Below are positions 1 through 64,000 of a DNA stretch of 64,000 nt, in pieces. The DNA lies in IMG/VR virus record IMGVR_UViG_3300031787_007614, positions 1 to 64,000 of that record, one strand, 5' to 3'. Within the stretch, counting starts at the first letter, position 1; the number at the start of each line of letters is the position of its first letter. The translations under genes and the position numbers were made by a program. The notes below the pieces were generated by a model. That model was not told the DNA's origin and made no database searches. It was given only the letters and a program-made list of their open reading frames with translations.

Positions 1-3
1 TTC

Positions 4-153
4 TATAGTCAAGCACCGAGAGATGCTCAATTTATGCGTCCTCCGCTAAGAGTGCAATAGCCGATAGCAGTTATATTAGGATCCGTTCCCGGCCGGTTGG
101 ACCCGAATAGCGTAAGCGTCCTTACACGATACCTTTATCGGTGCTTGACTATA
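4..153 (-). ncRNA. Unassigned structured RNA (A) closed by a 16-bp stem
   Basis: TATAGTCAAGCACCGA (4-19) is the perfect inverted repeat of 138-153. Internal hairpins (GTAAG/CTTAC, GGGTCC/GGATCC) and G-U pairs mostly favour the minus strand. No ORF; lies in the tRNA operon. Confidence 0.6.
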
Positions 154-183
154 AAAACTAAAAGTTCGGATTTGAAAATCAAA

Positions 184-325
184 TCCTCCCACTGCTAACT
201 ACTGCTTCCCAATTTATCGTCCATCGGCACCCGTGGTAGGGCTTGCGATGCTCATCGGCCCTGAGTTCTGGCTCAGGTGATCCTTGGGATAGGACTGCTG
301 GGCCTTGTCCTGCCCAGCATCAGGA
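184..325 (-). ncRNA. Unassigned structured RNA (B) with H-type pseudoknot
   Basis: Minus strand TGCTGGGC/GCCCAGCA stem whose loop AGGAC can pair with the following GTCCT; further hairpins CCTGAG/CTCAGG and CGATG/CATCG; GC-rich. Confidence 0.55.
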
Positions 326-331
326 AAATTA

Positions 332-530
332 GTTGCTCTGCATCCCCCGGCGGTAATTGTAGTGCATCATCTCTTGGGTTGCCCCGCAATTCTCACACAC
401 CTTCCACCCGCTTCCCGACAGGGACCGCTATCGTGTTGCTAACGGCCTTTCGGTAAGAAGACTACCACCCTTGAGAGTCACCTCACTTCTTATCCTGCGG
501 GTCACAGTATCCGCTAACCAAGCGGAACGT
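332..530 (-). ncRNA. Unassigned structured RNA (C), about 200 nt
   Basis: Minus-strand stems CCGCT/AGCGG, TAAGAAG/CTTCTTA enclosing TGAG/CTCA, and CGGT/ACCG; GC-rich, within the tRNA operon. Confidence 0.5.
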
Positions 531-535
531 CGGGG

Positions 536-595
536 AGAAGCCACGGTTGCAGGACCTAGTGCTCTTGCGAGGAAGTGTCCAGGCGATGTGGCTTC
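536..595 (-). ncRNA. Small bulged hairpin RNA (D)
   Basis: GAAGCCAC/GTGGCTTC outer stem, GCCTGG/CTAGGT middle stem, CTC-GCAA-GAG GNRA tetraloop. Confidence 0.45.
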
Positions 596-600
596 AAACT

Positions 601-693
601 TGAGGCATCATGTGGGATTCGAACCCACGCAAGAAAACCTTGATGATCATTCAAGGTTGAAGCAAACCACACTCCGTTACATCCTATGACGCC
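601..693 (-). ncRNA. Non-canonical tRNA-like RNA 1
   Basis: 8-bp acceptor GGCGTCAT/ATGATGCC, T-arm GTGGG-TTCGAAT-CCCAC, 8-bp hairpin with loop ATGATCA, no clear D-stem, ends TCA. Confidence 0.6.
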
Positions 694-700
694 ATAAACT

Positions 701-791
701 TGGTGGACAACAATGGGAATCTAACCCACTTCTTCCTCGTATGCTATTACGAAGTTTCATACCAGCCTCAGGTAATTGACACATCATGTCC
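701..791 (-). ncRNA. Non-canonical tRNA-like RNA 2
   Basis: GGACA.../...TGTCC acceptor ending ACCA, T-arm GTGGG-TTAGATT-CCCAT, hairpin CTTCGTA/TACGAGG, no canonical D or anticodon arm. Confidence 0.6.
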
Positions 792-798
792 ATAAACT

Positions 799-873
799 TG
801 GCGGTCCCAGGGGGTAACGATCCCCCTCCTCAGCAGTGACAGTGCTGTGTGCGTCCATGAACACCTTGAGACC
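799..873 (-). tRNA. tRNA-Asp(GTC)
   Basis: Full cloverleaf, anticodon loop CT-GTC-AC, G73 and encoded CCA; atypical T-loop ATCGTTA. Confidence 0.9.
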
Positions 874-879
874 AAATTA

Positions 880-1075
880 GGATAAGCTACTGGGTTCCAC
901 GCCAGCCCTTAATTGAGCAGTTACTCTGTCCATCTCATTTATTCAAAGTCTGTGTGCAGTGAGATTCTGCCTATCAGAGTCTGTAAGGGTAGTCTCCATC
1001 CTTACGCTTACGGTCTTCTGCCACCGGATCTCTATCGCTAATCAAACGCTACTTTAACGAAAGTAGTAACGGGAT
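880..1075 (-). ncRNA. Unassigned multi-hairpin RNA (G), about 195 nt
   Basis: Between tRNA-Glu and tRNA-Asp; stems CTACTTT/AAAGTAG, CGGT/ACCG, GTAAGG/CCTTAC, AGACTCTG/CAGAATCT, CTGG/CCAG; no ORF. Confidence 0.55.
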
Positions 1076-1076
1076 T

Positions 1077-1151
1077 TGGTAGAGCGTAGGGGAATCGAAC
1101 CCCTCTTACAGGCGTGAAAGGCTTGTGTCCTAACCGATAGACGAACGCTCC
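1077..1151 (-). tRNA. tRNA-Glu(TTC)
   Basis: Cloverleaf, anticodon loop CT-TTC-AC, T-loop TTCGATT, CCA end. Confidence 0.93.
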
Positions 1152-1157
1152 ATAGTT

Positions 1158-1392
1158 CACTATATGAAAACACATTAGGGAAGTTCTTGACACGCATCAC
1201 CAACTTGCATCAAGACCTCATTACAGGCCCAGTAGTTCCGCCGCCTTCCTGGAGTTTGGTGTAGCCTTATCCCTCACGCTCGATGGTGTCTCGCGCTACT
1301 CTTAGGCCCTCCTGCTTCATGGGTATCCGGCTCGAATCAGCCTTTGTTCACCCCTAACGGACTAGGTAACCCTAATGTGTTTACATATAGTG
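1158..1392 (-). ncRNA. Unassigned structured RNA (H) closed by a 23-bp stem
   Basis: 1158-1180 and 1370-1392 are inverted repeats with one mismatch; GC-rich interior with TCTTGA/TCAAGA and GTAGC/GCTAC stems. Confidence 0.6.
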
Positions 1393-1486
1393 CCCAGAAC
1401 TTAATCTGGGGCACTATACAAAATTAAATTTTTAACGAACTTCAAAGTAGTTTCGATCAACTGCCTTTGTTTTCTAACTAGTCTCT

Positions 1487-1515
1487 AGTATAGCATCTCC
1501 TGCTTTACTGGTCAA
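1487..1515 (-). promoter_or_regulatory. sigma70 promoter, RNA operon (proximal)
   Basis: TTGACC-17-TATACT with extended TG. Confidence 0.75.
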
Positions 1516-1584
1516 CTTGTTTTGTAAATGCCCCGCCTTGTTGCAGGGTCTTTACAAACTTCGCTGTTTTTCTAACTTGTGTCT

Positions 1585-1613
1585 AGTATAGCACCAATCC
1601 AATTATTGGTCTA
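1585..1613 (-). promoter_or_regulatory. sigma70 promoter, RNA operon (distal)
   Basis: TAGACC-17-TATACT with extended TG; downstream sequence duplicated relative to the proximal promoter. Confidence 0.7.
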
Positions 1614-1620
1614 CTGCCAT

Positions 1621-1650
1621 AAAAAAACCCGCCTACTTGGCGGGTTTTTT
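1621..1650. terminator. Rho-independent terminator after porin (bidirectional)
   Basis: A7-CCCGCC-loop-GGCGGG-T6. Confidence 0.85.
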
Positions 1651-1669
1651 GGTTTGTACTACTTCTGTT

Positions 1670-2560
1670 TTAGAACTGTACGACCAACCCGCCTGCTACT
1701 TGTTTGACATCAGTGGCTGCTGAGGTTCCCTCAACTGTACGATACAAAACTTGTGCATAGGTCTTTTTGCTGAAAGCATACTCAGCACCTACGTTGTAAC
1801 TCTTGATGCCATTTTCAATGCGACCATAGCTGGCCTTCACTGTGACTGGTCCACCAAGTTTGTGTGCCACGCCGACCAACTGAGCACGGTTGGTGTTGGC
1901 AGCAACGCCTTTGTTGTCGCTTGCGCTGGCAAACACAGTGGTTGCACCAAATTTAGCACGAGCAGCCAACACGTCACTGGTTTCTGCGCCAGCTTCGTAA
2001 CGAGCATAAGTCAACACAGCAGGTCCAACTGCGGCAATCACGGATGCGGCATAAGGATCAGCGGCAGTGCCAACAGCACCAGTGCTACGATCAAAGTTAG
2101 CAGAGACATTGCCAAAGTTCACAGAAGTGAAAGCGGCATTGCTCAAACGCAAACCACGCAGGTTATGCACGTCGGCAGCTGAGCTACCAATCAATGTGCC
2201 AAATGGATCATTGTCGCTGATGGCCAAGAAGTGAGTGTGAACATTGCGACCAAGATCAACGCTACCCATTTTGTGAGCAATACCCACGGTGCTTTGGCGA
2301 TCGCCAAGTCTAGTGTCAGTACCAGTGTCTGGGCTGTTGGCTTGGATGCCGGTCTCGTATGTGGCACGAGCTGTTAATCCGCCACCTAAGTTTTCAGTAG
2401 CACGAATGCCAAAGTGACTCAAGTCATTGGCCATGCCTTGCACGGTGGAAGCACCAGTTTTGGTGTTGTCAAGGTAAGTGCCAACACGACCATAGATACC
2501 AACTTGTGCGCTTGCAACACCAGCAACTGCCAGGGTCAACGCAATTAGAACTTTCTTCAT
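1670..2560 (-). CDS. Gram-negative general porin (Betaproteobacteria-type)
   Basis: Signal peptide, N-terminal V.IYGRV, S.FGIR..E.LGGGL, Y.FSKKT, C-terminal Phe. Confidence 0.9.
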   Translation of the reverse strand: MKKVLIALTLAVAGVASAQVGIYGRVGTYLDNTKTGASTVQGMANDLSHFGIRATENLGGGLTARATYETGIQANSPDTGTDTRLGDRQSTVGIAHKMGSVDLGRNVHTHFLAISDNDPFGTLIGSSAADVHNLRGLRLSNAAFTSVNFGNVSANFDRSTGAVGTAADPYAASVIAAVGPAVLTYARYEAGAETSDVLAARAKFGATTVFASASDNKGVAANTNRAQLVGVAHKLGGPVTVKASYGRIENGIKSYNVGAEYAFSKKTYAQVLYRTVEGTSAATDVKQVAGGLVVQF

Positions 2561-2608
2561 AAGTAATTTTTCCTTGTTAATGAAATGATCAAATGTCGAT
2601 CATAGAGT

Positions 2609-2638
2609 ATTATATAGCACAAACACTGAGAATGTCAA
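2609..2638 (-). promoter_or_regulatory. sigma70 promoter of porin
   Basis: TTGACA with downstream TATAAT-like box. Confidence 0.6.
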
Positions 2639-2640
2639 AG

Positions 2641-2666
2641 AAAATGGCTACTTTCGCAGCCATTTT
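2641..2666 (-). terminator. Terminator after tmRNA
   Basis: AAAATGGCT-GCGAAAGT-AGCCATTTT. Confidence 0.75.
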
Positions 2667-2826
2667 GGTGGTTTCTGTTACGAGGTATTTCCTACCCTAG
2701 ACGACCTTAAGCGGCCATCAAGAATTTTTCATCATTTGCAGATAAAAGTTTTGCTTGATTTACGGTCATCGCCTACCGTGCTGTCCACTCTGTTACTCTT
2801 TGCCCTGTCGAATCTAGGTCAGGCCC
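2666..2826 (-). ncRNA. ssrA: tmRNA, two-piece: piece with 5' acceptor strand and tag ORF ANDEKFLMAA* (2707-2739)
   Basis: Starts GGGCCTGA-CCTAGATTCGAC; tag reading frame ends in AA-stop. Confidence 0.92.
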
Positions 2827-2839
2827 ATCATAAAGAAAC

Positions 2840-2917
2840 TTAATCTACGCTTAATGTTGTTAACAACAAGCATAATATTGGAAAAACAATTAATAAAAAT
2901 TTTGCTAAATTTTCCAT
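2840..2917 (-). CDS. 25-aa hydrophobic micropeptide in tmRNA intervening segment
   Basis: MENLAKFLLIVFPILCLLLTTLSVD*; start is 1 nt after the upstream micro-ORF stop. Confidence 0.45.
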   Translation of the reverse strand: MENLAKFLLIVFPILCLLLTTLSVD

Positions 2918-2918
2918 A

Positions 2919-3029
2919 TTACCATAACTCACAGTTTTTTATTTTCTCTTCGTCCAATGTGGTATCACGTGTAAAATAAAATACACCAAACACTAACCAA
3001 AATAACAAAAATAAAACATAACCTATCAT
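2919..3029 (-). CDS. 36-aa single-TM micropeptide in tmRNA intervening segment
   Basis: MIGYVLFLLFWLVFGVFYFTRDTTLDEEKIKNCELW*; RBS AAGGAAG just upstream. Confidence 0.55.
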   Translation of the reverse strand: MIGYVLFLLFWLVFGVFYFTRDTTLDEEKIKNCELW

Positions 3030-3041
3030 TAAACTTCCTTA

Positions 3042-3108
3042 TGGTGGACCTGGGGGGATTCGCACCCCCGTCCAGAACACTTTTCTCTCGGCTTCATACA
3101 GCAATAAC
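3042..3108 (-). ncRNA. ssrA: tmRNA, two-piece: piece with T-arm and ACCA end (transcribed first)
   Basis: GGAC-GGGGG-TGCGAAT-CCCCC-CAGGTCC-ACCA; pairs with GGGCCTG giving the G3-U70 Ala identity. Confidence 0.92.
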
Positions 3109-3112
3109 TCGC

Positions 3113-3141
3113 AGTATATATTTATTCTTTGGGCTTGTCAA
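3113..3141 (-). promoter_or_regulatory. sigma70 promoter of tmRNA
   Basis: TTGACA-17-TATACT. Confidence 0.8.
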
Positions 3142-3283
3142 CTGCTTTGGAGATGATGTCATACACTTGTGCGTATGCATCAGTAATTTTGTCTAGTTGT
3201 TGTTCCGACACCAAGTCTGTGTCCTCCAGACTGACCAAGTCTCGGGCTAGATTTTCTTGTAGTTTTTTTATGGGATTGAGCAC
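3122..3283 (-). CDS. Hypothetical protein, 53 aa (GTG start)
   Basis: Manual translation VLNPIKKLQENLARDL...; ATAAATA motif upstream. Confidence 0.5.
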   Translation of the reverse strand: MLNPIKKLQENLARDLVSLEDTDLVSEQQLDKITDAYAQVYDIISKAVDKPKE

Positions 3284-3291
3284 ATACCTAT

Positions 3292-3825
3292 TTATTCATC
3301 CCCGCTATCTACTGGGATCCAGCCCAACTTAAAAAAGTCTTCCTGGATTTCTTCTGTGACATGTCCTTCGGGTACATATCTTTTAACACCGTCAGCATCA
3401 CCATTGCCCAGTCCATCGCCTATGCCCGAACAGTACCAATCAATATAGTCACCTTGTTCACGCATGTCGGCAACAATACCCCCGGCATAGCGCCACGAAC
3501 AACTGTAGGTCTCTCCCTTTAGCAAAGGCCATACTTCGTTGCGTTGCCAGTCTTGATTGCACAAGGCTGCGTAGATGTTTTGAGCGTAGGTATCGCTGGC
3601 CTTGGCTTTGTCGCAAACCCACTTGGTGCTACGCAAATCATATTCAAGATTGTTTTCTCGCCACCGTTCGTCGGCTTCGCGTTGAGCCTGATGTTCGTTG
3701 ATCATGCGTTCAAGATCTAAAGCTCGTTGAACATCTTCGTCAGTGGCAGGATCTCCTCCTTCCGCAATGACATCTTCAATTCTGCATTGACTGTGAAAGG
3801 TTCCGCGAGTAGGACTTTTGTTCAT
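3292..3825 (-). CDS. Hypothetical phage protein
   Basis: Start moved to MNKSP to avoid overlap with tRNA-Leu. Confidence 0.75.
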   Translation of the reverse strand: MNKSPTRGTFHSQCRIEDVIAEGGDPATDEDVQRALDLERMINEHQAQREADERWRENNLEYDLRSTKWVCDKAKASDTYAQNIYAALCNQDWQRNEVWPLLKGETYSCSWRYAGGIVADMREQGDYIDWYCSGIGDGLGNGDADGVKRYVPEGHVTEEIQEDFFKLGWIPVDSGDE

Positions 3826-3831
3826 AATGTT

Positions 3832-3917
3832 TGGTACCAGAGACGGGACTCGAACCCGTATGCCCTTGCAAGCGGCAGATTTTAAGTCTGCTGTGTATAC
3901 CATTCCACCACTCTGGC
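3832..3917 (-). tRNA. tRNA-Leu(TAA)
   Basis: Long variable arm, anticodon loop CT-TAA-AA, ACCA. Confidence 0.95.
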
Positions 3918-3935
3918 TTTGCGTTATTTAATACA

Positions 3936-4010
3936 TGGTCCGGCGTAGAGGAATCGAACCTCTATAATGACTTTAGAAGAATCATGTCCTATCCGTTGAA
4001 CGAACGCCAG
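3936..4010 (-). tRNA. tRNA-Arg(TCT)
   Basis: Cloverleaf, anticodon loop CT-TCT-AA, CCA. Confidence 0.93.
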
Positions 4011-4015
4011 ATGTT

Positions 4016-4090
4016 TGGTGGGCCAACTTGGAATTGAACCAAGACTCGACCGATTATGAGTCGGTTGCTTTACCATTAAGCTATTGGCCC
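4016..4090 (-). tRNA. tRNA-CAT (probably Ile2, otherwise elongator Met)
   Basis: Cloverleaf, loop CT-CAT-AA; G1-C72 paired so not initiator. Confidence 0.9.
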
Positions 4091-4098
4091 TGTGCTAC

Positions 4099-4127
4099 AT
4101 TGTAGCAGGAAAACTATTTAGTGTCAA
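4099..4127 (-). promoter_or_regulatory. sigma70 promoter for the tRNA trio
   Basis: TTGACA-17-TACAAT with extended TG. Confidence 0.75.
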
Positions 4128-4494
4128 CTGTTCCGTCGGCCAGGTGGTCATGTTTGATTTCTTTTACAGGATGCCCTAAAATGCTGGCAACAGAATTTTT
4201 GTAAGCAATACGTTTGTTGTTATGATCTCTAATGGCAATGGCTCGGCGACCAATCTCCTGAAGGCTCAACATTTGCTCCACGCCTGATTTGAGCTGCCAT
4301 TCTAGATCCCAGATAGCATGATGGATGTCGGTCATTGCTTGAATGTCCTCATCTAGTTCTGCGCTTTGTGGTAGTTGTCGAAACTTGTCCTCGTACCAAT
4401 CAAGTTCAACTTGGTTGGCGCCTTTGGTTCGTGCATGTTTTACTCTGGCAATGCAGAGTCGATCAATTAGTTCTAATACTGGAAGAAATTCCAT
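4114..4494 (-). CDS. Hypothetical helical phage protein (DUF6165-like)
   Basis: ELIDRL.I..VK ... IWDLE ... N.KR pattern; own promoter TTGACA-17-TATAAT at 4524-4552. Confidence 0.65.
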   Translation of the reverse strand: MEFLPVLELIDRLCIARVKHARTKGANQVELDWYEDKFRQLPQSAELDEDIQAMTDIHHAIWDLEWQLKSGVEQMLSLQEIGRRAIAIRDHNNKRIAYKNSVASILGHPVKEIKHDHLADGTVDTK

Positions 4495-4548
4495 AGCATA
4501 CCCTTTCTATTTTGTATAGAATTATTATACAAAAATGCTAAGTGTTTG

Positions 4549-5313
4549 TCAACGGTCTTTGTCAGTTCTTACCAATTGAATTAAGCGGTATCCAGGATCA
4601 AATTCCCACCATTTTTTGCCAAACTGTGGATCTGCGGCAGCGGCGTGATGATTGTTGTGCCAGCCCTCTCCACCAGTCAAATATCCTACCAGCAGGTTAT
4701 TTGAACTTTGATCACGTGTGTCAAAATTTCTATATCCTGATGGACTGTGAGTGAGAGAGTTGGTCAGTGAACTGGCATGTTGCAACAATAGTGACGGAAC
4801 CAAATAAGCATACACTACTGCATAAGGATCTATCATGTAAACTGCCACCCCGACCAAGATAGTGTACAACCAATGATTGTAGTACATGTGCATGTGAAAT
4901 TTGGATTTCACAATCTCTGGAGCATAACTTAATTTTGGAGTAGCAGGTGTGAGTCTAAATTGCACGGCTAGATAACCGTATACCGCAGGTGAGTGCGGAT
5001 CATCTTTTGTGTCAGAGTGTCTATGATGCGCTCGATGTATTGCTACCCAATACAACATTGGTAAAGTTGTGCCAGGAATAGCAATCAATGTTCCTAGATA
5101 TTCAAACCATTTTGGTGCTTGAAAAGAACGATGGGTGATCAGCCGATGAACTGTTACAGTTCCGACTACCATCTTGATATAGTAGACCAACAGACATATT
5201 GCCCACTGCCATGCTTCACTGTTGAAGATAAAGTAGACCAGGATCACATGTAGACAGGCACTGTATGCAATCATTTCGTTGTGCGAAGGCACAAACCAGT
5301 TTTTCTTTTTCAT
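4549..5313 (-). CDS. Membrane fatty-acid (delta-9-type) desaturase
   Basis: Three His boxes HRLITH, HRAHH, WHNNHH; TM segments; WWEFD. Confidence 0.92.
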   Translation of the reverse strand: MKKKNWFVPSHNEMIAYSACLHVILVYFIFNSEAWQWAICLLVYYIKMVVGTVTVHRLITHRSFQAPKWFEYLGTLIAIPGTTLPMLYWVAIHRAHHRHSDTKDDPHSPAVYGYLAVQFRLTPATPKLSYAPEIVKSKFHMHMYYNHWLYTILVGVAVYMIDPYAVVYAYLVPSLLLQHASSLTNSLTHSPSGYRNFDTRDQSSNNLLVGYLTGGEGWHNNHHAAAADPQFGKKWWEFDPGYRLIQLVRTDKDR

Positions 5314-5321
5314 GCAGATAC

Positions 5322-5480
5322 TTATGCATCTACTTGCAGTAGGTCAGCCTCTTGATCCATTTCCATTTCGGTAATCAGCAGGTCAGCAAATTGCTGACAG
5401 AAGATAGCAAACCAAAGTTGGTCCATCGCTTCTTCGGGTGCGCCAGCGGCCCGCACCAGGCGTTCAAGTTCAGTATTCAT
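5322..5480 (-). CDS. Hypothetical protein, 52 aa
   Basis: MNTELERLVRAAG...QFADLLI, resembles the 7204/7798 paralog family. Confidence 0.55.
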   Translation of the reverse strand: MNTELERLVRAAGAPEEAMDQLWFAIFCQQFADLLITEMEMDQEADLLQVDA

Positions 5481-5773
5481 AGCCTGGAATCATAAGTGAA
5501 GGCAGCAAGATATCGCATGCTGGCACGGCTGGGAATGTGCTGATTACAGAACCGTTGGTATGCCGCACGCCAACGCTTTTGGACAGGTGCTGGCGCATGG
5601 CAAGCAAGATAATGCAAGTGGCCAAATCTGCGCCCAATGCTGATGTGATTGGGCTTCCAGCCTGCAGGATACCATTTGTCGCGAGTTTGCCAATTGTAGT
5701 TTACCCAGACACCCATTCGGCGTTCTTGCATGATATACTTTTTAGATATATCTTGTGGTCTAAATCGGTTCAT
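5477..5773 (-). CDS. Hypothetical protein
   Basis: ATGA overlaps with neighbours. Confidence 0.6.
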   Translation of the reverse strand: MNRFRPQDISKKYIMQERRMGVWVNYNWQTRDKWYPAGWKPNHISIGRRFGHLHYLACHAPAPVQKRWRAAYQRFCNQHIPSRASMRYLAAFTYDSRL

Positions 5774-6564
5774 TTTTGCATCATCAGCGCATTGAAGTTT
5801 GCAGGAACAACAATTGTTTGCACACGACCGTTCTTGATACCTTCTGAGATATTCATCATAGCCTGCGCTTGCATGTAAGCAATTGACTGAGCACCTTGAT
5901 TACTCAATGCTTGCATACGTTCTGCTTCCATCTTAGCAGTCTTAACTTCAACTTCTTTTTGTTTCAATTCATTCTTGGCACGAACCAACTCATTTGCACT
6001 CGCAACCACAGAATCTGCAGGTACAATATTCCGAATCAACACTTGACCAACAACCAAACTACCATCAAGTTTTTCATCAGCCAAACTCTTTTGAATTTGT
6101 TCTTTAATTGCTTGTTCCATCACTTGGCGATTATCAGCCATGTCTAGTGCCTCGTACTTTCGGGCTTCTTTGTAGATGGCATTACGAGTGGTTTGAACCA
6201 TATAGTTGTACATCAAGTAGATGTCGCCGTTGTGCCGAGCATGGAATGCTTGACTCTTTTGGCTATACAACTCGGCTACCTGTGCTTGATTGATGTTATA
6301 GATAACCACTGCATCAAAGTCTTTCATTGTTGAGTTATCTTTAGCAACAGGTGTCATGTCCTCCAGTTTGACATTAACGTCCTTGATTGGGAATGTAAGA
6401 ACATCACCCCAAAAGGTTTGATTAAACGAGCCAGGCATTAATTCACCTTGCTGGACTTGTTTATCAAAGCCAACACGTACACCAACTTCACCTGTTTCGA
6501 TACGAGTACAACCTGTTGCCAGCACAGCCGCGGCAAGAACGGAGAGAGTCAAAATACGTTTCAT
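5770..6564 (-). CDS. SPFH/band-7 (prohibitin-like) lipoprotein
   Basis: Lipobox LATGC, IETGEVGV, C-terminal coiled coil. Confidence 0.88.
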   Translation of the reverse strand: MKRILTLSVLAAAVLATGCTRIETGEVGVRVGFDKQVQQGELMPGSFNQTFWGDVLTFPIKDVNVKLEDMTPVAKDNSTMKDFDAVVIYNINQAQVAELYSQKSQAFHARHNGDIYLMYNYMVQTTRNAIYKEARKYEALDMADNRQVMEQAIKEQIQKSLADEKLDGSLVVGQVLIRNIVPADSVVASANELVRAKNELKQKEVEVKTAKMEAERMQALSNQGAQSIAYMQAQAMMNISEGIKNGRVQTIVVPANFNALMMQK

Positions 6565-6573
6565 TTTATTTCC

Positions 6574-6762
6574 TTAAAAAAGTACCACAAGGGCAAGTAG
6601 ACTACCAAAAGTAAGTATAGCACAAAATGCACTGTAAGTCAAGAGTTTTACCAAACTCCACGATTCTTTTCCGGACATGTTCCGTAGGTACTGAATGCCG
6701 AAAAAGAACATGCCAAACACAACAACAAAAGCCAATAGGATTCTAATCATCACACTCTCCAA
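6574..6762 (-). CDS. Small two-TM membrane protein
   Basis: Two hydrophobic segments. Confidence 0.65.
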   Translation of the reverse strand: MESVMIRILLAFVVVFGMFFFGIQYLRNMSGKESWSLVKLLTYSAFCAILTFGSLLALVVLF

Positions 6763-7223
6763 ATTTCTTCAAAACCTTCCGACAAGTCTGGCTCTTCCCA
6801 GTCCCGAATCATGCGAGCAATCACCTCAGATGGGATTGTTTTGCCCGGACGGCCGGCCAATCGTCTAGCCAATTCTTCAGGCTCGGGCGTTCGAAATACC
6901 ACAGCAATGGCCGAGTATTCCGGCAACATGCGAAACTTTTTGGCCCGGCTTGCCCGTGTGGTGCTGGTCTGATCCCAGATGATGTCGTTGTTGTTAGCCT
7001 GTGCAGTCAACGCATGGTTGGTCATCAGGCGAACAGCAATAGGCATGTATTCTTCAAACACTTCTGAATAGGTCTTGCCTTGGCTCCGGGCATAATCTTC
7101 CACCCAGGGGTCTGTGCTGACCACACTCAAGCCCAAGGCCCAGACCTGGTCTTTGATCCAGGTGCTTTTGCCTGATCCTGGCACTCCTACCAACATGTAC
7201 AATTTAGGCACTTTCAACTCCAA
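6750..7223 (-). CDS. P-loop kinase (AAA_33/PNK kinase-like)
   Basis: GVPGSGKST, IIWDQT. Confidence 0.85.
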   Translation of the reverse strand: MELKVPKLYMLVGVPGSGKSTWIKDQVWALGLSVVSTDPWVEDYARSQGKTYSEVFEEYMPIAVRLMTNHALTAQANNNDIIWDQTSTTRASRAKKFRMLPEYSAIAVVFRTPEPEELARRLAGRPGKTIPSEVIARMIRDWEEPDLSEGFEEIWRV

Positions 7224-7431
7224 AATGTTCTTTGATATTCTTTGCAGAAAAGGTCAACGCTCTATCCCATTGATTATTACCGTGCCCGTTACCAATGCTT
7301 GCTTGTTCAATACATTCTCTCACAATCAACTCGGCGAATTTTTTACACTCTGGCATATCCCAGTGTCCAATGCCAAACATATCTTTTTCGTAGCCAGCCT
7401 GTTCAGCAAGTTGTCGAATTCGTTCGTTCAT
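7204..7431 (-). CDS. Small phage protein, MNERI...KFAELIVREC family
   Basis: Paralog of 7798-8091. Confidence 0.75.
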   Translation of the reverse strand: MNERIRQLAEQAGYEKDMFGIGHWDMPECKKFAELIVRECIEQASIGNGHGNNQWDRALTFSAKNIKEHFGVESA

Positions 7432-7637
7432 ATCATACCCTCAAACAATTTTTTAACCGATATCGCCTGACCTGTAGTATAAACAATATCAAAACTATCA
7501 TTCTCAATGTGATACCGATTGCGGTTGCAATTTACATACTCACCCTTGTCATCAGTATACACTTGTCGCATCTGTGTATAGGTTTTATCCACAGCACCAT
7601 CAAAGATAACCCGTGTAGTGATTTTACGCTTGTTCAT
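7428..7637 (-). CDS. Hypothetical protein
   Basis: ATGA-coupled in the gene string. Confidence 0.65.
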   Translation of the reverse strand: MNKRKITTRVIFDGAVDKTYTQMRQVYTDDKGEYVNCNRNRYHIENDSFDIVYTTGQAISVKKLFEGMI

Positions 7638-7801
7638 TCTTCAACCTCTGTTTCAAAAGTAGAAATTTCTTGATCTTCTGTCAGATCCAGACTTTCTAGT
7701 GCGTATTCTAAATTGTTCCTGGATGCAAACACACGGACACTCACATCGGGCACTTCACTGTCTTTGTCAAATGTTTGAACAGCATAGCCGTAGACTTTCA
7801 T
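7634..7801 (-). CDS. Hypothetical acidic protein, 55 aa
   Basis: MKVYGYAVQTFDKD...EVEE*; ATGA-coupled at both ends. Confidence 0.6.
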   Translation of the reverse strand: MKVYGYAVQTFDKDSEVPDVSVRVFASRNNLEYALESLDLTEDQEISTFETEVEE

Positions 7802-8091
7802 TCTTCAACTCCAAATTTCTTTTTCGCTAATTCTTGTTCGCATTGAGCAATGGAGGCGTCAAGCATAGCAGTTGTGATTTCTTTGGGATTCATTCCAAAA
7901 TGCAATTTAATCAAATCTACTCCCTGACCGCGACTGATCATGTCACGCAACATGGGATTCAATGCTATGCAACATTCCCGCACAATCAACTCGGCGAACT
8001 TTTCAATTTCGTCATCTAACAATGAAACAGCATGGTCATTGCTGTATACTGCGCCAGCCTCAACCGCAAGTAGTTTAATTTGTTCGTTCAT
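7798..8091 (-). CDS. Small phage protein, MNEQI...KFAELIVREC family
   Basis: Paralog of 7204-7431. Confidence 0.75.
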   Translation of the reverse strand: MNEQIKLLAVEAGAVYSNDHAVSLLDDEIEKFAELIVRECCIALNPMLRDMISRGQGVDLIKLHFGMNPKEITTAMLDASIAQCEQELAKKKFGVEE

Positions 8092-8298
8092 TTTACATCC
8101 TTATATAACCATCGGCGGAATCTTGTTGATACTGTTGTTAGCACATTTATGCCAATAATAACAACGACTGCAATAACAATAACAATTTCAATCATTCTTT
8201 AACTCCAAAATGTTTTTTACATTTGTGAAATGGCATAATACGACCAAGCCATCCAATCAGTTCACCGCAATTTTGGCAACAGTATGATGGGTATTTCT

Positions 8299-8577
8299 TC
8301 ATTTCAAATCGCCACGCAGGGTGTGCCACATTTTGGGATCGGTGCCCAAGTAGATGCGATACTTTTGATAATTGCGCCACTGGCTCAGTCGGTTCACACC
8401 ACGCTCGACCCAGTCAAACATGGCACTGCGGAACCACAAGGGATTCACAATGGCCACAATCAGTGCTGCCGCCACAGGCACAATCAGCACAGCCACAACC
8501 ACCCAATGAAATGTCATGGCACGGTAGTAACGGCCACCACCAGGCACCAGTTCAATTTCTTTACTCATATTTGCCAT
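8299..8577 (-). CDS. Hypothetical membrane protein
   Basis: One long hydrophobic segment. Confidence 0.65.
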   Translation of the reverse strand: MANMSKEIELVPGGGRYYRAMTFHWVVVAVLIVPVAAALIVAIVNPLWFRSAMFDWVERGVNRLSQWRNYQKYRIYLGTDPKMWHTLRGDLK

Positions 8578-8978
8578 TCCTTTTTTGTTTTGCGTTTGAA
8601 AGTTGTTGGGTCAATCACTGCCGACAGGGCTTGCGTGACATCTTCCGCAGTGTCTGGGTCAGTGCTCTTTTTGAGTCCTAGTGCAACCTTTTCTTCTGCT
8701 GTGAGTTTACGCAGGGCCGCACGCCGCAGGCGCAGACGCTCTTGTTTGCGTTCTTCCTTTTCGCGGGCCTTGCGGTCTGCTTCTTTGTGTTTAGCCCACC
8801 ATTCACGCACCTCGTCATCACGGAGCAACAACAGATCTTCAATCTTGTTGTTTTCCAGTTCAGTCATGGCCTTGCAGGCAATGCGAGCCAGCATGTCAGC
8901 ACGGTCTTTGAGATCGCGATACTGCCAACTGTCAGTGGGGCTGGAATAACTGTCTGATGCATAATCTCTACAGGGCAT
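8565..8978 (-). CDS. Hypothetical protein (MPCRD family)
   Basis: RBS GGAG; WW..H..AD and ALRKLT.EE motifs. Confidence 0.7.
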   Translation of the reverse strand: MPCRDYASDSYSSPTDSWQYRDLKDRADMLARIACKAMTELENNKIEDLLLLRDDEVREWWAKHKEADRKAREKEERKQERLRLRRAALRKLTAEEKVALGLKKSTDPDTAEDVTQALSAVIDPTTFKRKTKKEWQI

Positions 8979-8979
8979 G

Positions 8980-9372
8980 TTACTCTCCTTGTGTCTGCAG
9001 GGCTTTCAAAAACTCCACACATGCGGCCTCGGTGCGCTTGGTCACTACCACCCGGCCACCCCAGAAGCCCACATACAGACTGCGGTGCTCCACAAACTTC
9101 ACTTCACCGTCAGCACCAGTATGCTTTTGACGAGCCGCTGGCTTTGCAGGCACTGCCTTTTTTGCAGGTGCTTTAGGCACTGCGGCCACCACAGGCTTTG
9201 CTGTCACTGCCTTTGCAGGTGCAGGCACTGCAAGCGGACGATGCTCAAAGCCATGTTTCTTATCATACTTGGCAATGGCTTTTTCATCCATGCCCCATGT
9301 GGCCAGTAGTCGGCGAACTTCAGTGCCGGGCAGTTGATTCCAGTGTATGATAGGGTCAGTCCAGTTGGTCAT
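8980..9372 (-). CDS. Hypothetical protein with AKP-rich linker
   Basis: RBS AAGGAG. Confidence 0.7.
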   Translation of the reverse strand: MTNWTDPIIHWNQLPGTEVRRLLATWGMDEKAIAKYDKKHGFEHRPLAVPAPAKAVTAKPVVAAVPKAPAKKAVPAKPAARQKHTGADGEVKFVEHRSLYVGFWGGRVVVTKRTEAACVEFLKALQTQGE

Positions 9373-9382
9373 GTTGGGCTCC

Positions 9383-9583
9383 TTAATAAGATTGATGTGA
9401 ATGTCCGATACGATACACGGGTGCGCCTGGCGTCAAATCATTTTCCGGAGTATACACTTCCGGCAACATGATATCCGCAAACTCACCGTAGGAGTAATAA
9501 CCAGACTCGGTCACTACCAAGCGAGCATCAGCGGGCAGGGCACGGAGTGCCTCAATCATTTGTGCTACAGTTATAGTGGTCAT
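9383..9583 (-). CDS. Hypothetical early protein
   Basis: Start MTTITV after AAGGAG and an early promoter. Confidence 0.7.
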   Translation of the reverse strand: MTTITVAQMIEALRALPADARLVVTESGYYSYGEFADIMLPEVYTPENDLTPGAPVYRIGHSHQSY

Positions 9584-9602
9584 CTCAAGCTCCTTAGTGT
9601 CT

Positions 9603-9640
9603 ATGTGTGTATTATAGCAAATTGGGAATTTTTGGTCAAC
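9603..9640 (-). promoter_or_regulatory. Early sigma70 promoter (repeat 1)
   Basis: TTGACC-17-TATAAT, TG extension, followed by ACACACAT. Confidence 0.85.
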
Positions 9641-9836
9641 CGTGCAGAGCAGTCCAGGTTTCCCAGGGCTGATCGCGAATGTATTGTATTGCCTTAACAC
9701 CACCTTTAACCCTGCAGGCATACTGCATGGCTGTGGCAAATTTGCCACGCTGACGATGTGTTTTGCGAGCTAATCCTACCGGATTGAGCTTCCATTTCCA
9801 CAGCGAGTCATATTTGCCGCGAATCATCTTGTGCAT
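9636..9836 (-). CDS. Hypothetical basic protein
   Basis: RBS GAGGAG after a promoter. Confidence 0.55.
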   Translation of the reverse strand: MHKMIRGKYDSLWKWKLNPVGLARKTHRQRGKFATAMQYACRVKGGVKAIQYIRDQPWETWTALHG

Positions 9837-9855
9837 GGTGGCTCCTCTGTTGTCT

Positions 9856-9893
9856 ATGTGTGTATTATAGCAAAACGGTGATTTGGTGTCAAC
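9856..9893 (-). promoter_or_regulatory. Early sigma70 promoter (repeat 2)
   Basis: TTGACA-17-TATAAT, TG extension, followed by ACACACAT. Confidence 0.85.
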
Positions 9894-10218
9894 CGTTTTG
9901 CTTCACGCGAACGTCCGTGTTCAGCGCAGGTGCATACTTTTGTATTAACTCGCGCTCCAACTTATGTGCGGCATCTTTGCCACGCACAATGTCCACGATA
10001 GCCACGTTCATTGCTTCAGTACCGTTTGCGCGAATTGCTTCGTACAAGTTCCAGCCTTTGTCTTCTGTGCGGCTACGGTAGATGTGCTTGTTCACACGGC
10101 TACGGAGCGACATGTTGATTGTGCGCTGGGTTTTTGCGGTAATACCAATGTAGTACTCAAATCCAATTTGGATCATGTACACTATGTGGCTGCGATCAGT
10201 ACGTTTCTTTCTCATCAT
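9889..10218 (-). CDS. Small GIY-YIG-like nuclease domain protein
   Basis: VYMI....YYIGIT, R...H, E..LI, LN motifs; probably leaderless. Confidence 0.7.
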
Positions 10219-10254
10219 GTGTGTATTATAGCATTTTGGGCATTTTTGGTCAAC
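10218..10254 (-). promoter_or_regulatory. Early sigma70 promoter (repeat 3)
   Basis: TTGACC-17-TATAAT, TG extension, followed by ACACACAT. Confidence 0.85.
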
Positions 10255-10263
10255 CGAAATGCC

Positions 10264-10320
10264 TGTTGCAAAAATACAACAAAAGTACTACTTTTTTTAG
10301 CCCTAAAAGTAGTACTTTTT
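10264..10320. repeat. Nested palindromes at the strand switch
   Basis: TGTTGCAAAAATACAACA, then AAAAGTACTACTTTT and AAAAGTAGTACTTTT. Confidence 0.7.
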
Positions 10321-10372
10321 TCAGCAAAAATTGAATATTTGGTCAACCAAAGTGTGGGCTATAAGTAACAGC

Positions 10373-11446
10373 ATGGACACTGATCTTTACCACGACATTT
10401 ACACTAGCGAAATTTTTGACACCAGCCAATGCATATGGCACGAAAATAATACCATGAATTTCTTTCACAGTTTGTTGATCAAACTGGGATATGAGCCTGT
10501 GCAAGATGGACACAAAACATGGCGCCGTGGAGACCGTACTGTGGTGCTGTGTCTGGTAGACGACTACATCTCTACCACATACGACTATGACACACCAGTG
10601 GCATATCGATTTGATCGCAATACCACAGTGATCACAGACAACTATGTTACCAGTCCAACCTTGTACAAGGTGTTTCAACTGCCATCCAGTTTCTTTGGCA
10701 TCTATCATTATGAACCCAAGCTGACCAATTTCAATCCCACACGCAGATTTAATTTTTCAGTCAATCGCATTGATTCCAAACGCATGTTGACCATGCTGGA
10801 AATTGCGTTGCGTTGTGAAAAGTATCCAGATGCTGAAACGTTGGACTTTATCAATTTCAACTGCTGGAGTTGGGAAGGTGACAATTCCACAGCTGAAGGA
10901 TGCAATCAAAATTTCAGAGATGCCTACGAAAAACTAGAGCCACAATACAAAGCAGTGTATGGTGACACTTTTGAACGCATTGCTCAAACCATGCCATTTA
11001 AAAATCATGACATGTCAGTTGAGCAGGCACACCTCAGTGCTTATGTGAACATGGTAATTGAAACCTACTCCAGTGACAGTTCAATTGCTCTCAGCGAGAA
11101 GATATTCCGTGCATTGGTCACTCCGGCACCCTGGCAAGTGTATGCTGGCCGCCATGCAGTGGCCTATCTGGAAAGTCTAGGATTTGACACACTCAAAGAC
11201 ATTGTCAATCACAGTTACGATGTCATGATGGAAAACAAAACTGCTGCCTATGGTGACAAACTGGTTGAATACATCTTTGCTGGCGCAGATACATTTACCA
11301 AACTCAGTGCTATGGATCGCACAGAACTGCGACATCGTTGCCTTACTGCCAGCAGACAAAATCAAAAGGTGCTCAAAGACATGAGTGCTCGTTGGCCTGC
11401 AGAGTTTGCCGCTTGGTTGCCGGCTGTTATAGACCATATCAAATAA
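10373..11446 (+). CDS. Putative glycosyltransferase, GT10-like paralog 1
   Basis: IET....LSEK..RAL...P.......L..LGF...D..NHSYD motif; TATAAGTA at 10360-10367. Confidence 0.6.
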   Translation: MDTDLYHDIYTSEIFDTSQCIWHENNTMNFFHSLLIKLGYEPVQDGHKTWRRGDRTVVLCLVDDYISTTYDYDTPVAYRFDRNTTVITDNYVTSPTLYKVFQLPSSFFGIYHYEPKLTNFNPTRRFNFSVNRIDSKRMLTMLEIALRCEKYPDAETLDFINFNCWSWEGDNSTAEGCNQNFRDAYEKLEPQYKAVYGDTFERIAQTMPFKNHDMSVEQAHLSAYVNMVIETYSSDSSIALSEKIFRALVTPAPWQVYAGRHAVAYLESLGFDTLKDIVNHSYDVMMENKTAAYGDKLVEYIFAGADTFTKLSAMDRTELRHRCLTASRQNQKVLKDMSARWPAEFAAWLPAVIDHIK

Positions 11447-11447
11447 C

Positions 11448-12989
11448 ATGTGTGGTGTTCTATACGTAAAAAGCACCACTGATATACCGCTAGAAAAGCA
11501 CAACCAAGCTCTAGAAATTTTAAAAGATCGCGGTCCAGATTTTACCTGTTACCAACATCATGGTCGTGTGTTCTGTGCGCAAACAGTTCTGCACATCACT
11601 GGCAACACACAATTTTACAATCGACAGTCAGATGATTTTTTTGCATTCAATGGCGAAATCTACAACTATCGCTGGTTTGGTTCCTACAGCAACGACACTG
11701 AGCTGATGTATCGTGCTGTAAAAGACGCACCAGTAAAAAAACTCAAATACTTTGAAGGACCGTGGGCGTGGGTGTATGCTCAAGGCGACCAAGTGATATA
11801 TGCCACTGATCCACAAGGCGAAAGATGCCTGTACAGATATCAAGACAACAACATACTGATTGTGAGTTCTGAGGTGGCAGCTATTTTGGTATACATCCGA
11901 CCAAAATTACAAGACATTGATTACACAACCAAACACTATCCAATTTGGCAAAACACGCCTTGGCAAGGAATTGAACGATGTGTGCCAGGTGTGATGTATG
12001 ATCAGTCGGGCAACACCACAGTGATTGACAGTATCTTTTCATGGGCCAAACCCAGTAGTATTCAAACATTGGACCAGGCCTGGGAAGAATATCAACCCTT
12101 GTGGGAACGGGTAATCACTGACATGCGGCCAGAAACATCTTATGCCTGCACATTCAGTGGTGGGCTTGATTCTGGCGTGGTTGCAAAAAGTCTTCCACAA
12201 AGTCAGCACTATTATACCACCAACATGCTGGGCAAAGACCCAGTGAGTGAACAATCTCAACGTATGTTGGAAGGCAGTCAACGAGACAAAATCATCAACA
12301 TTGGTGTTACAGAACAGCAATGGGCCGATGCATTTGAGCAAGTGTGTCGTCGCACACTGATGCCAGTTCAAAGCTACAGTTTTGTTGGCCAGTGGATAAT
12401 TGCTCAACACTGCAAAGAACGTGTGTTGTTTACTGGTGTAGGCGCTGATGAACTGTTTGGTGGCTATGGCGTTTACTCACAGCTTGAATACACCACACAA
12501 ACAAGTGCAAGTCCTTACAGTTCATTTGGCAATGACACTCACGCTCAACAACTGTGGCAACAATGTTTGCATGCACATCAAGGTCAAGCAGAGCCAGCCA
12601 CTCTGTTGATGGATTATATCACTCAAATTTGTGCAATAGACATGCGTGGCATTGACGTTTGTACCATGGCACATGGCATTGAACCACGCTCGCCATTTGT
12701 GCATCCTAAGATCATTCGGTTTGCACTTGGCCTTCCCATGCACCTGAGGCGCGGCAAACCTTTGATTCGTCGACAGTTTTTGGCCTCCTGGCCTGAAGAA
12801 ATGATACTTCCCAAAAAAGGATTCACTGGACATTGCAATGATTCATTGCCTTGGATGAAATTCACTGTGCCAGATCAGGCTCGGGCACCACAGTGGAAGC
12901 AAATTGTCAAAACTGGATTTAGATATTATGCCAATCAATATCTTGATCAAACCACTCAGGACTTATCCGCACATGCGGATGTTGCTTGA
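11448..12989 (+). CDS. asnB: Asparagine synthetase-like glutamine amidotransferase
   Basis: MCG N-terminus, RGPD, NGEIYN, SGGLDS, G.GADELFGGY, E.RSPF. Confidence 0.9.
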   Translation: MCGVLYVKSTTDIPLEKHNQALEILKDRGPDFTCYQHHGRVFCAQTVLHITGNTQFYNRQSDDFFAFNGEIYNYRWFGSYSNDTELMYRAVKDAPVKKLKYFEGPWAWVYAQGDQVIYATDPQGERCLYRYQDNNILIVSSEVAAILVYIRPKLQDIDYTTKHYPIWQNTPWQGIERCVPGVMYDQSGNTTVIDSIFSWAKPSSIQTLDQAWEEYQPLWERVITDMRPETSYACTFSGGLDSGVVAKSLPQSQHYYTTNMLGKDPVSEQSQRMLEGSQRDKIINIGVTEQQWADAFEQVCRRTLMPVQSYSFVGQWIIAQHCKERVLFTGVGADELFGGYGVYSQLEYTTQTSASPYSSFGNDTHAQQLWQQCLHAHQGQAEPATLLMDYITQICAIDMRGIDVCTMAHGIEPRSPFVHPKIIRFALGLPMHLRRGKPLIRRQFLASWPEEMILPKKGFTGHCNDSLPWMKFTVPDQARAPQWKQIVKTGFRYYANQYLDQTTQDLSAHADVA

Positions 12990-13611
12990 AATATTTTTCA
13001 ACCCAATCCAAGCATTGTGATTCGCTAGGAGTCACTGACCTAGTGCGAGAACTGTTGAATTCATACCAGTACAACCCGTATGGTGCCTGAGAATCTGTAA
13101 ATCTAAAAGTAAACAACTGTCCGGGATCTGCTCCGCACAGTTTGGCAAATCTATCAAAAGTTGTGATTGGTTCAAAGTCTGAATACAAGTGTGCTCGACT
13201 GTGATGTGTGGTAATAAATCCTGGCACAGTTTGTATTTCGGGCAATCGTTCTAGACATCGCAATCGTGAATCTCCATTGCCAGCAAGATATGTGCCATCA
13301 CCCTGATCTAACACCAAAAATGGTTTTATAATGCCCTGTGCTCGTATGTCTCGTATCCACATGTTGAGCTTGACAAGATTGGCAATGTCATAGTGATTGC
13401 GCGGCTCAGCTAGAAACCCTGCTGGCCCATCATGATCTAGCCACTGATTGGCCCATTCGCAAAGATCATTCAGTCGTTGGTTGGTTGAAAAGTGTCGAAA
13501 TTCGCAACTGGGATTCCAGAACAAGCAATGCATGCCTTGATTTGAACTGATCTGAATGGGATCTTGTTTGCTGGGCCAGTGAAATTCCACAAGAGGATTA
13601 TTCCAATACAT
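12919..13611 (-). CDS. Hypothetical protein with ParB/Srx-like motif
   Basis: I..QGIIKPFLV.....Y...NGDSRL. Confidence 0.55.
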   Translation of the reverse strand: MYWNNPLVEFHWPSKQDPIQISSNQGMHCLFWNPSCEFRHFSTNQRLNDLCEWANQWLDHDGPAGFLAEPRNHYDIANLVKLNMWIRDIRAQGIIKPFLVLDQGDGTYLAGNGDSRLRCLERLPEIQTVPGFITTHHSRAHLYSDFEPITTFDRFAKLCGADPGQLFTFRFTDSQAPYGLYWYEFNSSRTRSVTPSESQCLDWVEKYFKQHPHVRISPEWFDQDIDWHNI

Positions 13612-13633
13612 AGATCTACTTAGTAAATAGGTC

Positions 13634-14593
13634 ATGGACTATACATCTTTGTTTGCCAACACACTCTCTGGCTTGGGGTTTGATCTGCATGCAGTTTACA
13701 ACTGCTTTGATCCGCCATATCGTCCAGAAACTGGTTGGCCGTTAAAGTTGCCCAACATTGAATTCAAACACAACACACTGCTGTTGTTGCATTTTCAAGA
13801 TTTCATAACACCATGTCAGGGTCGCATACTTGAACTGGAACAAGTAGAACGCCACTATGGCGCCAATGCACATCGTGTGCTGGTAACTTATTGGAGTCAT
13901 AATTTACAAAAATACTATCAAGGACCAGTGAACCTTATCGAATTCAGCAATCACAACATGGCCACTGTGACTGCTATCCAAGCTCGTGAGTCACAATGGA
14001 CCAATTCAATAAATGCAAAAACTTCAGCATGGCAATGCCTCAATGGTCGCATGTGCTTGCATCGTCGACGTGCTGTGGACATCTTGCAACATTGGCCTAA
14101 TGGTGTGTTAAGTTACGGCAACGACATTCCACTTGATGCTTGGGCTTATGACACCTATCGCGGCACAGAAAACGAAGATAACTTCATGCGACTGTTGCCG
14201 GTATATGCAAAATGTCAAGTGAACATTGTGACTGAAACACAGTATGATGAGCCGCCAGGCATTGTGAGCGAAAAAACATTGATGGCGATGATTGCACAGC
14301 AGGTACCCATTGTGATTGGTCACCAAGGTATTGTGCAAGACTGTAGAGAGCTTGGGTTTGACATGTTTGACGACCTGGTGGACACCAGCTATGATAGCAT
14401 GTCCAATGACGTTCGAGTCGAACAAGCCATAATGAAAAATCAAGATCTCATACTGGGAAAAATTAACCTTGCGCCATACCAAGAGCGACTGCAAAAACAA
14501 AGAAGTTTTTTGCTTGATGAATTTATAACTGGCACACAACAACGGTACATTCAAGACGTTGAACAGTTGGCTAAAAAACTAAGTGCGATTTAA
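13634..14593 (+). CDS. Putative glycosyltransferase, GT10-like paralog 2
   Basis: NIVTET....VSEKT...P......LGFDMFDD..D.SYD. Confidence 0.6.
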   Translation: MDYTSLFANTLSGLGFDLHAVYNCFDPPYRPETGWPLKLPNIEFKHNTLLLLHFQDFITPCQGRILELEQVERHYGANAHRVLVTYWSHNLQKYYQGPVNLIEFSNHNMATVTAIQARESQWTNSINAKTSAWQCLNGRMCLHRRRAVDILQHWPNGVLSYGNDIPLDAWAYDTYRGTENEDNFMRLLPVYAKCQVNIVTETQYDEPPGIVSEKTLMAMIAQQVPIVIGHQGIVQDCRELGFDMFDDLVDTSYDSMSNDVRVEQAIMKNQDLILGKINLAPYQERLQKQRSFLLDEFITGTQQRYIQDVEQLAKKLSAI

Positions 14594-14944
14594 AAACTTC
14601 AACCACTTTTCTAGATCGCCGTACATGGCCAACATCACTGCCTGCTGACTGCCAAACAAAACAATTTGCGGATGCTTGCCAATTTTAATGTAGTAAGGGC
14701 AATCTAACTTTTTATCCAAGGTCAGTAAATGTTTGGGTTTAGCAACCAAGTCAGAAGGAGCATCAAATGCGTATGTTTCTAAGTCACAAGTACCAATTGC
14801 TGTATATCCAGCATTGGTCAGTCTGAATCCGCCGCCATCTCTAAAGTTCATCCACCATGACTTGCAGGCTTCGTCGTAGGTCAGTTGGTCTTCCGACGGA
14901 AGACCTGTCAGTATGCGTTCGGTAATCTGTTGTTTAGTTAACAT
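14579..14944 (-). CDS. Hypothetical protein
   Basis: GG.RLT..G and PYYI motifs. Confidence 0.7.
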   Translation of the reverse strand: MLTKQQITERILTGLPSEDQLTYDEACKSWWMNFRDGGGFRLTNAGYTAIGTCDLETYAFDAPSDLVAKPKHLLTLDKKLDCPYYIKIGKHPQIVLFGSQQAVMLAMYGDLEKWLKFLNRT

Positions 14945-15230
14945 TGGGGTACACTTGTTCCCCTTGTGTTAACAGCATGACTGTGAATTTGTCAGTCTTG
15001 AACTGTGCATTTAATTTTTTTGCCAAATTTTTAGCATGCCCTGGATTTGAGAAACTGACTTTTTTGTACTTGGGTCCGGGGTATTGCGTAAGCATGTTAC
15101 CAGTCTTGAGATTGATTGGCTTTTGATCGTAAAAGACCGCCCACACACCTTCAGAGGCCAATACTTGTTCGGTCTTATAGGTTTGTTTCTCAGTGTGCTC
15201 AATTAGAACTAGCGGTTTGGGTCTACTCAT
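14934..15230 (-). CDS. Hypothetical protein
   Basis: MSRPKP start after GGAG; ATAAATA upstream. Confidence 0.75.
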   Translation of the reverse strand: MSRPKPLVLIEHTEKQTYKTEQVLASEGVWAVFYDQKPINLKTGNMLTQYPGPKYKKVSFSNPGHAKNLAKKLNAQFKTDKFTVMLLTQGEQVYPNVN

Positions 15231-15260
15231 ATTTTCTCCCAAGTTTATTTATCTAATAAA

Positions 15261-15476
15261 CTAGGTGTTTTTGAAGCTTCCGCCTGCGAGTTCTACCGTA
15301 ATCACTTCATTGGAATTTGTAGCAGTGTTTGACCGTAGTTCTTCCAAAGTTACCAATAGCTTGGTAATGTCTGCATGCAGATCCTTAGCGTCACGAAGTG
15401 TCATGATAAAATCACGTTGGTTGCGTGACTCATGCGCCTTGATAGAATCAACAAATCGGTGTATGTGTAAACTCAT
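15261..15476 (-). CDS. Hypothetical protein
   Basis: ATGA-coupled. Confidence 0.65.
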   Translation of the reverse strand: MSLHIHRFVDSIKAHESRNQRDFIMTLRDAKDLHADITKLLVTLEELRSNTATNSNEVITVELAGGSFKNT

Positions 15477-15841
15477 TTTTTAAGATATGGGTTGAGATCA
15501 GGTGGCGTCCAGCCTACAGGTTTGAGTACCTTACCATCTTCGCGCTTGCGAACCTTGCCGGTGTCTCGATCAATCTTGGCAAAGTTAGTTTTCATGACTT
15601 CTTTCCAAGCACCTTCGGCATCTGCGCCCATACTGTGTAATGCACCAATAGTAACAACCAAAATGTCAATAAGTGCATCAACAGTTTCGACTTGGTCGTG
15701 TGCTGTGATTGCATCAGCCAATTCGTTGGCTTCTTCTTCAATCAATGTAACATACAAGTTAAATTGATCTTTGTTAAACTCGTTGACACTTTGGTCGCAA
15801 GCCTTCATAAATTTTTCTTGATCTCTAAACGGATTGGTCAT
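15473..15841 (-). CDS. MazG-like NTP pyrophosphohydrolase
   Basis: LIEEEANEL, DALIDI, N.AK, DGKVLKP. Confidence 0.88.
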   Translation of the reverse strand: MTNPFRDQEKFMKACDQSVNEFNKDQFNLYVTLIEEEANELADAITAHDQVETVDALIDILVVTIGALHSMGADAEGAWKEVMKTNFAKIDRDTGKVRKREDGKVLKPVGWTPPDLNPYLKK

Positions 15842-16464
15842 AAGTTCTCCCGAAGTTCCCAAAGTGCTACCCAGCCATTAGATTTTGGAAAATAACTGGT
15901 TTGTAATTTATGTGATATTTTTAAATCATATCCCATATTTGACAGTGATTGATTAATAATAAAGAAGGGAGTTTTAAAATTGACCCCACAATGCTTCCAA
16001 GATTTTCGAAGTTGTCTCGACCCGCTGATATTAATATCTTCTGGTAGATAAGCTAACGGATGCTCGGCAGTTACACAATCAAGCATTATGTATTTTGGTG
16101 TATTATAATTTACAAATAGTTCCAACAGATGCAATGAACTATGATGATGATACAACACACCAAAACAAATTACAACATCAAATGGTTTAGCATCTCTCAT
16201 AAGCCAAACATCATCAACCACAACTTTGTCTACTCCAGGAATATCTTCTAATGTAGATTGGTGAACTATATTCCCTTCAATGCATTCTAAGTAACATGGT
16301 GCATGTTTTGCAATTAATTTAGTGTGTTTTCCAACATGCGGCCCTACTTCAAGTACTCGAGCATTAGCACATACCTTCAAATAGTTTTCATCTATAAAAT
16401 TATAATATTCAGTCTCATTACCAGTAACAGTTTTTACATCTTCTTTAAAGTCATAAGGATGCAT
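15838..16464 (-). CDS. Class I SAM-dependent methyltransferase
   Basis: VLEVGP..G, FDVVICFGVLYH; AT-rich. Confidence 0.85.
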   Translation of the reverse strand: MHPYDFKEDVKTVTGNETEYYNFIDENYLKVCANARVLEVGPHVGKHTKLIAKHAPCYLECIEGNIVHQSTLEDIPGVDKVVVDDVWLMRDAKPFDVVICFGVLYHHHSSLHLLELFVNYNTPKYIMLDCVTAEHPLAYLPEDINISGSRQLRKSWKHCGVNFKTPFFIINQSLSNMGYDLKISHKLQTSYFPKSNGWVALWELRENL

Positions 16465-16894
16465 TTGCTTGCTCCTCGGTGTAAAATGGTCCTTGATAGG
16501 TATAACGTTCTAGCACAATTAGTTTGGGATTCTGTAGCACTTTCCAACTGCGATGTTGTTTGATCGAATACCATCCGGCAGCAAACCATGATTTGCTTTT
16601 GGTTGTTTTGGTAAACAACGGCAATTTTAACTGCACATTCCACATGCCATTGTGTGTTCGGCAACCTGTAGGATAACCATGCACACAATCTTTTGGAATA
16701 GGCGTGACATGTTCTGGTTCAGCAAATTCAATGTTGGCCTGTCGGCGCAACATTCGAATGGTTTTAAATTTAGCAACCTTGTTGCGGATGGTAAGAGCAA
16801 ACCCACCATCTACAGCTTGAACGTTGCCAATTTTTTCATCGTCTTGTTTGAGTATCCAGTATTGATTGTCAATTACCGGTTTTGCTACTATCAT
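16451..16894 (-). CDS. Hypothetical protein
   Basis: LPLFTK...S.S..AAGWY; coupled to exonuclease. Confidence 0.7.
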   Translation of the reverse strand: MIVAKPVIDNQYWILKQDDEKIGNVQAVDGGFALTIRNKVAKFKTIRMLRRQANIEFAEPEHVTPIPKDCVHGYPTGCRTHNGMWNVQLKLPLFTKTTKSKSWFAAGWYSIKQHRSWKVLQNPKLIVLERYTYQGPFYTEEQANASL

Positions 16895-17925
16895 TTTAAC
16901 ACTCCTTGATATGTTTGATTCAGCCAGCGACCAATTGGTTCGGCTTGGTCACTCAGCTTGGTAAGCTCATACTTGCCACAGAACTTGAGAAAGTGTGCGC
17001 CCACCATCCCTATGTCTTTGTTACTGACTTGTTCACCAATCACAGCATCCACAGTATCTTTTACTTCTTGTGGTTGTGCAGTAAGGTCAATTAGTGTGAC
17101 ATTGCGTTCGTAGTCTTCGAGCACCTTGTGTTCTTTTTCTTCGTGGTCGGTCCAACGTTGCAACATGAGATTGTTCCAATTGTAGCCTTTTTTGTTGCGA
17201 TCTTCAAATGCTTCTGTAATGCCTACACGATTCTTTGTGCCTTTTACTGGTGCACCAGGGTATGCTGAGAACACATTGTCGCCGGGATCACCGCGCACAC
17301 ATTTCAAGAACAGCACCCATTTCTGATAGTCAGTTGGGGCCACAAAGCTCCGGTCGGCTTTGCCTACTTTGATCTTTGAATTGCTTTCGATTGTGAAACT
17401 CAATTTGTTGCCTTTGGCATCAGTTACGCCATCAATACTGAACAGGTGGTCGTTTATGCCATTGTACAATTGCACATTTGGTGCAACCAACTGAACGAAG
17501 TCTGAATCACTGCTGACAATAATATGTTCATCTTGGGGGTGTAGTGCAATCCAGCGGCCTATGATATCGTCCGCTTCTGCTGTTGCGCAACGAATCACGC
17601 TACAATTTGTTTTCTCAGACAAGTATTTAGTCAGCTCATCATAGGTTTCCCAAAACAACTTGTCCTCTTCTGCTTCAGTTTCACTCATGGCACCACGGGC
17701 CACAGCACGATTAGCTTTGTAGGGCTTGTAGTGATCTTTACGCCAGCTACGCCCTTCTAGTGCAAAAACCACATGGTCTACACCAAAACGCCTAGCTACT
17801 TTATTTGCACTCATCATGGTCAAGTGCAGTGCAAAGCCTAATTTAGTCCATGTGTCGCTGGCCCTGTGTGCTGAATGGCGGGCACGGAAAAACATGTTAG
17901 CAGTATCAATCAGTAGATATTTCAT
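16891..17925 (-). CDS. rnh: 5'-3' exonuclease / RNase H (T4 Rnh/FEN-like)
   Basis: LLID, WRK...YKANR, EADD, SSDSDF.QL, GD..DN. Confidence 0.92.
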   Translation of the reverse strand: MKYLLIDTANMFFRARHSAHRASDTWTKLGFALHLTMMSANKVARRFGVDHVVFALEGRSWRKDHYKPYKANRAVARGAMSETEAEEDKLFWETYDELTKYLSEKTNCSVIRCATAEADDIIGRWIALHPQDEHIIVSSDSDFVQLVAPNVQLYNGINDHLFSIDGVTDAKGNKLSFTIESNSKIKVGKADRSFVAPTDYQKWVLFLKCVRGDPGDNVFSAYPGAPVKGTKNRVGITEAFEDRNKKGYNWNNLMLQRWTDHEEKEHKVLEDYERNVTLIDLTAQPQEVKDTVDAVIGEQVSNKDIGMVGAHFLKFCGKYELTKLSDQAEPIGRWLNQTYQGVLK

Positions 17926-18634
17926 TAGGGCGGTCCAGAAGTTTGTGTTCCTTCAAGTATTGTAACACATATTCCGACCAAAATCTATGACCATCGGCTC
18001 CAAAGTGATAACTTTTGGGATTCACATGCTCAAATCCGTTGTTTTTTAGTATGGCATTCCAACTGTGGTCTCTTGAATATGGCTCAATGTAATGCCCTTG
18101 CCAATCTCTTAGATTAAATAAATCACTAAATGTACTGTTGCCACTGTAGAATAAATGTCGTACATTTAGATCTTTCAACCGACAATGCAGGTGCCATATT
18201 TTGTTATGCCATTCATCTGTTTTTTGAGTCCAGTTGACATCCAAAATGTACTGACGATACCTATCTTCAAGCTCTGGTGGTACCATGTCCACACCACTGG
18301 CGTTTACTTGATAGCATCGGCCTTCATACTCCCATTCTTCTCGTTCCCAAGTGGTCCATTGGATTACCATCACAGTGTCATACAAACGGCTATAGTTCTC
18401 ATGAATCCACTTGTTAGTGGTACGCAGTATGCGGTCATTGCTGGCTGCTGACTCAGCATCACAGTAAAATTCAGTGTTGAGCATTCGGCTCAATTGCTTG
18501 CCCCAGCTGGCTTCCAAGTTGATTGGATGAGGTCTACGGTCAATGCCATATCTACCATCATCCACAGCAAAGCAATCAGGCACCACTGCTTCGGCAGCCG
18601 CTGTATGGCTGCATCCATTTACATACAAGATCAT
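17906..18634 (-). CDS. SGNH/GDSL-like protein, paralog 1
   Basis: NGCSHT, SN.RI, HF...GH. Confidence 0.65.
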   Translation of the reverse strand: MILYVNGCSHTAAAEAVVPDCFAVDDGRYGIDRRPHPINLEASWGKQLSRMLNTEFYCDAESAASNDRILRTTNKWIHENYSRLYDTVMVIQWTTWEREEWEYEGRCYQVNASGVDMVPPELEDRYRQYILDVNWTQKTDEWHNKIWHLHCRLKDLNVRHLFYSGNSTFSDLFNLRDWQGHYIEPYSRDHSWNAILKNNGFEHVNPKSYHFGADGHRFWSEYVLQYLKEHKLLDRPNEISTD

Positions 18635-19107
18635 TTTTGTAGCAGTACTTTTTCGGTCTCTGCGGCAACCACACGCTTGCGCAGGCTACTGGATGAGAAT
18701 GAGTGATCTCGGCCGTTGAATACTAGTTCAATCCCGCGGTCATAGCATTCGTCGCGACCGGTAAAGTCTTTGTGTTCGTATTCTACTCCCAGTACTCGAA
18801 CATCTAATGGCAGAATTAGTAGAAGGTCACGTAGATCTTGTTCGGTTTGGTACACAACAACTTCATCAACGTAACGGCATGCAGCCAGCTGTATCTGTCT
18901 CTCCACAATACTTTGTATCGGACGATTCTTAGTCTCAGGCCTATCGATAGTTGGGTCCGTTTGGAGCCCACAGATGAGGTAGTCACAGTGATTTTTTGCT
19001 TCAGAAAGCATGGCAATGTGGCCTGCGTGGAGCATGTCAAAGGTTGAGAAAGTGATGCCAATTTTTTTGCCTTCTGCTTTGAGTTGTTTGATGTGATTGA
19101 ATATCAT
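18631..19107 (-). CDS. Cytidylyltransferase (TagD-like)
   Basis: FDMLHAGH, ER..QL, VDEV, SSS.LR. Confidence 0.88.
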   Translation of the reverse strand: MIFNHIKQLKAEGKKIGITFSTFDMLHAGHIAMLSEAKNHCDYLICGLQTDPTIDRPETKNRPIQSIVERQIQLAACRYVDEVVVYQTEQDLRDLLLILPLDVRVLGVEYEHKDFTGRDECYDRGIELVFNGRDHSFSSSSLRKRVVAAETEKVLLQK

Positions 19108-19505
19108 GATACCTCGCTCCTGCCATCGCCAAGATCTCGCTTTTGAACATACATGCCGGAGTTCTTGATGGCTTGTTCTTGTTCCCATGTTTCCATCACA
19201 ACATGGCGGCATACATTTTGAAACCAACGGTCAACAATGTCCCCATCAGTGTCTGTAGGTTTCATCATATAGCCAGCCTTTACCAGTCGAGCCACAAAGA
19301 TTTCATTCCAATCCAACTCAAATGCACCTTGATGCAGATTGTCAGGATCCACATCCATACTGAGCACAGCCACGTAAGGTTCTCCCTTTTCAGTAGCAAG
19401 TTGTTTTTCAGTTTTAGCTGGTGGTTCGGCAACTCTAGGCTTAGTGACTTTTTCTACCACAGGTGGTGGTTTCTTTTGAGATTTTTTAAACCAATCAAAC
19501 ATCAA
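19104..19505 (-). CDS. Hypothetical protein
   Basis: FELDWN..FV..L...GY motif. Confidence 0.72.
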   Translation of the reverse strand: MMFDWFKKSQKKPPPVVEKVTKPRVAEPPAKTEKQLATEKGEPYVAVLSMDVDPDNLHQGAFELDWNEIFVARLVKAGYMMKPTDTDGDIVDRWFQNVCRHVVMETWEQEQAIKNSGMYVQKRDLGDGRSEVS

Positions 19506-19677
19506 TCCTACCCCATTTAATTTTTAACCAAATACGTTCCATACTGTATTGCAAGAATGCTAACACAATATGGATTGCAACTGCATCACCCAGTCCGGTC
19601 CACAATGCAGTAATCAGCAATGCAGCAATTCGATAAGTTAGAGTTCGGATCCATGTTCTTGTATGAGTTTCTGACAT
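19495..19677 (-). CDS. Small membrane protein (DUF2061-like)
   Basis: ET..RT...T..YR and ERIW..I.WG. Confidence 0.7.
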   Translation of the reverse strand: MSETHTRTWIRTLTYRIAALLITALWTGLGDAVAIHIVLAFLQYSMERIWLKIKWGRIDV

Positions 19678-19678
19678 G

Positions 19679-20524
19679 TTATTTGCCCCATCCATTACCC
19701 CAGAGGTCCACATGCAATCGTGGGCTGTACCAATAACCTCGTTTGAGTGCTTCGTCGGCAACGTGAATTCTATTGCCATCATACACACTCACAACACCGC
19801 CAACAGGCATCACAAAAACTGGTCCGCTAAATCCACGGGTTCGATAGTCGTCAACTACTAGATCAAGCTCTTTGAAATCATCAATGTGACCAACAACAAA
19901 CTTCAAATAGGTAACACCGTGAGTTTCGTAATCCCAAATAATGTCAGGTTTGATAGCATCTTCATACTTTTCACCACTGACACTAAGTTTAGGACTTACT
20001 GAGAATGTGATCTCGCCAAACCATTCAGACAGATACTGTTTGAATTCTCTTGTGAGTTCTTGAGTACCATTGGTTTCAAATGTAATGTGTCGCAGTCCAC
20101 GTTCGTGCAACAGATTCAACAGTTCAGGATATGCACGTTGCCAACCTAGCAATGGCTCGCCACCTGTGATCACAAGATGCACTGAATTGCCGTTTGGTTG
20201 TTGCCAGTGGCCATTGGGCAACAGCGCAGCCATTTTGTCAACTAACTCTTGTGCTGTGTATGTGGGACTTAGATGTTTAAAGTCAGGATGCCAACTTGCA
20301 TACGAATCGCATCCTGTATTAACCAACGGGAGCTCTTCAAAAGTCTTGTAGAGATGAACGCTCTTTGCGACGTCATCTGCCTCAGTGCTCTTATCACCGG
20401 GTTGGCATCCAAATCCCGAACACGTAAAGTTGCAACCGAAGGTTCGTAAGAAGATAGAAGGAACTCCAATATAGCGTCCTTCGCCCTGAGCAGAATAAAA
20501 TAGTTCACTTACTTTTAATTTCAT
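19679..20524 (-). CDS. queE: 7-carboxy-7-deazaguanine synthase
   Basis: E.FYS.QGEG, FLR..GCN..C, CDS, ITGGEP, ETNG, SPK, RLH. Confidence 0.95.
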   Translation of the reverse strand: MKLKVSELFYSAQGEGRYIGVPSIFLRTFGCNFTCSGFGCQPGDKSTEADDVAKSVHLYKTFEELPLVNTGCDSYASWHPDFKHLSPTYTAQELVDKMAALLPNGHWQQPNGNSVHLVITGGEPLLGWQRAYPELLNLLHERGLRHITFETNGTQELTREFKQYLSEWFGEITFSVSPKLSVSGEKYEDAIKPDIIWDYETHGVTYLKFVVGHIDDFKELDLVVDDYRTRGFSGPVFVMPVGGVVSVYDGNRIHVADEALKRGYWYSPRLHVDLWGNGWGK

Positions 20525-20527
20525 TGT

Positions 20528-21238
20528 TTATAACCTTGTTACCTTTGACATTCCCGACTTGCGGGGATTCTTATTTAGATTGATACTTTCATCATGCATT
20601 TTAACACGAGTAGATTGTTTTGTCACCCAACCCGGTAATACTGCATCTAAATAGGCCAAATGTTCTTCGGGGCTGGGATGTGGGTCACCGTTTCTATTAG
20701 GATATCCAGTGTTTTTAAATACAGTTTTGTCATACCCTGGTTTGATACTTAAAACCACATTTTCGTACAATCGCATGACATCTCTGTGTTTGCTAACATT
20801 GTCGGACGGAAATGGCATGGCCATTAATTCTACCATACTCAAAAATTCCCATTTTAGATTGTGTCGAGATTCCAGTAGAGTTTTAACTGCTTTGATGCAT
20901 GCCAGATCTCTAATTAGGAATCCTCTTTCATCCATGTGTGTTTTAAGGTATTCTTTGTTAAACACATTGGTTGCGAAGTGTGCATTTCCGGGTGTGTGCC
21001 ATCGACCGTCAACATATCGATCCTCTCGATCTAAACTGGTCCAGCATACAACAACAGTATCTCCGTCACCAAAACAATGCCTTTGATCAGCCTCCATGAC
21101 TGAATTGAAAATATATTGATTTCCTCCTCCTGCCTGGCCCCAATTTTCAAAGTGATCAAATTCTGGAGCAAGACAATCTGCCCAGGTGCTCCAGCGATAG
21201 TTTGTAAAACTACAACCAAACGTAAACAGTCGGCGCAT
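20528..21238 (-). CDS. SGNH/GDSL-like protein, paralog 2
   Basis: FGCSFT, G.GN, D.HP...H. Confidence 0.65.
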   Translation of the reverse strand: MRRLFTFGCSFTNYRWSTWADCLAPEFDHFENWGQAGGGNQYIFNSVMEADQRHCFGDGDTVVVCWTSLDREDRYVDGRWHTPGNAHFATNVFNKEYLKTHMDERGFLIRDLACIKAVKTLLESRHNLKWEFLSMVELMAMPFPSDNVSKHRDVMRLYENVVLSIKPGYDKTVFKNTGYPNRNGDPHPSPEEHLAYLDAVLPGWVTKQSTRVKMHDESINLNKNPRKSGMSKVTRL

Positions 21239-21240
21239 TG

Positions 21241-23223
21241 TTAGGCTGCTAGTTTTGCCCTGGCGCCAGCATCTCCGCGTTTGGCAACGTCTACCTGCGT
21301 GTCAGCGTTCAAGCATTCAACTGTGGCTTTTCCAAAATTTCTACGTCTAGCAAAATAAAATAGTTCTAAGAAACGTGGAAAGCTCATAGTTTTATCTTCT
21401 GGAAACTCCAGTTGATATTCTCTTGGCGCATGTACAAGTTTGTGATCAAAGCTGAGATATTCCCAGATGTTGTAGTCTAATTCTAAAACCTCAGGATAAG
21501 TGTTCATAGCATCGTAAGCCACATGGTATCTGCGTTGGAATCGCATGATGTTCTCCAACAACACAGGCGGTAAATCATAACGACTCATGAACTTTTCTAA
21601 CATGTCAAAGATATTGTGATTTTGTTTTTCCACATGCATGTTCAACACAGTTCTGTGTATGAGGTTCCATCCGTGAATTTCAATGCCAATCTTGGGATGA
21701 TTGATTCGGCCATTGGTCATCCAACTGCGATAGTACTCGCGAACTTCTTCTTGTTCGCGGTGGATCCATTCATGACCTTGCACGTATTCAAACAGGTCTG
21801 CATAAAACTCGCTGTAGGGCACACCCTGATACTTGAACACCAATCGACTCAACAGTGTGCTGATGCCATTGATGTGGAAGGTATTGATAAACCATGAAAA
21901 AATATGTGCTTCCATCATGACATCAAACGGCATGTCTTTGGTGCCAGTGATAATGTCAATGGCTTCTTCAATGTGTTCGTTGGAGTATGATCCAGAAAAA
22001 TAGTCTGTTACACTTTGATTGGTAATCTTAAACAACTTCTTCTGCAACAGGTTCATTTCGGCATTTTCCAACAACTGAGCCTGGAACACCGTGAGACCAG
22101 TATGATTGCCCATTTCAAACAAAGTCCAAAAGTTTTTCTTCCAAGACTCAAGACTTTCACCAGGTAGGCCCAAGATAAGTTCAGTGTAGGTTGGAATGTT
22201 ACGTTGCTCACACAGCTCAAATACTTCGTTGAGCTTGTTCATTTCCATGTTTTTGCGACGAATGTTTTCCAATACATCCAAGTCAAGACTTTGCACACTC
22301 AGCGTTAGACCTTGATTGAAGCCTCGGGCATCCAGCAATTTTTTAACAATGTCCACAACTTCTTTCTTTTGATTCTTGGCCCAGGCCACAGAGAAAGTTC
22401 TCGGAGAACCATACTTTTCTTGACATTCAATAATCTTGTCTGCAATCAAACTGTCACGTTCGGCAAACATGCCAAAGTTAGCGTCAGTAATTGATATGAA
22501 ATCAAAGTTGTGCTTAGCCATCCATTCCAACTCATGGTACACACGTTCTAAACCAAACTTCTTGACCTTGTTGTATGTCAAGCTACCCCAGTCACAAAAC
22601 GTACAAGCAAATGGGCAACCACGAGAAGTTTCTAGTGTGCCTTGCCACATGATGTCAGGATTTGCAGCCATTAGGTCATCAAATACACCTGCCAGATACG
22701 GGCTAGGAATATCTTCAAGAGTTTCAATGCGCTTGGCATCACCTGTGCTTATAGCTTCGCCGTCTCGATTGATCAGCAAGCCAGGTATTGACTCCCAGTC
22801 TTTGCTGTCATATGCCAGCATGAGATTTCTAAATGTGATTTCACCTTCGTAGCAAATCACAATGTCCATGAATGGTTCTTTGCGAAACAGATCTTTGTCT
22901 GTGATTGCAGGTTCGGGACCGCCAAATATGGTCAACACGCCAGGATTGATCTCCTTGAGCCTGCGAGCCAATGCATAGTTGAAATTGTGATTCCACACAT
23001 AAGTGCTAAAAGTCACAACATCATTTTCAGCCAGTCGTTGTGCAATTGGCTCTATGTTGTCCCGGCGCCACACCCATTCAGTCACTTGCCATGCATCACG
23101 TATGCTGGGTTCCGCAACTGCATAACTCCAAATCACACCTGCTGAGTATGGCAGGTAGTAGGCATTGAGTTCTTTAGGACCTTGTTGGAAGTTTGGTTGT
23201 ACCCAGGCAATTTTTCTTTTCAT
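21241..23223 (-). CDS. B12-binding radical SAM enzyme
   Basis: STYVWN/GGP cobalamin domain, ETSRGCPFACTFC, DANFG, ILGLPGE. Confidence 0.92.
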   Translation of the reverse strand: MKRKIAWVQPNFQQGPKELNAYYLPYSAGVIWSYAVAEPSIRDAWQVTEWVWRRDNIEPIAQRLAENDVVTFSTYVWNHNFNYALARRLKEINPGVLTIFGGPEPAITDKDLFRKEPFMDIVICYEGEITFRNLMLAYDSKDWESIPGLLINRDGEAISTGDAKRIETLEDIPSPYLAGVFDDLMAANPDIMWQGTLETSRGCPFACTFCDWGSLTYNKVKKFGLERVYHELEWMAKHNFDFISITDANFGMFAERDSLIADKIIECQEKYGSPRTFSVAWAKNQKKEVVDIVKKLLDARGFNQGLTLSVQSLDLDVLENIRRKNMEMNKLNEVFELCEQRNIPTYTELILGLPGESLESWKKNFWTLFEMGNHTGLTVFQAQLLENAEMNLLQKKLFKITNQSVTDYFSGSYSNEHIEEAIDIITGTKDMPFDVMMEAHIFSWFINTFHINGISTLLSRLVFKYQGVPYSEFYADLFEYVQGHEWIHREQEEVREYYRSWMTNGRINHPKIGIEIHGWNLIHRTVLNMHVEKQNHNIFDMLEKFMSRYDLPPVLLENIMRFQRRYHVAYDAMNTYPEVLELDYNIWEYLSFDHKLVHAPREYQLEFPEDKTMSFPRFLELFYFARRRNFGKATVECLNADTQVDVAKRGDAGARAKLAA

Positions 23224-24089
23224 GCATTATTTACTTGTTTTTGATCAGTATCTTTTTTTGCAAAATGTGTATGCGGGTTGGCAAATTGAACCATTTGACT
23301 GTTTACATCATTCTGTGCTAGTTTTTCCCAGGGATCTTGACTGCCGTTGAACACGTTGGTAAAGAATGAAAGATCCATACCTAATTCACTGCGCATGTAT
23401 GTGGCCAATTTTGCACAGTCTCGGTGTCGCAGGTCCATTTGCTGAACGCTGTGAAAGTCCAACGGATCATCGGGGCGACCTTCTAGCATGGCACGATTTT
23501 TAAATGTTTCATCGCCGTTGTTGCCAGTCAAGTCGTGGCGATCATGTTCTACCCATACTGGAATTCTTTCCCAAATGTCCAGCATGTATGCCTGTTGACT
23601 CAACCACCCATCTTGTGTGGGATGGGGACTGATGTATCCCAACAGTTCATACCATTTGCGTGGAACTATTGGAAAAATTGAGTAGGGGTGGTCGTTGTGA
23701 GTATGGAATGCCAGCAATCTAAACTTGCCATTGTATTTCAAAATCTCACTGTCCCACCCCTGGGTTTGCATGATGGCATCATCATTCCAAATAACAAACC
23801 AAGGAGCCAGGGCTTTCTCAGCCATCTTGTTGTTGTAGATATGCAATCTGATATATCCCAATGGGTCAAACAACATGGCGGTATAGTGATAACCGTGTGA
23901 GTCTAACCAAGGCTGCAATTCAGTTTGGAAGTACGTTTTGCCTTTGTCATCGTCTTTGTCAAATCCAAACATGATTTGCAAACGATGAGGATTGTCAGCC
24001 AGTTCAAACAAACTGCGAACACTTTTGCCCAACGCTTCTGTACGACCTCGAGTGGCCAACAGTAAAGATATATCAAATTCTTGTGCCAT
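23220..24089 (-). CDS. Glycosyltransferase (GT-A/GT2-like)
   Basis: SLLLATRGR, WNDD. Confidence 0.75.
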   Translation of the reverse strand: MAQEFDISLLLATRGRTEALGKSVRSLFELADNPHRLQIMFGFDKDDDKGKTYFQTELQPWLDSHGYHYTAMLFDPLGYIRLHIYNNKMAEKALAPWFVIWNDDAIMQTQGWDSEILKYNGKFRLLAFHTHNDHPYSIFPIVPRKWYELLGYISPHPTQDGWLSQQAYMLDIWERIPVWVEHDRHDLTGNNGDETFKNRAMLEGRPDDPLDFHSVQQMDLRHRDCAKLATYMRSELGMDLSFFTNVFNGSQDPWEKLAQNDVNSQMVQFANPHTHFAKKDTDQKQVNNA

Positions 24090-24112
24090 AAATTCCTACC
24101 AATTTGATGTAA

Positions 24113-24733
24113 TTATGCTTGATTGTCTGCAGCCAGCTTTTTCTGCAAGTGATTCAACAAGAAACCATACGCAGGCAGAATAACCAACAGACTCACAATG
24201 ATCTTACTGATTGAATTGTTGGTTGCAACAATGTGCCAGTTAGCAGCCATGAACTCATTTGCGCCACCAGCAAAGGCAGTAAAGAAGAACACATAGGTAT
24301 CAAAGAATGTGCTCACAATTGAACTCAATGCAGGAGCAATCCACCAAGTGGCGTACTTTTCACGAATGTATTGGAACACGTACACATCAAGCAAGTTGCT
24401 CACAAAGTATGCAACACCCGAGCCAAGACCAATGCGGAAAGCAACTGAGTCAGGAGCACCGCCCAGTTTGACCACTGCCATTGACACAATGATAGCAGGG
24501 ATGAATGCCAATGCAATCACCGCACGACCAGTTTGTTTGCCTAACATTCGCACAGTCAAGTCGGTCAACACAACCACTAGTGGGAATGTGAATGCGGCTG
24601 CTGCCAATGGTGCACCAAACACTGAGAATTTGAATTGCACAATGTAGTTGCTGATAGCAATGATAATGATATGTGCCAGCATGAGCTTGTAGGCCAATGC
24701 ACGGTCAACGCCACTTAAGATTCGATCTAACAT
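24113..24733 (-). CDS. yhhQ: preQ0/preQ1 transporter (VUT family)
   Basis: SN..VQ, FTFP....TDLTVR, RI..GS..AY, DT..FF. Confidence 0.9.
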   Translation of the reverse strand: MLDRILSGVDRALAYKLMLAHIIIIAISNYIVQFKFSVFGAPLAAAAFTFPLVVVLTDLTVRMLGKQTGRAVIALAFIPAIIVSMAVVKLGGAPDSVAFRIGLGSGVAYFVSNLLDVYVFQYIREKYATWWIAPALSSIVSTFFDTYVFFFTAFAGGANEFMAANWHIVATNNSISKIIVSLLVILPAYGFLLNHLQKKLAADNQA

Positions 24734-24750
24734 GATTTTTCCTTGTTATA

Positions 24751-25257
24751 TTAAACGAATAGATCTTCCATCCACTCGCGATGGCCTTCTCTAAAAGCCA
24801 TATTGCTCTGTGTTTCGCGCACTTCCACACGATAGCACCAGAGACGCTCTGCTTCACCCGGTCCCCACAGGTCCGGAATGTAAACACCGTTCACATACTT
24901 GTACAGCATGTCTGCCAAGCCTTCACACCCTAAGCGTGGCAGGATTGTGAGTTTGGCCATTTTTTTCTCTTGCAAGAGCTTGTATGTCGCCAGCTCTGGA
25001 TCATCTGCAGACACCAGCAAGGTATGATCAAATTGATCTTCTAATGTCTTTTTAAGTTCTTTGAGACCGCCATAGTCAGCGGCCCAGTTACGCACATCCA
25101 GGTTGTCTGTGCCAAAGTAGAACTTCATTGAGAATGAGTAACCGTGAATTAGATTGCAGTGGCTGTCGGCACGCCATTGACGGTATGCGCAGGGAAAAGC
25201 ATCATGATACTCTTTGGTGCTGGTGTACTTGTATTGTACTGGTTGATTTGTTGCCAT
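24751..25257 (-). CDS. queD: 6-carboxytetrahydropterin synthase
   Basis: C..IHGY, DYG.LK, FDH, E.LA, V.ET. Confidence 0.88.
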   Translation of the reverse strand: MATNQPVQYKYTSTKEYHDAFPCAYRQWRADSHCNLIHGYSFSMKFYFGTDNLDVRNWAADYGGLKELKKTLEDQFDHTLLVSADDPELATYKLLQEKKMAKLTILPRLGCEGLADMLYKYVNGVYIPDLWGPGEAERLWCYRVEVRETQSNMAFREGHREWMEDLFV

Positions 25258-25283
25258 ATTGTCCTCCTATGTATTATAGCATA

Positions 25284-25326
25284 GGCAGCAGAGTTTGTAT
25301 AGCGGGATGATGCCGGACAGGCCGCT
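25284..25326 (-). promoter_or_regulatory. Candidate preQ1-I-like pseudoknot riboswitch in queD leader
   Basis: AGCGG-CCTGTCCGGCATCATC-CCGCT-ATACAAACT-CTGCTGCC; begins 9 nt after TATAAGTA (25335-25342). Confidence 0.55.
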
Positions 25327-25359
25327 TAGAGAAATACTTATATTAAATATCAACAGAGG

Positions 25360-26016
25360 TTAAGGTTCACGCCAGGTTTCTATTGAAAGAAACTCTTTAG
25401 ACCAAGTTTCTCGATCATATGTGACATCGCCCCATTGGCACGATCCGTGCCATTGGAAACTTTCAAACGCAATTAGATCACCAGGTGACTCCCATTTTAT
25501 GATTTTTCTTACACTGAAATTTCTTGCTTCTTCAGTGTATTGGTCAGAATACGCTGGCAAGATGTTTGGCATATCTGTATATAATGGTTCATTCAAATTG
25601 GCTGGACAACTATAAAATGCAGTACCAGGAGTATGACCGTCTTTCCACCACAAAGGAATTAAAAAAGTAAGACCTTCTTTGAAACCTTTGCTTTTATTTT
25701 CTTTGAGCCAATCGACTCCTCTAATGTCGCTATGTGGCAAAATTGGTGCTGACAAATATCGGATACTGGAATCGTGGATGATAAACTCACCAAAGTCTGT
25801 TTTTAACTGGTTGACTATTTTATGAATAGGACTTCGGGGCAGTTCATAGTGCAACTGACGATCCCAACAACTTGCCCATCCCAGTTTAGATTTTGGATTA
25901 GGATAAGGTCCAGCTGAGTCTAACAATGAATCATTTATTTTTTCATAGTATGATTTTATATCATTGACAACGCTCAATGAAATATACTTTTTTTTGTATA
26001 TAATTTTTTTTTGCAT
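25360..26016 (-). CDS. 2OG-Fe(II) oxygenase-like protein
   Basis: PHSD ... WHGS; AT-rich. Confidence 0.55.
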   Translation of the reverse strand: MQKKIIYKKKYISLSVVNDIKSYYEKINDSLLDSAGPYPNPKSKLGWASCWDRQLHYELPRSPIHKIVNQLKTDFGEFIIHDSSIRYLSAPILPHSDIRGVDWLKENKSKGFKEGLTFLIPLWWKDGHTPGTAFYSCPANLNEPLYTDMPNILPAYSDQYTEEARNFSVRKIIKWESPGDLIAFESFQWHGSCQWGDVTYDRETWSKEFLSIETWREP

Positions 26017-26021
26017 GTTAA

Positions 26022-26426
26022 TTATGGTTTTTGGTAACTACCTGTTTTGTAGTTAGCTTGTCCAATAATAACCCCACGTACTCCGCCCACTGGGTCAGCA
26101 CAGTCACCTGCTCGGCGTGGAATCAAATGCACATGTGGATACATCACAGTTTGACCTGCTTCACGACCCATGTTGATGCCGATATTAAATGCATCACATT
26201 CGCCATTGACAACCATTCTGCGACCATGCAGCATGGCTGATTCAAAACAGTCCATGATTACCGCATCGTTATTGTACTGTGGCACAAACAACAAATGACC
26301 GGGTGTGACAGGATAACGATCACGAAACACAGCCACGTGATAGTCTGACAGTTCTGTCACACGGTCGTCCCAGGGTGCAATATCTTGTTGATATGCAATT
26401 TCTAAATCAGTCATAATAGTTTTCAT
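26022..26426 (-). CDS. HIT family hydrolase
   Basis: D.YPVT.GH.L..P, AGQTV..PHVHLIPR. Confidence 0.92.
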   Translation of the reverse strand: MKTIMTDLEIAYQQDIAPWDDRVTELSDYHVAVFRDRYPVTPGHLLFVPQYNNDAVIMDCFESAMLHGRRMVVNGECDAFNIGINMGREAGQTVMYPHVHLIPRRAGDCADPVGGVRGVIIGQANYKTGSYQKP

Positions 26427-26869
26427 TCAATTGGTAACGGAAAAACTCTTCCAGTCAAGCTGAATCTAGTATGTCCAGATTCTATGCCTTCTACACTATG
26501 ATATCTGCTGGCATGCAATATGTGCCATTGATGTGTTGGAATAACAAAACTGTGTGTTATGGTAGTTTTATCATCTTCAAAAAAATTGGTCCTAACATTG
26601 CTTCCACCAGCGTCAATCAAATACGTTAATTTTACTTCAGTACCAACATCTTTGTGTGCAATGATATCGTTGTTCATAAACTGAAATCCCCAATGCATAG
26701 TGTCACAAATATTTTGCTTGCACCATGTATCTATCTGTTGGGTAAAATCGTCTGACCACTTGTAAGCACCGTTAAGATAGTTGGCCTTAAACGAGTATTG
26801 ATCAAAATTGTAATTGAGGCTGTCTAAAATCTCAACTGGAATTTTAGGCAGATTCAGATATCTAATCAC
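26423..26869 (-). CDS. 2OG-Fe(II) oxygenase-like protein
   Basis: HKD ... YHSV ... R.SL. Confidence 0.6.
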   Translation of the reverse strand: MIRYLNLPKIPVEILDSLNYNFDQYSFKANYLNGAYKWSDDFTQQIDTWCKQNICDTMHWGFQFMNNDIIAHKDVGTEVKLTYLIDAGGSNVRTNFFEDDKTTITHSFVIPTHQWHILHASRYHSVEGIESGHTRFSLTGRVFPLPIE

Positions 26870-27039
26870 TCTTGATCCAAGGCCTCAATAGCATTGTCAT
26901 ATCCACGTTGGAAGTCGTCAGCATCTGCTTCGGCATCTTCCAGTTTCAAATAGGGGTTGAGGCATTTTTCGCCGGCCTTGGCCTGCTCATAGCCTTGTTG
27001 ATAAGGCGCTTGTTCATAAGGAGTGATTTTCTTAGCCAT
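26866..27039 (-). CDS. Small protein, 57 aa, RMF/CrpP-like motif
   Basis: YQQGY..A..G....NPY......F.RGY. Confidence 0.55.
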   Translation of the reverse strand: MAKKITPYEQAPYQQGYEQAKAGEKCLNPYLKLEDAEADADDFQRGYDNAIEALDQE

Positions 27040-27377
27040 TATTCTGCCCTTTCAATTTCAGTTGCTTCACGAACCAACACCAACAGTTCGTCTACAGTGT
27101 CAACGATGATCTTGGAAGTTTTCCAGTTGTCTTCATCGTCCCTACCGCTTACTTCAATCATGTAGCCATTGTCATACATGTTGATGCTAAAGTTTTCGTT
27201 AACTTTGACCAGCTTGTCGCTGAGTTTTTTTACAGACCCTTCAGTCTTTGTTTTTGCTTTTGATTTTGCCATTTGATTTTCCTCTGTAGTAAATGTAGTT
27301 AGTGCTTCAAATTCCAGTTTTAACTCTTCAAGAGCTAATAGTTCTGCTTTGGACACCATTGGTTTTCGTCCGGCCAT
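27039..27377 (-). CDS. Hypothetical protein (alternative start at 27272)
   Basis: YDNG..IEV.G motif; both ATGs have an RBS. Confidence 0.7.
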   Translation of the reverse strand: MAGRKPMVSKAELLALEELKLEFEALTTFTTEENQMAKSKAKTKTEGSVKKLSDKLVKVNENFSINMYDNGYMIEVSGRDDEDNWKTSKIIVDTVDELLVLVREATEIERAE

Positions 27378-27491
27378 TTAGATCTCCTCCAAATGGTATT
27401 GTGAGTAGGGATAGTTCGCTTGCAACCATTCCAACAATCCTTCTTCAACTGGAAATTGAATGTTGCCAGTATAATTAGTAATAATTATCAT
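27378..27491 (-). CDS. Hypothetical protein, 37 aa
   Basis: MIIITNYTGNIQFPVEEGLLEWLQANYP...; fills the gap with ATGA coupling. Confidence 0.5.
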   Translation of the reverse strand: MIIITNYTGNIQFPVEEGLLEWLQANYPYSQYHLEEI

Positions 27492-27898
27492 ACGCAAACT
27501 TCCTCTTTGAGATATCGTTTGAGTTCTTTGTCATTGGGTTCTACAGTATAGTTCTTCTTGAAAAAAATTTCATAACTATCACTGCCGTATTTGCCAATGC
27601 CGTACAAATCGGTAGCATCATCACCATTCCAAGTCATGTAGTCTTGACTCATTTTTTTCAATCTGGTGTATCTTACATTAGCCATACCTAATGGTGCAAT
27701 AATGCTTTTTACAAAATCTTCATCGGCTGCGATCAATGCTTCCGGCGTTGGGAACCAGTATAAAAATTCTGGCAAGGTTGTTTTTACAGATTTGCGGCCT
27801 GTTTGATTCAACATGATCACTCCAACCATGTGTTCCCATGAGTTAGAGATTTGTTGTTGAACCATCAGATCATCTCGTAATGCATGAAAAAATATCAT
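27488..27898 (-). CDS. HhH DNA glycosylase (MBD4/endonuclease III-like)
   Basis: W...V..I.LNQT, PLG....R, LYGIGKYG.DSY.IF. Confidence 0.85.
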   Translation of the reverse strand: MIFFHALRDDLMVQQQISNSWEHMVGVIMLNQTGRKSVKTTLPEFLYWFPTPEALIAADEDFVKSIIAPLGMANVRYTRLKKMSQDYMTWNGDDATDLYGIGKYGSDSYEIFFKKNYTVEPNDKELKRYLKEEVCV

Positions 27899-28587
27899 CG
27901 TGGTGCAAAGTCCTGTTGTAGTTTGATGTTGTCAAAGAATTCTTTTTTTACACTTTGGTCTGATTTAAACGCACCGTGTAAAACTGTTGTTTGGGTGAGA
28001 CTAGAGTGAGCCATGATACCGCGATTCTCACAACAACCATGGGTAGCTTGTATATAAACTGCAACATCCTTGGACCCGGTCGCGAATTCAATTTCGCGAG
28101 CAATATCCATACATAGCTCTTCTTGGAGAGTGCCTCGACGGGCACACCATTGCGCAATCCTGGTATACTTGGATAGACCAATAAGTTTGGGGCCAGCAAT
28201 GATTCCAATATAAGCCACACCCGTAACAGGCTGGTGATGATGCGAACACATGCTCTTAAGCTCTGAACGCACCACAAGCATACCTTCGTATGCTCCGTCC
28301 GTATCGTTTGGGAAAGCCGTAGCATTAGGGCTCGTCTCATAGCGACCAGCCATAATTTCATTGAAGTACATTTTTGCAAGGCGTTGCGCCGTGCCTTGTG
28401 AGTTAGGATCATTTTCCCTGTCAATTAGTAGTGTATCGAGAACTTGTTCAAATGCTTGAGTGGCCTCCATAATCAAATGTTCACGATCTGACTCAGCAAC
28501 ATAATCACTGATGTTGTCACCAGCCCAGAATCTCTTGCCGTCTGCCTTCATGCGTTCGCGAAGGACTTGTGATAGATTTTTTTCCAA
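27895..28587 (-). CDS. folE: GTP cyclohydrolase I
   Basis: SMCSHH, GLSK..R, LQE, H.C...RG; TTG start. Confidence 0.95.
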   Translation of the reverse strand: MEKNLSQVLRERMKADGKRFWAGDNISDYVAESDREHLIMEATQAFEQVLDTLLIDRENDPNSQGTAQRLAKMYFNEIMAGRYETSPNATAFPNDTDGAYEGMLVVRSELKSMCSHHHQPVTGVAYIGIIAGPKLIGLSKYTRIAQWCARRGTLQEELCMDIAREIEFATGSKDVAVYIQATHGCCENRGIMAHSSLTQTTVLHGAFKSDQSVKKEFFDNIKLQQDFAPR

Positions 28588-28594
28588 TTGTTAT

Positions 28595-28621
28595 TCTCCG
28601 AGTTATAAGACGTGGATGTCT
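28595..28621 (-). promoter_or_regulatory. Candidate mini-pseudoknot over the folE RBS
   Basis: AGAC-ATCCAC-GTCT-TATAACTC-GGAG; promoter TTGACA-17-TACAAT at 28630-28658. Confidence 0.35.
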
Positions 28622-28654
28622 ATGTGTTAATTGTAAACTATTTAGATTGACTTG

Positions 28655-29326
28655 TCAATAGATTAATTGATTTGTGACCCATCTAATTAACCTATCTGCT
28701 ATAACTTGATGGCCCAGTTGATTGGGATGGCCACCACTACTGCTAAACAATTCATGTCCTCGTTCCATACTGGTAAATTTCACTCCCAGTATGTCAGCAC
28801 AAGTTACCTTGCCATTCTCATACATGTATCTAGTGTCTACTTCAGACCAAAATTTTATCTTTTGCCAGCCAGCAACAAATAGTGCATTTACCCTGGCTTC
28901 TCTGCAAATTCCTTGCACAGTCAAGATAGCAGTGTTCACAGCATAATCGTGTGCGGCATCGCTAGAAAAATACTTGTAATACAATTCGTTTAGATTGTGT
29001 TCTGTGGGATTGGCATTGGGCACAGCCACTCCGTTGGGTTGCAAATGTACCAGCCGATCATGCCAGGTCATGTGACGTTGTTGAGAAGTCAAAAACACCA
29101 ATACAGTGTACCTATTGTCTGGATTTTCTCTTTCAGTGCGGTACTTGTCTAAAAAGCCTTTGAGTTGCAACACTGTGTGAGGAATGCTGGATCCAGGTAC
29201 TGCAACATTATCCACACTGGTCACATTCAAACGGTCACCAATGATCTGGCCAAATGATTTTTCGCCTGGCTCAAGTTCTGCACCATATGCCCAACTGTCT
29301 CCTAAAATAGCAAGTCTATGAATCAT
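28655..29326 (-). CDS. SGNH/GDSL-like protein, paralog 3
   Basis: LGDSWAYG, N.A.PG, HPN..GH. Confidence 0.75.
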   Translation of the reverse strand: MIHRLAILGDSWAYGAELEPGEKSFGQIIGDRLNVTSVDNVAVPGSSIPHTVLQLKGFLDKYRTERENPDNRYTVLVFLTSQQRHMTWHDRLVHLQPNGVAVPNANPTEHNLNELYYKYFSSDAAHDYAVNTAILTVQGICREARVNALFVAGWQKIKFWSEVDTRYMYENGKVTCADILGVKFTSMERGHELFSSSGGHPNQLGHQVIADRLIRWVTNQLIY

Positions 29327-30317
29327 TCTTATCAAACTCTGTTTCCACGCGGCTGTACCAAGCATCTACGTCTCGTGCATATTCTCTCAACAGATTATAG
29401 TTGTTTTCAATGCGTGTGGACAACTGTTGTTTTAACTCACAACATTGTCCCACAGTCAATTGATCTAGCCTGTGTATTTCTTTCAGCACAGCATGTAATC
29501 TCTGATCTTCATCTGTGATGTTGTCATAACTGTGTGTGACAATGTCATCAAACACATCAAACCCCAGTTTACGCACTTCAGCAACCAGACCAGGAACTGC
29601 AAACCAAATTGGAATTTGTCTCAAGCCAAATGCCTTGAATGTTTTTTCACTGATAAAATGACTGCGCCACACGCCAACATCAGACTGACTGCCAGACTCT
29701 GCAACAATATTGAACATGCAGGTTTTGAACATGCTGTTGGTTTGGTCATGTTCTAGCCCAGTTGATCGTTCCACAATCCCATCCAACAACAGCGGCAATT
29801 CTCTTGGTATAATTTCTCGGTATTCGTTGGTAATGTTATTGGCACCCATGCTACCAAAGCTGAGTCTGACACTAGAGATGTCCGTCAACCCAGCAGCAAG
29901 TCTAGCACGACTTATACTGGGCCTACGAATCAAACACAAAAACTTTGTGTCAATGCCAGTAGCGGCACCAGACGCATCAAGACGATCAAACCAACCGGCA
30001 AAATTTGTTAGAAAAGTAGGTTGCGACAGTGCTTTGTACGAAAGGCCATCAACGTCAACCACAGCGTTGAATACCACCAGGATATCTTCAACTGGTAGTG
30101 TTTGCAAATACGTAATTAGATTGCCGATCACTTTGTCACACTGGCCTTCGGCTCTAAAATCTACTATGAGTTTTTTGCCGTGCAAGTCGGCTCGTGACAT
30201 TCCGCTGGTTGCTAAATCTTGTTCTACTCTAGGACCAGGGTTATCAAGATACCATTGTGCCATGTGCAATGCACCATAATGCACAAGATTGCGTCTTGAA
30301 AAACTAAACCACTTCAT
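29316..30317 (-). CDS. Putative glycosyltransferase, GT10-like paralog 3
   Basis: FNIVAES....ISEKTFK...P......LGFDVFDD...SYD. Confidence 0.6.
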   Translation of the reverse strand: MKWFSFSRRNLVHYGALHMAQWYLDNPGPRVEQDLATSGMSRADLHGKKLIVDFRAEGQCDKVIGNLITYLQTLPVEDILVVFNAVVDVDGLSYKALSQPTFLTNFAGWFDRLDASGAATGIDTKFLCLIRRPSISRARLAAGLTDISSVRLSFGSMGANNITNEYREIIPRELPLLLDGIVERSTGLEHDQTNSMFKTCMFNIVAESGSQSDVGVWRSHFISEKTFKAFGLRQIPIWFAVPGLVAEVRKLGFDVFDDIVTHSYDNITDEDQRLHAVLKEIHRLDQLTVGQCCELKQQLSTRIENNYNLLREYARDVDAWYSRVETEFDKNDS

Positions 30318-30910
30318 TCAACAATCTTGATATTTCTTAGATCAGGATATGGCACATACACAGGTTTAGGATTGTGTTCCTTGACACCTTGTAGCAATGC
30401 CACACCTTGAATGGCATCTTCAATACTGGGCTTGTAGTGATAGCCCACATGAAATGTCTTTTGGTCCTGCCAAGGTGCCACAGTCAAGTCTCTGCCATCA
30501 TAGCGTTGGCGCAATATGGTTTCATATGCTTTTTTATCATCCAACAATATAGCACCACCATGCCCAATAGCCAATGGCTTTGTATGTCCAAAACTCAAAC
30601 ACTGCATGGTGCCTGGCCGATACATATCCTGTTCCAATCTGCGAGCTGAGTCCCAAATTCTAGTGTAAGTGAATTCATACTCGCCTTCCCAATGCTGCCA
30701 GTCAATATCGTGATAGACATAGTGAATGCCTAACTTGTGCATGGTCATAGGAATGCTCAAATAAGTGTAAGGTGTAAACTTACAAGCTCGTACTCGATCA
30801 TATCGCAAGCAAAGTTCAATGGCATGTGTACAGCAATCAGTCATGATTGCATACGGTGCTCCTGTGAACTCTGCTAGTTCTTCTTCAAACTTTTTTATCT
30901 TGTCGAACAT
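30314..30910 (-). CDS. DegT/DnrJ-type PLP aminotransferase (short)
   Basis: FE..LA, T.A..L, DSA, SF...K.L..G.GG. Confidence 0.82.
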   Translation of the reverse strand: MFDKIKKFEEELAEFTGAPYAIMTDCCTHAIELCLRYDRVRACKFTPYTYLSIPMTMHKLGIHYVYHDIDWQHWEGEYEFTYTRIWDSARRLEQDMYRPGTMQCLSFGHTKPLAIGHGGAILLDDKKAYETILRQRYDGRDLTVAPWQDQKTFHVGYHYKPSIEDAIQGVALLQGVKEHNPKPVYVPYPDLRNIKIVE

Positions 30911-31847
30911 ACCAGTTCCATGCGTGTTGAATCATGTCATCTAGCTCATAATGACGCCATGCTCCTGCTATCAAATTAAACTTTTCTGAACTGGCAGTAA
31001 GTACAGGAGGGTCACCGGCTCTACGCTTGCCAACAACAACATTCAATGGTTGTTGTGTTTCATCAAGTGCGGCTTCAATAATGCCGTGATTGCTTGTGCC
31101 CATGCTGGAGCCAAGATTGTAAACGCCCGCAGGGATTTTGTGATATAACGCCAGAACGTGGGCCCGGGCAATATCATCCACATGCACGTAATCACGCACA
31201 CATGTACCATCCTCAGTGGGGAAATCGTTTCCGTTTAACACAAAATCTTTTTGATCCCTTATGCTTTCAAGCACTCTAGCAATAATATGTGTGGCACCAG
31301 GCTCTTGACCATGCCTGCCTTTGGGGTCTGCACCACATGCATTGAAATAGCGAAAACTAACATAGTCAAGACCGTATGCCCGGTGATAGCTTTCCAGCAT
31401 CATGTCAATCATCAGTTTAGATTCGCCATAAGGACTAACAGGTTCGTTGGGATCCACTTCATGTATGGGATTCATGACGGGCTCACCGTATGTGGCTGCT
31501 GAACTTGAAAACACCAATCTACAACGAGGCATGCTTTGTTTAACAATATCCAACAACTTCAATGTTTTGGCCACATTGTTGTTGTAGTATTCTGAAGGGT
31601 TCTGTACTGAAGGCCCCACAAGGCTGGTGCCAGCACAATGAATGATAGCATTGGGTTGCTTTTGTATGATCCAACTCAGTGCTACATCACTTGCAAAGTC
31701 CTGATACAAGAATCCATCGGGCACACCTCTAAGATGTTCAGGAGGCTGTCTGCGATCAATGCCGTATACTTCATGCCCGGCATCTTTCAATGCCAGCATG
31801 GTCTGACCACCAATGTACCCGGCTGATCCAGTTACAATTACAATCAT
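30885..31847 (-). CDS. galE: UDP-glucose 4-epimerase
   Basis: G.AGYIG, SSAA.YG, PYG.SK, RYFN, DGT.VRDY.HV.D. Confidence 0.93.
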   Translation of the reverse strand: MIVIVTGSAGYIGGQTMLALKDAGHEVYGIDRRQPPEHLRGVPDGFLYQDFASDVALSWIIQKQPNAIIHCAGTSLVGPSVQNPSEYYNNNVAKTLKLLDIVKQSMPRCRLVFSSSAATYGEPVMNPIHEVDPNEPVSPYGESKLMIDMMLESYHRAYGLDYVSFRYFNACGADPKGRHGQEPGATHIIARVLESIRDQKDFVLNGNDFPTEDGTCVRDYVHVDDIARAHVLALYHKIPAGVYNLGSSMGTSNHGIIEAALDETQQPLNVVVGKRRAGDPPVLTASSEKFNLIAGAWRHYELDDMIQHAWNWYVRQDKKV

Positions 31848-33058
31848 TTTTCAATCTTTACAACTTGATATTTTTCGTGAGAAGCGTGGTCACGATAGCG
31901 GTTGCCCGCTCTATTCCATTGCTCACCGCTACCACTAATAATATCAATAACGCGATCCACAGTGGCATTGTTCCAATCTGAAATAAGTCCCATGTTGTGG
32001 TGCGGCTCGCGAAGTAGGTTTTGCATTTTGTGATAAGCATCATCTATGCTCCAGGGAATATACAGTCTATTGGGATCGTTCGCGAAGGTTTCAGGAAAAC
32101 TGCGATACGCTGGATATAGCACATTGCATCCAACAGTATCGGCCTCTGATACGGTGTTTGAAACCCAATCTTGTAAAGCACAATTAAACAACACACGAGT
32201 ATTGTTGAGATGACTATAGTATTCATTCTTGCTTATATTGTCGTAGATCTTGAGCTTGCCTTCTGCCTCCATACGGAGGGCACGTTCAATATAGTCTGGA
32301 TTGTTGGATCGGAGAGGTCCGCCACTGTATATTGCAAACTCACACGGTTCGGAGGTAAGCTCACCATACATCTCAATAAGGTCCATGAAGAATCCAGGTT
32401 GTTTTTCCTGATCGAAACGGGCTGCAAAACCCACTCGTCTCGGTCTTTCAGCAAACGGCGTGATATTCTCTGTACCGCCAATTCTTTCCAGAACCTCTGA
32501 TTTTCCAAATGCCAGACCGGAAATGTTGTAGATTGGAGCAGTCCATCCAGCGATGCGCATGTGCGCGACCATTTCTTCATTGGTAGCCAATACTGCACCC
32601 CCCGAGAAAGCCACCATCTCATTGACCATTTGTTCATACAAGTTCATCCACTTTGCCATACCCCACACATGCACAAAGTCATCAGGATCAATGGCCTGTG
32701 CCAAACAACGAACATAAATCTTTGGACATTGTTCTTGTGGAATCTGATTCATGATGTAACCAAGGCTTTCAAAGCCCGGCTGGAACATGTCTTCAAAGTA
32801 GATCACATCGTCACCGGTAACATCGCCGTTCTTCATGAGCTGAACCAAGTTCATCATTTGGCTCATGGCAAAGAAACTGCGTCCGTGTGCGTCTAACACT
32901 TGACCTACTGAGATAGCTTGTGTGTTGTCAATTGTAGTGCCAGGCACATACACAACATCAAGACCTCTGCGGTCAAACACACGTCGATTCCACTCTGTGA
33001 GTTGTAGTGTGTAGCGGGCTTCATAACTTTCCAAGCCCATGTAAAATAGTTTTCTCAT
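31844..33058 (-). CDS. GT-B fold glycosyltransferase
   Basis: R.DQEK, N..SEA...G, YP..RSFPE. Confidence 0.7.
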   Translation of the reverse strand: MRKLFYMGLESYEARYTLQLTEWNRRVFDRRGLDVVYVPGTTIDNTQAISVGQVLDAHGRSFFAMSQMMNLVQLMKNGDVTGDDVIYFEDMFQPGFESLGYIMNQIPQEQCPKIYVRCLAQAIDPDDFVHVWGMAKWMNLYEQMVNEMVAFSGGAVLATNEEMVAHMRIAGWTAPIYNISGLAFGKSEVLERIGGTENITPFAERPRRVGFAARFDQEKQPGFFMDLIEMYGELTSEPCEFAIYSGGPLRSNNPDYIERALRMEAEGKLKIYDNISKNEYYSHLNNTRVLFNCALQDWVSNTVSEADTVGCNVLYPAYRSFPETFANDPNRLYIPWSIDDAYHKMQNLLREPHHNMGLISDWNNATVDRVIDIISGSGEQWNRAGNRYRDHASHEKYQVVKIEK

Positions 33059-33762
33059 TGATGTTCCTGTAAAAATTTTATCACTGTGGGTTTTAAATGT
33101 TCTGCAAACAGTACATTGCCTTTGAAGTTTGGATGAACATTGTTGAACAAATCTTGTGTTTCAAGTTGTTTCCAAAAAAAGAATGTGTCCCACACACTGT
33201 CTACCAAACTTGGTTCTGGATCGATGTTAGGGGTTTCGTGCATGAACCTGTGTATAACTTCAGCACCCCAACAATGATGCATATCAAATTCTGTGCCATC
33301 GTTTAGTATAACACAAACCGACCCATTATTAATAGTCATTCCGGCTTTGTCTGCTAGAAATTTTTGCCAGGAAAGATGTCCTATAGTAATGTTTGGATAA
33401 TTGCAATTAACAATGTCACTGTGTGCTCCAATTAACAACACAGGTTTATTTAAACTGTTGATTTTGTTCAGACAAAATTGATTGCATTCTTCCCAAATAT
33501 CTTTCCAGTCTGAACGCTGAATAAATTCTTTGAAAGTTAACTTAGTTGCATCTTGTAAACACAAAATAGGTTCATTATAGATCCAAATTACAGGTACATT
33601 AGGCGATCGTACCAATCTAATATAACTTCCCAACACACTAGTTCCAGATTGAGCATGGTCATAGAACTCAAACCCCCATTCCTTGGCAAGATTAGTTGTT
33701 GGTACATCCAGCGGCCAACTAGATGCCGCCCAACTTGGTCCAGTGTATGTAAATTTTTTCAT
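33055..33762 (-). CDS. SGNH/GDSL-like protein, paralog 4
   Basis: GPSW, A.SG.S, HPN..G; AT-rich. Confidence 0.55.
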   Translation of the reverse strand: MKKFTYTGPSWAASSWPLDVPTTNLAKEWGFEFYDHAQSGTSVLGSYIRLVRSPNVPVIWIYNEPILCLQDATKLTFKEFIQRSDWKDIWEECNQFCLNKINSLNKPVLLIGAHSDIVNCNYPNITIGHLSWQKFLADKAGMTINNGSVCVILNDGTEFDMHHCWGAEVIHRFMHETPNIDPEPSLVDSVWDTFFFWKQLETQDLFNNVHPNFKGNVLFAEHLKPTVIKFLQEHQ

Positions 33763-33769
33763 CAGCCAC

Positions 33770-33997
33770 TTAGTTACGAAATGCTCCGGCAAAGCGACGA
33801 GTGTCTTCGTCCCACATGTTCTTGGCATTCTTGCCTTGTGAAAACTTGTTGAACTGCTGCCAGGCATAACTCTTAAAGTTATACAAATCGGCTTCGTTGT
33901 AACGATAACCGTAGTCTTGGCAGAACTCCTGGAAGTGCTCAAGATGCTCAAAGAGCTCGGCCACACGTGGGTTAGATTTAATAGCGATTTTTGCCAT
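33770..33997 (-). CDS. Hypothetical protein
   Basis: RBS AGGA; FC..YGY.Y.E..LY. Confidence 0.7.
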   Translation of the reverse strand: MAKIAIKSNPRVAELFEHLEHFQEFCQDYGYRYNEADLYNFKSYAWQQFNKFSQGKNAKNMWDEDTRRFAGAFRN

Positions 33998-34008
33998 TTT
34001 GTTTCCTA

Positions 34009-34452
34009 TTAGATAGCAATGTTAATACTAGGGCGGTGAGTTTCATACTTAATAAGAGCTCCGTTTTCACCATCTTCGGAGACCTCAATCCAGACTGAGC
34101 GTTCTGGATACCGTGCGGCAATTTGCAAATACAAATCGTCTGACATCATTTCACATGACTTGTAGTCGAGTTGGACGGTTCCTGACTCGTAGAGTTTTTG
34201 TAGCCATCGTTTGAACTGGATGAATTCAATGTCTCGATCATTGTGTACAACATCAATCCACACCCGGAAGTGGAAGATATGACGGTGAGGAGTACCAAGG
34301 AAACTAACATCATACTCATCGCCCGTCTTAAGGGCTGGATCTGTTGCGGCTGCGGGGTAGAAGTGGATGCCTTCTTTTTGGAAGGTAACCCAGATTCTTC
34401 TTTGTGCGGCATATTTGATTCTTTCAATTTGTTCACGTTCATCTTGTATCAT
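34009..34452 (-). CDS. Second QueD-like T-fold protein (DpdL-type, putative CDG decarboxylase)
   Basis: H..P, LGTPHRHIF (LxxxHRHxF), RDIEF, SCE, V.EDGE. Confidence 0.72.
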   Translation of the reverse strand: MIQDEREQIERIKYAAQRRIWVTFQKEGIHFYPAAATDPALKTGDEYDVSFLGTPHRHIFHFRVWIDVVHNDRDIEFIQFKRWLQKLYESGTVQLDYKSCEMMSDDLYLQIAARYPERSVWIEVSEDGENGALIKYETHRPSINIAI

Positions 34453-34982
34453 TTGATTACTTCATCCTTTGTGTATTGGTCCCAAGAGGTAAATGTTTTT
34501 CTATCCAGCAAGTCATGCAGGCTGTGACACCATACTCCTGGGTTGGTTGCTTTGAAATCTTTGTCGTCTAGCTTGATAGTGGCATTGTAGCCTAGCAGTT
34601 TAATATAAGGCAGTTTCACTGAAATCATAGGAACAAATTGTGCTTGTTCGCACAAGCTACCTTCGCACAATCCTTCCACAGCACTTGAATCAAGATCCAA
34701 GGTACACCAGTATCCTCGATCCAGCCACGGTTGAATCATCTGTTCCCAGGCAGTCCAGACTCCAGCATCGTTCATAGTGGGGTTTGGAAAACTTTGATTG
34801 GCGCCAAAGTAGATGTGTGTGATTGGATTTTTACTCTTGTGGTCTGACTCACCCAGTTGCCACATGATTTGATCTGCATCTTGCAGTCCGACCACAAACA
34901 ATGTACGGTGACCGGCTACAGGACTGGCCTCAACTTCTGTACCTACAAAGAAATTGGTATCTTCGTGTCCGGGTCTATTCAT
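34449..34982 (-). CDS. Hypothetical protein coupled to the DpdL-like gene
   Basis: G.EVE....G..TLFV, HIYFGAN, K.DD..F..TNPGVW. Confidence 0.75.
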   Translation of the reverse strand: MNRPGHEDTNFFVGTEVEASPVAGHRTLFVVGLQDADQIMWQLGESDHKSKNPITHIYFGANQSFPNPTMNDAGVWTAWEQMIQPWLDRGYWCTLDLDSSAVEGLCEGSLCEQAQFVPMISVKLPYIKLLGYNATIKLDDKDFKATNPGVWCHSLHDLLDRKTFTSWDQYTKDEVIK

Positions 34983-35956
34983 AATGTAATCTCAAATAAG
35001 TTAGATAAATGTTTGTTGTTTGCTTTTTTGTCTGTCTTAGTTTTTTTCATGCCAGGGTGTACCTTTTTATTTTTAAATTCAGTAGCATCAAAAATTGATC
35101 TTGGCACAAAGAAACGATCCATAACTCCAGATACTTTGGTATAACTTTTACCAAGGTCATTGCCGTTAAAATCACACATCACATAATCACCTAACCCCAT
35201 CATAAGATTGATAATATCATTGCAAGTGTACCCAAATCGTTTACAATGTGTATCTCGCAGTTCGACCTGAACCACGGGTTGATACTTAGCAATGGTTTGT
35301 GTTGCACCTTCTAATGCAAACAGTTCAGAACCTTCAATATCAATCTTAATAAGATCAACATTTTCAAACCCAAAACTGTCAAGTGTGCGTTGCTCTGCAG
35401 TCTGTGTGGGATTGTTGGTAGTTTTGCCATCAAGTAACACAGCATCACCGCGACTGCACTCGTTGGTTTTTTGTTCCATGGTAATAATTCCAGCGACTTT
35501 ACCTAATGCATATTCAAAAAACTCAATCTCTCCTATCAAGTCAAGACTGGCAAATGTGCCATTGGGGAACTTGAACCAGCCATCTGGACGATCCGGCTGA
35601 TGTCTTACTTGTTGCAGTTTGCTATCCCAATAACGACCTTGAAGTTTTGCATTTTTTGCAATGTCTACATTGAGTTTCATTAGTTCCATGCTAGACTGCA
35701 TGGGCTCAAAGGTTTTTACATGTTGGCACCAGGTGGCATATTCAATTGCGTTCATGCCAATGTTGCCACCAATGTCAATTACAGTTCTTGCATTAGGTAG
35801 CAAGCGACGATTCATTACCAAATTGCGAGCCTGGTATGGACCGTTTTCTCTTGCCATACGCTGTTCATAAAGTTTGTCATTGTCCCAGATCCAATATTGC
35901 CTGCCTATGCGGTTTGTTACTAGTTTTTTGTTGTTGATATCAAATAGTTGTGCCAT
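34979..35956 (-). CDS. FkbM-family methyltransferase
   Basis: IDIGGNIG, FEP, TLD....DLIKIDIEG.E. Confidence 0.9.
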   Translation of the reverse strand: MAQLFDINNKKLVTNRIGRQYWIWDNDKLYEQRMARENGPYQARNLVMNRRLLPNARTVIDIGGNIGMNAIEYATWCQHVKTFEPMQSSMELMKLNVDIAKNAKLQGRYWDSKLQQVRHQPDRPDGWFKFPNGTFASLDLIGEIEFFEYALGKVAGIITMEQKTNECSRGDAVLLDGKTTNNPTQTAEQRTLDSFGFENVDLIKIDIEGSELFALEGATQTIAKYQPVVQVELRDTHCKRFGYTCNDIINLMMGLGDYVMCDFNGNDLGKSYTKVSGVMDRFFVPRSIFDATEFKNKKVHPGMKKTKTDKKANNKHLSNLFEITL

Positions 35957-36027
35957 GTTGTTGCCTTATAAAGAAATCCTGCATACATATTTAACAGTAT
36001 ACAGGATCACGAGAGAGAAAGCAAGAG

Positions 36028-36951
36028 TTACTTCTTCTTTTTCCAACGATCTTTGAAGGCATCAGGGCACCATCTGGTTGCAATTTCCATTGGATCATTT
36101 TGAGCCAATACATCTAATGCTTCAGGAGTCAAATCGATTAACTTGCGTTCTGTCGAACCAGGAGTTATATTGTAGAGACTCTGCTTTGTTTCTTCCCTAA
36201 CATCTTCAAAATTTGAATCAGGAAGATCTTCAAACAAGCAAATAAATTCCTTGTAGTAAGAATTACGATTCCATCTATTATAGGTTACTTCTTGTATTGT
36301 TGCATTGGTTACGTCAATGAATCTTCCGTCAACATACTGTAACACTCCGTCGTTATATTTTTCAAACGGACGTAAATTTTCGTTAGTAGTGGGACCACCG
36401 TGTGTTCTTTCTGACGTATGAACGGTCGTTGCTAAAGCATGATTCATTGCATATCTAGCCATGTCTTTAGGGCTGACTCTCCTGCTGTTTTCGATCACTT
36501 CTCGAATTAAATCTTTTTCAATTTGTTTAATAGGATATGTGTGCTCGCAATGCCATTCATTGGCAAAGTTATCACCTGATAAACCGGCCAACCCTAGCTC
36601 ATGCATTCTTCCAATGGCCTTGCCAGTGATTAGATCTGTACCGCTATTGCCGGTAGCATGTTGTAATCCCATAACATCTGAATGAAATTTTCTGATACCG
36701 CCATTACTCCAATGCACAGTGTCACCAGAAATGCTCGCCTGGTTATATTCAGGTCCTGCGGCAAAACCACCATTGAAAAATCTTTTGTAATAGCAATATT
36801 CTTTGAGTTCTTCGATTGTGCGGGCTTTAACATGATTAGCAAATTTTCGCAAGTCGCCGGCCATAAATGCTAATCTTACACCGGCCGTTATAGCCTTTAG
36901 AACGGCTTTGTTGGGATCTTGTGCAAGTAGTTTCTGAATATTCAAAACCAA
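36028..36951 (-). CDS. Hypothetical protein with EHxxP motif
   Basis: 307 aa; own promoter TTGACT-17-TATAGT at 36976-37004. Confidence 0.7.
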   Translation of the reverse strand: MVLNIQKLLAQDPNKAVLKAITAGVRLAFMAGDLRKFANHVKARTIEELKEYCYYKRFFNGGFAAGPEYNQASISGDTVHWSNGGIRKFHSDVMGLQHATGNSGTDLITGKAIGRMHELGLAGLSGDNFANEWHCEHTYPIKQIEKDLIREVIENSRRVSPKDMARYAMNHALATTVHTSERTHGGPTTNENLRPFEKYNDGVLQYVDGRFIDVTNATIQEVTYNRWNRNSYYKEFICLFEDLPDSNFEDVREETKQSLYNITPGSTERKLIDLTPEALDVLAQNDPMEIATRWCPDAFKDRWKKKK

Positions 36952-37026
36952 CTCCTAAGTTGTTACAATGCACACACTATAACACAAGAACAATTTTGAG
37001 TCAATCAAATTGTTAAAATAAAAGTA

Positions 37027-38565
37027 TTATATTTCTGTGCTCAGGTTGTCCAATTTGTCACTGTCCAAATCTACTTCGTCGGGCTCCGACTCACTGTCCT
37101 CATATTCAAACAATGCATTGAATTGAGTAGTAGCATTCACAGTCTTCTTGCCCTTAAAGCCTCGTGTGCCCACAATCTCCATCCAATATGTACTGTATTT
37201 CTCAACAATAGATTCGGCTTGTTCTCTTGTGGGTGCAGTGAAAATATCTTCCACAATGTCTTCAAAGTAAGCATAGTCACCAGTGCTACGACGCATCATG
37301 GCAGGATGTTCTCCTGCATCAAAACGTCTATTGGCTTCTTGTACTGCGGTCAAGTGCATCCAGACATTATGGCCCATGAGTAAAGCATATGAGAAACTGT
37401 CCCACGATGTCTTGCCTTCTTTACCATTTTTATTTAGGTCGCCTGGCTTGTAGATACAGATGTCTTTCATCTTGAGAAGTTTGCTTATGGGGCTATCTTC
37501 CCAACGTGGTACTACTCCATCGGCAACTATACTTGTACCCCAGGCACGTGTGTCAGTGGCGTACTTTTTGTCGTCGGCTGTAGGAGCCATGCGATACGAC
37601 CATTTTGAGTTGTTTTCAAAGACATTTTCAAAGTAGACCTGTCCGTTTGCTGTTGCAAGGAACGGACTGGCGCAGTCAAACGAGATTGTGAAGTTTGGAT
37701 TGACATATTTTCTCACGGCCCTTTGGATTACAGTTAATAAAACAGCCCACTCCAGTTTGGAGGTTCCCAAGAAGTGCATCCAATCATGGACACCTTCTTG
37801 AAGTAAATTGTCATAGCGCAATGCCACAATACGTTTGAGTACCAAGTGAACATCACACATGTTTTGTCCGCCCATGGCCCAGCCATTGAAATGCGTATCT
37901 GGATATTTTTGTGGATCGCAATAATCCTTCATCATCTGATACCATTCTTCTGCATGAGTATGGTTACCACCTTGCAACACATTCAAGAACTTGGTACCAC
38001 CGTTTGCCACACCCTTGCGATGTTTCATGAAGTATTCGTTGTTGTAATGTGTTGCCTTGACTGCCTCATCCAAAGTGCTAATGCCAGACTTCCATCCATT
38101 CTTTTCATTGATAACAAAACTTGGAATATCAAGTGTCATAGCATAGTCTGCTATACCATCTAACCAGGCTAGTGCTTGTTCTCGTTTGGCCTGAGCCTTG
38201 GCACAACCTGAGTTGGCTCGCCAATCACCTTCCCACACACCTTTAGCAATCTGGAAACCACCAGAGTCGCCCAGCATGATTGTGCCAGGCTCTCTGTTCC
38301 GTACCATGTCTTCTGACCAGTCTTGTTTAGCAAGATCGAGATTTGCATGCCCTCCAGAGTATAGGGACCAACGGTAAGGGAAAAGTGCTTTGGTAGAGTT
38401 AAGCCAATTAAGTTGCTCCATGTCACTAAGGCCCTGAGGCAATCTCGCCGGATCCACATATGGTTCATTCCTTTGCTTGCCTATGAACGTGGCATAGAAC
38501 CCGCTGATGGCCGGAAGGAACACAGCGTAGTCCGATTGCTTGGCAGTTAAGTCGTCTTGGGTCAT
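37027..38565 (-). CDS. TGT-fold guanine transglycosylase (DpdA-like)
   Basis: DSGGFQ, LDIP, VLQG, GWAMGG, HFLG, SFD; no CxCxxC zinc site seen. Confidence 0.85.
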   Translation of the reverse strand: MTQDDLTAKQSDYAVFLPAISGFYATFIGKQRNEPYVDPARLPQGLSDMEQLNWLNSTKALFPYRWSLYSGGHANLDLAKQDWSEDMVRNREPGTIMLGDSGGFQIAKGVWEGDWRANSGCAKAQAKREQALAWLDGIADYAMTLDIPSFVINEKNGWKSGISTLDEAVKATHYNNEYFMKHRKGVANGGTKFLNVLQGGNHTHAEEWYQMMKDYCDPQKYPDTHFNGWAMGGQNMCDVHLVLKRIVALRYDNLLQEGVHDWMHFLGTSKLEWAVLLTVIQRAVRKYVNPNFTISFDCASPFLATANGQVYFENVFENNSKWSYRMAPTADDKKYATDTRAWGTSIVADGVVPRWEDSPISKLLKMKDICIYKPGDLNKNGKEGKTSWDSFSYALLMGHNVWMHLTAVQEANRRFDAGEHPAMMRRSTGDYAYFEDIVEDIFTAPTREQAESIVEKYSTYWMEIVGTRGFKGKKTVNATTQFNALFEYEDSESEPDEVDLDSDKLDNLSTEI

Positions 38566-39320
38566 GCTTGGTAAAAGTTTACTGTTTCAAATAGTTCACA
38601 GTCCTCTTTATAGAAACTGCGAAGTCTATTTAGATAGTCTGGATTGCTTGAAAGTTTTTCATTGATACGATCTACTATATTTTGTTGTAACTCTGTAGTG
38701 AACAATTCTGTCACTGTGGGGTTGATCTTTTTAGTAATATTAAACACATTGGTAGGATCTTGATCTTCTGTTGTGAGATTAAACGGTGTACCAGTAAACT
38801 GTTCCATCATCTTGCCAAAGTTTTTGGCCAGCTCATCATCACACCGTAACCAAGTGATCTTAGAATGATCGATACCTTTAATAAAATCACATTGTGGTTG
38901 AGTGTGACTGTCGAACATTACAGTATCGAATATCATATCCCAATCAACATTGTTTATATGCAATGGATGTTCTGGATCCCATCCTTGCAGATACTGTGCT
39001 AGTCCAGTCACCCACCGATTGATAGGATCTCTAAGTATCACAGCATACTGGGCATTCTGTAAATGTTCTGACCATGTTGAAACGTTGATATTGTATTGTG
39101 TTGGAATATCTTCGTAAAATTTTTGTGTACGGTAGTTAAACAAATATCCCGGTGTATGATGCTTGGTCCAGCTGCTGGCATTTTTAGGAATGTGAACGTA
39201 AATCAAACATCTTGATGGATTATCTTTGACAATGCAATAGCTTTGTCCATTCCCAGCTTGGTTAGGTCCTGCCGGATCACCATCATCAACAAATTTAGGT
39301 CCTGTTGGTTTTTTAAACAT
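38562..39320 (-). CDS. Sulfotransferase-family protein
   Basis: HIPKNASS, LRDP..R, H..PQ, FY..D. Confidence 0.75.
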   Translation of the reverse strand: MFKKPTGPKFVDDGDPAGPNQAGNGQSYCIVKDNPSRCLIYVHIPKNASSWTKHHTPGYLFNYRTQKFYEDIPTQYNINVSTWSEHLQNAQYAVILRDPINRWVTGLAQYLQGWDPEHPLHINNVDWDMIFDTVMFDSHTQPQCDFIKGIDHSKITWLRCDDELAKNFGKMMEQFTGTPFNLTTEDQDPTNVFNITKKINPTVTELFTTELQQNIVDRINEKLSSNPDYLNRLRSFYKEDCELFETVNFYQA

Positions 39321-39321
39321 A

Positions 39322-40044
39322 TCACTTGCTTTGTGCTGGTAAGATATAATTGTAAACAGCAATGCCACTATCCACCGTGATCTTGGCAGCACCATCATCA
39401 CTGATACGAACGGTCTTGTCCCCAGTCAATGACAGGATACTCATGACTTGTTGAGCAGGCCACGACCAAGCACGTTTCAATTGACCATTTACACCTGGGT
39501 GGAACACAAAGTTACCAGCATGTGTGCTATGATCACCAAAGAAAAACTTCAAGTCTCCGTTTTCAGTCTTGGCCTGGAAATGTGGTTCTTCAGCATTGGC
39601 CTGTGCTTGCATACGCAGGCGTTGGATGGCAGCCACAGTGGGTTCAAATTCAATGTGCCAGTTTACACCTTTGAACTTGGGCGTCTTGAGTTTTTCAGTC
39701 ACAATGGCTTCGGCCATGAAACGATAGTTGTTTTGAAAATCGCCTGCGGCATTTTCAAACTTGATGCCATCTGGCTCGCCGCCTGCTCGGCGACTCAAGC
39801 TGAGTTTGGCGTTTTCTTTGTACTCCTGCAAGTTCAACAGAATTTTGATCTTGGCCAAGTTTGGCATGCCAAATGTGCCCACAAAGTCTGGATGTGGATT
39901 TTTGAATTCACCTTCCACAACCACGCTCATGTCTTCAGCAAGGCCTACAATTTGTGTGGCTTTGTCATCGCCTACAATCTTGATCAAATCAATGCAGCCA
40001 AGATCGTGTGTGTGTTGTACTAAGTCTAATAGATAATCTCTCAT
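39322..40044 (-). CDS. Putative DNA polymerase sliding clamp
   Basis: 240 aa, beta-rich, C-terminal Y.YILP, next to the polymerase. Confidence 0.6.
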   Translation of the reverse strand: MRDYLLDLVQHTHDLGCIDLIKIVGDDKATQIVGLAEDMSVVVEGEFKNPHPDFVGTFGMPNLAKIKILLNLQEYKENAKLSLSRRAGGEPDGIKFENAAGDFQNNYRFMAEAIVTEKLKTPKFKGVNWHIEFEPTVAAIQRLRMQAQANAEEPHFQAKTENGDLKFFFGDHSTHAGNFVFHPGVNGQLKRAWSWPAQQVMSILSLTGDKTVRISDDGAAKITVDSGIAVYNYILPAQSK

Positions 40045-40077
40045 TTTGTATACTCCTAATGTTTAAGTTTAACAGGT

Positions 40078-41022
40078 TTATTTAGAATTTGCAACTATTC
40101 TGGCTAATGTTTGTCCGCCTCTAAGCGAATCTATTTCTCCAGGTTTTTGGAACTCAAACCATGCAACGTCAGCAGGGCCATTGTGACGATGCATGAGCTC
40201 AAATCCCAATGTTTCAGCATGTTCTTGAATCAACGATCCTGGAGTGTAGCACATGTAACTGCGCTCGGCCAATGCAACTCCGTGAGCACGATCACAGTCG
40301 TTGTAGGTAAAAAACACCACTCCGCCAGGCCGAAGTTTTTTCCACAGCTCATCCAAGTACTGACATATCAATTCCAATGGTTTGTAATTGAAGTAATTGT
40401 AAGCAAAGCAATATCCAAACTGAGCATCTGGCAACAGTGCAAGTATTGGTTTGCCTAGAATCTCTTCAGCTGTGTATAATCTCAGTCTACGTCGATATTC
40501 TTCAGTAAATCCTTGACAGGCAGGTTCTAGCAATTCAAGATTGTTGTCAATCATGTACAACGGGTCCAATGGTACCAATTGCTCCACGTGTTGTTCCAGT
40601 GCTGGTCTGAAAATCAATCCAGGCACACGCCAATCTGTGTAGCGTAAAATTCTACCTTGTAGTAGTTCAGCACTTTCGGGATCGCAACGTAGCCTACGAT
40701 TAAGAATGTGTTCGGTAGTGTCATAACACATTTCATGCTGGAACAATCTCAAACTTTCACGCAAGTATTCTGGATGCTGTGCAGTCATAGCGTCAATCAC
40801 GTGACTGCGTATAGCGTCAATGGTATGATTGAATTGCTGGAAACTTTCATTAATTTTGTTACCATTGGCAATGATGCCTTGTGTAAATTTGTTAAATTGC
40901 ACATTGTGGTTGGCAATTTTGTGTATCACAGCATCAAGTCTGTGACGGGCTTCTTGATGAATTTGACCTAACTCAAATTCATCAATGTGGTTCAAGTAAT
41001 CAACAAGTTCGCTCAGTTTCAT
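40078..41022 (-). CDS. Protein with C-terminal SAM methyltransferase-like domain
   Basis: LP..QF, L...LRPGG...FT. Confidence 0.6.
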   Translation of the reverse strand: MKLSELVDYLNHIDEFELGQIHQEARHRLDAVIHKIANHNVQFNKFTQGIIANGNKINESFQQFNHTIDAIRSHVIDAMTAQHPEYLRESLRLFQHEMCYDTTEHILNRRLRCDPESAELLQGRILRYTDWRVPGLIFRPALEQHVEQLVPLDPLYMIDNNLELLEPACQGFTEEYRRRLRLYTAEEILGKPILALLPDAQFGYCFAYNYFNYKPLELICQYLDELWKKLRPGGVVFFTYNDCDRAHGVALAERSYMCYTPGSLIQEHAETLGFELMHRHNGPADVAWFEFQKPGEIDSLRGGQTLARIVANSK

Positions 41023-43679
41023 TCGAATGAAAATAGTGATGTAAAAGTATTTTCTGTGTTGGTAGCAGACGCAAGGTCCCATTCCAACACACCCAGCAAG
41101 TTGTCGACCTTTTGATCCACAACAGTTGCTTCCATTAGCCCATCGTCAAACGGCAGTTCAGTAAACCATGCAGGCAATCTTTGCTCATCTGTAGGATAGC
41201 CAATTGATGTCCATCCAAGTGCATTTGATTTGAGTTTGCACACAATGGTTTTCATACCATCCACAACCTGCATTGAGTAGTTGTCTGAATTCATTCTACG
41301 CATTTGATTCCAATTCATTGCGGCACGAACGTGTCCTGGCATGTTTGCTTTGCCCAGGCGTGCTTCCTCTGCCGCATATTTGGTCAAGTTGTTCACACGC
41401 TTAGGCGATCCTTTTTCCCAGCCTGGACGCTCTTTAAACTCATACTTGAATTCTCTAATGCGTTCAATGATCTCATCTCGTTGTGTACCTGCCAGTACTT
41501 TATTTAGAATTTCTAACAGGAAGTCTTGAATTACTTTGGGGGTATCTGAACGCTTGAGATCCAAGCCCATGGCCTTGGTCTTGCCAATCTTGCCGTCTAC
41601 ATCCAGTCGCTTGCCTTCCAAGTCAATGATGTTCACAGCATAACGCTTCTTGGTAATGAACAAACTGCGGTCAGCAACCAGTTCACGACCTGCTTTGATC
41701 AACGCACCCATGTCTCGGGGACAATGGAACGCCTGTTCCATAAACGCTGGAAAGCTCTCATTCACTTGATCAGCAATTGAGTCGTACAGTTGGATGCAGA
41801 TTTCTTTTGACCATTCCATCCGTCCTTCTGCAACTTCTTTTTCCAGTATGGGCCACGCAGAAAAATAGCATGAGTCTGTATCACCATAGATGATGGCCTT
41901 GCCTGTGTGATCATATTCGCCTGTGATGCACTCATTGATGTGAGCATCCATGTGCTTGGCAATACTTCGACCTGCCAGTGTGGTTGACTGCCCAATACGC
42001 TTGTCAAAGAATCTACAGCCTGGATTCAAAATAGCACCATACAAGCTATTCAAGTTAATCTTCTTGACCAATTGACGTTTGTCCCAGAACGCAATCTCTT
42101 TGGGATCCTTGGTCTGCTTCTTCTTGGCTTGCAGTTCTTGTCGTTCACGATACCAGCGTTCCAGCAGGCCAGGGATGATACCTTTCTTCTCGTAAGTGAG
42201 AATGGTACCATTGGCAGTAAGGATCCAAGGTTGATTTGAGTCAAAGATCATGTGCCAGATTTCCATAGCAGAGTGTACTGACTCTTCGCCACCTTCCCAG
42301 TCAATGGTAATTTCTGTACCACGTTGCTGTTCCATCACAGCAGTATACTCTAAACTGGCAAACAAGCCTTCCCATGCAGCCGCAAAACTTTGTCCCTTGG
42401 CCATGTTGGATTTGATCAACTGATCAGTCATGGTTTGCCGCAATTGGCCCACCACAGTTTCTGGACCCATGTTCATGGCACGAATTGCAGATGGATATAG
42501 ACTGTTGATGTCCACTGACCCAATCCACATGTGCAGGCCCTTTTTAGGATATGCCACATAAGCACCTGCGGCCTGGGTGTCATCATCTGTAAGGCGTTGC
42601 TTACGATTGGGCACAACCATTCCACGCTCGTGTGCTTCATTGATAATGGCCTGTTCAGTCACTGCCACAGCACCCATTGTGGTTTGTAGCAACACAGTAT
42701 TGGCGTGTGCCAGTTCATTGGCTAGGTCCAAGAAACGCAATTTCTTGTCTAACTTGGCAATGATCATGGTGTCTTGGCGGTTGTACTCAATAAACTTTTT
42801 GAAGTGCTGGTTGTACAACTGATCCAGTGTGCCTTCAAATTGTGTTTTGCGTTCACCCAGCTCGTACTCGCCGATAGCATCCAAACTATATGAGTGGCGT
42901 TCCTCGTATGTGTACTTGCGATACAACTGCATGTAGTCCATATGCACACGACCGACTAAGTCGTAAGTTTGATTCTCTGCGCCAAAGCGTTCAAACATTC
43001 TTTGCTTGGGAAACTGTCCCCACAAACAAAAGCGTCGTGTGTCATCCTTGCTGAGTATTCTTGTGGTACGATTTACTGTGTAAGGAATGTCGTAACCTTC
43101 TGAGTTCCAACCTGTAAGTACATCCGCACCTTCAATCACATCCAAGAACATTTTGATCATGTCTTCTTCACGCTCAAACAAGATGGTATTTTCAAACTCG
43201 GCCACCAGCTCTTGTGCAGTATCCCAGCTTAGATGTTTAGGCGGCACCGCCAGTGTGATCATCTGATCCAGCCAATCTAAATATACAGATATAGCAGTGA
43301 TAGGATTGAAGGGATCTGCCACAGGCGAGAATCCACGCTCTGCATCAAACGCAACTTCGATGTCAAAAAATGCTGTGTGCAGTTCTGGAGCATCTTGGTC
43401 TTTGTAGTTCTCTTCCAAACATCTAAAGATAGGATTGATGTCTGATTCATACAACTGCTTGCCCGACTGGCTGCGAACTTCCTTGCGAAATTCTTTGTTG
43501 TTGCGCGATGAGAATCTATTTACAGGTGTGCCGTAGATGCTTTGAAACTTGCCTCTAGGATCGTCATAATAGAAAATGTAGTTGGCAGGATATTCCTTGT
43601 AGACTCGTTCGCCATCGCGGCGTTCTACTACATGTATGCGATCGTGTTCACGATCAAAAAGTGCGTCGATATAACTCAT
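41019..43679 (-). CDS. DNA polymerase family B
   Basis: DIE exonuclease, DINSLYPS, K...NS.YG, YGDTDS, KKRY. Confidence 0.97.
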   Translation of the reverse strand: MSYIDALFDREHDRIHVVERRDGERVYKEYPANYIFYYDDPRGKFQSIYGTPVNRFSSRNNKEFRKEVRSQSGKQLYESDINPIFRCLEENYKDQDAPELHTAFFDIEVAFDAERGFSPVADPFNPITAISVYLDWLDQMITLAVPPKHLSWDTAQELVAEFENTILFEREEDMIKMFLDVIEGADVLTGWNSEGYDIPYTVNRTTRILSKDDTRRFCLWGQFPKQRMFERFGAENQTYDLVGRVHMDYMQLYRKYTYEERHSYSLDAIGEYELGERKTQFEGTLDQLYNQHFKKFIEYNRQDTMIIAKLDKKLRFLDLANELAHANTVLLQTTMGAVAVTEQAIINEAHERGMVVPNRKQRLTDDDTQAAGAYVAYPKKGLHMWIGSVDINSLYPSAIRAMNMGPETVVGQLRQTMTDQLIKSNMAKGQSFAAAWEGLFASLEYTAVMEQQRGTEITIDWEGGEESVHSAMEIWHMIFDSNQPWILTANGTILTYEKKGIIPGLLERWYRERQELQAKKKQTKDPKEIAFWDKRQLVKKINLNSLYGAILNPGCRFFDKRIGQSTTLAGRSIAKHMDAHINECITGEYDHTGKAIIYGDTDSCYFSAWPILEKEVAEGRMEWSKEICIQLYDSIADQVNESFPAFMEQAFHCPRDMGALIKAGRELVADRSLFITKKRYAVNIIDLEGKRLDVDGKIGKTKAMGLDLKRSDTPKVIQDFLLEILNKVLAGTQRDEIIERIREFKYEFKERPGWEKGSPKRVNNLTKYAAEEARLGKANMPGHVRAAMNWNQMRRMNSDNYSMQVVDGMKTIVCKLKSNALGWTSIGYPTDEQRLPAWFTELPFDDGLMEATVVDQKVDNLLGVLEWDLASATNTENTFTSLFSFE

Positions 43680-43682
43680 TGT

Positions 43683-43747
43683 TCTCCGTTTGTGGCCGGT
43701 AAGCCATGATTCATGCTCGTAACGAGAGCGACTCGCAGATATTTATA
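43683..43747 (-). promoter_or_regulatory. Late-type promoter and structured leader of the polymerase gene
   Basis: TATAAATA (43740-43747); TGGC-TTACCG-GCCA-CAAA-CGG-AG pseudoknot reaching the RBS. Confidence 0.5.
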
Positions 43748-43775
43748 TTAGACAGTGTGTTGACAGGAAATCTTA

Positions 43776-44840
43776 TCATGCTCGACTCAAGTCGTTTGTG
43801 ATACAGTGTATACCAGCGTCCCAAAAATAACGATGCCTAAACGGCGACACATGAACTTCAATACCGTGTCTAGCACAGGCTTTTTCAACTTGATCATTGT
43901 GGCTGGATACCACAATGTTCTTTTGATCTATCACAAGTATGTTGACATCAAACACAGTTTCACTAGCATTGCCTACCCAAGACTCAAAGTAATGTTCAAC
44001 CATGTGTACAAGATTAGGATCTGATTCAAAGCCCGGAATGTTCCAGCGGCCTCGATTGTGCTTCATGCTGGCTCGAAATTCCGCAGTGTCTGCATAATCA
44101 CTTGGTGGCAAGTACACCACTTCCCATCCAGGAAAAGTGTCTGCGTAAGTTGGCACATCTCGTAGGCTAATGATCAATCCAGGAGTAACTGGGCAATAGG
44201 TAGCATCTCCGTGACCGCCAGCATTCACAATGCGATTGCGTGTGCGCGGGAACAGTTGATTGACTTTGGCCAACAGTTGTGTTTGATCTTCATCATAACT
44301 TTGAGTGGCAAAATACAAGTCTTGACCAATGCGACTCACAAAGCATCCTGACACTACATCAAGATCTGTATGTCGTACTGTGTTGCCTTGTGACAACACA
44401 TGCTCAACGACGTTTTGATAACAACTCAATTTAGCACGATGTTGTGCAAGATCTCTATGTTGAAATTCTGTCCAAGTCAGTTCAGTTTGATTGGCGTATG
44501 CTCTTTGAGCATGTGAGCTGTTTGGCTGTTGCGGAACCCACAGTTCATCATGAATCATGATGAAATAATCTCTTGGAGTTACAGGCGGTGGCACCCAATG
44601 ATCATGAATTTTCAAAGCACTGAGATCCTCAGGCAGTTGAGGCCGCAACACACGGATTCCGAACCGGCTTTGCAATAGTGCAATAAGGGCTTGATAATCT
44701 TGTTCAGTTTCTTCTGCCAACGTTTGGAAACGTTGGCGTGTGTTGCGATCTTGGATCCAATAGTAATAATCCGGCGGGTACGTCATACCGACCACGCATA
44801 CCTGTAATGGATCCCAGTGTTGAAAAACTTGATAGCTCAA
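43776..44840 (-). CDS. Amidinotransferase-family protein
   Basis: WD.L...VVG, PRD, H.D, N.L, G.HC.T. Confidence 0.82.
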   Translation of the reverse strand: MSYQVFQHWDPLQVCVVGMTYPPDYYYWIQDRNTRQRFQTLAEETEQDYQALIALLQSRFGIRVLRPQLPEDLSALKIHDHWVPPPVTPRDYFIMIHDELWVPQQPNSSHAQRAYANQTELTWTEFQHRDLAQHRAKLSCYQNVVEHVLSQGNTVRHTDLDVVSGCFVSRIGQDLYFATQSYDEDQTQLLAKVNQLFPRTRNRIVNAGGHGDATYCPVTPGLIISLRDVPTYADTFPGWEVVYLPPSDYADTAEFRASMKHNRGRWNIPGFESDPNLVHMVEHYFESWVGNASETVFDVNILVIDQKNIVVSSHNDQVEKACARHGIEVHVSPFRHRYFWDAGIHCITNDLSRA

Positions 44841-45097
44841 AGAGTTTTACCAACTGTTTCTAAAATAGTTTCCAGGGTTTCGTGATCCTGTTTGGCTTTG
44901 CCAAATTCAGCTTTGTGTGCCAGCTTGATTGCTTTTTTAAGTACAGCAGGCTTGATTTCCAGTTCTTCAGCCACAGCCTTGATGGTGTCAGTAAGTCCGC
45001 CGTTGAGAGTTTCAATTTCGTGCATGACTTGCATGCCTTCGTTGATGATCTGAGTGAGTTTGAGTTTTTGCTCGCCGTTAAATGTTTTGCCGCTCAT
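44837..45097 (-). CDS. Small helical dsDNA-binding protein (T4 DsbA/GapR-like)
   Basis: Coiled-coil pattern; promoter TTGACT-17-TATACT at 45116-45144. Confidence 0.55.
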   Translation of the reverse strand: MSGKTFNGEQKLKLTQIINEGMQVMHEIETLNGGLTDTIKAVAEELEIKPAVLKKAIKLAHKAEFGKAKQDHETLETILETVGKTL

Positions 45098-45153
45098 AGA
45101 GCCTCCTAAAACAATAGTATATAGATTTATTTAAAGAAAGTCAATGTATGGTT

Positions 45154-45227
45154 GCTCGTTTTGGATCATTGGGTAGCGAATCCAATGACCCGGGCAGAAG
45201 CCGCCCACTCGGTCCTAAGGCCAGAGT
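45154..45227 (-). ncRNA. Structured intergenic RNA with three stems and a pseudoknot
   Basis: ACTC-TGG/CC-GAGT, GGGCGG/CTGCCC, GGGTCATTGG/CCAATGATCC with loop TTCG pairing to 3' CGAG. Confidence 0.5.
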
Positions 45228-45229
45228 TC

Positions 45230-46762
45230 TTATGTACGACGGATTTGTTTGATTAGGTGGCGGCTTGGATCAAAGTTTTTGCTCCAAGTCAAAGTTTCTG
45301 CAACAATCTTCTCTCTTAGTTTTTTCTTTTTAGTCTTTGTGGGCAGAGTTTTTGTTTGCTTTGTAGGCAGTTTGACCTTGCGACCTGTGTATCCAGGAAC
45401 CTTGCCGGCTGCTCCTGAGCCAGAGGCGTCTGCTGGAGCAGGTGCGGGTGGTCTACTAGCTCTTTTTGCTATCTCAGCATCAAGAACTGCTTTCATTTTT
45501 GGATGTAAATCTGTTCTTGCGGCAAATCTGGATAATACTTCATCAGGTCCTTTCTGAACATCTCTAACTAAATTAGCTATTTGAACATCACTTGGTTCAT
45601 GTGCTGTCGCTCCTGGTGCTGGCGCTGGTGCTGGAGCAGGCTCTGCTGCTGTGACTCCCAGTTGATTTACAAAACTCAACAATGCTTTGGCATCTTCTAC
45701 TGACAGATTGGCCAATTCAACTTGTATATCGTCCCAGCTCAATTCGCCTTGCCCTACATACTTGGTACCAGCTTGTTTGCCTTTAGCGTATGCTTGTGAC
45801 ATTCCAGTGAATGCACCTCTTGTGGCACCAGCAGCAGTTGAAAGCGCACGTGGTGTTGCAGCAATTGCTGAACCTGTGGTTTTTAGAGCTTGTTTGCCCA
45901 TGTCGTATGCTTGGCTCATTCTGCTTTTGTTTGGTACCACAGGTGCGACTGTAGGAGGCAAACGTTCTTCCAATGCACCAGCGGCCTTTTTAGACAATAT
46001 CTGTTTGACTATTTCCAACTGCTTGGCGTCAAGAGCTTGAATGGATTGCACTAGAGGTTTGTTTTGCATCACTTGTGATGCGGCAATTTTGGCATACAAC
46101 GGATCGCTTGGAGAAATCTTTTGTCCACCAATGCTGACTGTTTCAGGCTTGCCACCAGTTGGGGTTCCTGCAATTGCTGATCCCAATGCACCGGTTGCGG
46201 GTTCTGCAGTAGGTTCTGTGCCAGCATCACCAGCAGGTGTTGATGACAGTGCTTCAAGTTCTTTGTTTAGCGCATTGCGTCTTGTTTTGTAGGCTGCATC
46301 TAAATTGCGCAGTTCTGTTTTGACTGTGTCAGCATCTCGTGTGGCTGCTGCGCCACCGCCACCGCCAGAAGCAGCAGGTGCAGGTGTTGCTGTTGCACTA
46401 CCACCTGACGGCCCAGAAAAATCACTAGGCACATAGGGCTTGCCGGTACGAGGATTAATCGTATTAGATCCAATTGGCATTTCTGCTTTACCGCCGGCCT
46501 TGGCGCCAGATGTGTCACCATAGGCTGCGCCGGGCACTGTGCTGCCAGCATCATCTTCGCCACCAATGCCTTTTACTGATCCACGATAACCTTTTTTAAT
46601 TGCTCGACCCAGGCCTTGCGGAATACCTGCCACAGCGCCTGCTGTTTTACCAATGCCGCCGACAAGGCCGCCAATGCCTCGACCAACCTGGTCCAGGCTA
46701 ATTTCGTCAAGCTGTTGCTCGTTGATTGTGGTAGTTGGTTTGATTAGATCAGTGTATATCAT
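45230..46762 (-). CDS. Gly/Ala/Pro-rich putative internal virion protein
   Basis: Low complexity, LDE/LEE/LRE motifs. Confidence 0.7.
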   Translation of the reverse strand: MIYTDLIKPTTTINEQQLDEISLDQVGRGIGGLVGGIGKTAGAVAGIPQGLGRAIKKGYRGSVKGIGGEDDAGSTVPGAAYGDTSGAKAGGKAEMPIGSNTINPRTGKPYVPSDFSGPSGGSATATPAPAASGGGGGAAATRDADTVKTELRNLDAAYKTRRNALNKELEALSSTPAGDAGTEPTAEPATGALGSAIAGTPTGGKPETVSIGGQKISPSDPLYAKIAASQVMQNKPLVQSIQALDAKQLEIVKQILSKKAAGALEERLPPTVAPVVPNKSRMSQAYDMGKQALKTTGSAIAATPRALSTAAGATRGAFTGMSQAYAKGKQAGTKYVGQGELSWDDIQVELANLSVEDAKALLSFVNQLGVTAAEPAPAPAPAPGATAHEPSDVQIANLVRDVQKGPDEVLSRFAARTDLHPKMKAVLDAEIAKRASRPPAPAPADASGSGAAGKVPGYTGRKVKLPTKQTKTLPTKTKKKKLREKIVAETLTWSKNFDPSRHLIKQIRRT

Positions 46763-46763
46763 T

Positions 46764-47489
46764 TTAGCGTTCATCCAAATAATCTTGTTGGCTTGTTTGT
46801 TGAGCCTGTTGTTTCATTGCTCTGCGTTTTTGAAACAACTTTACTGCCATGTCAGCATGGTCTAGGTTTTTAAATTTGCTGGGCATGGATCTATTACCTT
46901 GCCGCAGTTCAAATCCATCCTTTTCGTTGCCATAACATTCAAAGGTAACACCATATTCCATGGCGTAACTTTTTACCGGAGCAGATGATGTTTCTGACAT
47001 GTCATTGATAGGCTGTTGTGGGTTGCCTAGCTGAGTGTCTACTTTGTCCTCGATGCCATGCACTGTGCTGGGATCTGTCAACTCGTAGTCATCTTCTTCA
47101 ATTTCTTCTTCGGCTTGACCTTTTTCCACAGCGTCAACTGCTTTGTCTTTGAGTTCACGATCAACTCGAACTTTTTGTTCCAACTGATCAAGATATTGTG
47201 TAAGGTCCTTCTTGACCTTGCTCAACATATCTTCTTCAACTTCTTGCATGGCTTCTTCTAGTGCGGATTTTCTGGGCTCTACAGAATCACCCACCATGTA
47301 TCCATCCATTGGATGTGCTGGATCTTTTTTGGCACGCAACGCAGGACTGGCTGATTTAGGCTTGAACAGCGCAGGCAACTGTGGCACACCTTTTTGTTGT
47401 GTGTTAAGCCCATGCTTGACGCCTACTGGCGTAAGTTTACCTTCTACCGCCGCAAGGCGTTCCAGTATTGATCTAATGTCCGAACTCAT
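46764..47489 (-). CDS. Hypothetical acidic protein
   Basis: 241 aa, operon-coupled. Confidence 0.7.
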   Translation of the reverse strand: MSSDIRSILERLAAVEGKLTPVGVKHGLNTQQKGVPQLPALFKPKSASPALRAKKDPAHPMDGYMVGDSVEPRKSALEEAMQEVEEDMLSKVKKDLTQYLDQLEQKVRVDRELKDKAVDAVEKGQAEEEIEEDDYELTDPSTVHGIEDKVDTQLGNPQQPINDMSETSSAPVKSYAMEYGVTFECYGNEKDGFELRQGNRSMPSKFKNLDHADMAVKLFQKRRAMKQQAQQTSQQDYLDER

Positions 47490-47926
47490 GCTCTTTCTTC
47501 TTTCAGGTAACTTCTCAGCATCCAGCCATGCTTTTGATGAGCATCGATGCGTTCAGCAATGAAGTTAGCAATACCTTGTTGGTTTTCTTCAGTTGCTACT
47601 TGGAAGACTTGATTGAGAAGATCCAACATTTGGCCGTTGTTGGCCAAGAGTTCTTCTAGCATGAGTCGGGCACGTGGAATTTTTGTTTGGCCCTGTATTT
47701 TTGTTAATTCTACAAATCGTTCAAAACTACCAGGAGCATAGTCGCCCAGGGCACGTATGTATTCTGCTGTGGGATCTGTAGCACCATAAACATCGTCATG
47801 GATTGCGTCAAAGAAAGCGTGAAGCTGGCCAAAGTCTGGGCCTTCAACGTTCCAGTGGAACTGTTTGGCTTTGAGAGCAAAAGCCTCCTCAGTTGCCAGG
47901 AGTGTTTTTAAAGCGTCCGCTAACAT
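47486..47926 (-). CDS. dps: Dps/ferritin-like protein
   Basis: HWNV.G..F..LH, D..AE, K..WML. Confidence 0.92.
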   Translation of the reverse strand: MLADALKTLLATEEAFALKAKQFHWNVEGPDFGQLHAFFDAIHDDVYGATDPTAEYIRALGDYAPGSFERFVELTKIQGQTKIPRARLMLEELLANNGQMLDLLNQVFQVATEENQQGIANFIAERIDAHQKHGWMLRSYLKEERA

Positions 47927-48101
47927 TCTTATTCCTTTTGTATTCCTTGGGCGTGTTAGGCGTAGGATCAGTTGTATATTTACCACTCAACAAGGATCCG
48001 CCTGATCTTGACACCATGCCTAAGGCCTGGCTCACAGGTGCTATACTACCAGCACTGGTGCCGCCCACTGACGCATTTTCCATGATTTCTTGAATTTTCA
48101 T
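47889..48101 (-). CDS. Hypothetical protein (MKI.EI N-terminus)
   Basis: MKIQEIMEN..G.TSAG.IA. Confidence 0.65.
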   Translation of the reverse strand: MKIQEIMENASVGGTSAGSIAPVSQALGMVSRSGGSLLSGKYTTDPTPNTPKEYKRNKNVSGRFKNTPGN

Positions 48102-48385
48102 TATAGTATTTCCAACTCGCCGCCGCTGTCTATCATGCCCGGGCCATCAACCACACGCCAATTCAGCTGCTGTATTGACGCTAATGTTCCAGGCAATAAT
48201 TCATAGCGCAACTTGTACTTACCTGGTTCTGCGGCAATTTGAAAAGACTCTTCCAAATGCTGATCACGCCAAACCCAGGTGCGTTCGGTAAACAATTCAT
48301 TATTGACATAAGCTCGGTAGGTTGGAGGGTCAGTCCAACCTTGGCAATAAACTTCGCAAATTACCTTGACAAACTTTTTGTTCAT
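48101..48385 (-). CDS. Hypothetical protein
   Basis: YR.YVN.EL..ERTW; ATAAATA at 48391-48397. Confidence 0.7.
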   Translation of the reverse strand: MNKKFVKVICEVYCQGWTDPPTYRAYVNNELFTERTWVWRDQHLEESFQIAAEPGKYKLRYELLPGTLASIQQLNWRVVDGPGMIDSGGELEIL

Positions 48386-48422
48386 AAAGATATTTATCAT
48401 TAAGTGGGTCTATAAATATTGC

Positions 48423-49469
48423 ATGCTAAAATTGAATGATATACGCAAAGTGCATGTGGAATTGACCACTAGATGCAATGCCAGATGCCCCATGTGCATG
48501 AGAAACTATCGAGGGTATGATTACAATAGTGGATATCCGCTGTGTGAACTCAGTGTTGGAGATTTCAAGAAAATTCTAACTCCTAACGTTTTAGCACAAC
48601 TAATTCAGCCCGATCCGCCCATTGGAGATCGTGTGCCAATCATATATGAATTTAGAGGTGTGGCATTCAATGGAAATCTGGGTGATTTTGCTTCTGCACG
48701 TGATGCTGTTGAAATAGTAGAATACCTGGTAGAGCATCAGGTACCTGTTATTATCAATACCAATGGTTCTGTGCGCAGTCCAGAATGGTGGGCAAGACTG
48801 GCTCTACCCAAAGTTACAGTGGGTTTTGCCATTGATGGCCTAGCAGACACGCATCATTTGTATCGCCAAGACACAGACTGGCATAGAATAATTTCACATG
48901 CTCAAGCACTGATCAACGCTGGTGGACAAGCTGTATGGAGGTTTGTGCCGTTTGATCATAACCGTCATCAGGAACAGGCCTGCAGAGATATGGCTGCCCA
49001 AATGGGCTTTGCAAAGTTTGAAAATATCTATGATGGAAGAGATCGCACGTCGGTATACAATCGAGACGGCACATTCAGTCACAAGATTGGTCCAGACCCT
49101 GGCGGTCTTACCAATCAAACAGTGCATCCTTTTTTGGAAAGTCATATCACTTGGTACGATGCCAAAACAATCACACATCACAAAGATACTCCTGTGCTAG
49201 ACATGCAGTGTCATCACAAACGCAATCGAGAAATATACATAGCTGCCGACGGCTCTGTTTATCCCTGCTGCTTTTTGGGGTTTTATCCGCATACCATGAA
49301 TCATCCCGGCAATCAAGAACTGGCTCCATTAGTAACAGAAAACAATGCATTGGAATATCCTCTTGAACACTGTCTTGAATGGTTTGAACGTGTGGAACAA
49401 ACCTGGAATGAGTCTAGCATTGCGGCTGGCAGAACTTATCAATGTGTAGTAACTTGTAATCGAACATGA
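48423..49469 (+). CDS. Radical SAM protein with SPASM/twitch domain
   Basis: CNARCPMC, TNGS, G.V.PCC, C...C; TATAAATA at 48411-48418. Confidence 0.88.
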   Translation: MLKLNDIRKVHVELTTRCNARCPMCMRNYRGYDYNSGYPLCELSVGDFKKILTPNVLAQLIQPDPPIGDRVPIIYEFRGVAFNGNLGDFASARDAVEIVEYLVEHQVPVIINTNGSVRSPEWWARLALPKVTVGFAIDGLADTHHLYRQDTDWHRIISHAQALINAGGQAVWRFVPFDHNRHQEQACRDMAAQMGFAKFENIYDGRDRTSVYNRDGTFSHKIGPDPGGLTNQTVHPFLESHITWYDAKTITHHKDTPVLDMQCHHKRNREIYIAADGSVYPCCFLGFYPHTMNHPGNQELAPLVTENNALEYPLEHCLEWFERVEQTWNESSIAAGRTYQCVVTCNRT

Positions 49470-49512
49470 ATAAAGATCTACAACAATTCATGAATCAAAT
49501 TGTCAACTTGTT

Positions 49513-50382
49513 ATGACTGTAGCAAGAGTATTGTTCCTAGCAAGATATCGTGTGCCACATGCATGTTTTGCCATGCAGTGGGACCATAATTTACTGGGCA
49601 TAGATTACACCATAATAGCTTCGCCAGTGCCACAGCATGAACTATGGCCAGTGTTTGAACGCTATGGTATTGATACTTCACAGCTAAAGTACATGAATGA
49701 CAGTGTGATATACCAACGCTATCCTGAAGTCAACAACTGGGTGTTTGACCATGACTATCGGGGCTGGTGGTTGCGACAACAAGCAATCAAACTGGCCTAC
49801 CGAGACCTGTTGGAAGAAGATGTCATACTCATGCATGACTGTGACACTTTTATGATTGAACCTTATAGATGCTGGGATGGTGAACAACTGAATTATCTTG
49901 TGATACCTGACACCAAGCACGGCAGTTATCATGGGGTATTTGAAAGCATTACTGGATTGCCAGAGGCCAGCCCGCATTGTTTTGTGTCAGAGCTTGTGCC
50001 TGTACTGCGCACACACTGGCTTGAATTGCGCAAACTGCTGGCCCAACGTTGGCCCAACAAACTGTGGCTGGACGCTATTATTGACGCTGTTCCTGGCATG
50101 CCCACAATACCTCCCTGGGGCACAGGCGAAATAATCAAATGGTTTTCAGAATATGAATTGATAGGAAACTGGGCAGCATGTTGTGATCCCATCAACTACA
50201 CTTTTCAGAAACGTTTTGAATACAATCAATTGGAGCTGTTGTCTACATTGAATGCCAAAGAGTTCAATGCAGTATGTGATGCTGTGCCGGACCTAAGTCA
50301 AAGCATGCAACTTGATTGGGACACATTGGACATACCTAATTTTGAACATTATCAACACATGGTGAAGCAATGTACACAATAA
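49513..50382 (+). CDS. GT-A-like protein (DUF6492-like), paralog 1
   Basis: W..QQ.IKL, DCD, SEY.L. Confidence 0.65.
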   Translation: MTVARVLFLARYRVPHACFAMQWDHNLLGIDYTIIASPVPQHELWPVFERYGIDTSQLKYMNDSVIYQRYPEVNNWVFDHDYRGWWLRQQAIKLAYRDLLEEDVILMHDCDTFMIEPYRCWDGEQLNYLVIPDTKHGSYHGVFESITGLPEASPHCFVSELVPVLRTHWLELRKLLAQRWPNKLWLDAIIDAVPGMPTIPPWGTGEIIKWFSEYELIGNWAACCDPINYTFQKRFEYNQLELLSTLNAKEFNAVCDAVPDLSQSMQLDWDTLDIPNFEHYQHMVKQCTQ

Positions 50383-51497
50383 CATACCCAGCAAAGTTCC
50401 GATATCCTGTGTATCAACCTGCATCACAAAGTATTGATGTCACAGCTGATTGGGGTCTGGGCAGATTTGAAACTACCAACGATCCTGCACTGGCGCTGAG
50501 TCAACCGTGGTCTGTAGCAGCATTTCGTGTGCTGTGCAACGAGCCCGGCGTGTTTGATTATGATCCAGCACTGGCTGACATGGATCTCAGTCAGTTTGAT
50601 TTGGTACTGCTGAGTGACATTGAATACTACAGTGTTAAAGAAATACGTGCCTGGATTGAAAAAAACAAAATTCAACGTTATGTGTTGGCAGTAGGCGGTC
50701 TTGTGCAAGGAGAAGAATTGGATCAATCCTGCATGGTGTATCGCCCTTGGTGGGCTTACAATCTCTTGCGACACAACGAATACCAAGACACCTACCAAGA
50801 TCAAAAACCCTACATGTTTGAAGCACTGTTAGGAGCACGTAGACCGCACCGTGACTATGTGATGATGGCCATGGACAAAACTGGGCTGTTGGATCGTAGC
50901 ATTGTGACCTACAGAGATTGCTTTGAAGGCAAATTGATTGACAGAAACTGTGATCAATTTCAGCAGACTTTTTATGACACTCCGCTAAAGTGGCCTTACG
51001 TGAGTGCAAACTTAAATCCTGCATGGGAAGTCACGGACAACATCACTCGCAGTATCAGTCCATATGTGCCCTGGAACATCTATCAACGCAGTCATTACAG
51101 CATTGTGTGTGAAACACTGGGCACTGGCACAACATTTTTCTGGAGTGAAAAAGTTACCAAGTGTTTGTTAGCCAGAAGAATTTTTGTGTTTTTTGGCGCA
51201 CAAGGATTTCTTGCTCGCATGCGCGAACTAGGGTTTGAAACATTTAGCAGTATCCTTGACGAAAGCTACGATGAACATCCTGTGGACAGCATACGATTTG
51301 AACGGGCCATGCATCAGGTATTGCAGTTGGCATATTTTGAAAATCCCAAAGTGTTGTATGAACGCATACAAGCCATACTGGATCACAACCAAGCTAGATT
51401 GCGCAGTTACCAGATTCAGTTTCAAGCCACAATGTCTGATCTACTGCATCAACACATTGAAGGTGGCCATTGGTTATGGGATGACGAAGTGGGTTGA
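50370..51497 (+). CDS. Putative glycosyltransferase, GT10-like paralog 4
   Basis: SIVCET....WSEK..K......LGFETF...DESYD. Confidence 0.6.
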   Translation: MYTITYPAKFRYPVYQPASQSIDVTADWGLGRFETTNDPALALSQPWSVAAFRVLCNEPGVFDYDPALADMDLSQFDLVLLSDIEYYSVKEIRAWIEKNKIQRYVLAVGGLVQGEELDQSCMVYRPWWAYNLLRHNEYQDTYQDQKPYMFEALLGARRPHRDYVMMAMDKTGLLDRSIVTYRDCFEGKLIDRNCDQFQQTFYDTPLKWPYVSANLNPAWEVTDNITRSISPYVPWNIYQRSHYSIVCETLGTGTTFFWSEKVTKCLLARRIFVFFGAQGFLARMRELGFETFSSILDESYDEHPVDSIRFERAMHQVLQLAYFENPKVLYERIQAILDHNQARLRSYQIQFQATMSDLLHQHIEGGHWLWDDEVG

Positions 51498-52289
51498 AAT
51501 GTGCTGATAGAAGTTTTCAGCAATTTTTTCCTGTCCTTCGGGACCAGAATGATATCCAGGGTCGTCTCCTGAAAATGGGTAACTGCCACATATGGCTTGA
51601 GGACTTTTAGTTGTGTCCAATTGTATGTAGTGATCAGGGATAAGTTTAGGAAACGCATCACGCCATAAGGTATGATTGTCAGGATCGAATGGCCACAGCA
51701 AGTTGGGTAGCACTAAAAACTTGATGTCATCCAAGAACATGGTAATCACACCTTCTCGGATCATCCACTCGTCCTGTTGCTTTTTCCAAGCATTGTCATA
51801 GATTGAATCAATCCAGTGACGTATGCCGTTCTGCGCTTGTTTGGTAATGCGGCCCTGTCTGTACGGATGATCAAAGTTTTCTGCAAGAGTAAAAATAGTT
51901 TCGCAGATCATGTTTGATGGCTCCCGACCATAATTTACATTGCGTATGCCATCTTGTCTGTTGTAGCCATTGCCCAGTTTTCTATTTTGTAGGTGTCGTT
52001 CTAGTGGAGGATTTTCCCCGGCGCTGGGTGCCTGTGACCAATCATATGGCACAGAGTTTGCAGGTATTTCCATACGATCCCAGAAGGTAGGACCAATCAC
52101 AGCAAAGTCTGGACGCTGTCTGCGTATCTCGTCTATTTGTATACGGATGCCGCCGTTTGAACAACCTTGGCGTGCTAGGTTAACCAACTCCCAGCCACCT
52201 AGTTTTTCGGCCAAGCGTTCACTCCAAGCAGTGCCTGGCAAAGTTTGACTCACTGCCGAAAACGAGCAGCCTGCTACCATTAATTTCAT
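51474..52289 (-). CDS. SGNH/GDSL-like protein, paralog 5
   Basis: AGCSFS, NLA..G.SN, YH...G. Confidence 0.65.
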   Translation of the reverse strand: MKLMVAGCSFSAVSQTLPGTAWSERLAEKLGGWELVNLARQGCSNGGIRIQIDEIRRQRPDFAVIGPTFWDRMEIPANSVPYDWSQAPSAGENPPLERHLQNRKLGNGYNRQDGIRNVNYGREPSNMICETIFTLAENFDHPYRQGRITKQAQNGIRHWIDSIYDNAWKKQQDEWMIREGVITMFLDDIKFLVLPNLLWPFDPDNHTLWRDAFPKLIPDHYIQLDTTKSPQAICGSYPFSGDDPGYHSGPEGQEKIAENFYQHISTHFVIP

Positions 52290-52798
52290 AGTGTTTCCTT
52301 GTAACTGTTTCGGTGTTCTTCGCTGTGAAAACTAGCAATAATTTCTTTGTGCATGGGCAATTCGTCTAAGTTGTATGTGCCAGGTGGAATTGTATGTGTA
52401 ACTCCTTCACCAGGCCGTGCAAAAGTTACCAGTCTAGGATGCCACTGCACTGCACGATGTACCAGCACATGATGTATGTGTCCATAGTCTCCTAGTTCGT
52501 CATGGGTGAGCACTAGATCATAATCACGAGCAAGGTGCCAGCAGGCACGGTCGGCAGATTCTTCAGCCCAGCGTGTGAATACTTTTTGCTCGTTGTCATG
52601 CCAGTGGTCTTCAAAGCCCAAAAACACACAGTCGATTCCCCGACGTTTCCAAAACGCCAAAAGTTCTTGGCCTCGGGGATCATGCTCAGTGTACGTTAAA
52701 TAGCCAATGGTCCATTTGTGCTCAGGGTGCGCATGAATATAACTGTAACCAAATATCACACAGTCATCTGGATGCGCTACCATACACAATGCGTTCAT
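52286..52798 (-). CDS. PIG-L/LmbE-family deacetylase
   Basis: AHPDD, TH...G.YGH.HH. Confidence 0.85.
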   Translation of the reverse strand: MNALCMVAHPDDCVIFGYSYIHAHPEHKWTIGYLTYTEHDPRGQELLAFWKRRGIDCVFLGFEDHWHDNEQKVFTRWAEESADRACWHLARDYDLVLTHDELGDYGHIHHVLVHRAVQWHPRLVTFARPGEGVTHTIPPGTYNLDELPMHKEIIASFHSEEHRNSYKETL

Positions 52799-53640
52799 TC
52801 AAGTTCCCAAGCAGCAAAATGGCCGCGATCAATCAACAACATCTTAAATGCAGTTTTTTGTTCTGGTAACATTTTTGACCAAGCATTTCGATGAATACTC
52901 ACTGTGAGAGCATTTTTATCACGCATGAGTTCAAGTTTCTTATCAAACTGGTCAACTTCGCTATGACAAACATTTACCACACCGCCAAGTGTGTTTTGTT
53001 TGGTATAAAAATGATCCAAATGTCCATACTTGTATTGACAAAATCCTGAGTACAACATGAATTCTGTCAGCATGCCTTGGCGCTGAAACCATGTGGGAAA
53101 ACTTTCATGTGTTTTGATTGTGGTATCAGCAATCATAAAGCGTACAGTGTCATTGTGGAAGAAAAATGGCACACCGCCAGGGCCAGCTTGTTTGGTCATG
53201 TTGATGTCAAACAGCTGATCCACAATGTTCTTACTGGGTTTAAAAACATCAAATATATCCAATTGTCCCACAGTAAGCTGACCTTGTTCGTTAACCAATT
53301 TGGATATTTCCAAGGGTCTAACAAATATAGTCTTGGCGTCTAATACCATGGTGTAGACATTGTAACTTATAGACGCGGTGAGAAGTTTTAGAATCTGCTG
53401 GCTTACCCAGCCGTTTGCTATCCAAGCACTGCTGAATGCTGTGCGCGGCACTACCAAGACAGAGCTTGCTAGATCACCCCACCATGCTGGATCAATTTTT
53501 TCCGCTAGGGTTTCGTAATCATTGAGCACCACATAGATATTTCTTATGCCTATGTTGCGACAATAATTGTTTATGCTTTGTGCCTGAATTTTAAGGATCG
53601 GCAGTTCCTGTTCAAATACTACTGTGCAGATATCAATCAT
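52795..53640 (-). CDS. GT-A-like protein (DUF6492-like), paralog 2
   Basis: GW..QQ.LKL, LDAK, TEF.LY. Confidence 0.65.
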   Translation of the reverse strand: MIDICTVVFEQELPILKIQAQSINNYCRNIGIRNIYVVLNDYETLAEKIDPAWWGDLASSVLVVPRTAFSSAWIANGWVSQQILKLLTASISYNVYTMVLDAKTIFVRPLEISKLVNEQGQLTVGQLDIFDVFKPSKNIVDQLFDINMTKQAGPGGVPFFFHNDTVRFMIADTTIKTHESFPTWFQRQGMLTEFMLYSGFCQYKYGHLDHFYTKQNTLGGVVNVCHSEVDQFDKKLELMRDKNALTVSIHRNAWSKMLPEQKTAFKMLLIDRGHFAAWELE

Positions 53641-53673
53641 GCAGTTATGTATTTGGGTTTTGGGGTGGCCTAA

Positions 53674-54030
53674 TTATTTTCCTGCTGCAAACAGTGCGGC
53701 ACCGCGATTGAAACTGTCGCTCCAACTTGCAGGTTGTCGGCCACCGCGCTTTTGACTCCAGGCATATCCTGCTCTGTGACCAGAACAGTCTTTGGTGCAT
53801 TGTGAACCTAGAAAACTTAATTCACGCAGTTGCTCGCGGGTCCACTTGTCTGGAATTGTGCCGTGTTTTTTCACAAACTCGTCGTGCAGTTGTTTGCCAG
53901 TAATGCCGTAGTCACGAGCAATGGTTTGCATCATGTGATCAATTGCGCTGTAGCTCTTGGGATCATCTAGATCTTTTTCCAAATCTTCTACAGCGCCTTC
54001 TTTCAACTGTGCAAACTCGTATGCTCTCAT
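53674..54030 (-). CDS. Two-module putative internal virion protein
   Basis: MRAYEF start; LKE/LRE junctions; CT.DCSGH.AGY.W module. Confidence 0.7.
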   Translation of the reverse strand: MRAYEFAQLKEGAVEDLEKDLDDPKSYSAIDHMMQTIARDYGITGKQLHDEFVKKHGTIPDKWTREQLRELSFLGSQCTKDCSGHRAGYAWSQKRGGRQPASWSDSFNRGAALFAAGK

Positions 54031-55862
54031 TTTTTAGGTTGCACCGCTGTGGGCATGTTGCGATACACACGCTTTTGGGGATCATACACAGTTTTAAGTG
54101 GGCCCAAGCCAGCCAGTTTCTTTACTCTAGCAATCATGTCTTGATAATCATCACCGTAGTCGGCTTCTTTTTCTTTGGGAGTTGATTTGCTTTCGTCAGC
54201 CTTTTTAGGCAAGTCTGCATAGTCCTGCTTGCGATCAGCACCGTGGAACTCTTGAGCAACGTCTTGGCTGATGCCAACTTTTTTTGCAAATTCAGGATTG
54301 TGTGCGGCTGCTGCCATGGTGCGGAATTGTGCTTGGCTGGTTGACTTTTCATTCAAGTCACCTTCTTGCATGTTCTTTAATAGTTCTTTTGCTTTTTCAA
54401 CACTAACCATTGGTCTTGGGTGCTTGCCGTCTATTACACTTTGTAAATATTCTTTGCTAAAGCCTTTTGGTGCTTCTGCAGCCGGTTTATTATCAGCAGG
54501 TGATGTCATTGTTGCACTTGGCTTGAATCCGCCAGTGAAACCGCCTTGGCCATCAGGAGTAACTCTAGCATTGGCACCACCTGCGCCCAGTGCCATTGCA
54601 CCTGCCAATGCCGCGCCACCTAATTTTTCTTTCCAGCCTTCGTCAAGATCACCTTCCGCTACACCTTGTTCTCTTACACTACTGCGGAAATGTCTGGCAT
54701 CATTTGCATCGTGTTTGCCGCGTTCTAATCCTTTGGCCCATTCGTCATTTTTACGGGCTTCTCTTGTGGCACTATATGGATTGTCTCTGATGGTCATACC
54801 TTGTTTGTATGCTCGACGACCCAGTTCGTATGCTACGCCAACACCTGCTAGTTCATACTCTTCCGCCATGCCTTTCTTCTTCAATGCTTCCTTATTTCTC
54901 ACCCAGCCTTTGCCACCGCATTCTGGGCACTCATCATCGTGTGTATCTATTCCAGTGCCATCGCAAGAACCACATTCATGCTTTTCACCAGTGTTACCGT
55001 AAGCATCTGACTCCGAGCCTTCCGCCATGCCTTGTCCTAGATTGGCTATGTAACCATCAGGGCCAGTCCATTGATCTTTATAGTCTTGCCATTCTTTTAG
55101 ACCCCAAGCTATAGGAAACTGATGCCAAGCCCACATTCCGTGGGTATTAAACTCGCTAGAAAATTCCTGTATGTCAGCCTGTGTAATGCCTGAGGTATTG
55201 GATTGTTTGGCGACCTCAATCAACCAGTGCGCCATAGTTTCGCCACCGTCGTCAAGATTACCTACTTTTTCTAATTTATTAAACCTATCTACACCTTGCC
55301 TTTCAAAGTTGCGGCAAATTTTTTCAAGCCAATTTATAAATTCCTGGCCCCATTTGGCCAATGCTGTTTCTGGGTCGCTGCCTGTTCTTGCAGTGAGAGA
55401 CTTATTCAAACTATCTACACTTTGCCTAGCAGTAGCACCACCTGTGATCTGACCCATCATTGAGTCAAACTTTTGATCGCCAGTTGCTTCCGCCACACCT
55501 TGCTTCTTGTTTAACTCTTTGTTTAGAATCTTTTCAGCATCCTTGGCTACTTTTTTAGCAGTGGTTGCTTTAGCAGTGTATTCTTTTTTGCCGCCTTCAT
55601 CGTTACTACCATCACGCCCTGGAGGTGTTTGTGATTTGTCCATTTCCATCACACCTTCAGACTTGTTGCCATAATTGCCAGCGCCTTTTTTGCGACACTG
55701 AACCAAGCGTCCAGATGCATAGGCTGATGGCCATACTTTTGCTGACGCTTTTACTTTGTAGTAGCAGGCGTCTTTCTTTTCCATCATCAGCATTTCACTG
55801 AACATGGGACCACCACAGTGTGGGCATGACTGTGAGGCTTCAAATAAGTCGTCTATAATCAT
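54027..55862 (-). CDS. Modular polyprotein with G-[VM]-A-E junctions
   Basis: QGVAE, QGMAE, KGMAE, QGVAE separate unrelated modules, including Zn-finger-like and RMF-like ones. Confidence 0.8.
   Translation of the reverse strand: MIIDDLFEASQSCPHCGGPMFSEMLMMEKKDACYYKVKASAKVWPSAYASGRLVQCRKKGAGNYGNKSEGVMEMDKSQTPPGRDGSNDEGGKKEYTAKATTAKKVAKDAEKILNKELNKKQGVAEATGDQKFDSMMGQITGGATARQSVDSLNKSLTARTGSDPETALAKWGQEFINWLEKICRNFERQGVDRFNKLEKVGNLDDGGETMAHWLIEVAKQSNTSGITQADIQEFSSEFNTHGMWAWHQFPIAWGLKEWQDYKDQWTGPDGYIANLGQGMAEGSESDAYGNTGEKHECGSCDGTGIDTHDDECPECGGKGWVRNKEALKKKGMAEEYELAGVGVAYELGRRAYKQGMTIRDNPYSATREARKNDEWAKGLERGKHDANDARHFRSSVREQGVAEGDLDEGWKEKLGGAALAGAMALGAGGANARVTPDGQGGFTGGFKPSATMTSPADNKPAAEAPKGFSKEYLQSVIDGKHPRPMVSVEKAKELLKNMQEGDLNEKSTSQAQFRTMAAAAHNPEFAKKVGISQDVAQEFHGADRKQDYADLPKKADESKSTPKEKEADYGDDYQDMIARVKKLAGLGPLKTVYDPQKRVYRNMPTAVQPKK
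54653..55502 (-). repeat. Dispersed 16-bp repeat (C/A)AAGG(T/C)(G/A)T(G/A)GCGGAAG
   Basis: Copies at 54653-54668, 54860-54875, 55019-55034, 55487-55502; variant at 56728-56743. Confidence 0.75.
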
Positions 55863-56212
55863 TTCTTTTTAGTGGCCACGTTGATGGCCTTTCCTGTGCG
55901 GTTGGGGTTGGGATCTTGTCTGCGTTTTCTTGCGGCTGCTGACGCACGACCTTTTTTGCCCAGGGCATGTGCTTTGGCTTGCGGCAAACACTTGGGCTTG
56001 CCTTCTTTTGAACTGCCTCTAGCACAATCACCACGGATCTTGCCGTCGGGCCCAAAGCGTACCCACTTGTCTTTGAACCAATCACGGAGATTTTCTTCCA
56101 ACTCGGTTTCGCTCACAGGCACACAATTGGGCACCTGACGACCACCTTTGTTTTTCATGCCTGCTTGGCGATAACCAGTCCAGCAGGCTTCAAGAATTTC
56201 TTTATATCTCAT
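55859..56212 (-). CDS. Basic two-module protein (CW.GY...VPNCV; L..WF..KW)
   Basis: MRYKEILE start. Confidence 0.75.
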   Translation of the reverse strand: MRYKEILEACWTGYRQAGMKNKGGRQVPNCVPVSETELEENLRDWFKDKWVRFGPDGKIRGDCARGSSKEGKPKCLPQAKAHALGKKGRASAAARKRRQDPNPNRTGKAINVATKKK

Positions 56213-56218
56213 GATGGG

Positions 56219-59200
56219 TTATTTATTGCGTTTGGCTCGAGCCCGTCCAGCCTTCATGTTGGCCATCCAGTGTGCCAATTGTCCTTTGCGACCGCCTTGT
56301 TTGGCCACTTTACGCAGGGTGCTTACTGATGCTTTGGTGGGCACGCCGTGTCGCTTTGAATCGCCTTTGTCTTGGGGATTCCGACCGTCAGCAAAGTTTT
56401 CACCTACGTTGTATGTGGGATCAGTTTTTTGACGCTTGATGCCAGCAGGTTGATTGGGATCTACAGGATCAATGTCAGTGGTGGTTAACCCTAGTTTTTC
56501 CAACTGCTTGATGTATTCATGTTCAAGATCTTCGTCGCCAAAACTCACAATAGTACTGGGTGGTCCTTTGCCAAAATCGTCAGTGTTATCTCTGTCTAAG
56601 TTAGCAATGTTCTTGCCCAACTTGTACCAGTCATACATGTCTGACACATCCACTCGCACAGTGCCCGCTGGCATTGTGGGTCGGCTTTCAGGACCAGGAG
56701 GATCAAAGTTTCCGTAGCGATCCTTGCCTTCGGCTACACCTTCTGTCATGATTGGCACAACTTCAAAGCCTTCGCCTGACACTCCCCGACCATTGTTTCG
56801 CAACCATTGAGCCGCTACACGGTTAGCATCGCCTTGATTGTTGCCCACGCCTGAAAATCTATGAACTTCTTCACCATTGACCAACACCTTCCATGCACCA
56901 GAGAATGTGCCTGGCGTGGCTCGCTGTTGTGCCAAGGCTGCTGTGCTTCCAGGGTAGACCACCTCTATATCTGGTTCAATGTCAATGATACCACCCGATG
57001 CTGCATCTGCAGGCCGATCCCATTGTTCAGTATCCACCACCATGTAGTCAGCAGCAACCACATTGTTTCTAGCAGCCCAGGCTTGGAGAACATATCTGCC
57101 TTGTGCCTGTTCCGCTGGATTGCCCATGTTAAATCTAAACTGATAGTCAGGTGCTGGGCCAGTAAAACTGCCATACAGGCCTGGATCCGAGCGTAGCACA
57201 ATGGCATAGCGACCGTTGGGGTCATTGGGGCGGCCACCACCTTGAGAACCTGGCGGTGCAGTAAAGGCACTAGCTGTGTCGTCGTCTTGTGTAGATTGTG
57301 CATCCAAATTATACGGACGCACAGGTTCAGCCACAATAGATTGTCGTGTGTTGGCCCAAGACGGATAGCCATCATCCCCCAAGGCTTTTTCAATGGCTTC
57401 TTCTCGAGAGGTGGCAACAACTTCTACACTGGCATAACTATTGCCAGGATTGGAAACGTTCCACCACATCTTTTCACCGCTTGTTTTATTACGCTCCGTC
57501 TTGCGTTGTAGTTGTGCTTGCTTGACAAAACTACGCAAGGCAGCCTTGGGAATCTTGCCAGCCACATAGTCAGCAAAGTATCGGATTGTGTCTGACCCTT
57601 TTTGATCCTGAGTCAACAGTTTGTATAGTTTCTTTTGATACTCTTCTCGATAGGCTTCAGGGTTAAGTGCTGCACTCATGGCCACTGTGAAACGCAACAG
57701 AGTGTTTTCAATCTTGTCAAAGTTGTCATCCAGCCAGTCACCACCCGGCGAACGGAATTCAATGTGTCCGCTCTTGGTGTTGATTGATGTGTACTTGTCT
57801 GTGCTGCCTGAATGGATGGCCTTGGAAGCCAGTTCACCCATTTGACCTTTCATCTTGTCCAGCAAACGCTGTGCGTCTTCGGGGTTGGACCGCACACGAT
57901 CACGCACCTTGCCTAGTGCTGATTTGGTGTAGGTATTGGAACTGCGACCAAATTGTTTGAGCACATACTCGTCGCCCAACAGCAAGGCCAGTTTTACATA
58001 GTCCAAACGATCTAAACTGTAGTCAGGCACTGATATGTTGATGTGCAGGCCAGTCGAACTGTTGGTATAAACGCCCATGCGTCCAGCCCAGGCCTTCACG
58101 GCATTTAAATCTTTCAGCAGTTCATCTATGGGCATGGGCGGGCTCACAAACTCCAAGCCTTCGTCGCCGTCATTGTCGCCTTCCAAACTGGCGTCTGGTT
58201 CTACTACATAGAATTGATTGTTGGGTCCAGGTCTGTCGCCGGACTGATGATATCTTGTGTTCACTCGCACTTCACGACCCACAGCCTGACTGAATTCGTC
58301 AGCCACTTGATCTGCGTCAATCTCGCCGCTGTTCATGCTAGTCCAGTAGGGCCAATTCATTCCATACATTTGCTCAACCTCACTCATTCTGTCAAGGTCT
58401 GTGGCGTCTAACCAGTCGCTTTCGTCATAATTTTCTTGGAATTCTTCCCGCCATTCATCAAAGGCTTCATTGTAGTAAGTACTCGAAGGATCAGCGTCTA
58501 CATTGGCTGCAAATTCATCAAATGCTTCGTTTCGTTCATCACCAGTTAACTCGTTAGGATTCCATTCATCTTCATTTACATTATTCCGAAGCCAGTCACG
58601 AATGTAATCTTGGCTTTCACCGCCCCAGTCATCGCGAAGTTTTTCATCCAGCCATTCCTGGAAATCGTCCTGCATTCTTTCACGCAGGCGTTCAACATCT
58701 CTACGGCCGTTGTAGTCGCCATCATGAAAGAATCGCACAGCATCATCAATGCTAACACAGCGTTCATCCTGATCATAGTCTGGTTCCATTTCAGGATCTT
58801 CGGATTCCATACCAGGCACAATCATTTCAAATTCCATGCCAGCAATGGCACCTGTTTTGGCAGCTTCCCTGCGCAAATTTTTGCTGCCCATGTTTATTTC
58901 AAACAGGTCTTGTTCTTCAAACAGTTCAAATTCTTGTGCTAGACTTTCTGCTAACTTTACCTTGCCATCTGCTCGCAACAGTTGTGGATGGCCTTGCGAA
59001 TCAGTGGCCAGTCGCATCTTGTTGGCTTCTGTGCCAGTTTGTCCTGGATGCACATCCACACTCAGTGCCATTTCAAATCGAGGATCGTTGCGTTCGGCCC
59101 AGGTGGGAATGTATCCAGATGACTCACGAATGTCTTCATGGTCAAACAGTTCTGGGTGTGCATCAGCAAAGTCTCGCATGATAATGCCAGCCACAGCGTT

Positions 59201-60388
59201 TGCTTCGTTCTCCACAGGAGAGCCTGTGTTGCCAGATGTGTGATCCAATTGTTCTAATTCCTGTTGGCGGCAGTGTGCCAGTTCGTGTGCCACAGTGCGA
59301 AGAATATCCATCACATGTCGATCGCGCAGATTCACATGCAAAACATGCAGCTCTGGTTGGTACATGCCAAATGAACGATTTTGTTCACTCCATCCGTCAT
59401 TGTCATGTAGTACAATTTCAGGCATGCGTTCAATGCCCAAGCGTTCAGCAGTGTCTTGAATAAACTGTTGCACCATGCTCTCAGTGTCATCTTCATTCAA
59501 GAACATTTGTGTGCTGGCAGCAACACCATCTTCTGAACTGTAGGGTTGTCCTTGATGGCCTTCGCGCATGCTTTCGCCACCACCACCGTCACCACCTTCG
59601 CCTGATTCTCCTCCGTAGCCAAATCCAGGAGACCAATAGCTGCCAAATCCATAACGCACTCGGGATTTCTTTTTTCGGCGTTCTTGTAGACTCAGCTCGT
59701 GATCTTGTGCGGCTGTTCTAGCTGTGCGCAAATCCTTGATGCAACCTTTGTTACGCAGGATTTTGAACACAATGTTTTCACACCCAAACTCGCCGTGAGC
59801 ATCCAAGCCACTTTGGCGCATGGCCTTGATCTTGTCCCACAGTCTGCTCATGGATTCAGCGTTGCCAGATTCAATTGCTGAATGTATTCTAGCATCCAAA
59901 TCTTCGACCTTGGCTCGCACACAGGTGTCGTCAATTCTGGCACGTTTTCTGCGTGGCACTTGAATCCATTCGTCACGTGGGATAGAATACTCACCTTGAC
60001 TCACAGGAGACTCGGCTGCATTTTGCACATACAGTTCCACAGGCACGCCGCCGATGCTCAACTTGTGTTCATCGTTATATTGGTATTTTTTGGCATTGAA
60101 CAGTTCCTGATAAACTTCGTCGTCAGCAGGAAACTCCACCACAAGGTGTAGATCAATGTCGGAATATGGGGTATAGCTGTAGGCAGCATTACTGCCTGAG
60201 ATGGTTATGTCACGGACGTCAAGGTCACCTACGCCAAGAAATTCGCGAAAATTGTCAGCAATGGCCAACAGCTTTTCGCGTACTTCGGGTAACAATTGCT
60301 CGTCCCTGCCCCAGATTTTAGGGTTGAGACGATTGTGAAACTTTACAGCATCACTCAGCTTGAAGGAATCCAGTTCGTTGATGTTCAT
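56219..60388 (-). CDS. Polyvalent protein: nucleotidyltransferase + zincin + putative amidoligase + variable modules
   Basis: GS...SDIDLH; HELAH; G.EFE, EFVSPP, GLHIN, KY.SIN, IEFR. Confidence 0.82.
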   Translation of the reverse strand: MNINELDSFKLSDAVKFHNRLNPKIWGRDEQLLPEVREKLLAIADNFREFLGVGDLDVRDITISGSNAAYSYTPYSDIDLHLVVEFPADDEVYQELFNAKKYQYNDEHKLSIGGVPVELYVQNAAESPVSQGEYSIPRDEWIQVPRRKRARIDDTCVRAKVEDLDARIHSAIESGNAESMSRLWDKIKAMRQSGLDAHGEFGCENIVFKILRNKGCIKDLRTARTAAQDHELSLQERRKKKSRVRYGFGSYWSPGFGYGGESGEGGDGGGGESMREGHQGQPYSSEDGVAASTQMFLNEDDTESMVQQFIQDTAERLGIERMPEIVLHDNDGWSEQNRSFGMYQPELHVLHVNLRDRHVMDILRTVAHELAHCRQQELEQLDHTSGNTGSPVENEANAVAGIIMRDFADAHPELFDHEDIRESSGYIPTWAERNDPRFEMALSVDVHPGQTGTEANKMRLATDSQGHPQLLRADGKVKLAESLAQEFELFEEQDLFEINMGSKNLRREAAKTGAIAGMEFEMIVPGMESEDPEMEPDYDQDERCVSIDDAVRFFHDGDYNGRRDVERLRERMQDDFQEWLDEKLRDDWGGESQDYIRDWLRNNVNEDEWNPNELTGDERNEAFDEFAANVDADPSSTYYNEAFDEWREEFQENYDESDWLDATDLDRMSEVEQMYGMNWPYWTSMNSGEIDADQVADEFSQAVGREVRVNTRYHQSGDRPGPNNQFYVVEPDASLEGDNDGDEGLEFVSPPMPIDELLKDLNAVKAWAGRMGVYTNSSTGLHINISVPDYSLDRLDYVKLALLLGDEYVLKQFGRSSNTYTKSALGKVRDRVRSNPEDAQRLLDKMKGQMGELASKAIHSGSTDKYTSINTKSGHIEFRSPGGDWLDDNFDKIENTLLRFTVAMSAALNPEAYREEYQKKLYKLLTQDQKGSDTIRYFADYVAGKIPKAALRSFVKQAQLQRKTERNKTSGEKMWWNVSNPGNSYASVEVVATSREEAIEKALGDDGYPSWANTRQSIVAEPVRPYNLDAQSTQDDDTASAFTAPPGSQGGGRPNDPNGRYAIVLRSDPGLYGSFTGPAPDYQFRFNMGNPAEQAQGRYVLQAWAARNNVVAADYMVVDTEQWDRPADAASGGIIDIEPDIEVVYPGSTAALAQQRATPGTFSGAWKVLVNGEEVHRFSGVGNNQGDANRVAAQWLRNNGRGVSGEGFEVVPIMTEGVAEGKDRYGNFDPPGPESRPTMPAGTVRVDVSDMYDWYKLGKNIANLDRDNTDDFGKGPPSTIVSFGDEDLEHEYIKQLEKLGLTTTDIDPVDPNQPAGIKRQKTDPTYNVGENFADGRNPQDKGDSKRHGVPTKASVSTLRKVAKQGGRKGQLAHWMANMKAGRARAKRNK

Positions 60389-60405
60389 ACGAACTGTATT
60401 TACCG

Positions 60406-61266
60406 TTACTTGGCTGTAGCTGGTTCTTCCACGGGCACAACATCCACAGGGGTGCTGGATGCCATGATTTCAGGCTCAGTTATATCAACTGGTTGCTTGG
60501 CTGCATCATGTGCATTGGCAATCTTAGGAGCAGCAATAGCATGCAAGTCTTGGTACAACTTGTCCTGTGTTTGCGCATCAAACACATAGGTGCCCACGTG
60601 TTTCAACAACACACGTTTGTCGATATACACTTTGCCGCCTAGATCACGCCAGTTTTCGCAGAATGTCCAGTCTTCTGAATAGTAGCGGTTTTCACGCACA
60701 GCAGTGTCAAAGTAGGTTTTCATGTACTTGTCCAGCGCAGGATCTAGACCAATGTCATTGTTGAAATGACGCACAGCAGGGTGTGCATTCAGTTTGTCAA
60801 ACACATCTTTCTTGATCAACAAGAATCCTGTGCCAGTCTTGGTAACTTCTACCAAGTTGTCCACGCCTTCTTCTTGACCTGGAATGCCATTCACACACCA
60901 TTTAACTGGCAGTGATTTCATGGGATACAATCCACCAATCACATCCACTTGGCGATTTAGCAACACCAACAAATGCCAGGGTTCCCAGCCAATGTCCGCG
61001 TCAATAAACATCAAGTGTGTTGAACCTTCTGTATTCAAAAACTTTGCAGTCAGAGTGTTTCTAGCACGACTAATCAAACTTTCATTAGTCATGGTTTCTA
61101 CAGTCCAATCAATGCCTAGTTGTCGGCAGGTATTGCCCCATTTGATAAAACTCATGAATGTTGCTTCTGTCAGCTGGCCCCCATAACAGGGCATACAGAT
61201 GTGAACACGAGTGGTTTTTAGATATTCAAGGTCGACTTGAATTTGAACTTGTTGTGGCTCTGCCAT
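60406..61266 (-). CDS. GT-A-like glycosyltransferase
   Basis: SLI.RARN, FIDAD, TGF.LI, SED..FC. Confidence 0.75.
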   Translation of the reverse strand: MAEPQQVQIQVDLEYLKTTRVHICMPCYGGQLTEATFMSFIKWGNTCRQLGIDWTVETMTNESLISRARNTLTAKFLNTEGSTHLMFIDADIGWEPWHLLVLLNRQVDVIGGLYPMKSLPVKWCVNGIPGQEEGVDNLVEVTKTGTGFLLIKKDVFDKLNAHPAVRHFNNDIGLDPALDKYMKTYFDTAVRENRYYSEDWTFCENWRDLGGKVYIDKRVLLKHVGTYVFDAQTQDKLYQDLHAIAAPKIANAHDAAKQPVDITEPEIMASSTPVDVVPVEEPATAK

Positions 61267-61322
61267 TTAGATCTCCGTAAAAAAGTGTAGTATTTACGGA
61301 TTATACAGCCAAGGCAAAATTT

Positions 61323-62039
61323 TTACGACCTAGACTCTTCCATGTAGTCAATAACGGGCTGATTTTCTCTAGCTTGATAGCCTGCCTTCATGCCACCCAC
61401 ACTCAGTTGATTCTCGCTGGTAAATGTCGCGGCCCAGCCTTGATTCTCAGCCACAGTACCAATGGCAGTGTCCAACAGTTTGACAACATTAGCAGCCAAT
61501 TTGGGATTCTTTTGTGTTGCTGGATACAAGCTCATCACAAGAGCTGTTTTGCGTTTTTCGTTTAGTGTGGGCCATGCGCCACGAATCTCTGTGGCCGACG
61601 TCATGCCTGGACCAAACTCCACTGTGGGTAGGTAGGCCATGTAGGCATGTTTTGCAAATGGCTCTAATCGCTTTGCACCTATCAGTGGTTGCAAGTATGC
61701 AGGATTGCCATCTTTCTTTATGCCGCCTGCTTGTGGAGGTTTGTTGGCGTCTTTATCAGAACGCACAAAAATTAATGTGTCTGTAGCAGGGTTAAATTGC
61801 GCAGTAATTTCTTCAGCACGAAACGGTGATTTGACCTGCACAAAATGTCCAGCATCTACTCCAGCCAGCTTGGCCAACTTTTCTTTTACTGCAAATGGAA
61901 ATGGTCTAGCTGAGGTATCGTTTGTGGCCGCAACAAAAACTTCAGCATCAGGGAATGCCCGTTGTGCGGATTGATAAAGTGCTAGGTGCCCTGCATGGAA
62001 AGGATGAAATCCCCCGGGCATGATTACTACAGTGCTCAT
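61323..62039 (-). CDS. HxGH nucleotidyltransferase (cytidylyltransferase-like)
   Basis: PGGFHPFHAGH, SAT.IR. Confidence 0.8.
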   Translation of the reverse strand: MSTVVIMPGGFHPFHAGHLALYQSAQRAFPDAEVFVAATNDTSARPFPFAVKEKLAKLAGVDAGHFVQVKSPFRAEEITAQFNPATDTLIFVRSDKDANKPPQAGGIKKDGNPAYLQPLIGAKRLEPFAKHAYMAYLPTVEFGPGMTSATEIRGAWPTLNEKRKTALVMSLYPATQKNPKLAANVVKLLDTAIGTVAENQGWAATFTSENQLSVGGMKAGYQARENQPVIDYMEESRS

Positions 62040-62055
62040 ACACTGTATTTAGTGC

Positions 62056-62496
62056 TTACATGTGTTCCAGCAACCACAGATAAAATGGTGTGGTAAATTC
62101 AAGTGTTATTGAGCCGTTACAGCCCATGGCTCCATAGAACTTGTCTTTTATGGGATCTTGTGTGCCATTGAAATCGTGTGCATAATCTGCTGTTTCATTC
62201 AACAACTGAGTGATATCAACTCCGTCAATTGACACAGTATCAATGGTCAACATGGCATCAGCAGTGATATTGCCCTGATCATCAACTTGTGTGTGTTCTG
62301 TAGTTTTGCCTGACATCACCAGTTGTAGTTTTTGTTCAGTGTCATCTGTATCTGGAATGTCAAATGTTACCTGACAGTTATCAGTCACATGATCTAACTT
62401 AAAAACACTTTGGCCATTTAGTAAAGCTTCAAAACTCAGTGGTGCAGCGGACGAGGTGGTGCCTAACGTACACTGAAATTTAACAACTTCTGACAT
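62056..62496 (-). CDS. Hypothetical beta-rich protein
   Basis: NG...L.F..P.Y.WLLE C-terminus. Confidence 0.72.
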   Translation of the reverse strand: MSEVVKFQCTLGTTSSAAPLSFEALLNGQSVFKLDHVTDNCQVTFDIPDTDDTEQKLQLVMSGKTTEHTQVDDQGNITADAMLTIDTVSIDGVDITQLLNETADYAHDFNGTQDPIKDKFYGAMGCNGSITLEFTTPFYLWLLEHM

Positions 62497-62504
62497 GGAT
62501 TTCC

Positions 62505-62867
62505 TTAGTAAGTGGCGGTGACAGAATTTATAGTGCCACCAGAAAAGTTTTCAATTCTGCAACGCAGCCACACAAAATTACCAGTTATTGTTGCAGGATG
62601 GTAATCAGTTATTGGTATAGTAGACCCATCATCAAAAATAAATGTGTTAAACCAAGTGGCTGATTCTGGTAGTGTATCCAGCGTGGCGTCAAGATAAATG
62701 GTACCTTCAAAATTTTCAACACTAAAAGTCACAGTTTGCAAGCCGCCACGGCCGCGATAATAACTGGCTGCTGGCACAGCGTCTGATGCCCAGTCTTGAC
62801 TTGACCCGTCGTAGTTGCCCGAAGGTTCTCCGTAAACTGTGGTGCCAAGAATGATTTCAGTGGTCAT
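62505..62867 (-). CDS. Hypothetical beta-rich (possibly structural) protein
   Basis: GNF.W.R motif. Confidence 0.72.
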   Translation of the reverse strand: MTTEIILGTTVYGEPSGNYDGSSQDWASDAVPAASYYRGRGGLQTVTFSVENFEGTIYLDATLDTLPESATWFNTFIFDDGSTIPITDYHPATITGNFVWLRCRIENFSGGTINSVTATY

Positions 62868-63031
62868 TATGCGCGATCAGCTTCCACAACAACACCGCTG
62901 CCGGCTAGTTCTTCTGCAACTGATTGCAGGGCTGCCACAATGTCATCAGTGGCAATTGCTTCTGCTGTTGCATCGTCTTTGACCAATTTTGATAGTTTGA
63001 TCACAACTATTTCTTCATGTATTTTTGCCAT
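62867..63031 (-). CDS. Hypothetical protein, 54 aa
   Basis: MAKIHEEIVVIKLSKLVKD...; ATAAATA upstream. Confidence 0.65.
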   Translation of the reverse strand: MAKIHEEIVVIKLSKLVKDDATAEAIATDDIVAALQSVAEELAGSGVVVEADRA

Positions 63032-63041
63032 AGTGTGTTAT

Positions 63042-63737
63042 TTATTGTTTTTTCACTATGGGCAGAGTTTTCCTAACCATGCCCGGGCATACCATACTCA
63101 GCATGGTTTCATATTGTAGGCTATTGTGCTCGATGTAGTAATAGCTTTCAGTAACATCATTGCGCCACCAATACACCCGTGTTGGCCTAATTTCAATATC
63201 TAAAAATTCTCGCAAACTCTTGCTGGCTGCAACGTCATTGCCCTGGGTGGTTATCCATGCAGCCAGTCGAGACTTTTGTGTTTTGCCAAGTGATCGCCCA
63301 CGGAAATAAGTGCGGTATTGATACTGTGGATTTTTTAATAAAATTGTATCAGGTGGCAAATTGAGTTCTGCTCGTTTGAGATCTACAGACTCAATCCAAT
63401 CGCATGCCATCAATCGACCATGCAAGCCAAGATTGTTTGTGTACACTGTGAGATAATTGTTGAAAAACACCATTTTCTTTGGGGGAGTTTCTGCTGCCAA
63501 CAGTGCTCGCATGCCTTCTAAATTGTCACAACAGCGTGTGGTAAATTTGCTTATAAATTTTTCGCCATAGCGTTGGTAATGAGAATTTCTACTAGCTTCG
63601 TACTCCATTCTCACGCGAATGTGTGACTGCATTTTCTTTTGATCAAGACTGCGAATACACCCAATTTCGTCCTGCTGCCAGGTCATGGCATATTCATATG
63701 CGTTGTAGTACAACGAACTACGCGATTCACTTCTCAT
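63042..63737 (-). CDS. Hypothetical protein
   Basis: 231-aa ORF. Confidence 0.7.
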   Translation of the reverse strand: MRSESRSSLYYNAYEYAMTWQQDEIGCIRSLDQKKMQSHIRVRMEYEASRNSHYQRYGEKFISKFTTRCCDNLEGMRALLAAETPPKKMVFFNNYLTVYTNNLGLHGRLMACDWIESVDLKRAELNLPPDTILLKNPQYQYRTYFRGRSLGKTQKSRLAAWITTQGNDVAASKSLREFLDIEIRPTRVYWWRNDVTESYYYIEHNSLQYETMLSMVCPGMVRKTLPIVKKQ

Positions 63738-64000
63738 TGTCCACCACTATAATTCCATCAACATTTACACTTGCAATCACTTCCACAGGTGCGTCCGCTT
63801 GAACATCAAACACAATTTTGTCCGCCACAACATCCGCAGTGATAGTACAATCACGCAAGCGATCAAACAGGATCTTCTTGCTCAACGGCACACGAATCAG
63901 TTCATCAATCTTCCTCGAGAGTGGTCGCGCACCCAGCTTCGAATCATAGCCCTTGTCAGCAAGCAGGTCAACTGCGCCTTCGGATAAGTTGAGACGTATA
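63727..64000 (-). CDS. ClpA/ClpB-type ATPase, C-terminal fragment (continues beyond window)
   Basis: GYDSKLGARPLSRKI...I..PL...IL. Confidence 0.85.
   Translation of the reverse strand, partial: IRLNLSEGAVDLLADKGYDSKLGARPLSRKIDELIRVPLSKKILFDRLRDCTITADVVADKIVFDVQADAPVEVIASVNVDGIIVVDNEK

What the first reader, a model, noticed from the sequence alone, without database searches (positions are those of the whole stretch)
2666..3141. Circularly permuted two-piece tmRNA in a phage
Seen: promoter, then the T-arm/ACCA piece, then a 215-nt spacer, then the GGGCCTG piece with tag ANDEKFLMAA and a terminator. G3-U70 is present. Inter-piece pairings CAGGGCA/TGTTCTG and CAGCA/TGCTG are available. The total is compact (about 230 nt). 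Known: permuted tmRNAs occur in Alphaproteobacteria and in some cyanobacteria and Betaproteobacteria. Inference: phage-run ribosome rescue, possibly linked to the Clp ATPase at the window end.
Basis: partly seen in the sequence, partly recalled or inferred. Interest (0 to 1): 0.65.

Follow-up and report, generated by a model that had tools for sequence, protein, structure and literature searches.

The report
Phage two-piece tmRNA with coding spacer
A 364-kb freshwater phage carries a real circularly permuted (two-piece) tmRNA gene, which is a known kind of thing, but its 215-nt "spacer" encodes two tiny membrane peptides and belongs to a large phage family that uses this spacer as a slot for small protein genes, which I could not find described.

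Summary
ARAGORN and Rfam (tmRNA_permuted, 115 bits against a cut-off of 47) call a permuted tmRNA with these parts:
- sigma-70-like promoter at 3141-3113
- acceptor piece at about 3109-3042, ending in ACCA
- 215-nt intervening sequence (IVS) at 3041-2827
- coding piece at 2826 to about 2636, with G3:U70, tag ANDEKFLMAA and a terminator

The host record is a complete 364,404-bp phage. It has no smpB, but it encodes ClpA, ClpS, two ClpP and DnaJ.

Two-piece tmRNAs in phages are already published, so the headline is not new.

- Its ends form a covarying stem that extends the acceptor helix.
- The 5' arm is a Shine-Dalgarno sequence (AAGGAAG), followed by ORF1 (36 aa) and ORF2 (25 aa). Both are hydrophobic and under purifying selection (pN/pS 0.20 and 0.34).
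- In more than 200 IMG/VR contigs the same slot carries at least 31 unrelated ORF families of 30-133 aa, one of them a thioredoxin. The stop codon usually ends 1 nt before tmRNA nucleotide G1.
- The cassettes differ between syntenic phages.

Processing, tagging and translation remain untested.

Novelty: the implied novelty of 'permuted tmRNA in a phage' does not hold. 53 of 133 distinct phage tmRNAs were already reported as two-piece (PMC9004378).

It is a two-ORF coding cassette in a conserved expression slot.

The parts
3113..3141 (-). sigma-70-like promoter of the tmRNA precursor (-35 TTGACA at 3141-3136, 17-nt spacer, -10 TATACT at 3118-3113)
   Evidence: Consensus scan, 11 of 12 positions match. 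No other minus-strand promoter-like site lies between here and the terminator.
3042..3109 (-). Acceptor piece (the 3' part of a standard tmRNA): 5' strands of two inter-piece helices (UGCUG, UGUUCUG), T-arm, acceptor 3' strand CAGGUCC, and ACCA ending at 3042. The 5' end (3109-3103) is approximate.
   Evidence: Rfam RF04321 alignment. ARAGORN. Fold. Covariation of the UGUUCUG/CAGGGCA helix and the acceptor stem in 41 distinct relatives.
2827..3041 (-). Intervening sequence (IVS) of 215 nt, absent from the mature tmRNA. It is a two-ORF cassette bounded by complementary arms.
   Evidence: The same cassette is found in L078 (98.6% identical) and in L091/L129 (diverged), always between the two tmRNA pieces.
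3030..3041 (-). 5' arm of the acceptor-extension stem, containing the Shine-Dalgarno-like AAGGAAG (3040-3034)
   Evidence: Pairs base for base with 2842-2831. This arm duplex alone is -5.4 kcal/mol, and the whole 24-bp helix is -27.8. The arm pairing covaries across 96 unique IVS: 88% of positions paired, against 63% when partners are shuffled.
2919..3029 (-). IVS ORF1, 36 aa plus stop: an N-terminal hydrophobic helix followed by a charged tail. The ATG lies 4 nt after the SD.
   Evidence: Listed. Intact in 3 distinct versions, with substitutions at codon positions 1/2/3 of 14/2/24 and pN/pS 0.20. Kyte-Doolittle mean hydropathy over 17 aa is 2.5. Its conserved core occurs in IMG/VR only inside tmRNA IVS.
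2840..2917 (-). IVS ORF2, 25 aa plus stop, hydrophobic. Its ATG lies 1 nt after the ORF1 stop, and its own stop TAA lies inside the 3' arm.
   Evidence: substitutions at codon positions 1/2/3 of 10/2/16, pN/pS 0.34, Kyte-Doolittle mean 2.7.
2827..2842 (-). 3' arm of the extension stem (UAAGUUUCUUUAUGAU), ending 1 nt before G1. In most relatives the UGA in this arm is the stop codon of the IVS ORF.
2636..2826 (-). Coding piece: G1 at 2826 (the inferred RNase P site), GGGCCUG acceptor 5' strand with G3:U70, partner strands CAGGGCA and CAGCA, a hairpin, the tag frame and the terminator
   Evidence: (beta_tmRNA partial hit of 65.2 bits on this piece).
2707..2739 (-). Tag reading frame: GCA resume codon to TAA, encoding ANDEKFLMAA
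   Evidence: ARAGORN. The same peptide is encoded with synonymous differences in several other distinct phage tmRNA genes.
2636..2666 (-). Intrinsic terminator: a 9-bp hairpin flanked by an A-tract and a U-tract
63727..64000 (-). C-terminal end of a phage ClpA homologue. The whole gene is G000 63727-66009, 760 aa. It is genomic context, not physically linked to the tmRNA.

Best explanation
This is a genuine ssrA gene of the circularly permuted (two-piece) kind, carried by a 364-kb freshwater jumbo phage inside its tRNA/GOLLD RNA island.

Inferred mechanism of the tmRNA:
1. Host RNA polymerase transcribes one precursor of about 470 nt, from the sigma-70-like promoter to the terminator.
2. The precursor folds so that the 5' end of the downstream piece (GGGCCUG) pairs with the 3' end of the upstream piece (CAGGUCC-ACCA). 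Two further helices hold the pieces together.
3. Host RNase P cuts before G1 (2826), and host nucleases trim the upstream piece back to CCA (3042). This leaves a two-piece tmRNA of about 65 + 190 nt.
4. Host AlaRS charges it through G3:U70.
5. With host SmpB it enters stalled ribosomes and appends ANDEKFLMAA.
6. Tagged proteins go to Clp proteases, possibly including the phage's own ClpA/ClpP.

The excised 215 nt are an mRNA rather than a passive spacer.
- The 5' arm of the stem that extends the acceptor helix is a Shine-Dalgarno sequence.
- It is followed by two coupled ORFs for single-helix membrane peptides of 36 and 25 aa.
- The arm duplex is weak (A-U and G-U pairs, about -5 kcal/mol), and the SD is transcribed long before its partner. 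Ribosomes can therefore load co-transcriptionally or by breathing of the stem.
- The peptides' function is unknown.

The window is one member of a large family of phage tmRNA genes in which this IVS is an exchangeable cargo slot for small proteins, expressed from the strong tmRNA promoter.

Shown: the gene anatomy, the structure and its covariation, purifying selection on the ORFs, and the diversity and exchange of cassettes.
Inferred: transcription as one unit, the processing sites, charging, tagging, translation of the ORFs, and any role of Clp.
For: tmRNA identity:
- ARAGORN permuted call with the tag.
- RF04321 at 115 bits and RF01849 at 57.4 bits.
- The coding piece matches beta_tmRNA, including the tag region.
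- The MFE fold reproduces the architecture, z = -4.0.
- In 41 distinct relatives the acceptor stem and the UGUUCUG/CAGGGCA helix covary, and G3:U70 is kept in 40 of 41.
- 167 of 186 related genes carry an ssrA-like tag, mostly ...FALAA.

Phage context:
- G000 is a 364,404-bp record with direct terminal repeats, estimated 100% complete.
- There is no SmpB, SspB or RNase III.
- ClpA, DnaJ, ClpS and two ClpP are present.

Coding IVS:
- 87 complete genes share the SD arm. In 63 of their 69 unique spacers an ORF runs from the SD over at least 75% of the spacer, and in 45 of 69 the stop ends 1 nt before G1.
- The ORFs fall into 31 unrelated families.
- pN/pS is 0.10-0.30 in 8 of the 10 families that had comparable (equal-length) variants; the other two, barely diverged, give 0.92 and 1.12. 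For the window, ORF1 gives 0.20 and ORF2 gives 0.34.
- One cassette is a thioredoxin: PF00085, 75 bits.
- A 122-aa cassette has stand-alone homologues of 188-208 aa in ordinary operons, one of them named GNAT by its source.
- In a sample anchored on the acceptor arm only, 26 of 33 IVS of 131 nt or more carry such an ORF. Shuffling the interior gives 0.75 on average, with a maximum of 5 in 500 shuffles. SD-like arms occur in 30 of 33 long IVS but in only 3 of 35 short ones.
- The stem arms covary, and they are weaker in ORF-bearing IVS (-7.7 against -10.2 kcal/mol, p = 1e-4).

Cassette exchange:
- L059 has flanks syntenic with the window's (79-88% identity) but a different IVS.
- L078 has a 98.6% identical IVS, although its flanks are at most 83% identical.

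Transcription unit: there is no promoter-like or terminator-like site on the minus strand inside the IVS.
Against: - No direct evidence shows the two RNA pieces, aminoacylation, tagging or the peptides.
- The metatranscriptome evidence is contigs only. It includes relatives at 90% identity or more, and DNA carry-over cannot be excluded.
- The window's two ORFs are very short and T-rich. Support for them rests on only three distinct versions, effectively two lineages.
- In the folded precursor the SD and the first bases of the ORF1 start codon are base-paired.
- The T-loop has G at position 55.
- The tag ends in LMAA rather than the usual ALAA. No bacterial genome in the scan encodes LMAA, so its fate in proteolysis is unknown.
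- Sub-typing is ambiguous: alpha_tmRNA passes its threshold, while beta_tmRNA is split by the long IVS and stays below its own.
The percentages therefore describe this sub-family, not phage tmRNAs in general.
- pN/pS was pooled over pairs without a tree.
- Metagenome assemblies can be chimeric at conserved 65-nt segments. This could inflate the apparent cassette exchange, though not the ORF pattern.
Confidence: 0.78

Rival explanations
1. The tmRNA is real, but in this window the IVS is only a processing spacer. ORF1 and ORF2 are not translated, and their conservation reflects recent common descent or RNA-level constraints.
For: - The ORFs are 36 and 25 codons long in a T-rich stretch, where Phe/Leu/Val-rich frames arise easily.
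- Only three distinct versions exist.
- The SD and the first bases of the start codon are paired in the MFE fold.
- There are no family hits in Pfam or PHROGs, and no usable Atlas neighbour.
- RNA-library contigs hardly cover the IVS.
Against: - Both frames stay open in L091/L129 despite 26-40 substitutions that concentrate at third codon positions (24 against 2, and 16 against 2). pN/pS is 0.20 and 0.34.
- The ATG sits at the same distance from the same SD as in 30 other ORF families, including a thioredoxin.
- ORF2 starts 1 nt after the ORF1 stop.
- Shuffled interiors almost never keep an SD-anchored frame open.
Confidence: 0.15
2. The phage tmRNA is not a general rescue factor but a reprogramming device. 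It competes with the host tmRNA and gives stalled-ribosome products a different tag (LMAA instead of ALAA). This either spares them from host ClpXP or channels them to the phage's own ClpA/ClpP, for example to recycle amino acids or to blunt RNase-based host defences. This reading is compatible with the anatomy given above and differs only in purpose.
For: - The LMAA ending was found only in phage contigs. All 32 bacterial hits whose tag ends in LAA read ANDEKFALAA, almost all of them Burkholderiales.
- The phage encodes ClpA, ClpS and two ClpP.
- The gene lies in an island of tRNAs and a GOLLD RNA.
- A CDS-less phage tmRNA that inhibits the host tmRNA is on record (PMC11915505).
Against: - Most relatives in the same phage family keep the ordinary ...FALAA ending, so the family as a whole does not avoid the host-type degron.
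- The Clp genes lie 60-145 kb from the tmRNA.
- ClpS argues for an N-degron role of ClpA (from my own knowledge).
- There are no biochemical data.
Confidence: 0.2
3. The two pieces are separate transcription units that merely flank a small protein operon, so there is no common precursor.
For: The 3' arm contains TATGAT, which resembles a -10 hexamer. IVS of up to 491 nt exist.
Against: - The scan finds no minus-strand promoter or terminator inside the IVS.
- A start about 7 nt after TATGAT would fall inside the acceptor stem and destroy it.
- The arms covary as a helix continuous with the acceptor stem, which makes sense only in one RNA.
- Short-IVS relatives (25-97 nt) have the classical permuted layout.
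Confidence: 0.07
4. The gene is a dead remnant, such as an ssrA fragment picked up at an integration site, or host contamination of the contig.
For: Prophages often integrate into ssrA and carry fragments of it (PMC9004378).
Against: - Both pieces, the promoter, the tag frame and the terminator are intact.
- The CM score is 115 bits.
- The gene is conserved with covariation in more than 200 viral contigs.
- The record is a complete phage genome with terminal repeats.
Confidence: 0.02

Closest known systems
Two-piece tmRNA of bacteria (Caulobacter and other Alphaproteobacteria, a betaproteobacterial lineage, some cyanobacteria; Rfam RF04321, RF01849, RF01850, RF01851)
   Same: - Permuted gene order: acceptor piece, then IVS, then coding piece.
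- Acceptor stem formed between the two pieces, with G3:U70.
- T-arm followed by ACCA.
- Inter-piece helices.
- Alanine resume codon and an ssrA-like tag.
- The coding piece and tag resemble the beta model, and the tag's first six residues are those of Burkholderiales tmRNAs (ANDEKF).
   Different: - It is encoded by a phage that has no smpB.
- The IVS is about ten times the length of the roughly 25 consensus positions in the Rfam model, and it is protein-coding.
- The tag ends in LMAA.
- The T-loop is UGCGAAU.
- The full-length beta_tmRNA score is below threshold, because the IVS splits the match.
Phage-encoded two-piece tmRNAs (OM43 phage Melnitz, Pelagibacter myophages, cyanophages; PMC9004378) and tmRNAs of huge phages (PMC7162821)
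   Same: A permuted ssrA in an aquatic phage, behind an early-type promoter, among translation-related genes.
   Different: - No cultured phage in the INPHARED collection matches this gene.
- There is no glutamine riboswitch.
- Those papers, as far as I could read them, do not report ORFs inside the IVS.
tmRNA genes interrupted by group I introns, some carrying homing endonuclease genes; permuted tmRNA genes with a tRNA-Ala or a repetitive element in the IVS (PMC11915505)
   Same: A tmRNA gene that carries extra genetic cargo in a segment removed from the mature RNA.
   Different: - Here the cargo sits in the permutation IVS rather than in a T-loop intron.
- It is removed by ordinary end-processing rather than by self-splicing.
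- The cargo is a diverse set of small non-endonuclease proteins.
- The SD and the stop codon are built into the processing stem.
Intervening sequences of bacterial 23S rRNA genes that are excised at a stem, some with a conserved ORF (Leptospira; the S23p family). Recalled from memory, not checked here.
   Same: An excised stem-bounded segment of a structural-RNA precursor that carries a protein gene.
   Different: - It is a different RNA.
- It holds a single conserved ORF family rather than an open slot.
- RNase III is the known excising enzyme there. No enzyme is known here, and the phage encodes no RNase III.
Promoter-early stem-loop (PeSL) cassettes of T4-type phages, which shuffle small ORFs between conserved flanks. 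Recalled from memory, not checked here.
   Same: Small accessory ORFs that are exchanged between related phages at short conserved sequences.
   Different: Here the conserved flanks are the two halves of a functional RNA gene.

Membership tests
tmRNA, permuted / two-piece form (RF04321) | Covariance-model score above the curated threshold | tested here: met
   115 bits against a gathering score of 47, E 1e-21, model positions 1-213 of 213. ARAGORN independently calls tmRNA*.
tmRNA, permuted / two-piece form (RF04321) | Permuted order: the T-arm and CCA piece lies upstream of the piece that starts with the acceptor 5' strand and carries the tag | tested here: met
   Acceptor piece at 3109-3042, coding piece at 2826-2636 on the minus strand.
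tmRNA, permuted / two-piece form (RF04321) | A 7-bp acceptor stem with the G3:U70 alanine identity pair, discriminator A, and CCA | tested here: met
   GGGCCUG pairs with CAGGUCC, followed by ACCA. G3:U70 is present in 40 of 41 distinct relatives, and positions 4-6 show compensatory changes.
tmRNA, permuted / two-piece form (RF04321) | A T-arm with a 5-bp stem and a 7-nt loop of tRNA type | tested here: met
   GGGGG/UGCGAAU/CCCCC. U54, C56 and A58 are kept, but position 55 is G. The same arm occurs in more than 119 contigs.
tmRNA, permuted / two-piece form (RF04321) | A tag reading frame with an alanine resume codon, ending in hydrophobic residues plus AA and a stop | tested here: met
   GCA..TAA at 2739-2707 encodes ANDEKFLMAA. 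Relatives carry ANDSQFALAA, ANDELFALAA and similar tags.
tmRNA, permuted / two-piece form (RF04321) | The precursor is processed into two RNAs that stay paired | tested here: inconclusive
   In four freshwater RNA libraries, contigs lie on 3038-3109 and on 2671-2830 and hardly at all on the IVS. These are contigs, they include relatives at 90% identity, and they cannot show RNA ends.
tmRNA, permuted / two-piece form (RF04321) | Works with SmpB, and trans-translation or tagging activity is demonstrated | not testable with these tools
   No SmpB homologue in the 364-kb phage genome at E <= 1, so the host's would be needed. The activity needs an experiment.
beta_tmRNA (RF01850) | A full-length match above the gathering score of 84 bits | tested here: not met
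   The match is split into 65.2 bits (coding piece) and 18.7 bits (T-arm) by the long IVS. Relatives with short IVS and the same tag score 117-166 bits. The gene therefore looks like this lineage, but by the curated rule it does not pass.
alpha_tmRNA (RF01849) | A full-length match above the gathering score of 50 bits | tested here: met
   57.4 bits at 3145-2664. This passes only marginally, and the tag region and hairpin align better to the beta model. Sub-type is left open.
ClpA (TIGR02639), for the ATPase at the window end | Clp_N domain, two AAA modules and the D2-small domain, with no ClpB middle domain; equivalog score | tested here: inconclusive
   The protein is 760 aa. The best hit is ClpA at 793 bits over positions 7-721, below the trusted cut-off of 993. 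The ClpB models match in two pieces.

The most novel reading that the evidence does not exclude
In a widespread group of uncultured freshwater phages, the excised intervening sequence of the permuted tmRNA gene is a dedicated, exchangeable expression slot for small proteins.
- The processing stem doubles as the ribosome-binding site (5' arm) and as the last codons plus stop (3' arm).
- One strong promoter therefore yields both a ribosome-rescue RNA and a variable accessory protein.
- Translation of the cassette and folding or processing of the tmRNA are mutually exclusive on any one molecule, which couples the two.
- In most members RNase P cleavage would leave the cassette mRNA ending 1 nt after its stop codon. 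A terminating ribosome there could itself be a substrate for the tmRNA made from the same transcript.

In the window the slot holds two membrane peptides.
Probability: 0.55. Interest if true: 0.8.

Novelty: new variant of a known kind. Interest (0 to 1): 0.64.

Why it matters
A two-piece tmRNA in a phage is by itself a known kind of thing, and this would be one more member.

The new element is a protein-coding intervening sequence with translation signals built into the tmRNA processing stem, recurring with at least 31 unrelated cargo families. It would matter for four reasons.
- It gives a previously unrecognised gene arrangement: an mRNA nested inside the precursor of a stable RNA, released by tRNA-type processing.
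- It points to a natural hot spot for cassette exchange between phages.
- It exposes a source of unannotated small proteins that RNA-gene annotation masks.
- It offers a compact natural design for co-expressing an RNA and a protein.

It also makes testable how a phage with its own tmRNA, tRNA set, ClpA/ClpS/ClpP and DnaJ, but no SmpB, manages translation quality control in a freshwater betaproteobacterial host.

Tried and rejected
- BLASTN of the whole locus against 50,697 GenBank phage records found no match, so no cultured relative is available.
- A glutamine riboswitch as in phage Melnitz: no Rfam hit of that kind at E <= 10 in 2400-3400.
- A homing endonuclease or intron in the IVS: Pfam and PHROGs gave nothing of that kind for ten cassette proteins, and only the thioredoxin hit was significant.
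- An internal promoter or terminator in the IVS: none on the minus strand.
- A pseudoknot-like pairing between the hairpin loop UAGGCGAU and GUCGUCUA just after the tag stop is possible in the window. The closest short-IVS relative (L015) does not conserve it, so I do not claim it.
- The ESM Atlas holds ORF1 letter for letter but gave no usable neighbour.
- RNA evidence: only assembled contigs were on offer, and they cannot show ends or levels. I use them only as 'consistent with'.
- Host assignment from the tag: bacterial genomes carry ANDEKFALAA (Rubrivivax, Roseateles, Ideonella, Cupriavidus, Zoogloea and other Burkholderiales) and never LMAA. This supports a betaproteobacterial host only weakly.
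- Keiler 2000 and Sharkady & Williams 2004 are not held in the library. What I say about Caulobacter processing and the beta lineage is from my own knowledge and from citing papers.
- The supplement of the tmRNA database paper has no phage breakdown.
- Literature searches for ORFs in tmRNA intervening sequences found none. The library is partial, so prior description cannot be excluded.
Full report
**1. The observation**

- ARAGORN reports a permuted tmRNA (tmRNA*) at 2616-3134(-) with tag peptide ANDEKFLMAA.
- Rfam's tmRNA_permuted model (RF04321) matches 3103-2707 end to end, at 115 bits against a gathering score of 47. alpha_tmRNA (RF01849) gives 57.4 bits against 50.

From the sequence itself:
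- Promoter TTGACA-17-TATACT at 3141-3113, matching 11 of 12 positions.
- T-arm GGGGG/UGCGAAU/CCCCC.
- Acceptor 3' strand CAGGUCC at 3052-3046, discriminator A at 3045, CCA at 3044-3042.
- A stretch of exactly 215 nt at 3041-2827.
- G1 at 2826, beginning GGGCCUG, which gives G3:U70.
- Tag frame GCA..TAA at 2739-2707.
- A 9-bp hairpin at 2666-2641 followed by a U-rich tail.

A plain minimum-free-energy fold of the 471-nt precursor finds them, together with the T-arm, the acceptor helix and the terminator (-127.8 kcal/mol; shuffles average -106.7; z = -4.0).

The mature RNA would be about 255 nt, not 230.

**2. Context**

- The window is the first 64 kb of a 364,404-bp IMG/VR virus record with direct terminal repeats, estimated 100% complete. 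It carries a phage DNA polymerase and virion-protein matches.
- The tmRNA lies among tRNA genes: Met, Arg and Leu upstream, Glu and Asp downstream.
- The other end of the genome, which adjoins the window through the terminal repeat, carries about 25 more tRNA matches and a GOLLD RNA at 204 bits.
- The DNA occurs in freshwater and lake metagenomes from 17 studies.
- The phage has no SmpB, no SspB and no RNase III.
- The 'Clp ATPase at the window end' is a 760-aa ClpA homologue. Its best NCBIfam hit is ClpA at 793 bits, below the 993 cut-off, and it has no ClpB middle domain. A DnaJ gene lies next to it.
- The genome also encodes two ClpP homologues (273 and 96 bits) and ClpS (80 bits).
- These genes lie 60-145 kb from the tmRNA, so the link is co-occurrence and not an operon.

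**3. What is already known**

- Permuted tmRNA genes are transcribed as one precursor and cut by tRNA-processing enzymes into two paired pieces (PMC11915505).
- They are not new in phages. Buchholz et al. found that 53 of 133 distinct tmRNAs in 18,146 phage genomes are two-piece, nearly all of them from aquatic phages (PMC9004378).
- Huge phages are known to carry tmRNAs (PMC7162821).

**4. Relatives**

A scan of IMG/VR for any DNA encoding ANDEKFLMAA plus a stop found 14 contigs.
- Five contigs share an identical tmRNA locus and roughly 1-kb flanks with the window.
- The others are distinct permuted tmRNA genes whose Rfam span ranges from 205 to 586 nt.
- The short ones score 117-166 bits on beta_tmRNA. 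In the window that model is split by the long IVS into 65.2 + 18.7 bits.
- Bacterial genomes that encode ANDEKFxxAA are almost all Burkholderiales, and they read ANDEKFALAA. None reads LMAA.
- The window also carries a Porin_4 gene directly downstream of the tmRNA.

Together these point, weakly, to a freshwater betaproteobacterial host.

**5. The spacer is bounded by a stem that contains translation signals**

Aligning the relatives showed that the IVS begins UAAGGAAGUUU and ends AAGUUUCUUUAUGAU. These arms pair base for base and continue the acceptor helix. The result is 24 bp with one C·A mismatch, at -27.8 kcal/mol, while the SD-containing arm duplex alone is only -5.4.

First scan, for CCACCA plus the 5' arm:
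- 102 of 120 hits have a perfect 5-bp T-stem just upstream, so they are tmRNA acceptor pieces.
- 87 are complete genes, with 69 unique spacers of 100-415 nt.
- In 63 of the 69, an ORF starts 3-5 nt after AAGGAA(G/A) and covers at least 75% of the spacer.
- In 45 of the 69, the ORF ends at the UGA inside the 3' arm, 1 nt before G1, so these proteins end in ..VSL.
- The ORFs fall into 31 families with no detectable similarity to each other, from 30 to 133 aa.

**6. Are these real genes?**

- In 8 of the 10 families that had comparable (equal-length) variants, substitutions concentrate at third codon positions and pN/pS is 0.10-0.30; the other two, barely diverged, give 0.92 and 1.12. For example, the 122-aa family has 147/80/500 differences at codon positions 1/2/3.
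- One cassette (L037, L069, L093) is a thioredoxin: PF00085 at 75 bits, E 4e-21.
- The 122-aa cassette has 188-208-aa homologues, one named a GNAT acetyltransferase by its source. These sit as ordinary genes in protein operons with no tmRNA around them. This suggests capture of normal genes.
- To remove the bias of fixing the SD arm, I scanned again with only the T-arm and acceptor strand. This gave 129 complete genes and 96 unique IVS of 25-491 nt.
  - IVS under 84 nt are plain hairpins. Only 3 of 35 have an SD-like arm.
  - Of the 33 IVS of 131 nt or more, 30 have an SD-like arm (AAGGA, GGAG, GAGG and similar), and 26 have an SD-anchored ORF over at least 80% of their length.
  - Shuffling the interiors gives 0.75 such ORFs on average, with a maximum of 5 in 500 trials.
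- The arms covary. Positions 1-12 are 88% paired, against 63% with shuffled partners (maximum 66%) and about 50% in shifted registers. There are three to six pair types per column.
- Arms of ORF-bearing IVS are weaker than those of short IVS (-7.7 against -10.2 kcal/mol, p = 1e-4) and richer in G·U pairs. This fits a stem that ribosomes must open.

**7. The window's own cassette**

Here the slot holds two ORFs instead of one.
- ORF1 (3029-2919, 36 aa) has its ATG 4 nt after the SD. It reads as a hydrophobic helix followed by a charged tail.
- ORF2 (2917-2840, 25 aa) starts 1 nt after the ORF1 stop. It is hydrophobic, and its stop lies in the 3' arm.
- Kyte-Doolittle means over 17 residues are 2.5 and 2.7.
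- Both frames are intact in L078, and in the more distant L091/L129. Differences at codon positions 1/2/3 are 14/2/24 for ORF1 and 10/2/16 for ORF2, giving pN/pS of 0.20 and 0.34.
- A degenerate scan for the ORF1 core found it in nine contigs, always inside a tmRNA IVS.
- A gene caller has predicted ORF1 before, since the ESM Atlas holds it letter for letter. No family or neighbour gives a function.
- With only about two independent lineages, the window-specific evidence is moderate. The family-wide pattern carries most of the weight.

**8. Cassettes move**

- L059 shares the window's neighbourhood: 79% identity over 807 nt upstream, 95% in the acceptor piece, 86% in the coding piece and 88% downstream. 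Its slot, however, holds the 122-aa ORF.
- L078 has an IVS 98.6% identical to the window's. Yet its coding piece (78% over 63 nt, with a different tag, ANDSQFALAA) and its upstream flank (83%) are much more distant.
- The conserved RNA pieces probably serve as recombination flanks.
- Chimeric metagenome assembly at these short conserved segments could exaggerate this, but it cannot create frames that fit the slot.

**9. Mechanism**

Shown:
- The gene anatomy.
- A conserved and covarying tRNA-like domain and extension stem.
- An intact ssrA-type tag.
- Selection on the cassette ORFs.
- Absence of smpB in the phage.

Inferred:
- One precursor runs from the promoter at 3141-3113 to the terminator. 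No internal signals were found.
- RNase P cuts at G1, and the acceptor piece is trimmed to CCA.
- Host AlaRS charges the RNA, and host SmpB works with it.
- The tag ANDEKFLMAA is appended, and tagged proteins are degraded by Clp proteases.
- The cassette is translated either co-transcriptionally, because the SD is made 200 nt before its partner strand, or by breathing of the weak arm duplex.

A ribosome terminating in the 3' arm would cover G1-G10. Translation and tmRNA folding should therefore exclude each other on a given molecule.

In the many relatives whose stop ends 1 nt before G1, RNase P cleavage would leave the mRNA ending right after its stop codon. Such an end might itself attract tmRNA. 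This last point is speculation.

RNA-library contigs from four freshwater metatranscriptomes lie on the two pieces and almost never on the IVS. That is consistent with excision, but it proves nothing. They are contigs, they include relatives, and DNA may be present.

**10. Purpose**

- The default reading is maintenance of translation in the infected cell, alongside the phage's large tRNA set.
- The unusual LMAA ending, found only in phage contigs, and the phage's own ClpA/ClpS/ClpP leave room for a reprogramming role. However, most relatives keep ...FALAA, so I rank that second.
- The function of the two membrane peptides is unknown.

**11. Novelty and limits**

- I found no description of protein-coding IVS in tmRNA genes. 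The 2025 database paper singles out a tRNA gene and a repetitive element in an IVS as unusual and mentions no ORFs. Four full-text searches found nothing (and 11 with 13).
- The library is partial, and two key older papers are not held.
- pN/pS was pooled over pairs without a tree.
- All relatives are metagenomic contigs.
- No step of expression was observed directly.

I file the locus as a new variant of a known kind.

Noticed in passing
G000 362284-362748 (-), outside the window, near the right end of the genome; also L002:10928-11336: A GOLLD RNA (RF02032, 204 bits) embedded in an array of about 25 tRNA matches. Through the terminal repeat this array adjoins the tRNA/tmRNA cluster at the window's start, so the tmRNA is part of a large RNA-gene island.
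   Followed up: partly
window 1670-2560 (-), promoter at 2638-2609 (-): A phage-encoded outer-membrane porin (Porin_4, 90 bits) directly downstream of the tmRNA terminator, behind a perfect 12-of-12 sigma-70 consensus promoter.
   Followed up: partly
window 4549-5313 (-) and 5770-6564 (-): A fatty-acid desaturase homologue (PF00487) and an SPFH/Band 7 protein (PF01145) lie just upstream of the tRNA cluster. Together with the porin and the IVS peptides, this makes a run of membrane-related accessory genes.
   Followed up: no
G000 63727-66009 (-), 66073-66849 (-), 124885-125421 (-), 127101-127628 (-), 146519-146752 (-): The phage encodes ClpA, DnaJ (adjacent to ClpA), two ClpP paralogues and ClpS. 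That is a near-complete ClpAPS system plus a co-chaperone, scattered over the genome.
   Followed up: partly
window 3058-3052 (T-loop); relatives L007, L083 and others: The T-loops in this phage tmRNA family are non-canonical: UGCGAAU, with G at the psi55 position, in more than 119 contigs, and GGCAGUG in another sub-group. Some relatives keep UUCGA(A/C)U.
   Followed up: no
L246, L254, L256, L257, L260, L269 (Cupriavidus genomes): Several Cupriavidus assemblies hold a permuted tmRNA with a 32-nt IVS and tag ANDEKFALAA, some on very small contigs. This may be a second, mobile-element-borne ssrA copy.
   Followed up: no
L011:5670-5872 (-): A group I intron match (RF00028, 51 bits) near the tRNA genes of a related phage contig.
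   Followed up: no
window 3292-3903 (-): The listed 203-aa ORF overlaps tRNA-Leu (3832-3917) at its 5' end, so its real start must lie further downstream. It has no Pfam or PHROG match.
   Followed up: no
L021, L030, L031, L019, L022 and similar loci: In some relatives the IVS ORF lacks the in-frame UGA in the 3' arm and runs 12-69 nt into the mature tmRNA coding piece, so protein-coding and tmRNA sequence overlap.
   Followed up: no

Follow-up and report, generated by a model that had tools for sequence, protein, structure and literature searches.

Permuted tmRNA genes, which give rise to a two-piece ribosome-rescue RNA, are described for Alpha- and Betaproteobacteria and cyanobacteria, and for phages such as Melnitz (Rfam RF01849, RF01850, RF04321; PMC11915505; PMC9004378). 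In these genes an acceptor piece is followed by an intervening sequence and a coding piece, the CCA is encoded, the acceptor stem forms between the two pieces with a G3-U pair, a proteolysis-tag ORF is present, and the spacer is absent from the mature RNA. The spacer, about 24 nt in the Rfam consensus, has been treated as discarded RNA, and the 2025 database paper, with 11,946 permuted tmRNAs in its database, reports only a tRNA-Ala gene and a repetitive element inside such spacers. On the other hand, an intervening sequence of the 23S rRNA gene of Coxiella burnetii (IVS/S23p; PMC4990558) is an excised, stem-closed spacer within a stable-RNA gene that contains an ORF and does not accumulate as RNA; this ORF lacks a functional RBS, is reported as decaying, and appears not to be made in vivo. 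Group I introns with homing-endonuclease genes occur in the tmRNA T-loop (PMC11915505). In hok/sok-type type I toxin mRNAs, the SD of a small hydrophobic peptide ORF is sequestered by pairing of the 5′ and 3′ ends of the transcript. In tRNA-punctuated transcripts, such as those of mitochondria or of the phage T4 tRNA cluster with its interspersed small ORFs, mRNA segments are delimited by tRNA-type processing sites.

Here we analyze a permuted tmRNA gene in a 64,000-nt stretch of DNA (positions 1 to 64,000 of IMG/VR record IMGVR_UViG_3300031787_007614; referred to as the window). An earlier note, made from the sequence alone, claimed that the AT-rich spacer of this gene holds coupled hydrophobic ORFs of 36 and 25 aa, and that its ends pair over 14 bp including G-U in a stem which sequesters the RBS of the first ORF. 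This observation is correct. The note further inferred that the spacer acts as a cargo slot, a mini-mRNA whose translation could depend on tmRNA maturation; our data support this interpretation in part, strongly as regards the cargo slot, whereas the dependence on maturation is not shown and is probably stated the wrong way round.

The permuted tmRNA locus and its intervening segment

The window belongs to a large T4-type myovirus, the family-B DNA polymerase of which matches phrog_262 and is 51% identical to that of Sinorhizobium jumbo phage Phosso. A DNA search with the tmRNA and with 25 kb of the window against 50,697 phage records returned no match, and the clade is uncultured. An identical stretch lies on IMG/VR contigs of 138–364 kb from freshwater samples. 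ARAGORN and Rfam (tmRNA_permuted, RF04321, 115 bits, full length) place a permuted tmRNA on the minus strand, with the intervening segment exactly where the earlier note had put it.

Features of the locus (coordinates in the window)
Feature	Position	Strand	Remarks
53-aa ORF upstream of the tmRNA	3122..3283	−	Homologue is slot cargo in loci L113 and L087
Sigma-70-type promoter of the tmRNA unit	3113..3141	−	TTGACA-17-TATACT, 11/12; ends about 10 nt before the RNA start
tmRNA acceptor piece	3042..3103	−	3′ half of the tRNA-like domain, T-arm, encoded CCA; ends ...GGUCCACCA at 3042
Intervening segment (cargo slot)	2827..3041	−	215 nt, 25% GC
5′ arm of the closing stem	3028..3041	−	Contains the SD (AAGGAAG) and the first two bases of the ORF1 AUG
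ORF1	2919..3029	−	36 aa; N-terminal TM helix, conserved RD-x3-D-x-EK tail
ORF2	2840..2917	−	25 aa, hydrophobic; starts 1 nt after the ORF1 stop (TAA-T-ATG); its stop codon forms the loop-side end of the 3′ arm
3′ arm of the closing stem (anti-SD)	2831..2844	−
tmRNA coding piece	2664..2826	−	Starts GGGCCUG at 2826
Tag ORF	2739..2707	−	ANDEKFLMAA*
Hairpin plus T-run ending the tmRNA unit	2633..2666	−	Hairpin with T-run at 2666..2641
Family-B DNA polymerase	41019-43679	−	phrog_262

The acceptor strand GGGCCUG pairs with CAGGUCC, which gives the G3-U pair, and the T-loop reads UGCGAAU rather than the usual UUCGAnU. The ends of the intervening segment pair 14/14 in register (U3041-A2831 to U3028-A2844, with three G-U pairs), and the helix continues through A3042-U2830 and C3043-G2829 and, after a single C3044/A2828 mismatch, into the acceptor stem. 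This stem is present in both the MFE and the centroid structures, and the precursor context has z=-5.1. The resulting helix of 7+1+16 bp would in principle be long enough for RNase III. In 5000 dinucleotide shuffles of the segment, end pairing averaged 6.5/14 with a maximum of 13 and never reached 14, and the observed tandem ATG-ORF coverage of 0.88 compares with a mean of 0.15 (P=0.0012). The longest single ORF alone is not significant (p=0.14).

Related intervening segments and their cargo

A 28-nt stretch covering the T-arm and the acceptor 3′ strand is identical in at least 120 IMG/VR contigs, most of which carry a permuted tmRNA; tag frames are intact, with tags such as ANDSQFALAA in relatives. 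Relatives with the same tRNA-like domain score 88–150 bits against the betaproteobacterial two-piece model (RF01850; gathering score 84), while, as regards the subtype, the window itself was reported only under alpha_tmRNA at 57 bits, the long spacer probably depressing its score against the beta model. The loci are syntenic, with a 203-aa ORF upstream (42–75% identical) and a porin downstream (43–58% identical), i.e. a diverged clade with a near-frozen tRNA-like domain. The 28-mer occurs in only 2 of 185,579 bacterial species genomes, in both cases on MAG contigs of ~20 kb that look like phage and carry the same kind of locus; the domain therefore looks phage-specific, and a bacterial origin could not be traced.

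From these contigs we extracted 83 distinct intervening segments of 25–491 nt (these and other loci are designated by L numbers below), a comparison of spacers that the earlier note had proposed as a test. All have the closing stem in one register: on average 10.6 of 12 positions pair, against 7.4±0.15 with permuted partners and 4.9–7.1 in slid registers, and several positions show four to six pair types. The segments fall into two classes. The non-coding class (n=45) has a median length of 69 nt, a loop GC of 0.44, and arms such as UAAGCAUA or UAAACAUA. The coding class (n=38) has a median length of 135 nt and a loop GC of 0.34, and its 5′ arm reads UAAGGA/GAGG, followed 4–8 nt later by ATG. 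An SD-like arm and a slot-filling ORF co-occur (33/36 vs 5/47, Fisher p=2e-14), and the stem is kept by compensatory change within the coding class as well (10.4/12 vs 8.2±0.2). [quoted passage not shown] A sense ORF covers at least 70% of the segment in 28 of 51 long segments, against 1 of 51 on the antisense strand, and every segment of 284 nt or more exceeds all 300 shuffles. No tRNA gene was found in the 83 segments, and no other Rfam family was found inside the long non-coding spacers.

The cargo is diverse, with at least 20 unrelated families counted by eye among the coding segments, including TM micro-peptides and a helical 52-aa protein. The cargo of L080 is a GNAT domain and that of L095 a CxxCxxCC domain, both above Pfam cut-offs, and homologous cargo pairs give in-frame dN/dS values of 0.06–0.14, against about 1 or more out of frame. 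The cargo is also modular. L058 holds an ORF1 homologue plus a second ORF that occurs alone in L022 and L031, and L154, which has a different T-arm, holds three ORFs. Window-type cargo is joined to another coding-piece type in L121 and L150, and the related L058-type cargo (ORF1 homologue plus L022-type partner) lies in a tmRNA with a different T-arm in L151. The same cargo occurs with different T-arms in L151 and L154. The 53-aa ORF immediately upstream of the tmRNA in the window is 53% and 49% identical to the slot cargo of L113 and L087, respectively, and L149 shows a decayed acceptor 3′ end in front of an ORF1-type cargo, with another acceptor end downstream. Genes therefore move into and out of the slot.

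Comparison of ORF1 with its homologue in L058 shows that 25 of 105 nt differ while only 8 residues change (dN/dS 0.08, against 1.2 and 2.3 in the other frames), and comparison with L150 gives a dN/dS of 0.12. A full HMMER scan of 1.84 billion representatives found about a dozen relatives of 35–45 aa at 50–72% identity; across the 12 representatives of this family eight residues are invariant (F7 F10 V13 F14 Y18 R21 D22 D26). The distant members are not in tmRNA genes. In L138/L140/L141 and L146/L147 they are followed, through an overlapping ATGGTAA, by a 30-aa TM peptide which by eye, without an alignment, resembles the L058/L022 partner. ORF2 has a 72%-identical homologue at the same position in L150/L153; across 11 substitutions pS is 0.33 and pN 0.105, which gives a dN/dS of 0.26 against 1.5 out of frame. 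This is suggestive but rests on small numbers and a single diverged homologue, and near-identical copies add three non-synonymous changes and one synonymous change. Most hits to a degenerate DNA pattern for ORF2 were chance hydrophobic strings outside tmRNA genes. Searches of Pfam, PHROGs and a protein atlas gave no function for ORF1 or ORF2. We conclude that ORF1 is a real gene, that ORF2 is probably its small membrane partner, and that the pair is a captured module, conserved in related phage-like contigs. The earlier note had named as a refutation that the ORFs are not conserved and that their hydrophobicity reflects T-richness alone; this does not apply to ORF1 and is only weakly tested for ORF2.

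The marine phage Melnitz, which has an alpha-type two-piece tmRNA (PMC9004378), points to a second lineage. Its 142-nt spacer has the same closing-stem design, and inside the stem GGAG-N6-ATG opens a 54-codon frame that is not annotated in GenBank. We considered that its glutamine riboswitch might sit in the spacer, but it lies downstream of the tmRNA. The Melnitz-type domain occurs in 95 marine viral contigs with 22 distinct spacers of 50–166 nt. All spacers of 100 nt or more carry an SD-preceded ORF of 37–62 aa, length variants differ by multiples of three, in-frame dN/dS is 0.20–0.41, and most frames run 42 nt into the coding piece. Coding spacers therefore exist in two independent phage tmRNA lineages.

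Transcription, predicted folding and interpretation

The tmRNA unit has its own promoter and terminator. The scan flagged the terminal hairpin on the plus strand only; the minus-strand terminator (same stem followed by TTTTCTTTG) is our own reading of the sequence. A separate perfect promoter then serves the porin gene. In part of the family the same position (−10 hexamer end at −71 from the CCA end) carries a match of at least 10/12, and 29 of 95 distinct upstream regions have such a match somewhere; only about 30% of family members show a strong sigma-70-like promoter at the conserved position. No sense-strand promoter lies in the segment, and only 2 of 49 long segments in the family have one. 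The ORFs can therefore only be transcribed as part of pre-tmRNA.

Partition-function folding predicts SD unpaired probabilities of 0.66–0.69 for nascent transcripts that lack the 3′ arm, 0.02 for the complete precursor, and 0.03 for the excised segment; across 33 coding-type relatives the values are 0.75 without and 0.08 with the 3′ arm. Coding-type stems are weaker than non-coding ones (−8.0 vs −11.1 kcal/mol). Excision alone would therefore not unmask the RBS, and translation and the maturation-competent fold look mutually exclusive rather than sequential. In contigs from four freshwater metatranscriptomes the two mature pieces reach a word-depth of about 100–230 and the spacer of the window is at 0, with loose ends running into other spacers. 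This is compatible with a stable two-piece RNA and a short-lived spacer, although assembled contigs from mixed relatives prove neither processing nor absence.

Based on this dataset, we hypothesize that the intervening segment is a gene-cargo slot and that the pre-tmRNA is a bifunctional transcript, to which we assign a probability of roughly 0.6. The anatomy, the conservation and covariation of the stem, the association of SD-type arms with slot-filling ORFs, the diversity and modular exchange of cargo, the purifying selection on cargo proteins, and the single transcription unit follow from the sequence comparisons themselves. What we infer goes further. Translation of the ORFs, and likewise the processing sites and the alanylation, SmpB binding and trans-translation activity of the RNA, are inferred from sequence alone. 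In this view, ribosomes would load co-transcriptionally while the 3′ arm has not yet been made, and ORF2, which has no SD of its own, would be translated by termination-reinitiation. Once the 3′ arm is transcribed and cleared of ribosomes, the stem would close, shutting off re-initiation and creating the extended acceptor helix that RNase P and 3′-end processing need to release the two tmRNA pieces. The excised, still-closed spacer would then be degraded, the result being a short burst of micro-protein per tmRNA transcript, and cargo would be exchanged between phages by recombination through the near-invariant tmRNA flanks. However, the co-transcriptional window is a thermodynamic prediction, and a −9 kcal/mol stem rich in A-U and G-U pairs may simply be opened by ribosomes, in which case there is no gating.

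It is possible, if less likely, that the cargo genes are real but the coupling is incidental. In this case small accessory genes were inserted between the two pieces, the stem exists only for tmRNA processing, and the SD sits in it because the slot is compact and the ancestral arm (UAAG...) needs only two changes to become UAAGGA, with ribosomes opening the weak stem freely and no gating in either direction. The stem exists equally in non-coding segments, non-coding arms already begin UAAG/UAAA, TAAGGA-N6-ATG is also the ordinary gene junction in these phages (the L058 junction and the L140 upstream region), coding stems are weak, and cargo families are functionally unrelated to each other. 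However, predicted SD occlusion is nearly complete once the 3′ arm exists, stops are positioned exactly at the arm boundaries, and several ORFs run into the mature coding piece, so that translation and RNase P cleavage must interfere physically.

A more far-reaching version of the main hypothesis, which we consider unlikely on present evidence, is a translation-gated precursor. Ribosome traffic on the cargo ORF would hold the closing and acceptor helix open and so delay tmRNA maturation, and helix closure would in turn end cargo translation. In members whose ORF runs into the coding piece (L003, L009, L096, L117 and most marine Melnitz-type genes), RNase P cleavage would convert the cargo mRNA into a non-stop message that would itself be a substrate of the tmRNA being released. 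The phage would thereby tie its supply of ribosome-rescue RNA, and the fate of the cargo peptide, to the translational state of the infected cell, and the slot would also act as a recombination-ready cassette site shared across phage lineages. If true, this would be of high interest.

A hok-like type I toxin module, in which membrane toxins are silenced by fold-back pairing until processing or 3′ trimming of the spacer opens the SD, i.e. the maturation-dependent version of the earlier note, appears very unlikely. Small hydrophobic peptides are common cargo, 5′-3′ pairing sequesters the SD, as in such modules, and the nearest Pfam-named atlas cluster is the GhoT/OrtT toxin family, though at a chance-level score of 0.64. 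However, the excised segment keeps the stem, and much cargo is not hydrophobic (GNAT, Cys-rich, and the helical 52-aa protein). ORF1 homologues outside tmRNA genes lack such pairing contexts. No antisense promoter or antitoxin RNA is evident, as the only plus-strand match within the segment is a weak 9/12 and Rfam gave no hit there, although this is weak negative evidence. That the ORFs are untranslated chance products of a T-rich spacer is very unlikely: the segment is 43% T, all three frames give hydrophobic strings, the longest single ORF is unremarkable, and the antisense strand also has a 41-aa ORF, but this reading is contradicted for ORF1 by its conserved family and dN/dS, and is opposed by the tandem-ORF coverage, the family-wide SD/ORF association and the Pfam domains of some cargo. 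Finally, a dead tmRNA relic split by gene insertion, for which only the decayed acceptor end in L149 speaks, showing that decay does occur, is least likely of all, since both pieces are intact and score fully in Rfam, the 28-mer is invariant across a clade whose flanking proteins are only 42–75% identical, the stem is kept by compensatory change in coding-type members, the tag frames are intact, and the mature pieces are abundant in RNA contigs.

Protein genes under selection in the spacers of two independent phage lineages add a new class of nested gene. Annotation pipelines skip such genes because CDSs inside RNA genes are suppressed, and the Melnitz record has none. The locus also provides a natural example of an mRNA whose boundaries are the processing sites of a single tRNA-like domain, and a hyper-variable accessory-gene hotspot bounded by near-invariant sequence. 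It makes the interplay between translation and stable-RNA maturation directly testable, since its geometry (SD in the 5′ arm, stop in the 3′ arm) is simple to mutate with compensatory controls and a cultured system with a coding spacer exists (Melnitz on OM43 strain H5P1).

Comparison with known systems

Compared to described permuted tmRNA genes, with which it shares gene order, encoded CCA, G3-U acceptor stem and tag ORF, the spacer in the window is 215 nt long (up to 491 nt in relatives) and carries SD-preceded protein genes. We found no report of ORFs in such spacers, as far as the searchable literature goes, which mentions 79 phage tmRNAs and, within permuted-tmRNA spacers, a tRNA gene and a repetitive element. 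The nearest precedent is the ORF of the Coxiella 23S rRNA intervening sequence. In contrast to that ORF, those described here have SDs, are under purifying selection, and are diverse and exchanged; excision in Coxiella is by RNase III, while here it is presumably by RNase P plus 3′-end processing. With hok/sok-type mRNAs the locus shares a small hydrophobic peptide ORF with a sequestered SD, but no antisense antitoxin is evident, the cargo is not restricted to hydrophobic peptides, and the pairing belongs to a tRNA-like processing helix. As in tRNA-punctuated transcripts, the mRNA segment is delimited by tRNA-type processing sites (RNase P at its 3′ boundary), yet both boundaries are halves of one and the same tRNA-like domain, so that releasing the mRNA and assembling the functional RNA are the same event. 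Group I introns in the tmRNA T-loop likewise nest a protein gene in a tmRNA gene and are removed from the mature RNA. Here, no intron family was found in Rfam and no endonuclease in Pfam and PHROG scans of the cargo, the position is different (between CCA and G1), and removal leaves two RNA pieces rather than a spliced one.

Exchange of small genes with the tmRNA slot

The helical 53-aa ORF just upstream of the tmRNA in the window is homologous to the gene that occupies the tmRNA slot in two related phage contigs, L113 (53% identity) and L087 (49% identity), and it lies further upstream in the related contigs L055, L064 and L086. This small gene changes position relative to the acceptor piece. 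In L149 (IMGVR_UViG_3300031857_014260) an apparent remnant of an acceptor-piece 3′ end (CTAGGTCCGTTG instead of CCAGGTCCACCA) sits directly before a cargo of the ORF1 type (the family of the window's 36-aa micro-protein) and its partner, and a further ...GGTCCACCA end lies about 100 nt downstream, which looks like a rearrangement that expelled cargo from a tmRNA gene. In L144 and L145, where the context is not a tmRNA gene, an ORF1 homologue lies next to a small protein which, judged by eye only, resembles the GNAT-like slot cargo of the related contig L080. The slot seems to draw on a shared pool of small accessory genes.

The ORF-less spacers, for example those of the relatives L102, L012, L013 and L019 (55–174 nt), have a higher GC content (0.44) and visible internal hairpins, but display no Rfam or tRNA match. 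One metatranscriptome contig (run X15) skips 201 nt of the window's spacer; it most likely comes from a relative with a different or short spacer rather than from a spliced form of this one.

Genes and promoters around the tmRNA

The phage carries host-like accessory genes: a Gram-negative porin, a fatty-acid desaturase, a Band 7/SPFH protein, an asparagine synthase and a B12-binding radical SAM enzyme. Perfect or near-perfect sigma-70 consensus promoters precede the porin gene and the tRNA cluster, which suggests early units transcribed by the host RNA polymerase. The 203-aa ORF, as listed mechanically, overlaps the tRNA-Leu gene by about 70 nt at its 5′ end, so that its real start is probably further downstream. 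The protein is conserved upstream of the tmRNA across the clade and has no family match.

Positions of features in the window and in phage Melnitz
Sequence	Position	Strand	Feature
Window	1670-2560, 4549-5313, 5770-6564, 11448-12989, 21241-23223		Gram-negative porin, fatty-acid desaturase, Band 7/SPFH protein, asparagine synthase, B12-binding radical SAM enzyme
Window	2609-2638	-	sigma-70 promoter before the porin gene (12/12)
Window	2834/3036		junction in one metatranscriptome contig
Window	3059-3075	-	T-loop of the tmRNA
Window	3122-3283	-	53-aa ORF
Window	3292-3903	-	203-aa ORF
Window	3832-3917	-	tRNA-Leu
Window	4099-4127	-	sigma-70 promoter before the tRNA cluster (11/12)
Melnitz (MZ577097)	about 11078-11261		54-codon frame in the tmRNA spacer

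Spacer frames entering the coding piece, and the T-loop

In the freshwater relatives L003/L084, L009/L024/L027, L096 and L117 the slot ORF reads 13–39 nt into the mature coding piece, so translation and RNase P cleavage would compete on the same nucleotides. The cultured OM43 phage Melnitz has an unannotated, SD-preceded frame in its tmRNA spacer which reads 42 nt into the coding piece and is conserved, with in-frame indels, in marine relatives. If RNase P cuts first, the message would lack a stop codon.

The 28-mer that contains the T-loop of the freshwater family is found in only 2 of 185,579 bacterial species genomes, both times on MAG contigs that look like phage. In the window and in all of the related contigs L001–L120, this T-loop reads UGCGAAU rather than the usual UUCGAnU.

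What the first reader, a model, noticed from the sequence alone, without database searches (positions are those of the whole stretch)
10373..53640. Expanded glycan-tailoring arsenal built on paralog families
Seen: four GT10-like proteins with a shared E[TS]...SEK...LGF..F...SYD motif (10373, 13634, 29316, 50370), five SGNH-like proteins (17906, 20528, 28655, 33055, 51474), two DUF6492-like, GT2-like, TagD-like, DegT, GalE, sulfotransferase, FkbM, PIG-L, AsnB and radical SAMs. Several follow late-type TAA(A/G)TA motifs, and no signal peptides were noticed. Inference: cytoplasmic synthesis of a complex glycan, more likely for virion protein decoration or DNA than for the host surface; SGNH members may be acyltransferases.
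Basis: partly seen in the sequence, partly recalled or inferred. Interest (0 to 1): 0.7.

Follow-up and report, generated by a model that had tools for sequence, protein, structure and literature searches.

The report
Jumbo-phage sugar-tailoring gene arsenal
A 364-kb freshwater jumbo phage devotes roughly one gene in seven to soluble sugar-adding and sugar-tailoring enzymes, built mainly on an undescribed virus-only glycosyltransferase family (14 copies), but what these enzymes decorate (virion proteins, phage DNA or the host surface) is still not known.

Summary
The window is the first 64 kb of a complete 364,404-bp jumbo phage from lakes.

- **SGNH-like genes:** four of the five belong to a 12-copy family with an SGNH fold and invariant Ser and His. 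The fifth (33055) shows only motif-level likeness.
- **Other calls:** AsnB, GalE, FkbM, PIG-L, cytidylyltransferase, B12-radical SAM and DUF6492 are confirmed.

- The region is a mosaic with replication genes and a 7-deazaguanine pathway (FolE, QueD, QueE, and a candidate DpdA-like transglycosylase at 37027-38565).
- One listed radical SAM is QueE.
- The arsenal is layered. GT4, GalE, a short DegT-like protein, a GT2-like protein and SGNH 17906 are found in every relative examined. FkbM, the sulfotransferase, GT-B 29316 and SGNH 28655 are nearly strain-specific.

The enzymes are soluble and the phage encodes no export machinery, so a phage-made acceptor is my best guess. The acceptor itself is unproven.

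The parts
10373..11446 (+). GT10-like GT-B glycosyltransferase paralog 1 (soft core: in 10 of 14 relatives)
11448..12989 (+). AsnB-like glutamine-dependent amidotransferase with a PP-loop (in 7 of 14 relatives)
13634..14593 (+). GT10-like GT-B paralog 2, with GTAAATA 11 nt before the start codon (in 9 of 14 relatives)
17906..18634 (-). SGNH-family paralog with a DUF6071 match; core (14 of 14 relatives)
18631..19227 (-). Cytidylyl/adenylyl-transferase (TagD / RfaE domain II-like) that would activate a sugar- or polyol-phosphate; core (14 of 14)
19679..20524 (-). QueE-like radical SAM (7-carboxy-7-deazaguanine synthase); not a glycan enzyme
20528..21238 (-). SGNH-family paralog (in 8 of 14 relatives)
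21241..23223 (-). B12-binding radical SAM, KedN5-like C-methyltransferase (in 9 of 14 relatives)
23220..24089 (-). GT2-like glycosyltransferase (phrog_14945); core (14 of 14)
24751..25257 (-). QueD/PTPS, preceded by a sigma70-like promoter match
27895..28587 (-). FolE, GTP cyclohydrolase I
28655..29365 (-). SGNH-family paralog with weak GDSL matches; strain-specific (0 of 11 relatives)
29316..30317 (-). GT10-like GT-B paralog 3; nearly strain-specific at this junction (1 of 11)
30314..30910 (-). Short (198 aa) DegT/PseC-like protein, about half the usual length but conserved in 11 of 11 relatives
30885..31847 (-). GalE, UDP-glucose 4-epimerase (above the equivalog cut-off); core
31844..33058 (-). 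Core, with 88% median identity, equal to PolB. A homologue sits beside FolE in phage Phosso
33055..33966 (-). Doubtful SGNH-like ORF. Motif-level likeness only, and the true start is probably the internal Met at residue 69
34979..35956 (-). FkbM-family methyltransferase; strain-specific (0 of 11)
37027..38565 (-). Candidate DpdA/TGT-like transglycosylase (512 aa, no Pfam match). Core, 75-94% identity across thousands of metagenome proteins
38562..39401 (-). Sulfotransferase-like protein (borderline Pfam match); strain-specific (0 of 11)
48366..49469 (+). Radical SAM/SPASM enzyme, first gene of a conserved six-gene module
49513..50382 (+). Faint DUF6492-like protein whose end overlaps the start of GT-B 50370
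50370..51497 (+). GT10-like GT-B paralog 4, the one modelled (pLDDT 94.9). Orthologues show 41-62% identity
51474..52289 (-). SGNH-family paralog, the one modelled (SGNH fold). Orthologues show 60-88% identity and are very abundant
52286..52798 (-). PIG-L family de-N-acetylase
52795..53640 (-). DUF6492 protein (above the Pfam cut-off)

Best explanation
This is a real, clade-wide, cytoplasmic toolkit for building and tailoring glycans in a freshwater T4-superfamily jumbo phage.

Its workhorse is an undescribed, apparently virus-only family of GT-B glycosyltransferases whose nearest solved fold is GT10 alpha-1,3-fucosyltransferase. Each of the 14 copies keeps a conserved C-terminal half, with invariant Glu, Glu-Lys and Tyr-Asp and a near-invariant Arg. 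By analogy this half is the nucleotide-sugar site. The N-terminal half is much more divergent and is presumably the acceptor site. Different copies would therefore add sugars to different acceptors or linkages.

Other enzymes would supply donors and decorate the product:
- soluble SGNH enzymes (12 copies, Ser/His intact) and radical SAM enzymes, including nine with an N-terminal SPASM/twitch domain that often alternate with GT-B genes;
- a B12-radical SAM C-methyltransferase-like enzyme, FkbM, a sulfotransferase-like protein, PIG-L and AsnB in the window, and a carbamoyltransferase elsewhere in the genome;
- donor supply from GalE and a cytidylyltransferase.

All are soluble and the phage encodes no export machinery. 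I therefore infer that the acceptor is a macromolecule the phage makes inside the cell.

The toolkit has two layers:
- A conserved layer (GT4, GalE, short DegT-like, GT2-like, cytidylyltransferase, SGNH 17906) is locked in order with FolE, QueD, QueE, a DpdA-like gene and PolB.
- A faster-evolving, partly strain-specific layer holds the GT10-like, SGNH and radical SAM cassettes plus FkbM and the sulfotransferase.

My best guess for the second layer is decoration of virion proteins. For the first layer it is a nucleic-acid (7-deazaguanine) modification.

Shown: the families, folds, copy numbers, conservation pattern and solubility. Inferred: the donors, the order of action and both acceptors.
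For: Paralogy and motifs.

Folds:
- The SGNH model matches TesA, GDSL esterases and acetyl-xylan esterases.

GT-B halves: N-terminal part 17% versus C-terminal part 27% mean pairwise identity.

A viral, uncharacterised family:
- 14,433 clusters, none with a name or Pfam match.
- Atlas clusters are 93-100% viral.
- One hit in 185,579 species genomes, and that contig is a phage fragment.

Link to sugar-nucleotide metabolism: Atlas rows fuse the fold to Epimerase/GDP_Man_Dehyd or methyltransferase domains, and a UDP-glucose/GDP-mannose dehydrogenase neighbours a distant member.

GT-B/radical SAM adjacency recurs in this genome and on independent contigs.

Solubility and no exporters.

Conservation layers in 25 relatives. 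Module 48.4-53.6 kb is syntenic in relatives.

Placement and timing hints: cassettes lie next to TerL and inside the region where large late-type genes cluster. The upstream motif also found before TerL precedes GT-B 13634, the B12-radical SAM and FkbM, whereas QueD and FolE carry sigma70-like matches.
Against: - No acceptor was identified by any test here.
- Cytosolic GTs can act on undecaprenyl-linked host intermediates that host flippases export. Absence of phage exporters therefore does not exclude a host-surface role.
- The 'late' nature of the motif is unproven. The major capsid gene lacks it, and its sharp peak 11-15 nt before start codons is odd for a promoter.
- Interleaving with replication and Q genes could simply reflect accessory genes collecting in plastic regions of T4-like genomes.
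- Radical SAM/SPASM enzymes usually act on peptides or small molecules, which would fit a glycosylated peptide or metabolite as well.
- GT10 membership fails at sequence level, so a GDP-sugar donor is only an analogy.
Confidence: 0.5

Rival explanations
1. Host-envelope remodelling. The soluble enzymes act on the cytoplasmic face, on undecaprenyl-linked O-antigen or capsule units or on lipid A-core, and the host's own flippases export the altered glycan. This would change the cell surface, for example to block superinfection.
For: This is the published reading of sugar clusters in jumbo cyanophages, which also hold epimerase paralogs, nucleotidyltransferases, several GT families and carbamoyltransferases (PMC7824862). 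The same enzyme classes occur here. Foldseek also lists lipid-A-disaccharide synthase and O-antigen GTs among general GT-B matches.
Against: The phage has no initiating phosphoglycosyl transferase, flippase, polymerase or AT3-like membrane protein. The main GT family looks virus-only rather than host-derived, and its profile is absent from P-SSM2, S-SSM7 and HTVC008M. About 60 genes is a large investment for a lytic phage to alter a cell it is about to kill.
Confidence: 0.2
2. Nucleic-acid hypermodification. The phage replaces G with a 7-deazaguanine through the DpdA-like enzyme, and at least the conserved GT4, GT2, GalE, DegT-like, cytidylyltransferase, SGNH and B12-radical SAM genes, possibly also the GT10-like paralogs, build sugar-bearing decorations on that base in DNA (or on tRNA) to evade restriction.
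For: - FolE, QueD and QueE are present.
- The 512-aa protein resembles viral TGT/DpdA clusters (0.93 and 0.88).
- It keeps DSGGFQ, GW.MGG and SFDCASPF in the same order as LDSGAF, LGGLVG and SCDSSSW in the annotated queuine tRNA-ribosyltransferase (gp03, taken here as DpdA) of phage 9g.
- It occupies the same slot (Pol, clamp-like, X, then FolE, QueD, QueE) as in 9g and PA5oct.
- PA5oct carries a 36%-identical homologue, and its DNA behaves as G-modified (PMC12191111).
- The glycan-type genes are intercalated between the Q genes in an order conserved in all relatives. GT4 is as conserved as PolB, at 88%.
- A GT4 homologue lies beside FolE in the distant phage Phosso.
- Atlas lists tRNA-queuosine mannosyltransferase clusters among GT4's look-alikes.
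- T4 alpha- and beta-glucosyltransferases are among the fold matches of the GT10-like model.
Against: - No HMM or PDB-sequence match to TGT or DpdA. hhalign against the 9g protein is not significant.
- In Phosso the homologue sits by primase and helicase, so it could be a replisome protein.
- No QueC was recognised.
- No ThyA-like hydroxymethylase or TET/JBP.
- No glycosylated deazaguanine is known in DNA.
- Fourteen GTs plus sulfation, carbamoylation and acylation are far more than any known DNA glycan needs.
- PA5oct and the other cultured relatives gave no match to the GT10-like family.
Confidence: 0.2
3. A glycosylated peptide or small-molecule product. The radical SAM/SPASM enzymes, AMP-binding enzyme, carbamoyltransferase, AsnB-like amidotransferase and GTs would make a secondary metabolite or a modified peptide used during infection.
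For: SPASM/twitch radical SAM enzymes are typical of peptide and aminoglycoside pathways. KedN5-like B12-radical SAM, AMP-binding and NodU/CmcH-type carbamoyltransferase proteins are present. A similar idea was raised for a second cyanophage cluster (PMC7824862).
Against: No precursor peptide, NRPS/PKS or exporter was seen. The genes are scattered in small cassettes across 350 kb rather than forming one biosynthetic cluster. Fourteen GT paralogs are excessive for a single metabolite.
Confidence: 0.1

Closest known systems
GT10 alpha-1,3/4-fucosyltransferases (H. pylori FucT, PDB 2NZW/2NZX/2NZY; plant FUT11/FUT13; human FUT9)
   Different: No sequence match to PF00852 even at E 10. About 10% identity in the structural alignment. 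The extra invariant SYD and HN motifs are specific to this family. Viral distribution. Donor unknown.
Sugar-synthesis and modification gene clusters of jumbo cyanophages (P-SSM2-type; Iyer et al. 2021, PMC7824862)
   Same: A large phage carrying paralogous epimerases, HIGH-type nucleotidyltransferases, several GTs, methyltransferases and carbamoyltransferases. Function was inferred from genomics only.
   Different: A different GT family: the profile finds none in P-SSM2, S-SSM7 or HTVC008M. Genes are spread in many small cassettes rather than one 15-gene cluster. SGNH and radical SAM families are massively expanded. The genes are interleaved with a 7-deazaguanine pathway.
Virion glycosylation in mycobacteriophages (Freeman et al. 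2023, cited in PMC12619734) and capsid or fibril glycosylation machineries of giant viruses (the latter from my own knowledge)
   Same: Virus-encoded soluble GTs acting in the cytoplasm on virion proteins, as in the model proposed here for the variable layer.
   Different: Those systems use one to a few GTs of known families, and the glycans have been seen on virions. Here nothing has been observed on virions and the scale is about ten times larger.
Phage 7-deazaguanine DNA modification (DpdA with FolE/QueD/QueE/QueC, e.g. phage 9g; PA5oct inferred G modification)
   Same: FolE, QueD and QueE are present. A candidate transglycosylase sits in the same slot next to the polymerase, with matching motif order.
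   Different: The candidate is 512 aa with no HMM match to TGT or DpdA. No QueC was recognised. GT, SGNH, B12-radical SAM and cytidylyltransferase genes are intercalated between the Q genes, which is not described for known systems.
DNA glycosyltransferases of T-even phages (T4 alpha- and beta-GT) and glycan-diversifying GT arrays on 5hmC (Pyle et al. 2024, cited in PMC12619734)
   Different: No hydroxymethylase or TET route to 5hmC or 5hmU was found. The tailoring chemistry is far richer than any known DNA glycan.

Membership tests
CAZy GT10 / Pfam PF00852 fucosyltransferases | GT-B fold (two Rossmann-like domains) | tested here: met
   AF2 model pLDDT 94.9. All significant Foldseek and VIA matches are GT-B enzymes.
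CAZy GT10 / Pfam PF00852 fucosyltransferases | Significant sequence match to the family profile | tested here: not met
   None of the 14 paralogs matches PF00852 at E<=5. A six-frame genome scan at E<=10 finds nothing. The profile against PDB sequences finds nothing.
CAZy GT10 / Pfam PF00852 fucosyltransferases | A GT10 enzyme is the nearest solved structure | tested here: met
CAZy GT10 / Pfam PF00852 fucosyltransferases | Conserved C-terminal donor motif (acidic residue ... Y-x-T-E-K) and a phosphate-binding Arg | tested here: inconclusive
   E248, E260-K261 invariant and R161 near-invariant in 65 sequences. No residue-level superposition was available, so the equivalence rests on memory of the GT10 motif.
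CAZy GT10 / Pfam PF00852 fucosyltransferases | Uses GDP-fucose | not testable with these tools
   The complex prediction with GDP was not folded. No GDP-fucose synthesis genes were identified. GalE points to UDP-hexoses being available.
SGNH/GDSL hydrolase superfamily | SGNH flavodoxin-like fold | tested here: met
   The model of 51474-52289 (pLDDT 75.9; core >90) matches TesA, GDSL proteins, Axe2 and rhamnogalacturonan acetylesterase, probability 1.0, TM by target about 0.65.
SGNH/GDSL hydrolase superfamily | Block I Gly-Asp/x-Ser nucleophile near the N-terminus | tested here: met
   G7 and S9 are invariant in 12 paralogs and in 30 sequences.
SGNH/GDSL hydrolase superfamily | Block II Gly and block III Asn (oxyanion hole) | tested here: met
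   N37 and G42 are near-invariant at >=90%.
SGNH/GDSL hydrolase superfamily | Block V Asp-x-x-His | tested here: inconclusive
   His247 is invariant. No Asp is conserved three residues before it, so this is possibly a Ser-His dyad.
SGNH/GDSL hydrolase superfamily | Sequence match to Pfam GDSL models | tested here: inconclusive
   Four of 8 members match Lipase_GDSL(_2) and 3 match DUF6071 at E<=1. 20528, 33055 and 51474 have no match at 0.01. 33055 is not recruited by the family HMM.
Phage 7-deazaguanine DNA modification system | preQ0-pathway enzymes FolE, QueD, QueE | tested here: met
   PF01227 at 2.8e-39, PF01242 at 5e-16, and QueE NCBIfam models as best hits, though below their cut-offs.
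Phage 7-deazaguanine DNA modification system | QueC (or Gat-QueC) | tested here: not met
   No QueC-like protein was recognised in the Pfam scans of the region. The only SGGxDS PP-loops are in AsnB-like 11448-12989 and in a 290-aa ORF at 106.7 kb.
Phage 7-deazaguanine DNA modification system | DpdA, a TGT-superfamily DNA transglycosylase | tested here: inconclusive
   No hit to PF01702 or PF23859. For it: Atlas likeness 0.93 and 0.88, motif order shared with the 9g protein and shared gene position. hhalign is not significant.
Phage 7-deazaguanine DNA modification system | Modified G present in virion DNA | not testable with these tools
   No Nanopore run was listed. Only PA5oct, a distant carrier of the homologue, has experimental hints.
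Cyanophage-type surface-polysaccharide clusters | Same glycosyltransferase families | tested here: not met
   The GT10-like profile finds nothing in P-SSM2, S-SSM7 or HTVC008M. The positive control in the own genome finds 14.
Radical SAM / SPASM-twitch enzymes | CxxxCxxC cluster plus an auxiliary Cys-rich domain | tested here: met
   Nine-member family with invariant C147/C151/C154 and N-terminal Cys motifs. Radical_SAM matches 9 of 9 and SPASM 6 of 9. 48366-49469 matches Radical_SAM and SPASM.

The most novel reading that the evidence does not exclude
The conserved array DpdA-like, p177, p147, GT4, GalE, DegT-like, FolE, HIT, QueD, GT2, B12-radical SAM, SGNH, QueE, cytidylyltransferase, SGNH is one pathway. 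It would install a sugar-bearing (and perhaps methylated or acylated) 7-deazaguanine in the phage's DNA. That would be a glycosylated purine hypermodification, a DNA counterpart of mannosyl- and galactosyl-queuosine in tRNA, made with a previously unrecognised 512-aa branch of the TGT/DpdA superfamily that is shared with PA5oct-like jumbo phages.
Probability: 0.15. Interest if true: 0.9.

Novelty: new variant of a known kind. Interest (0 to 1): 0.62.

Why it matters
Phage-encoded glycosylation is known in a few forms: DNA glucosylation, serotype conversion, mycobacteriophage capsid glycans and cyanophage sugar clusters.

Three things stand out here:
- An abundant lake phage lineage spends about 60 genes on glycan chemistry.
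- Most of its glycosyltransferases belong to a very large viral family (14,433 clusters at 50% identity). That family has no Pfam model and no name, and three of its paralogs gave no tblastn match in GenBank phages.
- The family recurs next to radical SAM and SGNH enzymes.

Finding the acceptor would define the function of thousands of 'hypothetical' viral proteins. It could also reveal either heavily glycosylated phage particles in freshwater or a new class of DNA hypermodification.

The candidate DpdA-like protein may also explain how PA5oct-type jumbo phages modify guanine.

Tried and rejected
- **Membership in GT10 by sequence:** rejected.
- **Family present in cultured phages:** tblastn of three paralogs against 50,697 phage records found nothing. 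The profile search of Phosso, Vibrio phage 2.275.O, P-SSM2, S-SSM7 and HTVC008M found nothing.
- **DNA glycosylation through known routes:** no ThyA-like, TET/JBP, TGT or DpdA Pfam match.
- **33055-33966 as a family SGNH:** not recruited.
- **Homology of the two DUF6492-like proteins to each other:** not detectable.
- **The phage as a 'moraphage' (PMC12619734):** no. PolB places it with Phosso, Atu_ph07 and Rak2-like phages.
- **The search for related loci with the 65-sequence alignment:** failed, because no conserved stretch was available.
- **Complex prediction of the GT-B with GDP:** not folded, so it is no evidence.
- **Nanopore runs to look for base-calling errors at modified G:** none listed.
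- **PDB sequence searches with p147, p177, GT4 and the 512-aa protein or its profile:** only chance hits.
- **Metatranscriptome contigs over 49.1-53.5 kb:** short pieces at 93-100% identity exist in two RNA libraries. Depth is tiny and DNA carry-over cannot be excluded, so I do not count this as expression evidence.

Full report
**What the sequence is**

The window is bases 1-64,000 of a 364,404-bp IMG/VR virus record with direct terminal repeats, judged complete. It has no near match among GenBank phages. Its family-B DNA polymerase is closest to Sinorhizobium phage Phosso (51%), Agrobacterium phage Atu_ph07 (47%), Vibrio phage 2.275.O (45%) and the Rak2/CBB/GAP32 group (about 42%). The genome has a T4-type major capsid protein, a T4-type large terminase, UvsX and gp32. 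Near-identical DNA is held by many lake and freshwater metagenomes from about a dozen studies. It is therefore a widespread freshwater jumbo myophage of the T4 superfamily.

**Checking the GT10-like observation**

- All-against-all BLASTP of 439 ORFs puts the four 'GT10-like' genes into the largest paralog family of the genome. There are 14 members, four of them in the window, and a profile scan confirms this.
- No member matches any Pfam family. PF00852 (GT10) finds nothing in the genome even at E 10.
- An AlphaFold model of 50370-51497 is very confident (pLDDT 94.9). Every significant fold match is a GT-B glycosyltransferase. Foldseek's first hit is mango FUT13.
- 'GT10-like' is therefore right for the fold and wrong for sequence-defined membership.

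**Checking the SGNH-like observation**

- Iterative HMM searches within the genome from two different seeds converge on the same 12 proteins. These include 17906, 20528, 28655 and 51474.
- 33055-33966 is not recruited (E 0.12). It has only block I and block V-like motifs after an internal Met.
- Gly7, Ser9 and His247 are invariant, and Asn37 and Gly42 nearly so.
- A model of 51474-52289, a member with no Pfam hit, matches TesA, GDSL esterases and carbohydrate acetylesterases.

Most hold: AsnB, cytidylyltransferase, B12-radical SAM, rSAM/SPASM, GalE (above the equivalog cut-off), FkbM, PIG-L, one good and one faint DUF6492, a borderline sulfotransferase, a PHROG glycosyltransferase at 23220, and a DegT-like protein of only 198 aa.

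- The region is not a glycan island. It also holds PolB, a 5'-3' exonuclease, MazG, HIT, an HhH-GPD protein, ferritin, and FolE, QueD, QueE and a YhhQ-type transporter, that is, a 7-deazaguanine pathway. One of the 'radical SAMs' is QueE.
- An unlisted 404-aa protein (31844-33058) is GT4-like. Its Atlas look-alikes score 0.97-1.00 to viral and bacterial Glycos_transf_1/GT4 clusters, and there is a weak PF00534 match.
- A 512-aa protein (37027-38565) has no Pfam, PHROG or PDB-sequence match but resembles viral TGT-like and DpdA clusters in the Atlas (0.93 and 0.88).
- That protein is among the most conserved of this phage clade: more than 7,000 metagenome proteins, with the best 120 at 78-94% identity. 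It has homologues in PA5oct-like Pseudomonas jumbo phages, Phosso and Vibrio phage 2.275.O.
- Across these homologues DSGGFQ, GW.MGG and SFDCASPF are invariant. The annotated queuine tRNA-ribosyltransferase (gp03, taken here as DpdA) of phage 9g has LDSGAF, LGGLVG and SCDSSSW in the same order.
- The gene order polymerase, clamp-like protein, X, FolE, QueD, QueE is the same in 9g, PA5oct and here.
- PA5oct DNA resists several restriction enzymes in a pattern read as modified G (PMC12191111).
- Against this, profile comparisons are not significant, and in Phosso the homologue lies by primase and helicase. I treat it as a candidate only, at roughly two in three.

**Scale across the genome**

- Beyond the window there are ten more GT-B paralogs and eight more SGNH paralogs.
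- A nine-member radical SAM family has an N-terminal SPASM/twitch-type Cys domain. There is also a three-member small radical SAM family.
- Further copies of epimerase, FkbM and cytidylyltransferase are present, plus a NodU/CmcH-type carbamoyltransferase and an AMP-binding enzyme.
- By my count this is about 60 of 439 ORFs.
- They lie in small cassettes between core genes. One runs TerL, epimerase, SGNH, GT-B, SGNH, rSAM, x, rSAM at 208-216 kb. Another is an alternating GT-B/rSAM array at 316.8-327 kb.
- Conventional GT families are almost absent.

**The GT-B family outside this genome**

- A profile search of 1.84 billion representatives finds 14,433 clusters at E<=0.001 (12,229 at 1e-10), including tandem fusions.
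- None of the listed relatives has a name or Pfam domain.
- Atlas clusters are 93-100% viral. Some fuse the fold to methyltransferase or epimerase/GDP-mannose-dehydratase domains.
- Three paralogs give no tblastn hit in 50,697 GenBank phages. The profile finds none in Phosso, Vibrio 2.275.O, P-SSM2, S-SSM7 or HTVC008M. The same search finds all 14 in the own genome.
- A scan of one genome per 185,579 prokaryote species found one hit, on a 'Haliscomenobacter' MAG contig that is plainly a fragment of a related phage. That scan used only two peptide patterns, so it covers the 50370 orthologue group only.
- GT-B next to radical SAM recurs on independent contigs. One distant member sits by a UDP-glucose/GDP-mannose dehydrogenase.

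**Conservation among relatives**

I compared 25 IMG/VR loci with long flanks around two anchors.

| Layer | Genes (relatives carrying them) |
|---|---|
| Always present, same order | SGNH 17906, cytidylyltransferase, GT2-like, QueD (14 of 14); GT4 (median 88% identity, equal to PolB), GalE, DegT-like, DpdA-like, p147, p177 (11 of 11) |
| Often present | GT-B 10373 (10/14), GT-B 13634 (9/14), AsnB (7/14), SGNH 20528 (8/14), B12-radical SAM (9/14) |
| Absent or almost absent | GT-B 29316 (1/11), SGNH 28655, 33055, FkbM, the sulfotransferase, p307, the 15838 methyltransferase |

At the junctions where the last group is missing, relatives carry other GT-B, SGNH or rSAM paralogs, or unknown ORFs. 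The module rSAM/SPASM, DUF6492-like, GT-B 50370, SGNH 51474, PIG-L, DUF6492 is syntenic in a 347-kb relative and others. SGNH 51474 orthologues are 60-88% identical. The arsenal is therefore old and layered, not a recent burst of duplication. Paralogs are only 17-24% identical to each other.

**Where the chemistry happens**

A hydropathy scan finds no signal-like or transmembrane segment in any GT, SGNH or tailoring protein of the window. Genome-wide there is no large multi-pass protein of the flippase, polymerase or acyltransferase-3 kind.

**Regulation**

- NTAA(A/G)TA is enriched 14-15-fold upstream of genes.
- It precedes TerL and many large genes of the 220-300 kb structural region, and in the window GT-B 13634, the B12-radical SAM and FkbM.
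- Sigma70-like matches precede QueD and FolE.
- The motif is not found before the capsid gene, and it peaks sharply 11-15 nt before start codons. Its meaning is therefore open.

**Interpretation**

Shown:
- a soluble, clade-wide, layered glycan toolkit;
- a new viral GT-B family with a GT10-like fold as its centre;
- divergent N-terminal and conserved C-terminal halves (17% versus 27% identity).

Inferred:
- sequential sugar addition to different acceptors or linkages;
- donor supply from GalE and the cytidylyltransferase;
- tailoring by SGNH, radical SAM, methyl-, sulfo-, carbamoyl- and amido-transferases.

The acceptor is unknown. I favour phage-made macromolecules (0.5 overall). Virion proteins are the more likely target of the variable cassettes, because the tailoring chemistry is surface-glycan-like, some cassettes lie in the structural region, and some follow the motif also found before TerL. 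A nucleic-acid target is possible for the conserved array that is locked between the Q genes.

Host-surface remodelling is the published reading for cyanophage clusters (PMC7824862). It remains a serious rival (0.2), as does an all-DNA reading (0.2). A metabolite or glycopeptide product is less likely (0.1).

**Novelty**

Phage sugar clusters are known, so this is a new variant of a known kind. The new parts are:
- the size and layering of the arsenal;
- the uncharacterised and very large viral GT family;
- its recurrent pairing with radical SAM and SGNH enzymes;
- the conserved intercalation of glycan-type genes in a deazaguanine pathway with a possible new DpdA branch.

Noticed in passing
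window 37027-38565 (-): A 512-aa protein with no Pfam match, conserved at 75-94% identity across thousands of metagenome proteins. It looks like a divergent TGT/DpdA transglycosylase: Atlas scores 0.93 and 0.88, and the DSGGFQ, GW.MGG and SFDCASPF motifs come in the same order as in the phage 9g protein taken here as DpdA (gp03). Homologues in PA5oct, Phosso and Vibrio phage 2.275.O are all annotated as hypothetical.
   Followed up: partly
whole genome; window examples at 13634, 14934, 21241: NTAA(A/G)TA is enriched 14-15-fold upstream of genes, with a sharp peak starting 11-15 nt before the start codon (36 cases in one 5-nt bin) and a broad hump at -40 to -25. It sometimes lies inside the upstream gene. 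It precedes TerL but not the capsid gene. It could be a late promoter giving near-leaderless mRNAs, or a translation signal.
   Followed up: partly
window 799-4090 (-): A cluster of five tRNA genes (Asp, Glu, Leu, Arg, Met) and a permuted (two-piece) tmRNA with tag ANDEKFLMAA, close to the genome end.
   Followed up: no
G000 316,809-327,069 (L018:809-11069): A strictly alternating array: SGNH, GT-B, rSAM, GT-B, rSAM, rSAM, rSAM, GT-B, rSAM. A carbamoyltransferase (328,837-330,327) follows it and an AMP-binding enzyme (315,727-316,812) precedes it. The rSAM(405), GT-B(337), rSAM(429) triplet recurs on an unrelated lake contig (L030).
   Followed up: partly
window 30314-30910 (-): The DegT/PseC-like protein is only 198 aa, about half the usual length, yet it is present at 66-86% identity in all 11 relatives examined. 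It is therefore a conserved short form and not a fresh pseudogene.
   Followed up: partly
window 11448-12989 (+): No QueC was recognised in the genome. This AsnB-like amidotransferase carries one of only two SGGxDS PP-loops. It could in principle amidate 7-carboxy-7-deazaguanine, which is speculation. It is present in 7 of 14 relatives.
   Followed up: no
L194 (NZ_JBBAKG010000058.1, 'Haliscomenobacter sp.' MAG): This 39-kb MAG contig carries p241, ferritin, p99, rSAM, DUF6492-like, GT-B, SGNH, PIG-L and DUF6492 in the same order as window 46.7-53.6 kb. It is a phage fragment binned with a bacterium, which is either contamination or a weak host hint.
   Followed up: partly
window 24751-25257 and 27895-28587 (-): QueD and FolE are preceded by sigma70-like promoter matches (TGnTATAAT, or TTGAC-N15-19-TAnAAT). 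The neighbouring glycan-type genes are not. This hints at separate timing within the array.
   Followed up: no
window 49,137-53,532: Two metatranscriptome libraries labelled marine hold short contigs at 93-100% identity over the DUF6492-like, GT-B, SGNH and DUF6492 genes. Depth is very low and DNA carry-over is not excluded.
   Followed up: partly
window 43776-44840; G000 140,498-141,415 and 331,698-332,738: A three-member family of unknown function. Two of its copies directly abut GT-B paralogs, so it may be a further part of the cassettes.
   Followed up: no
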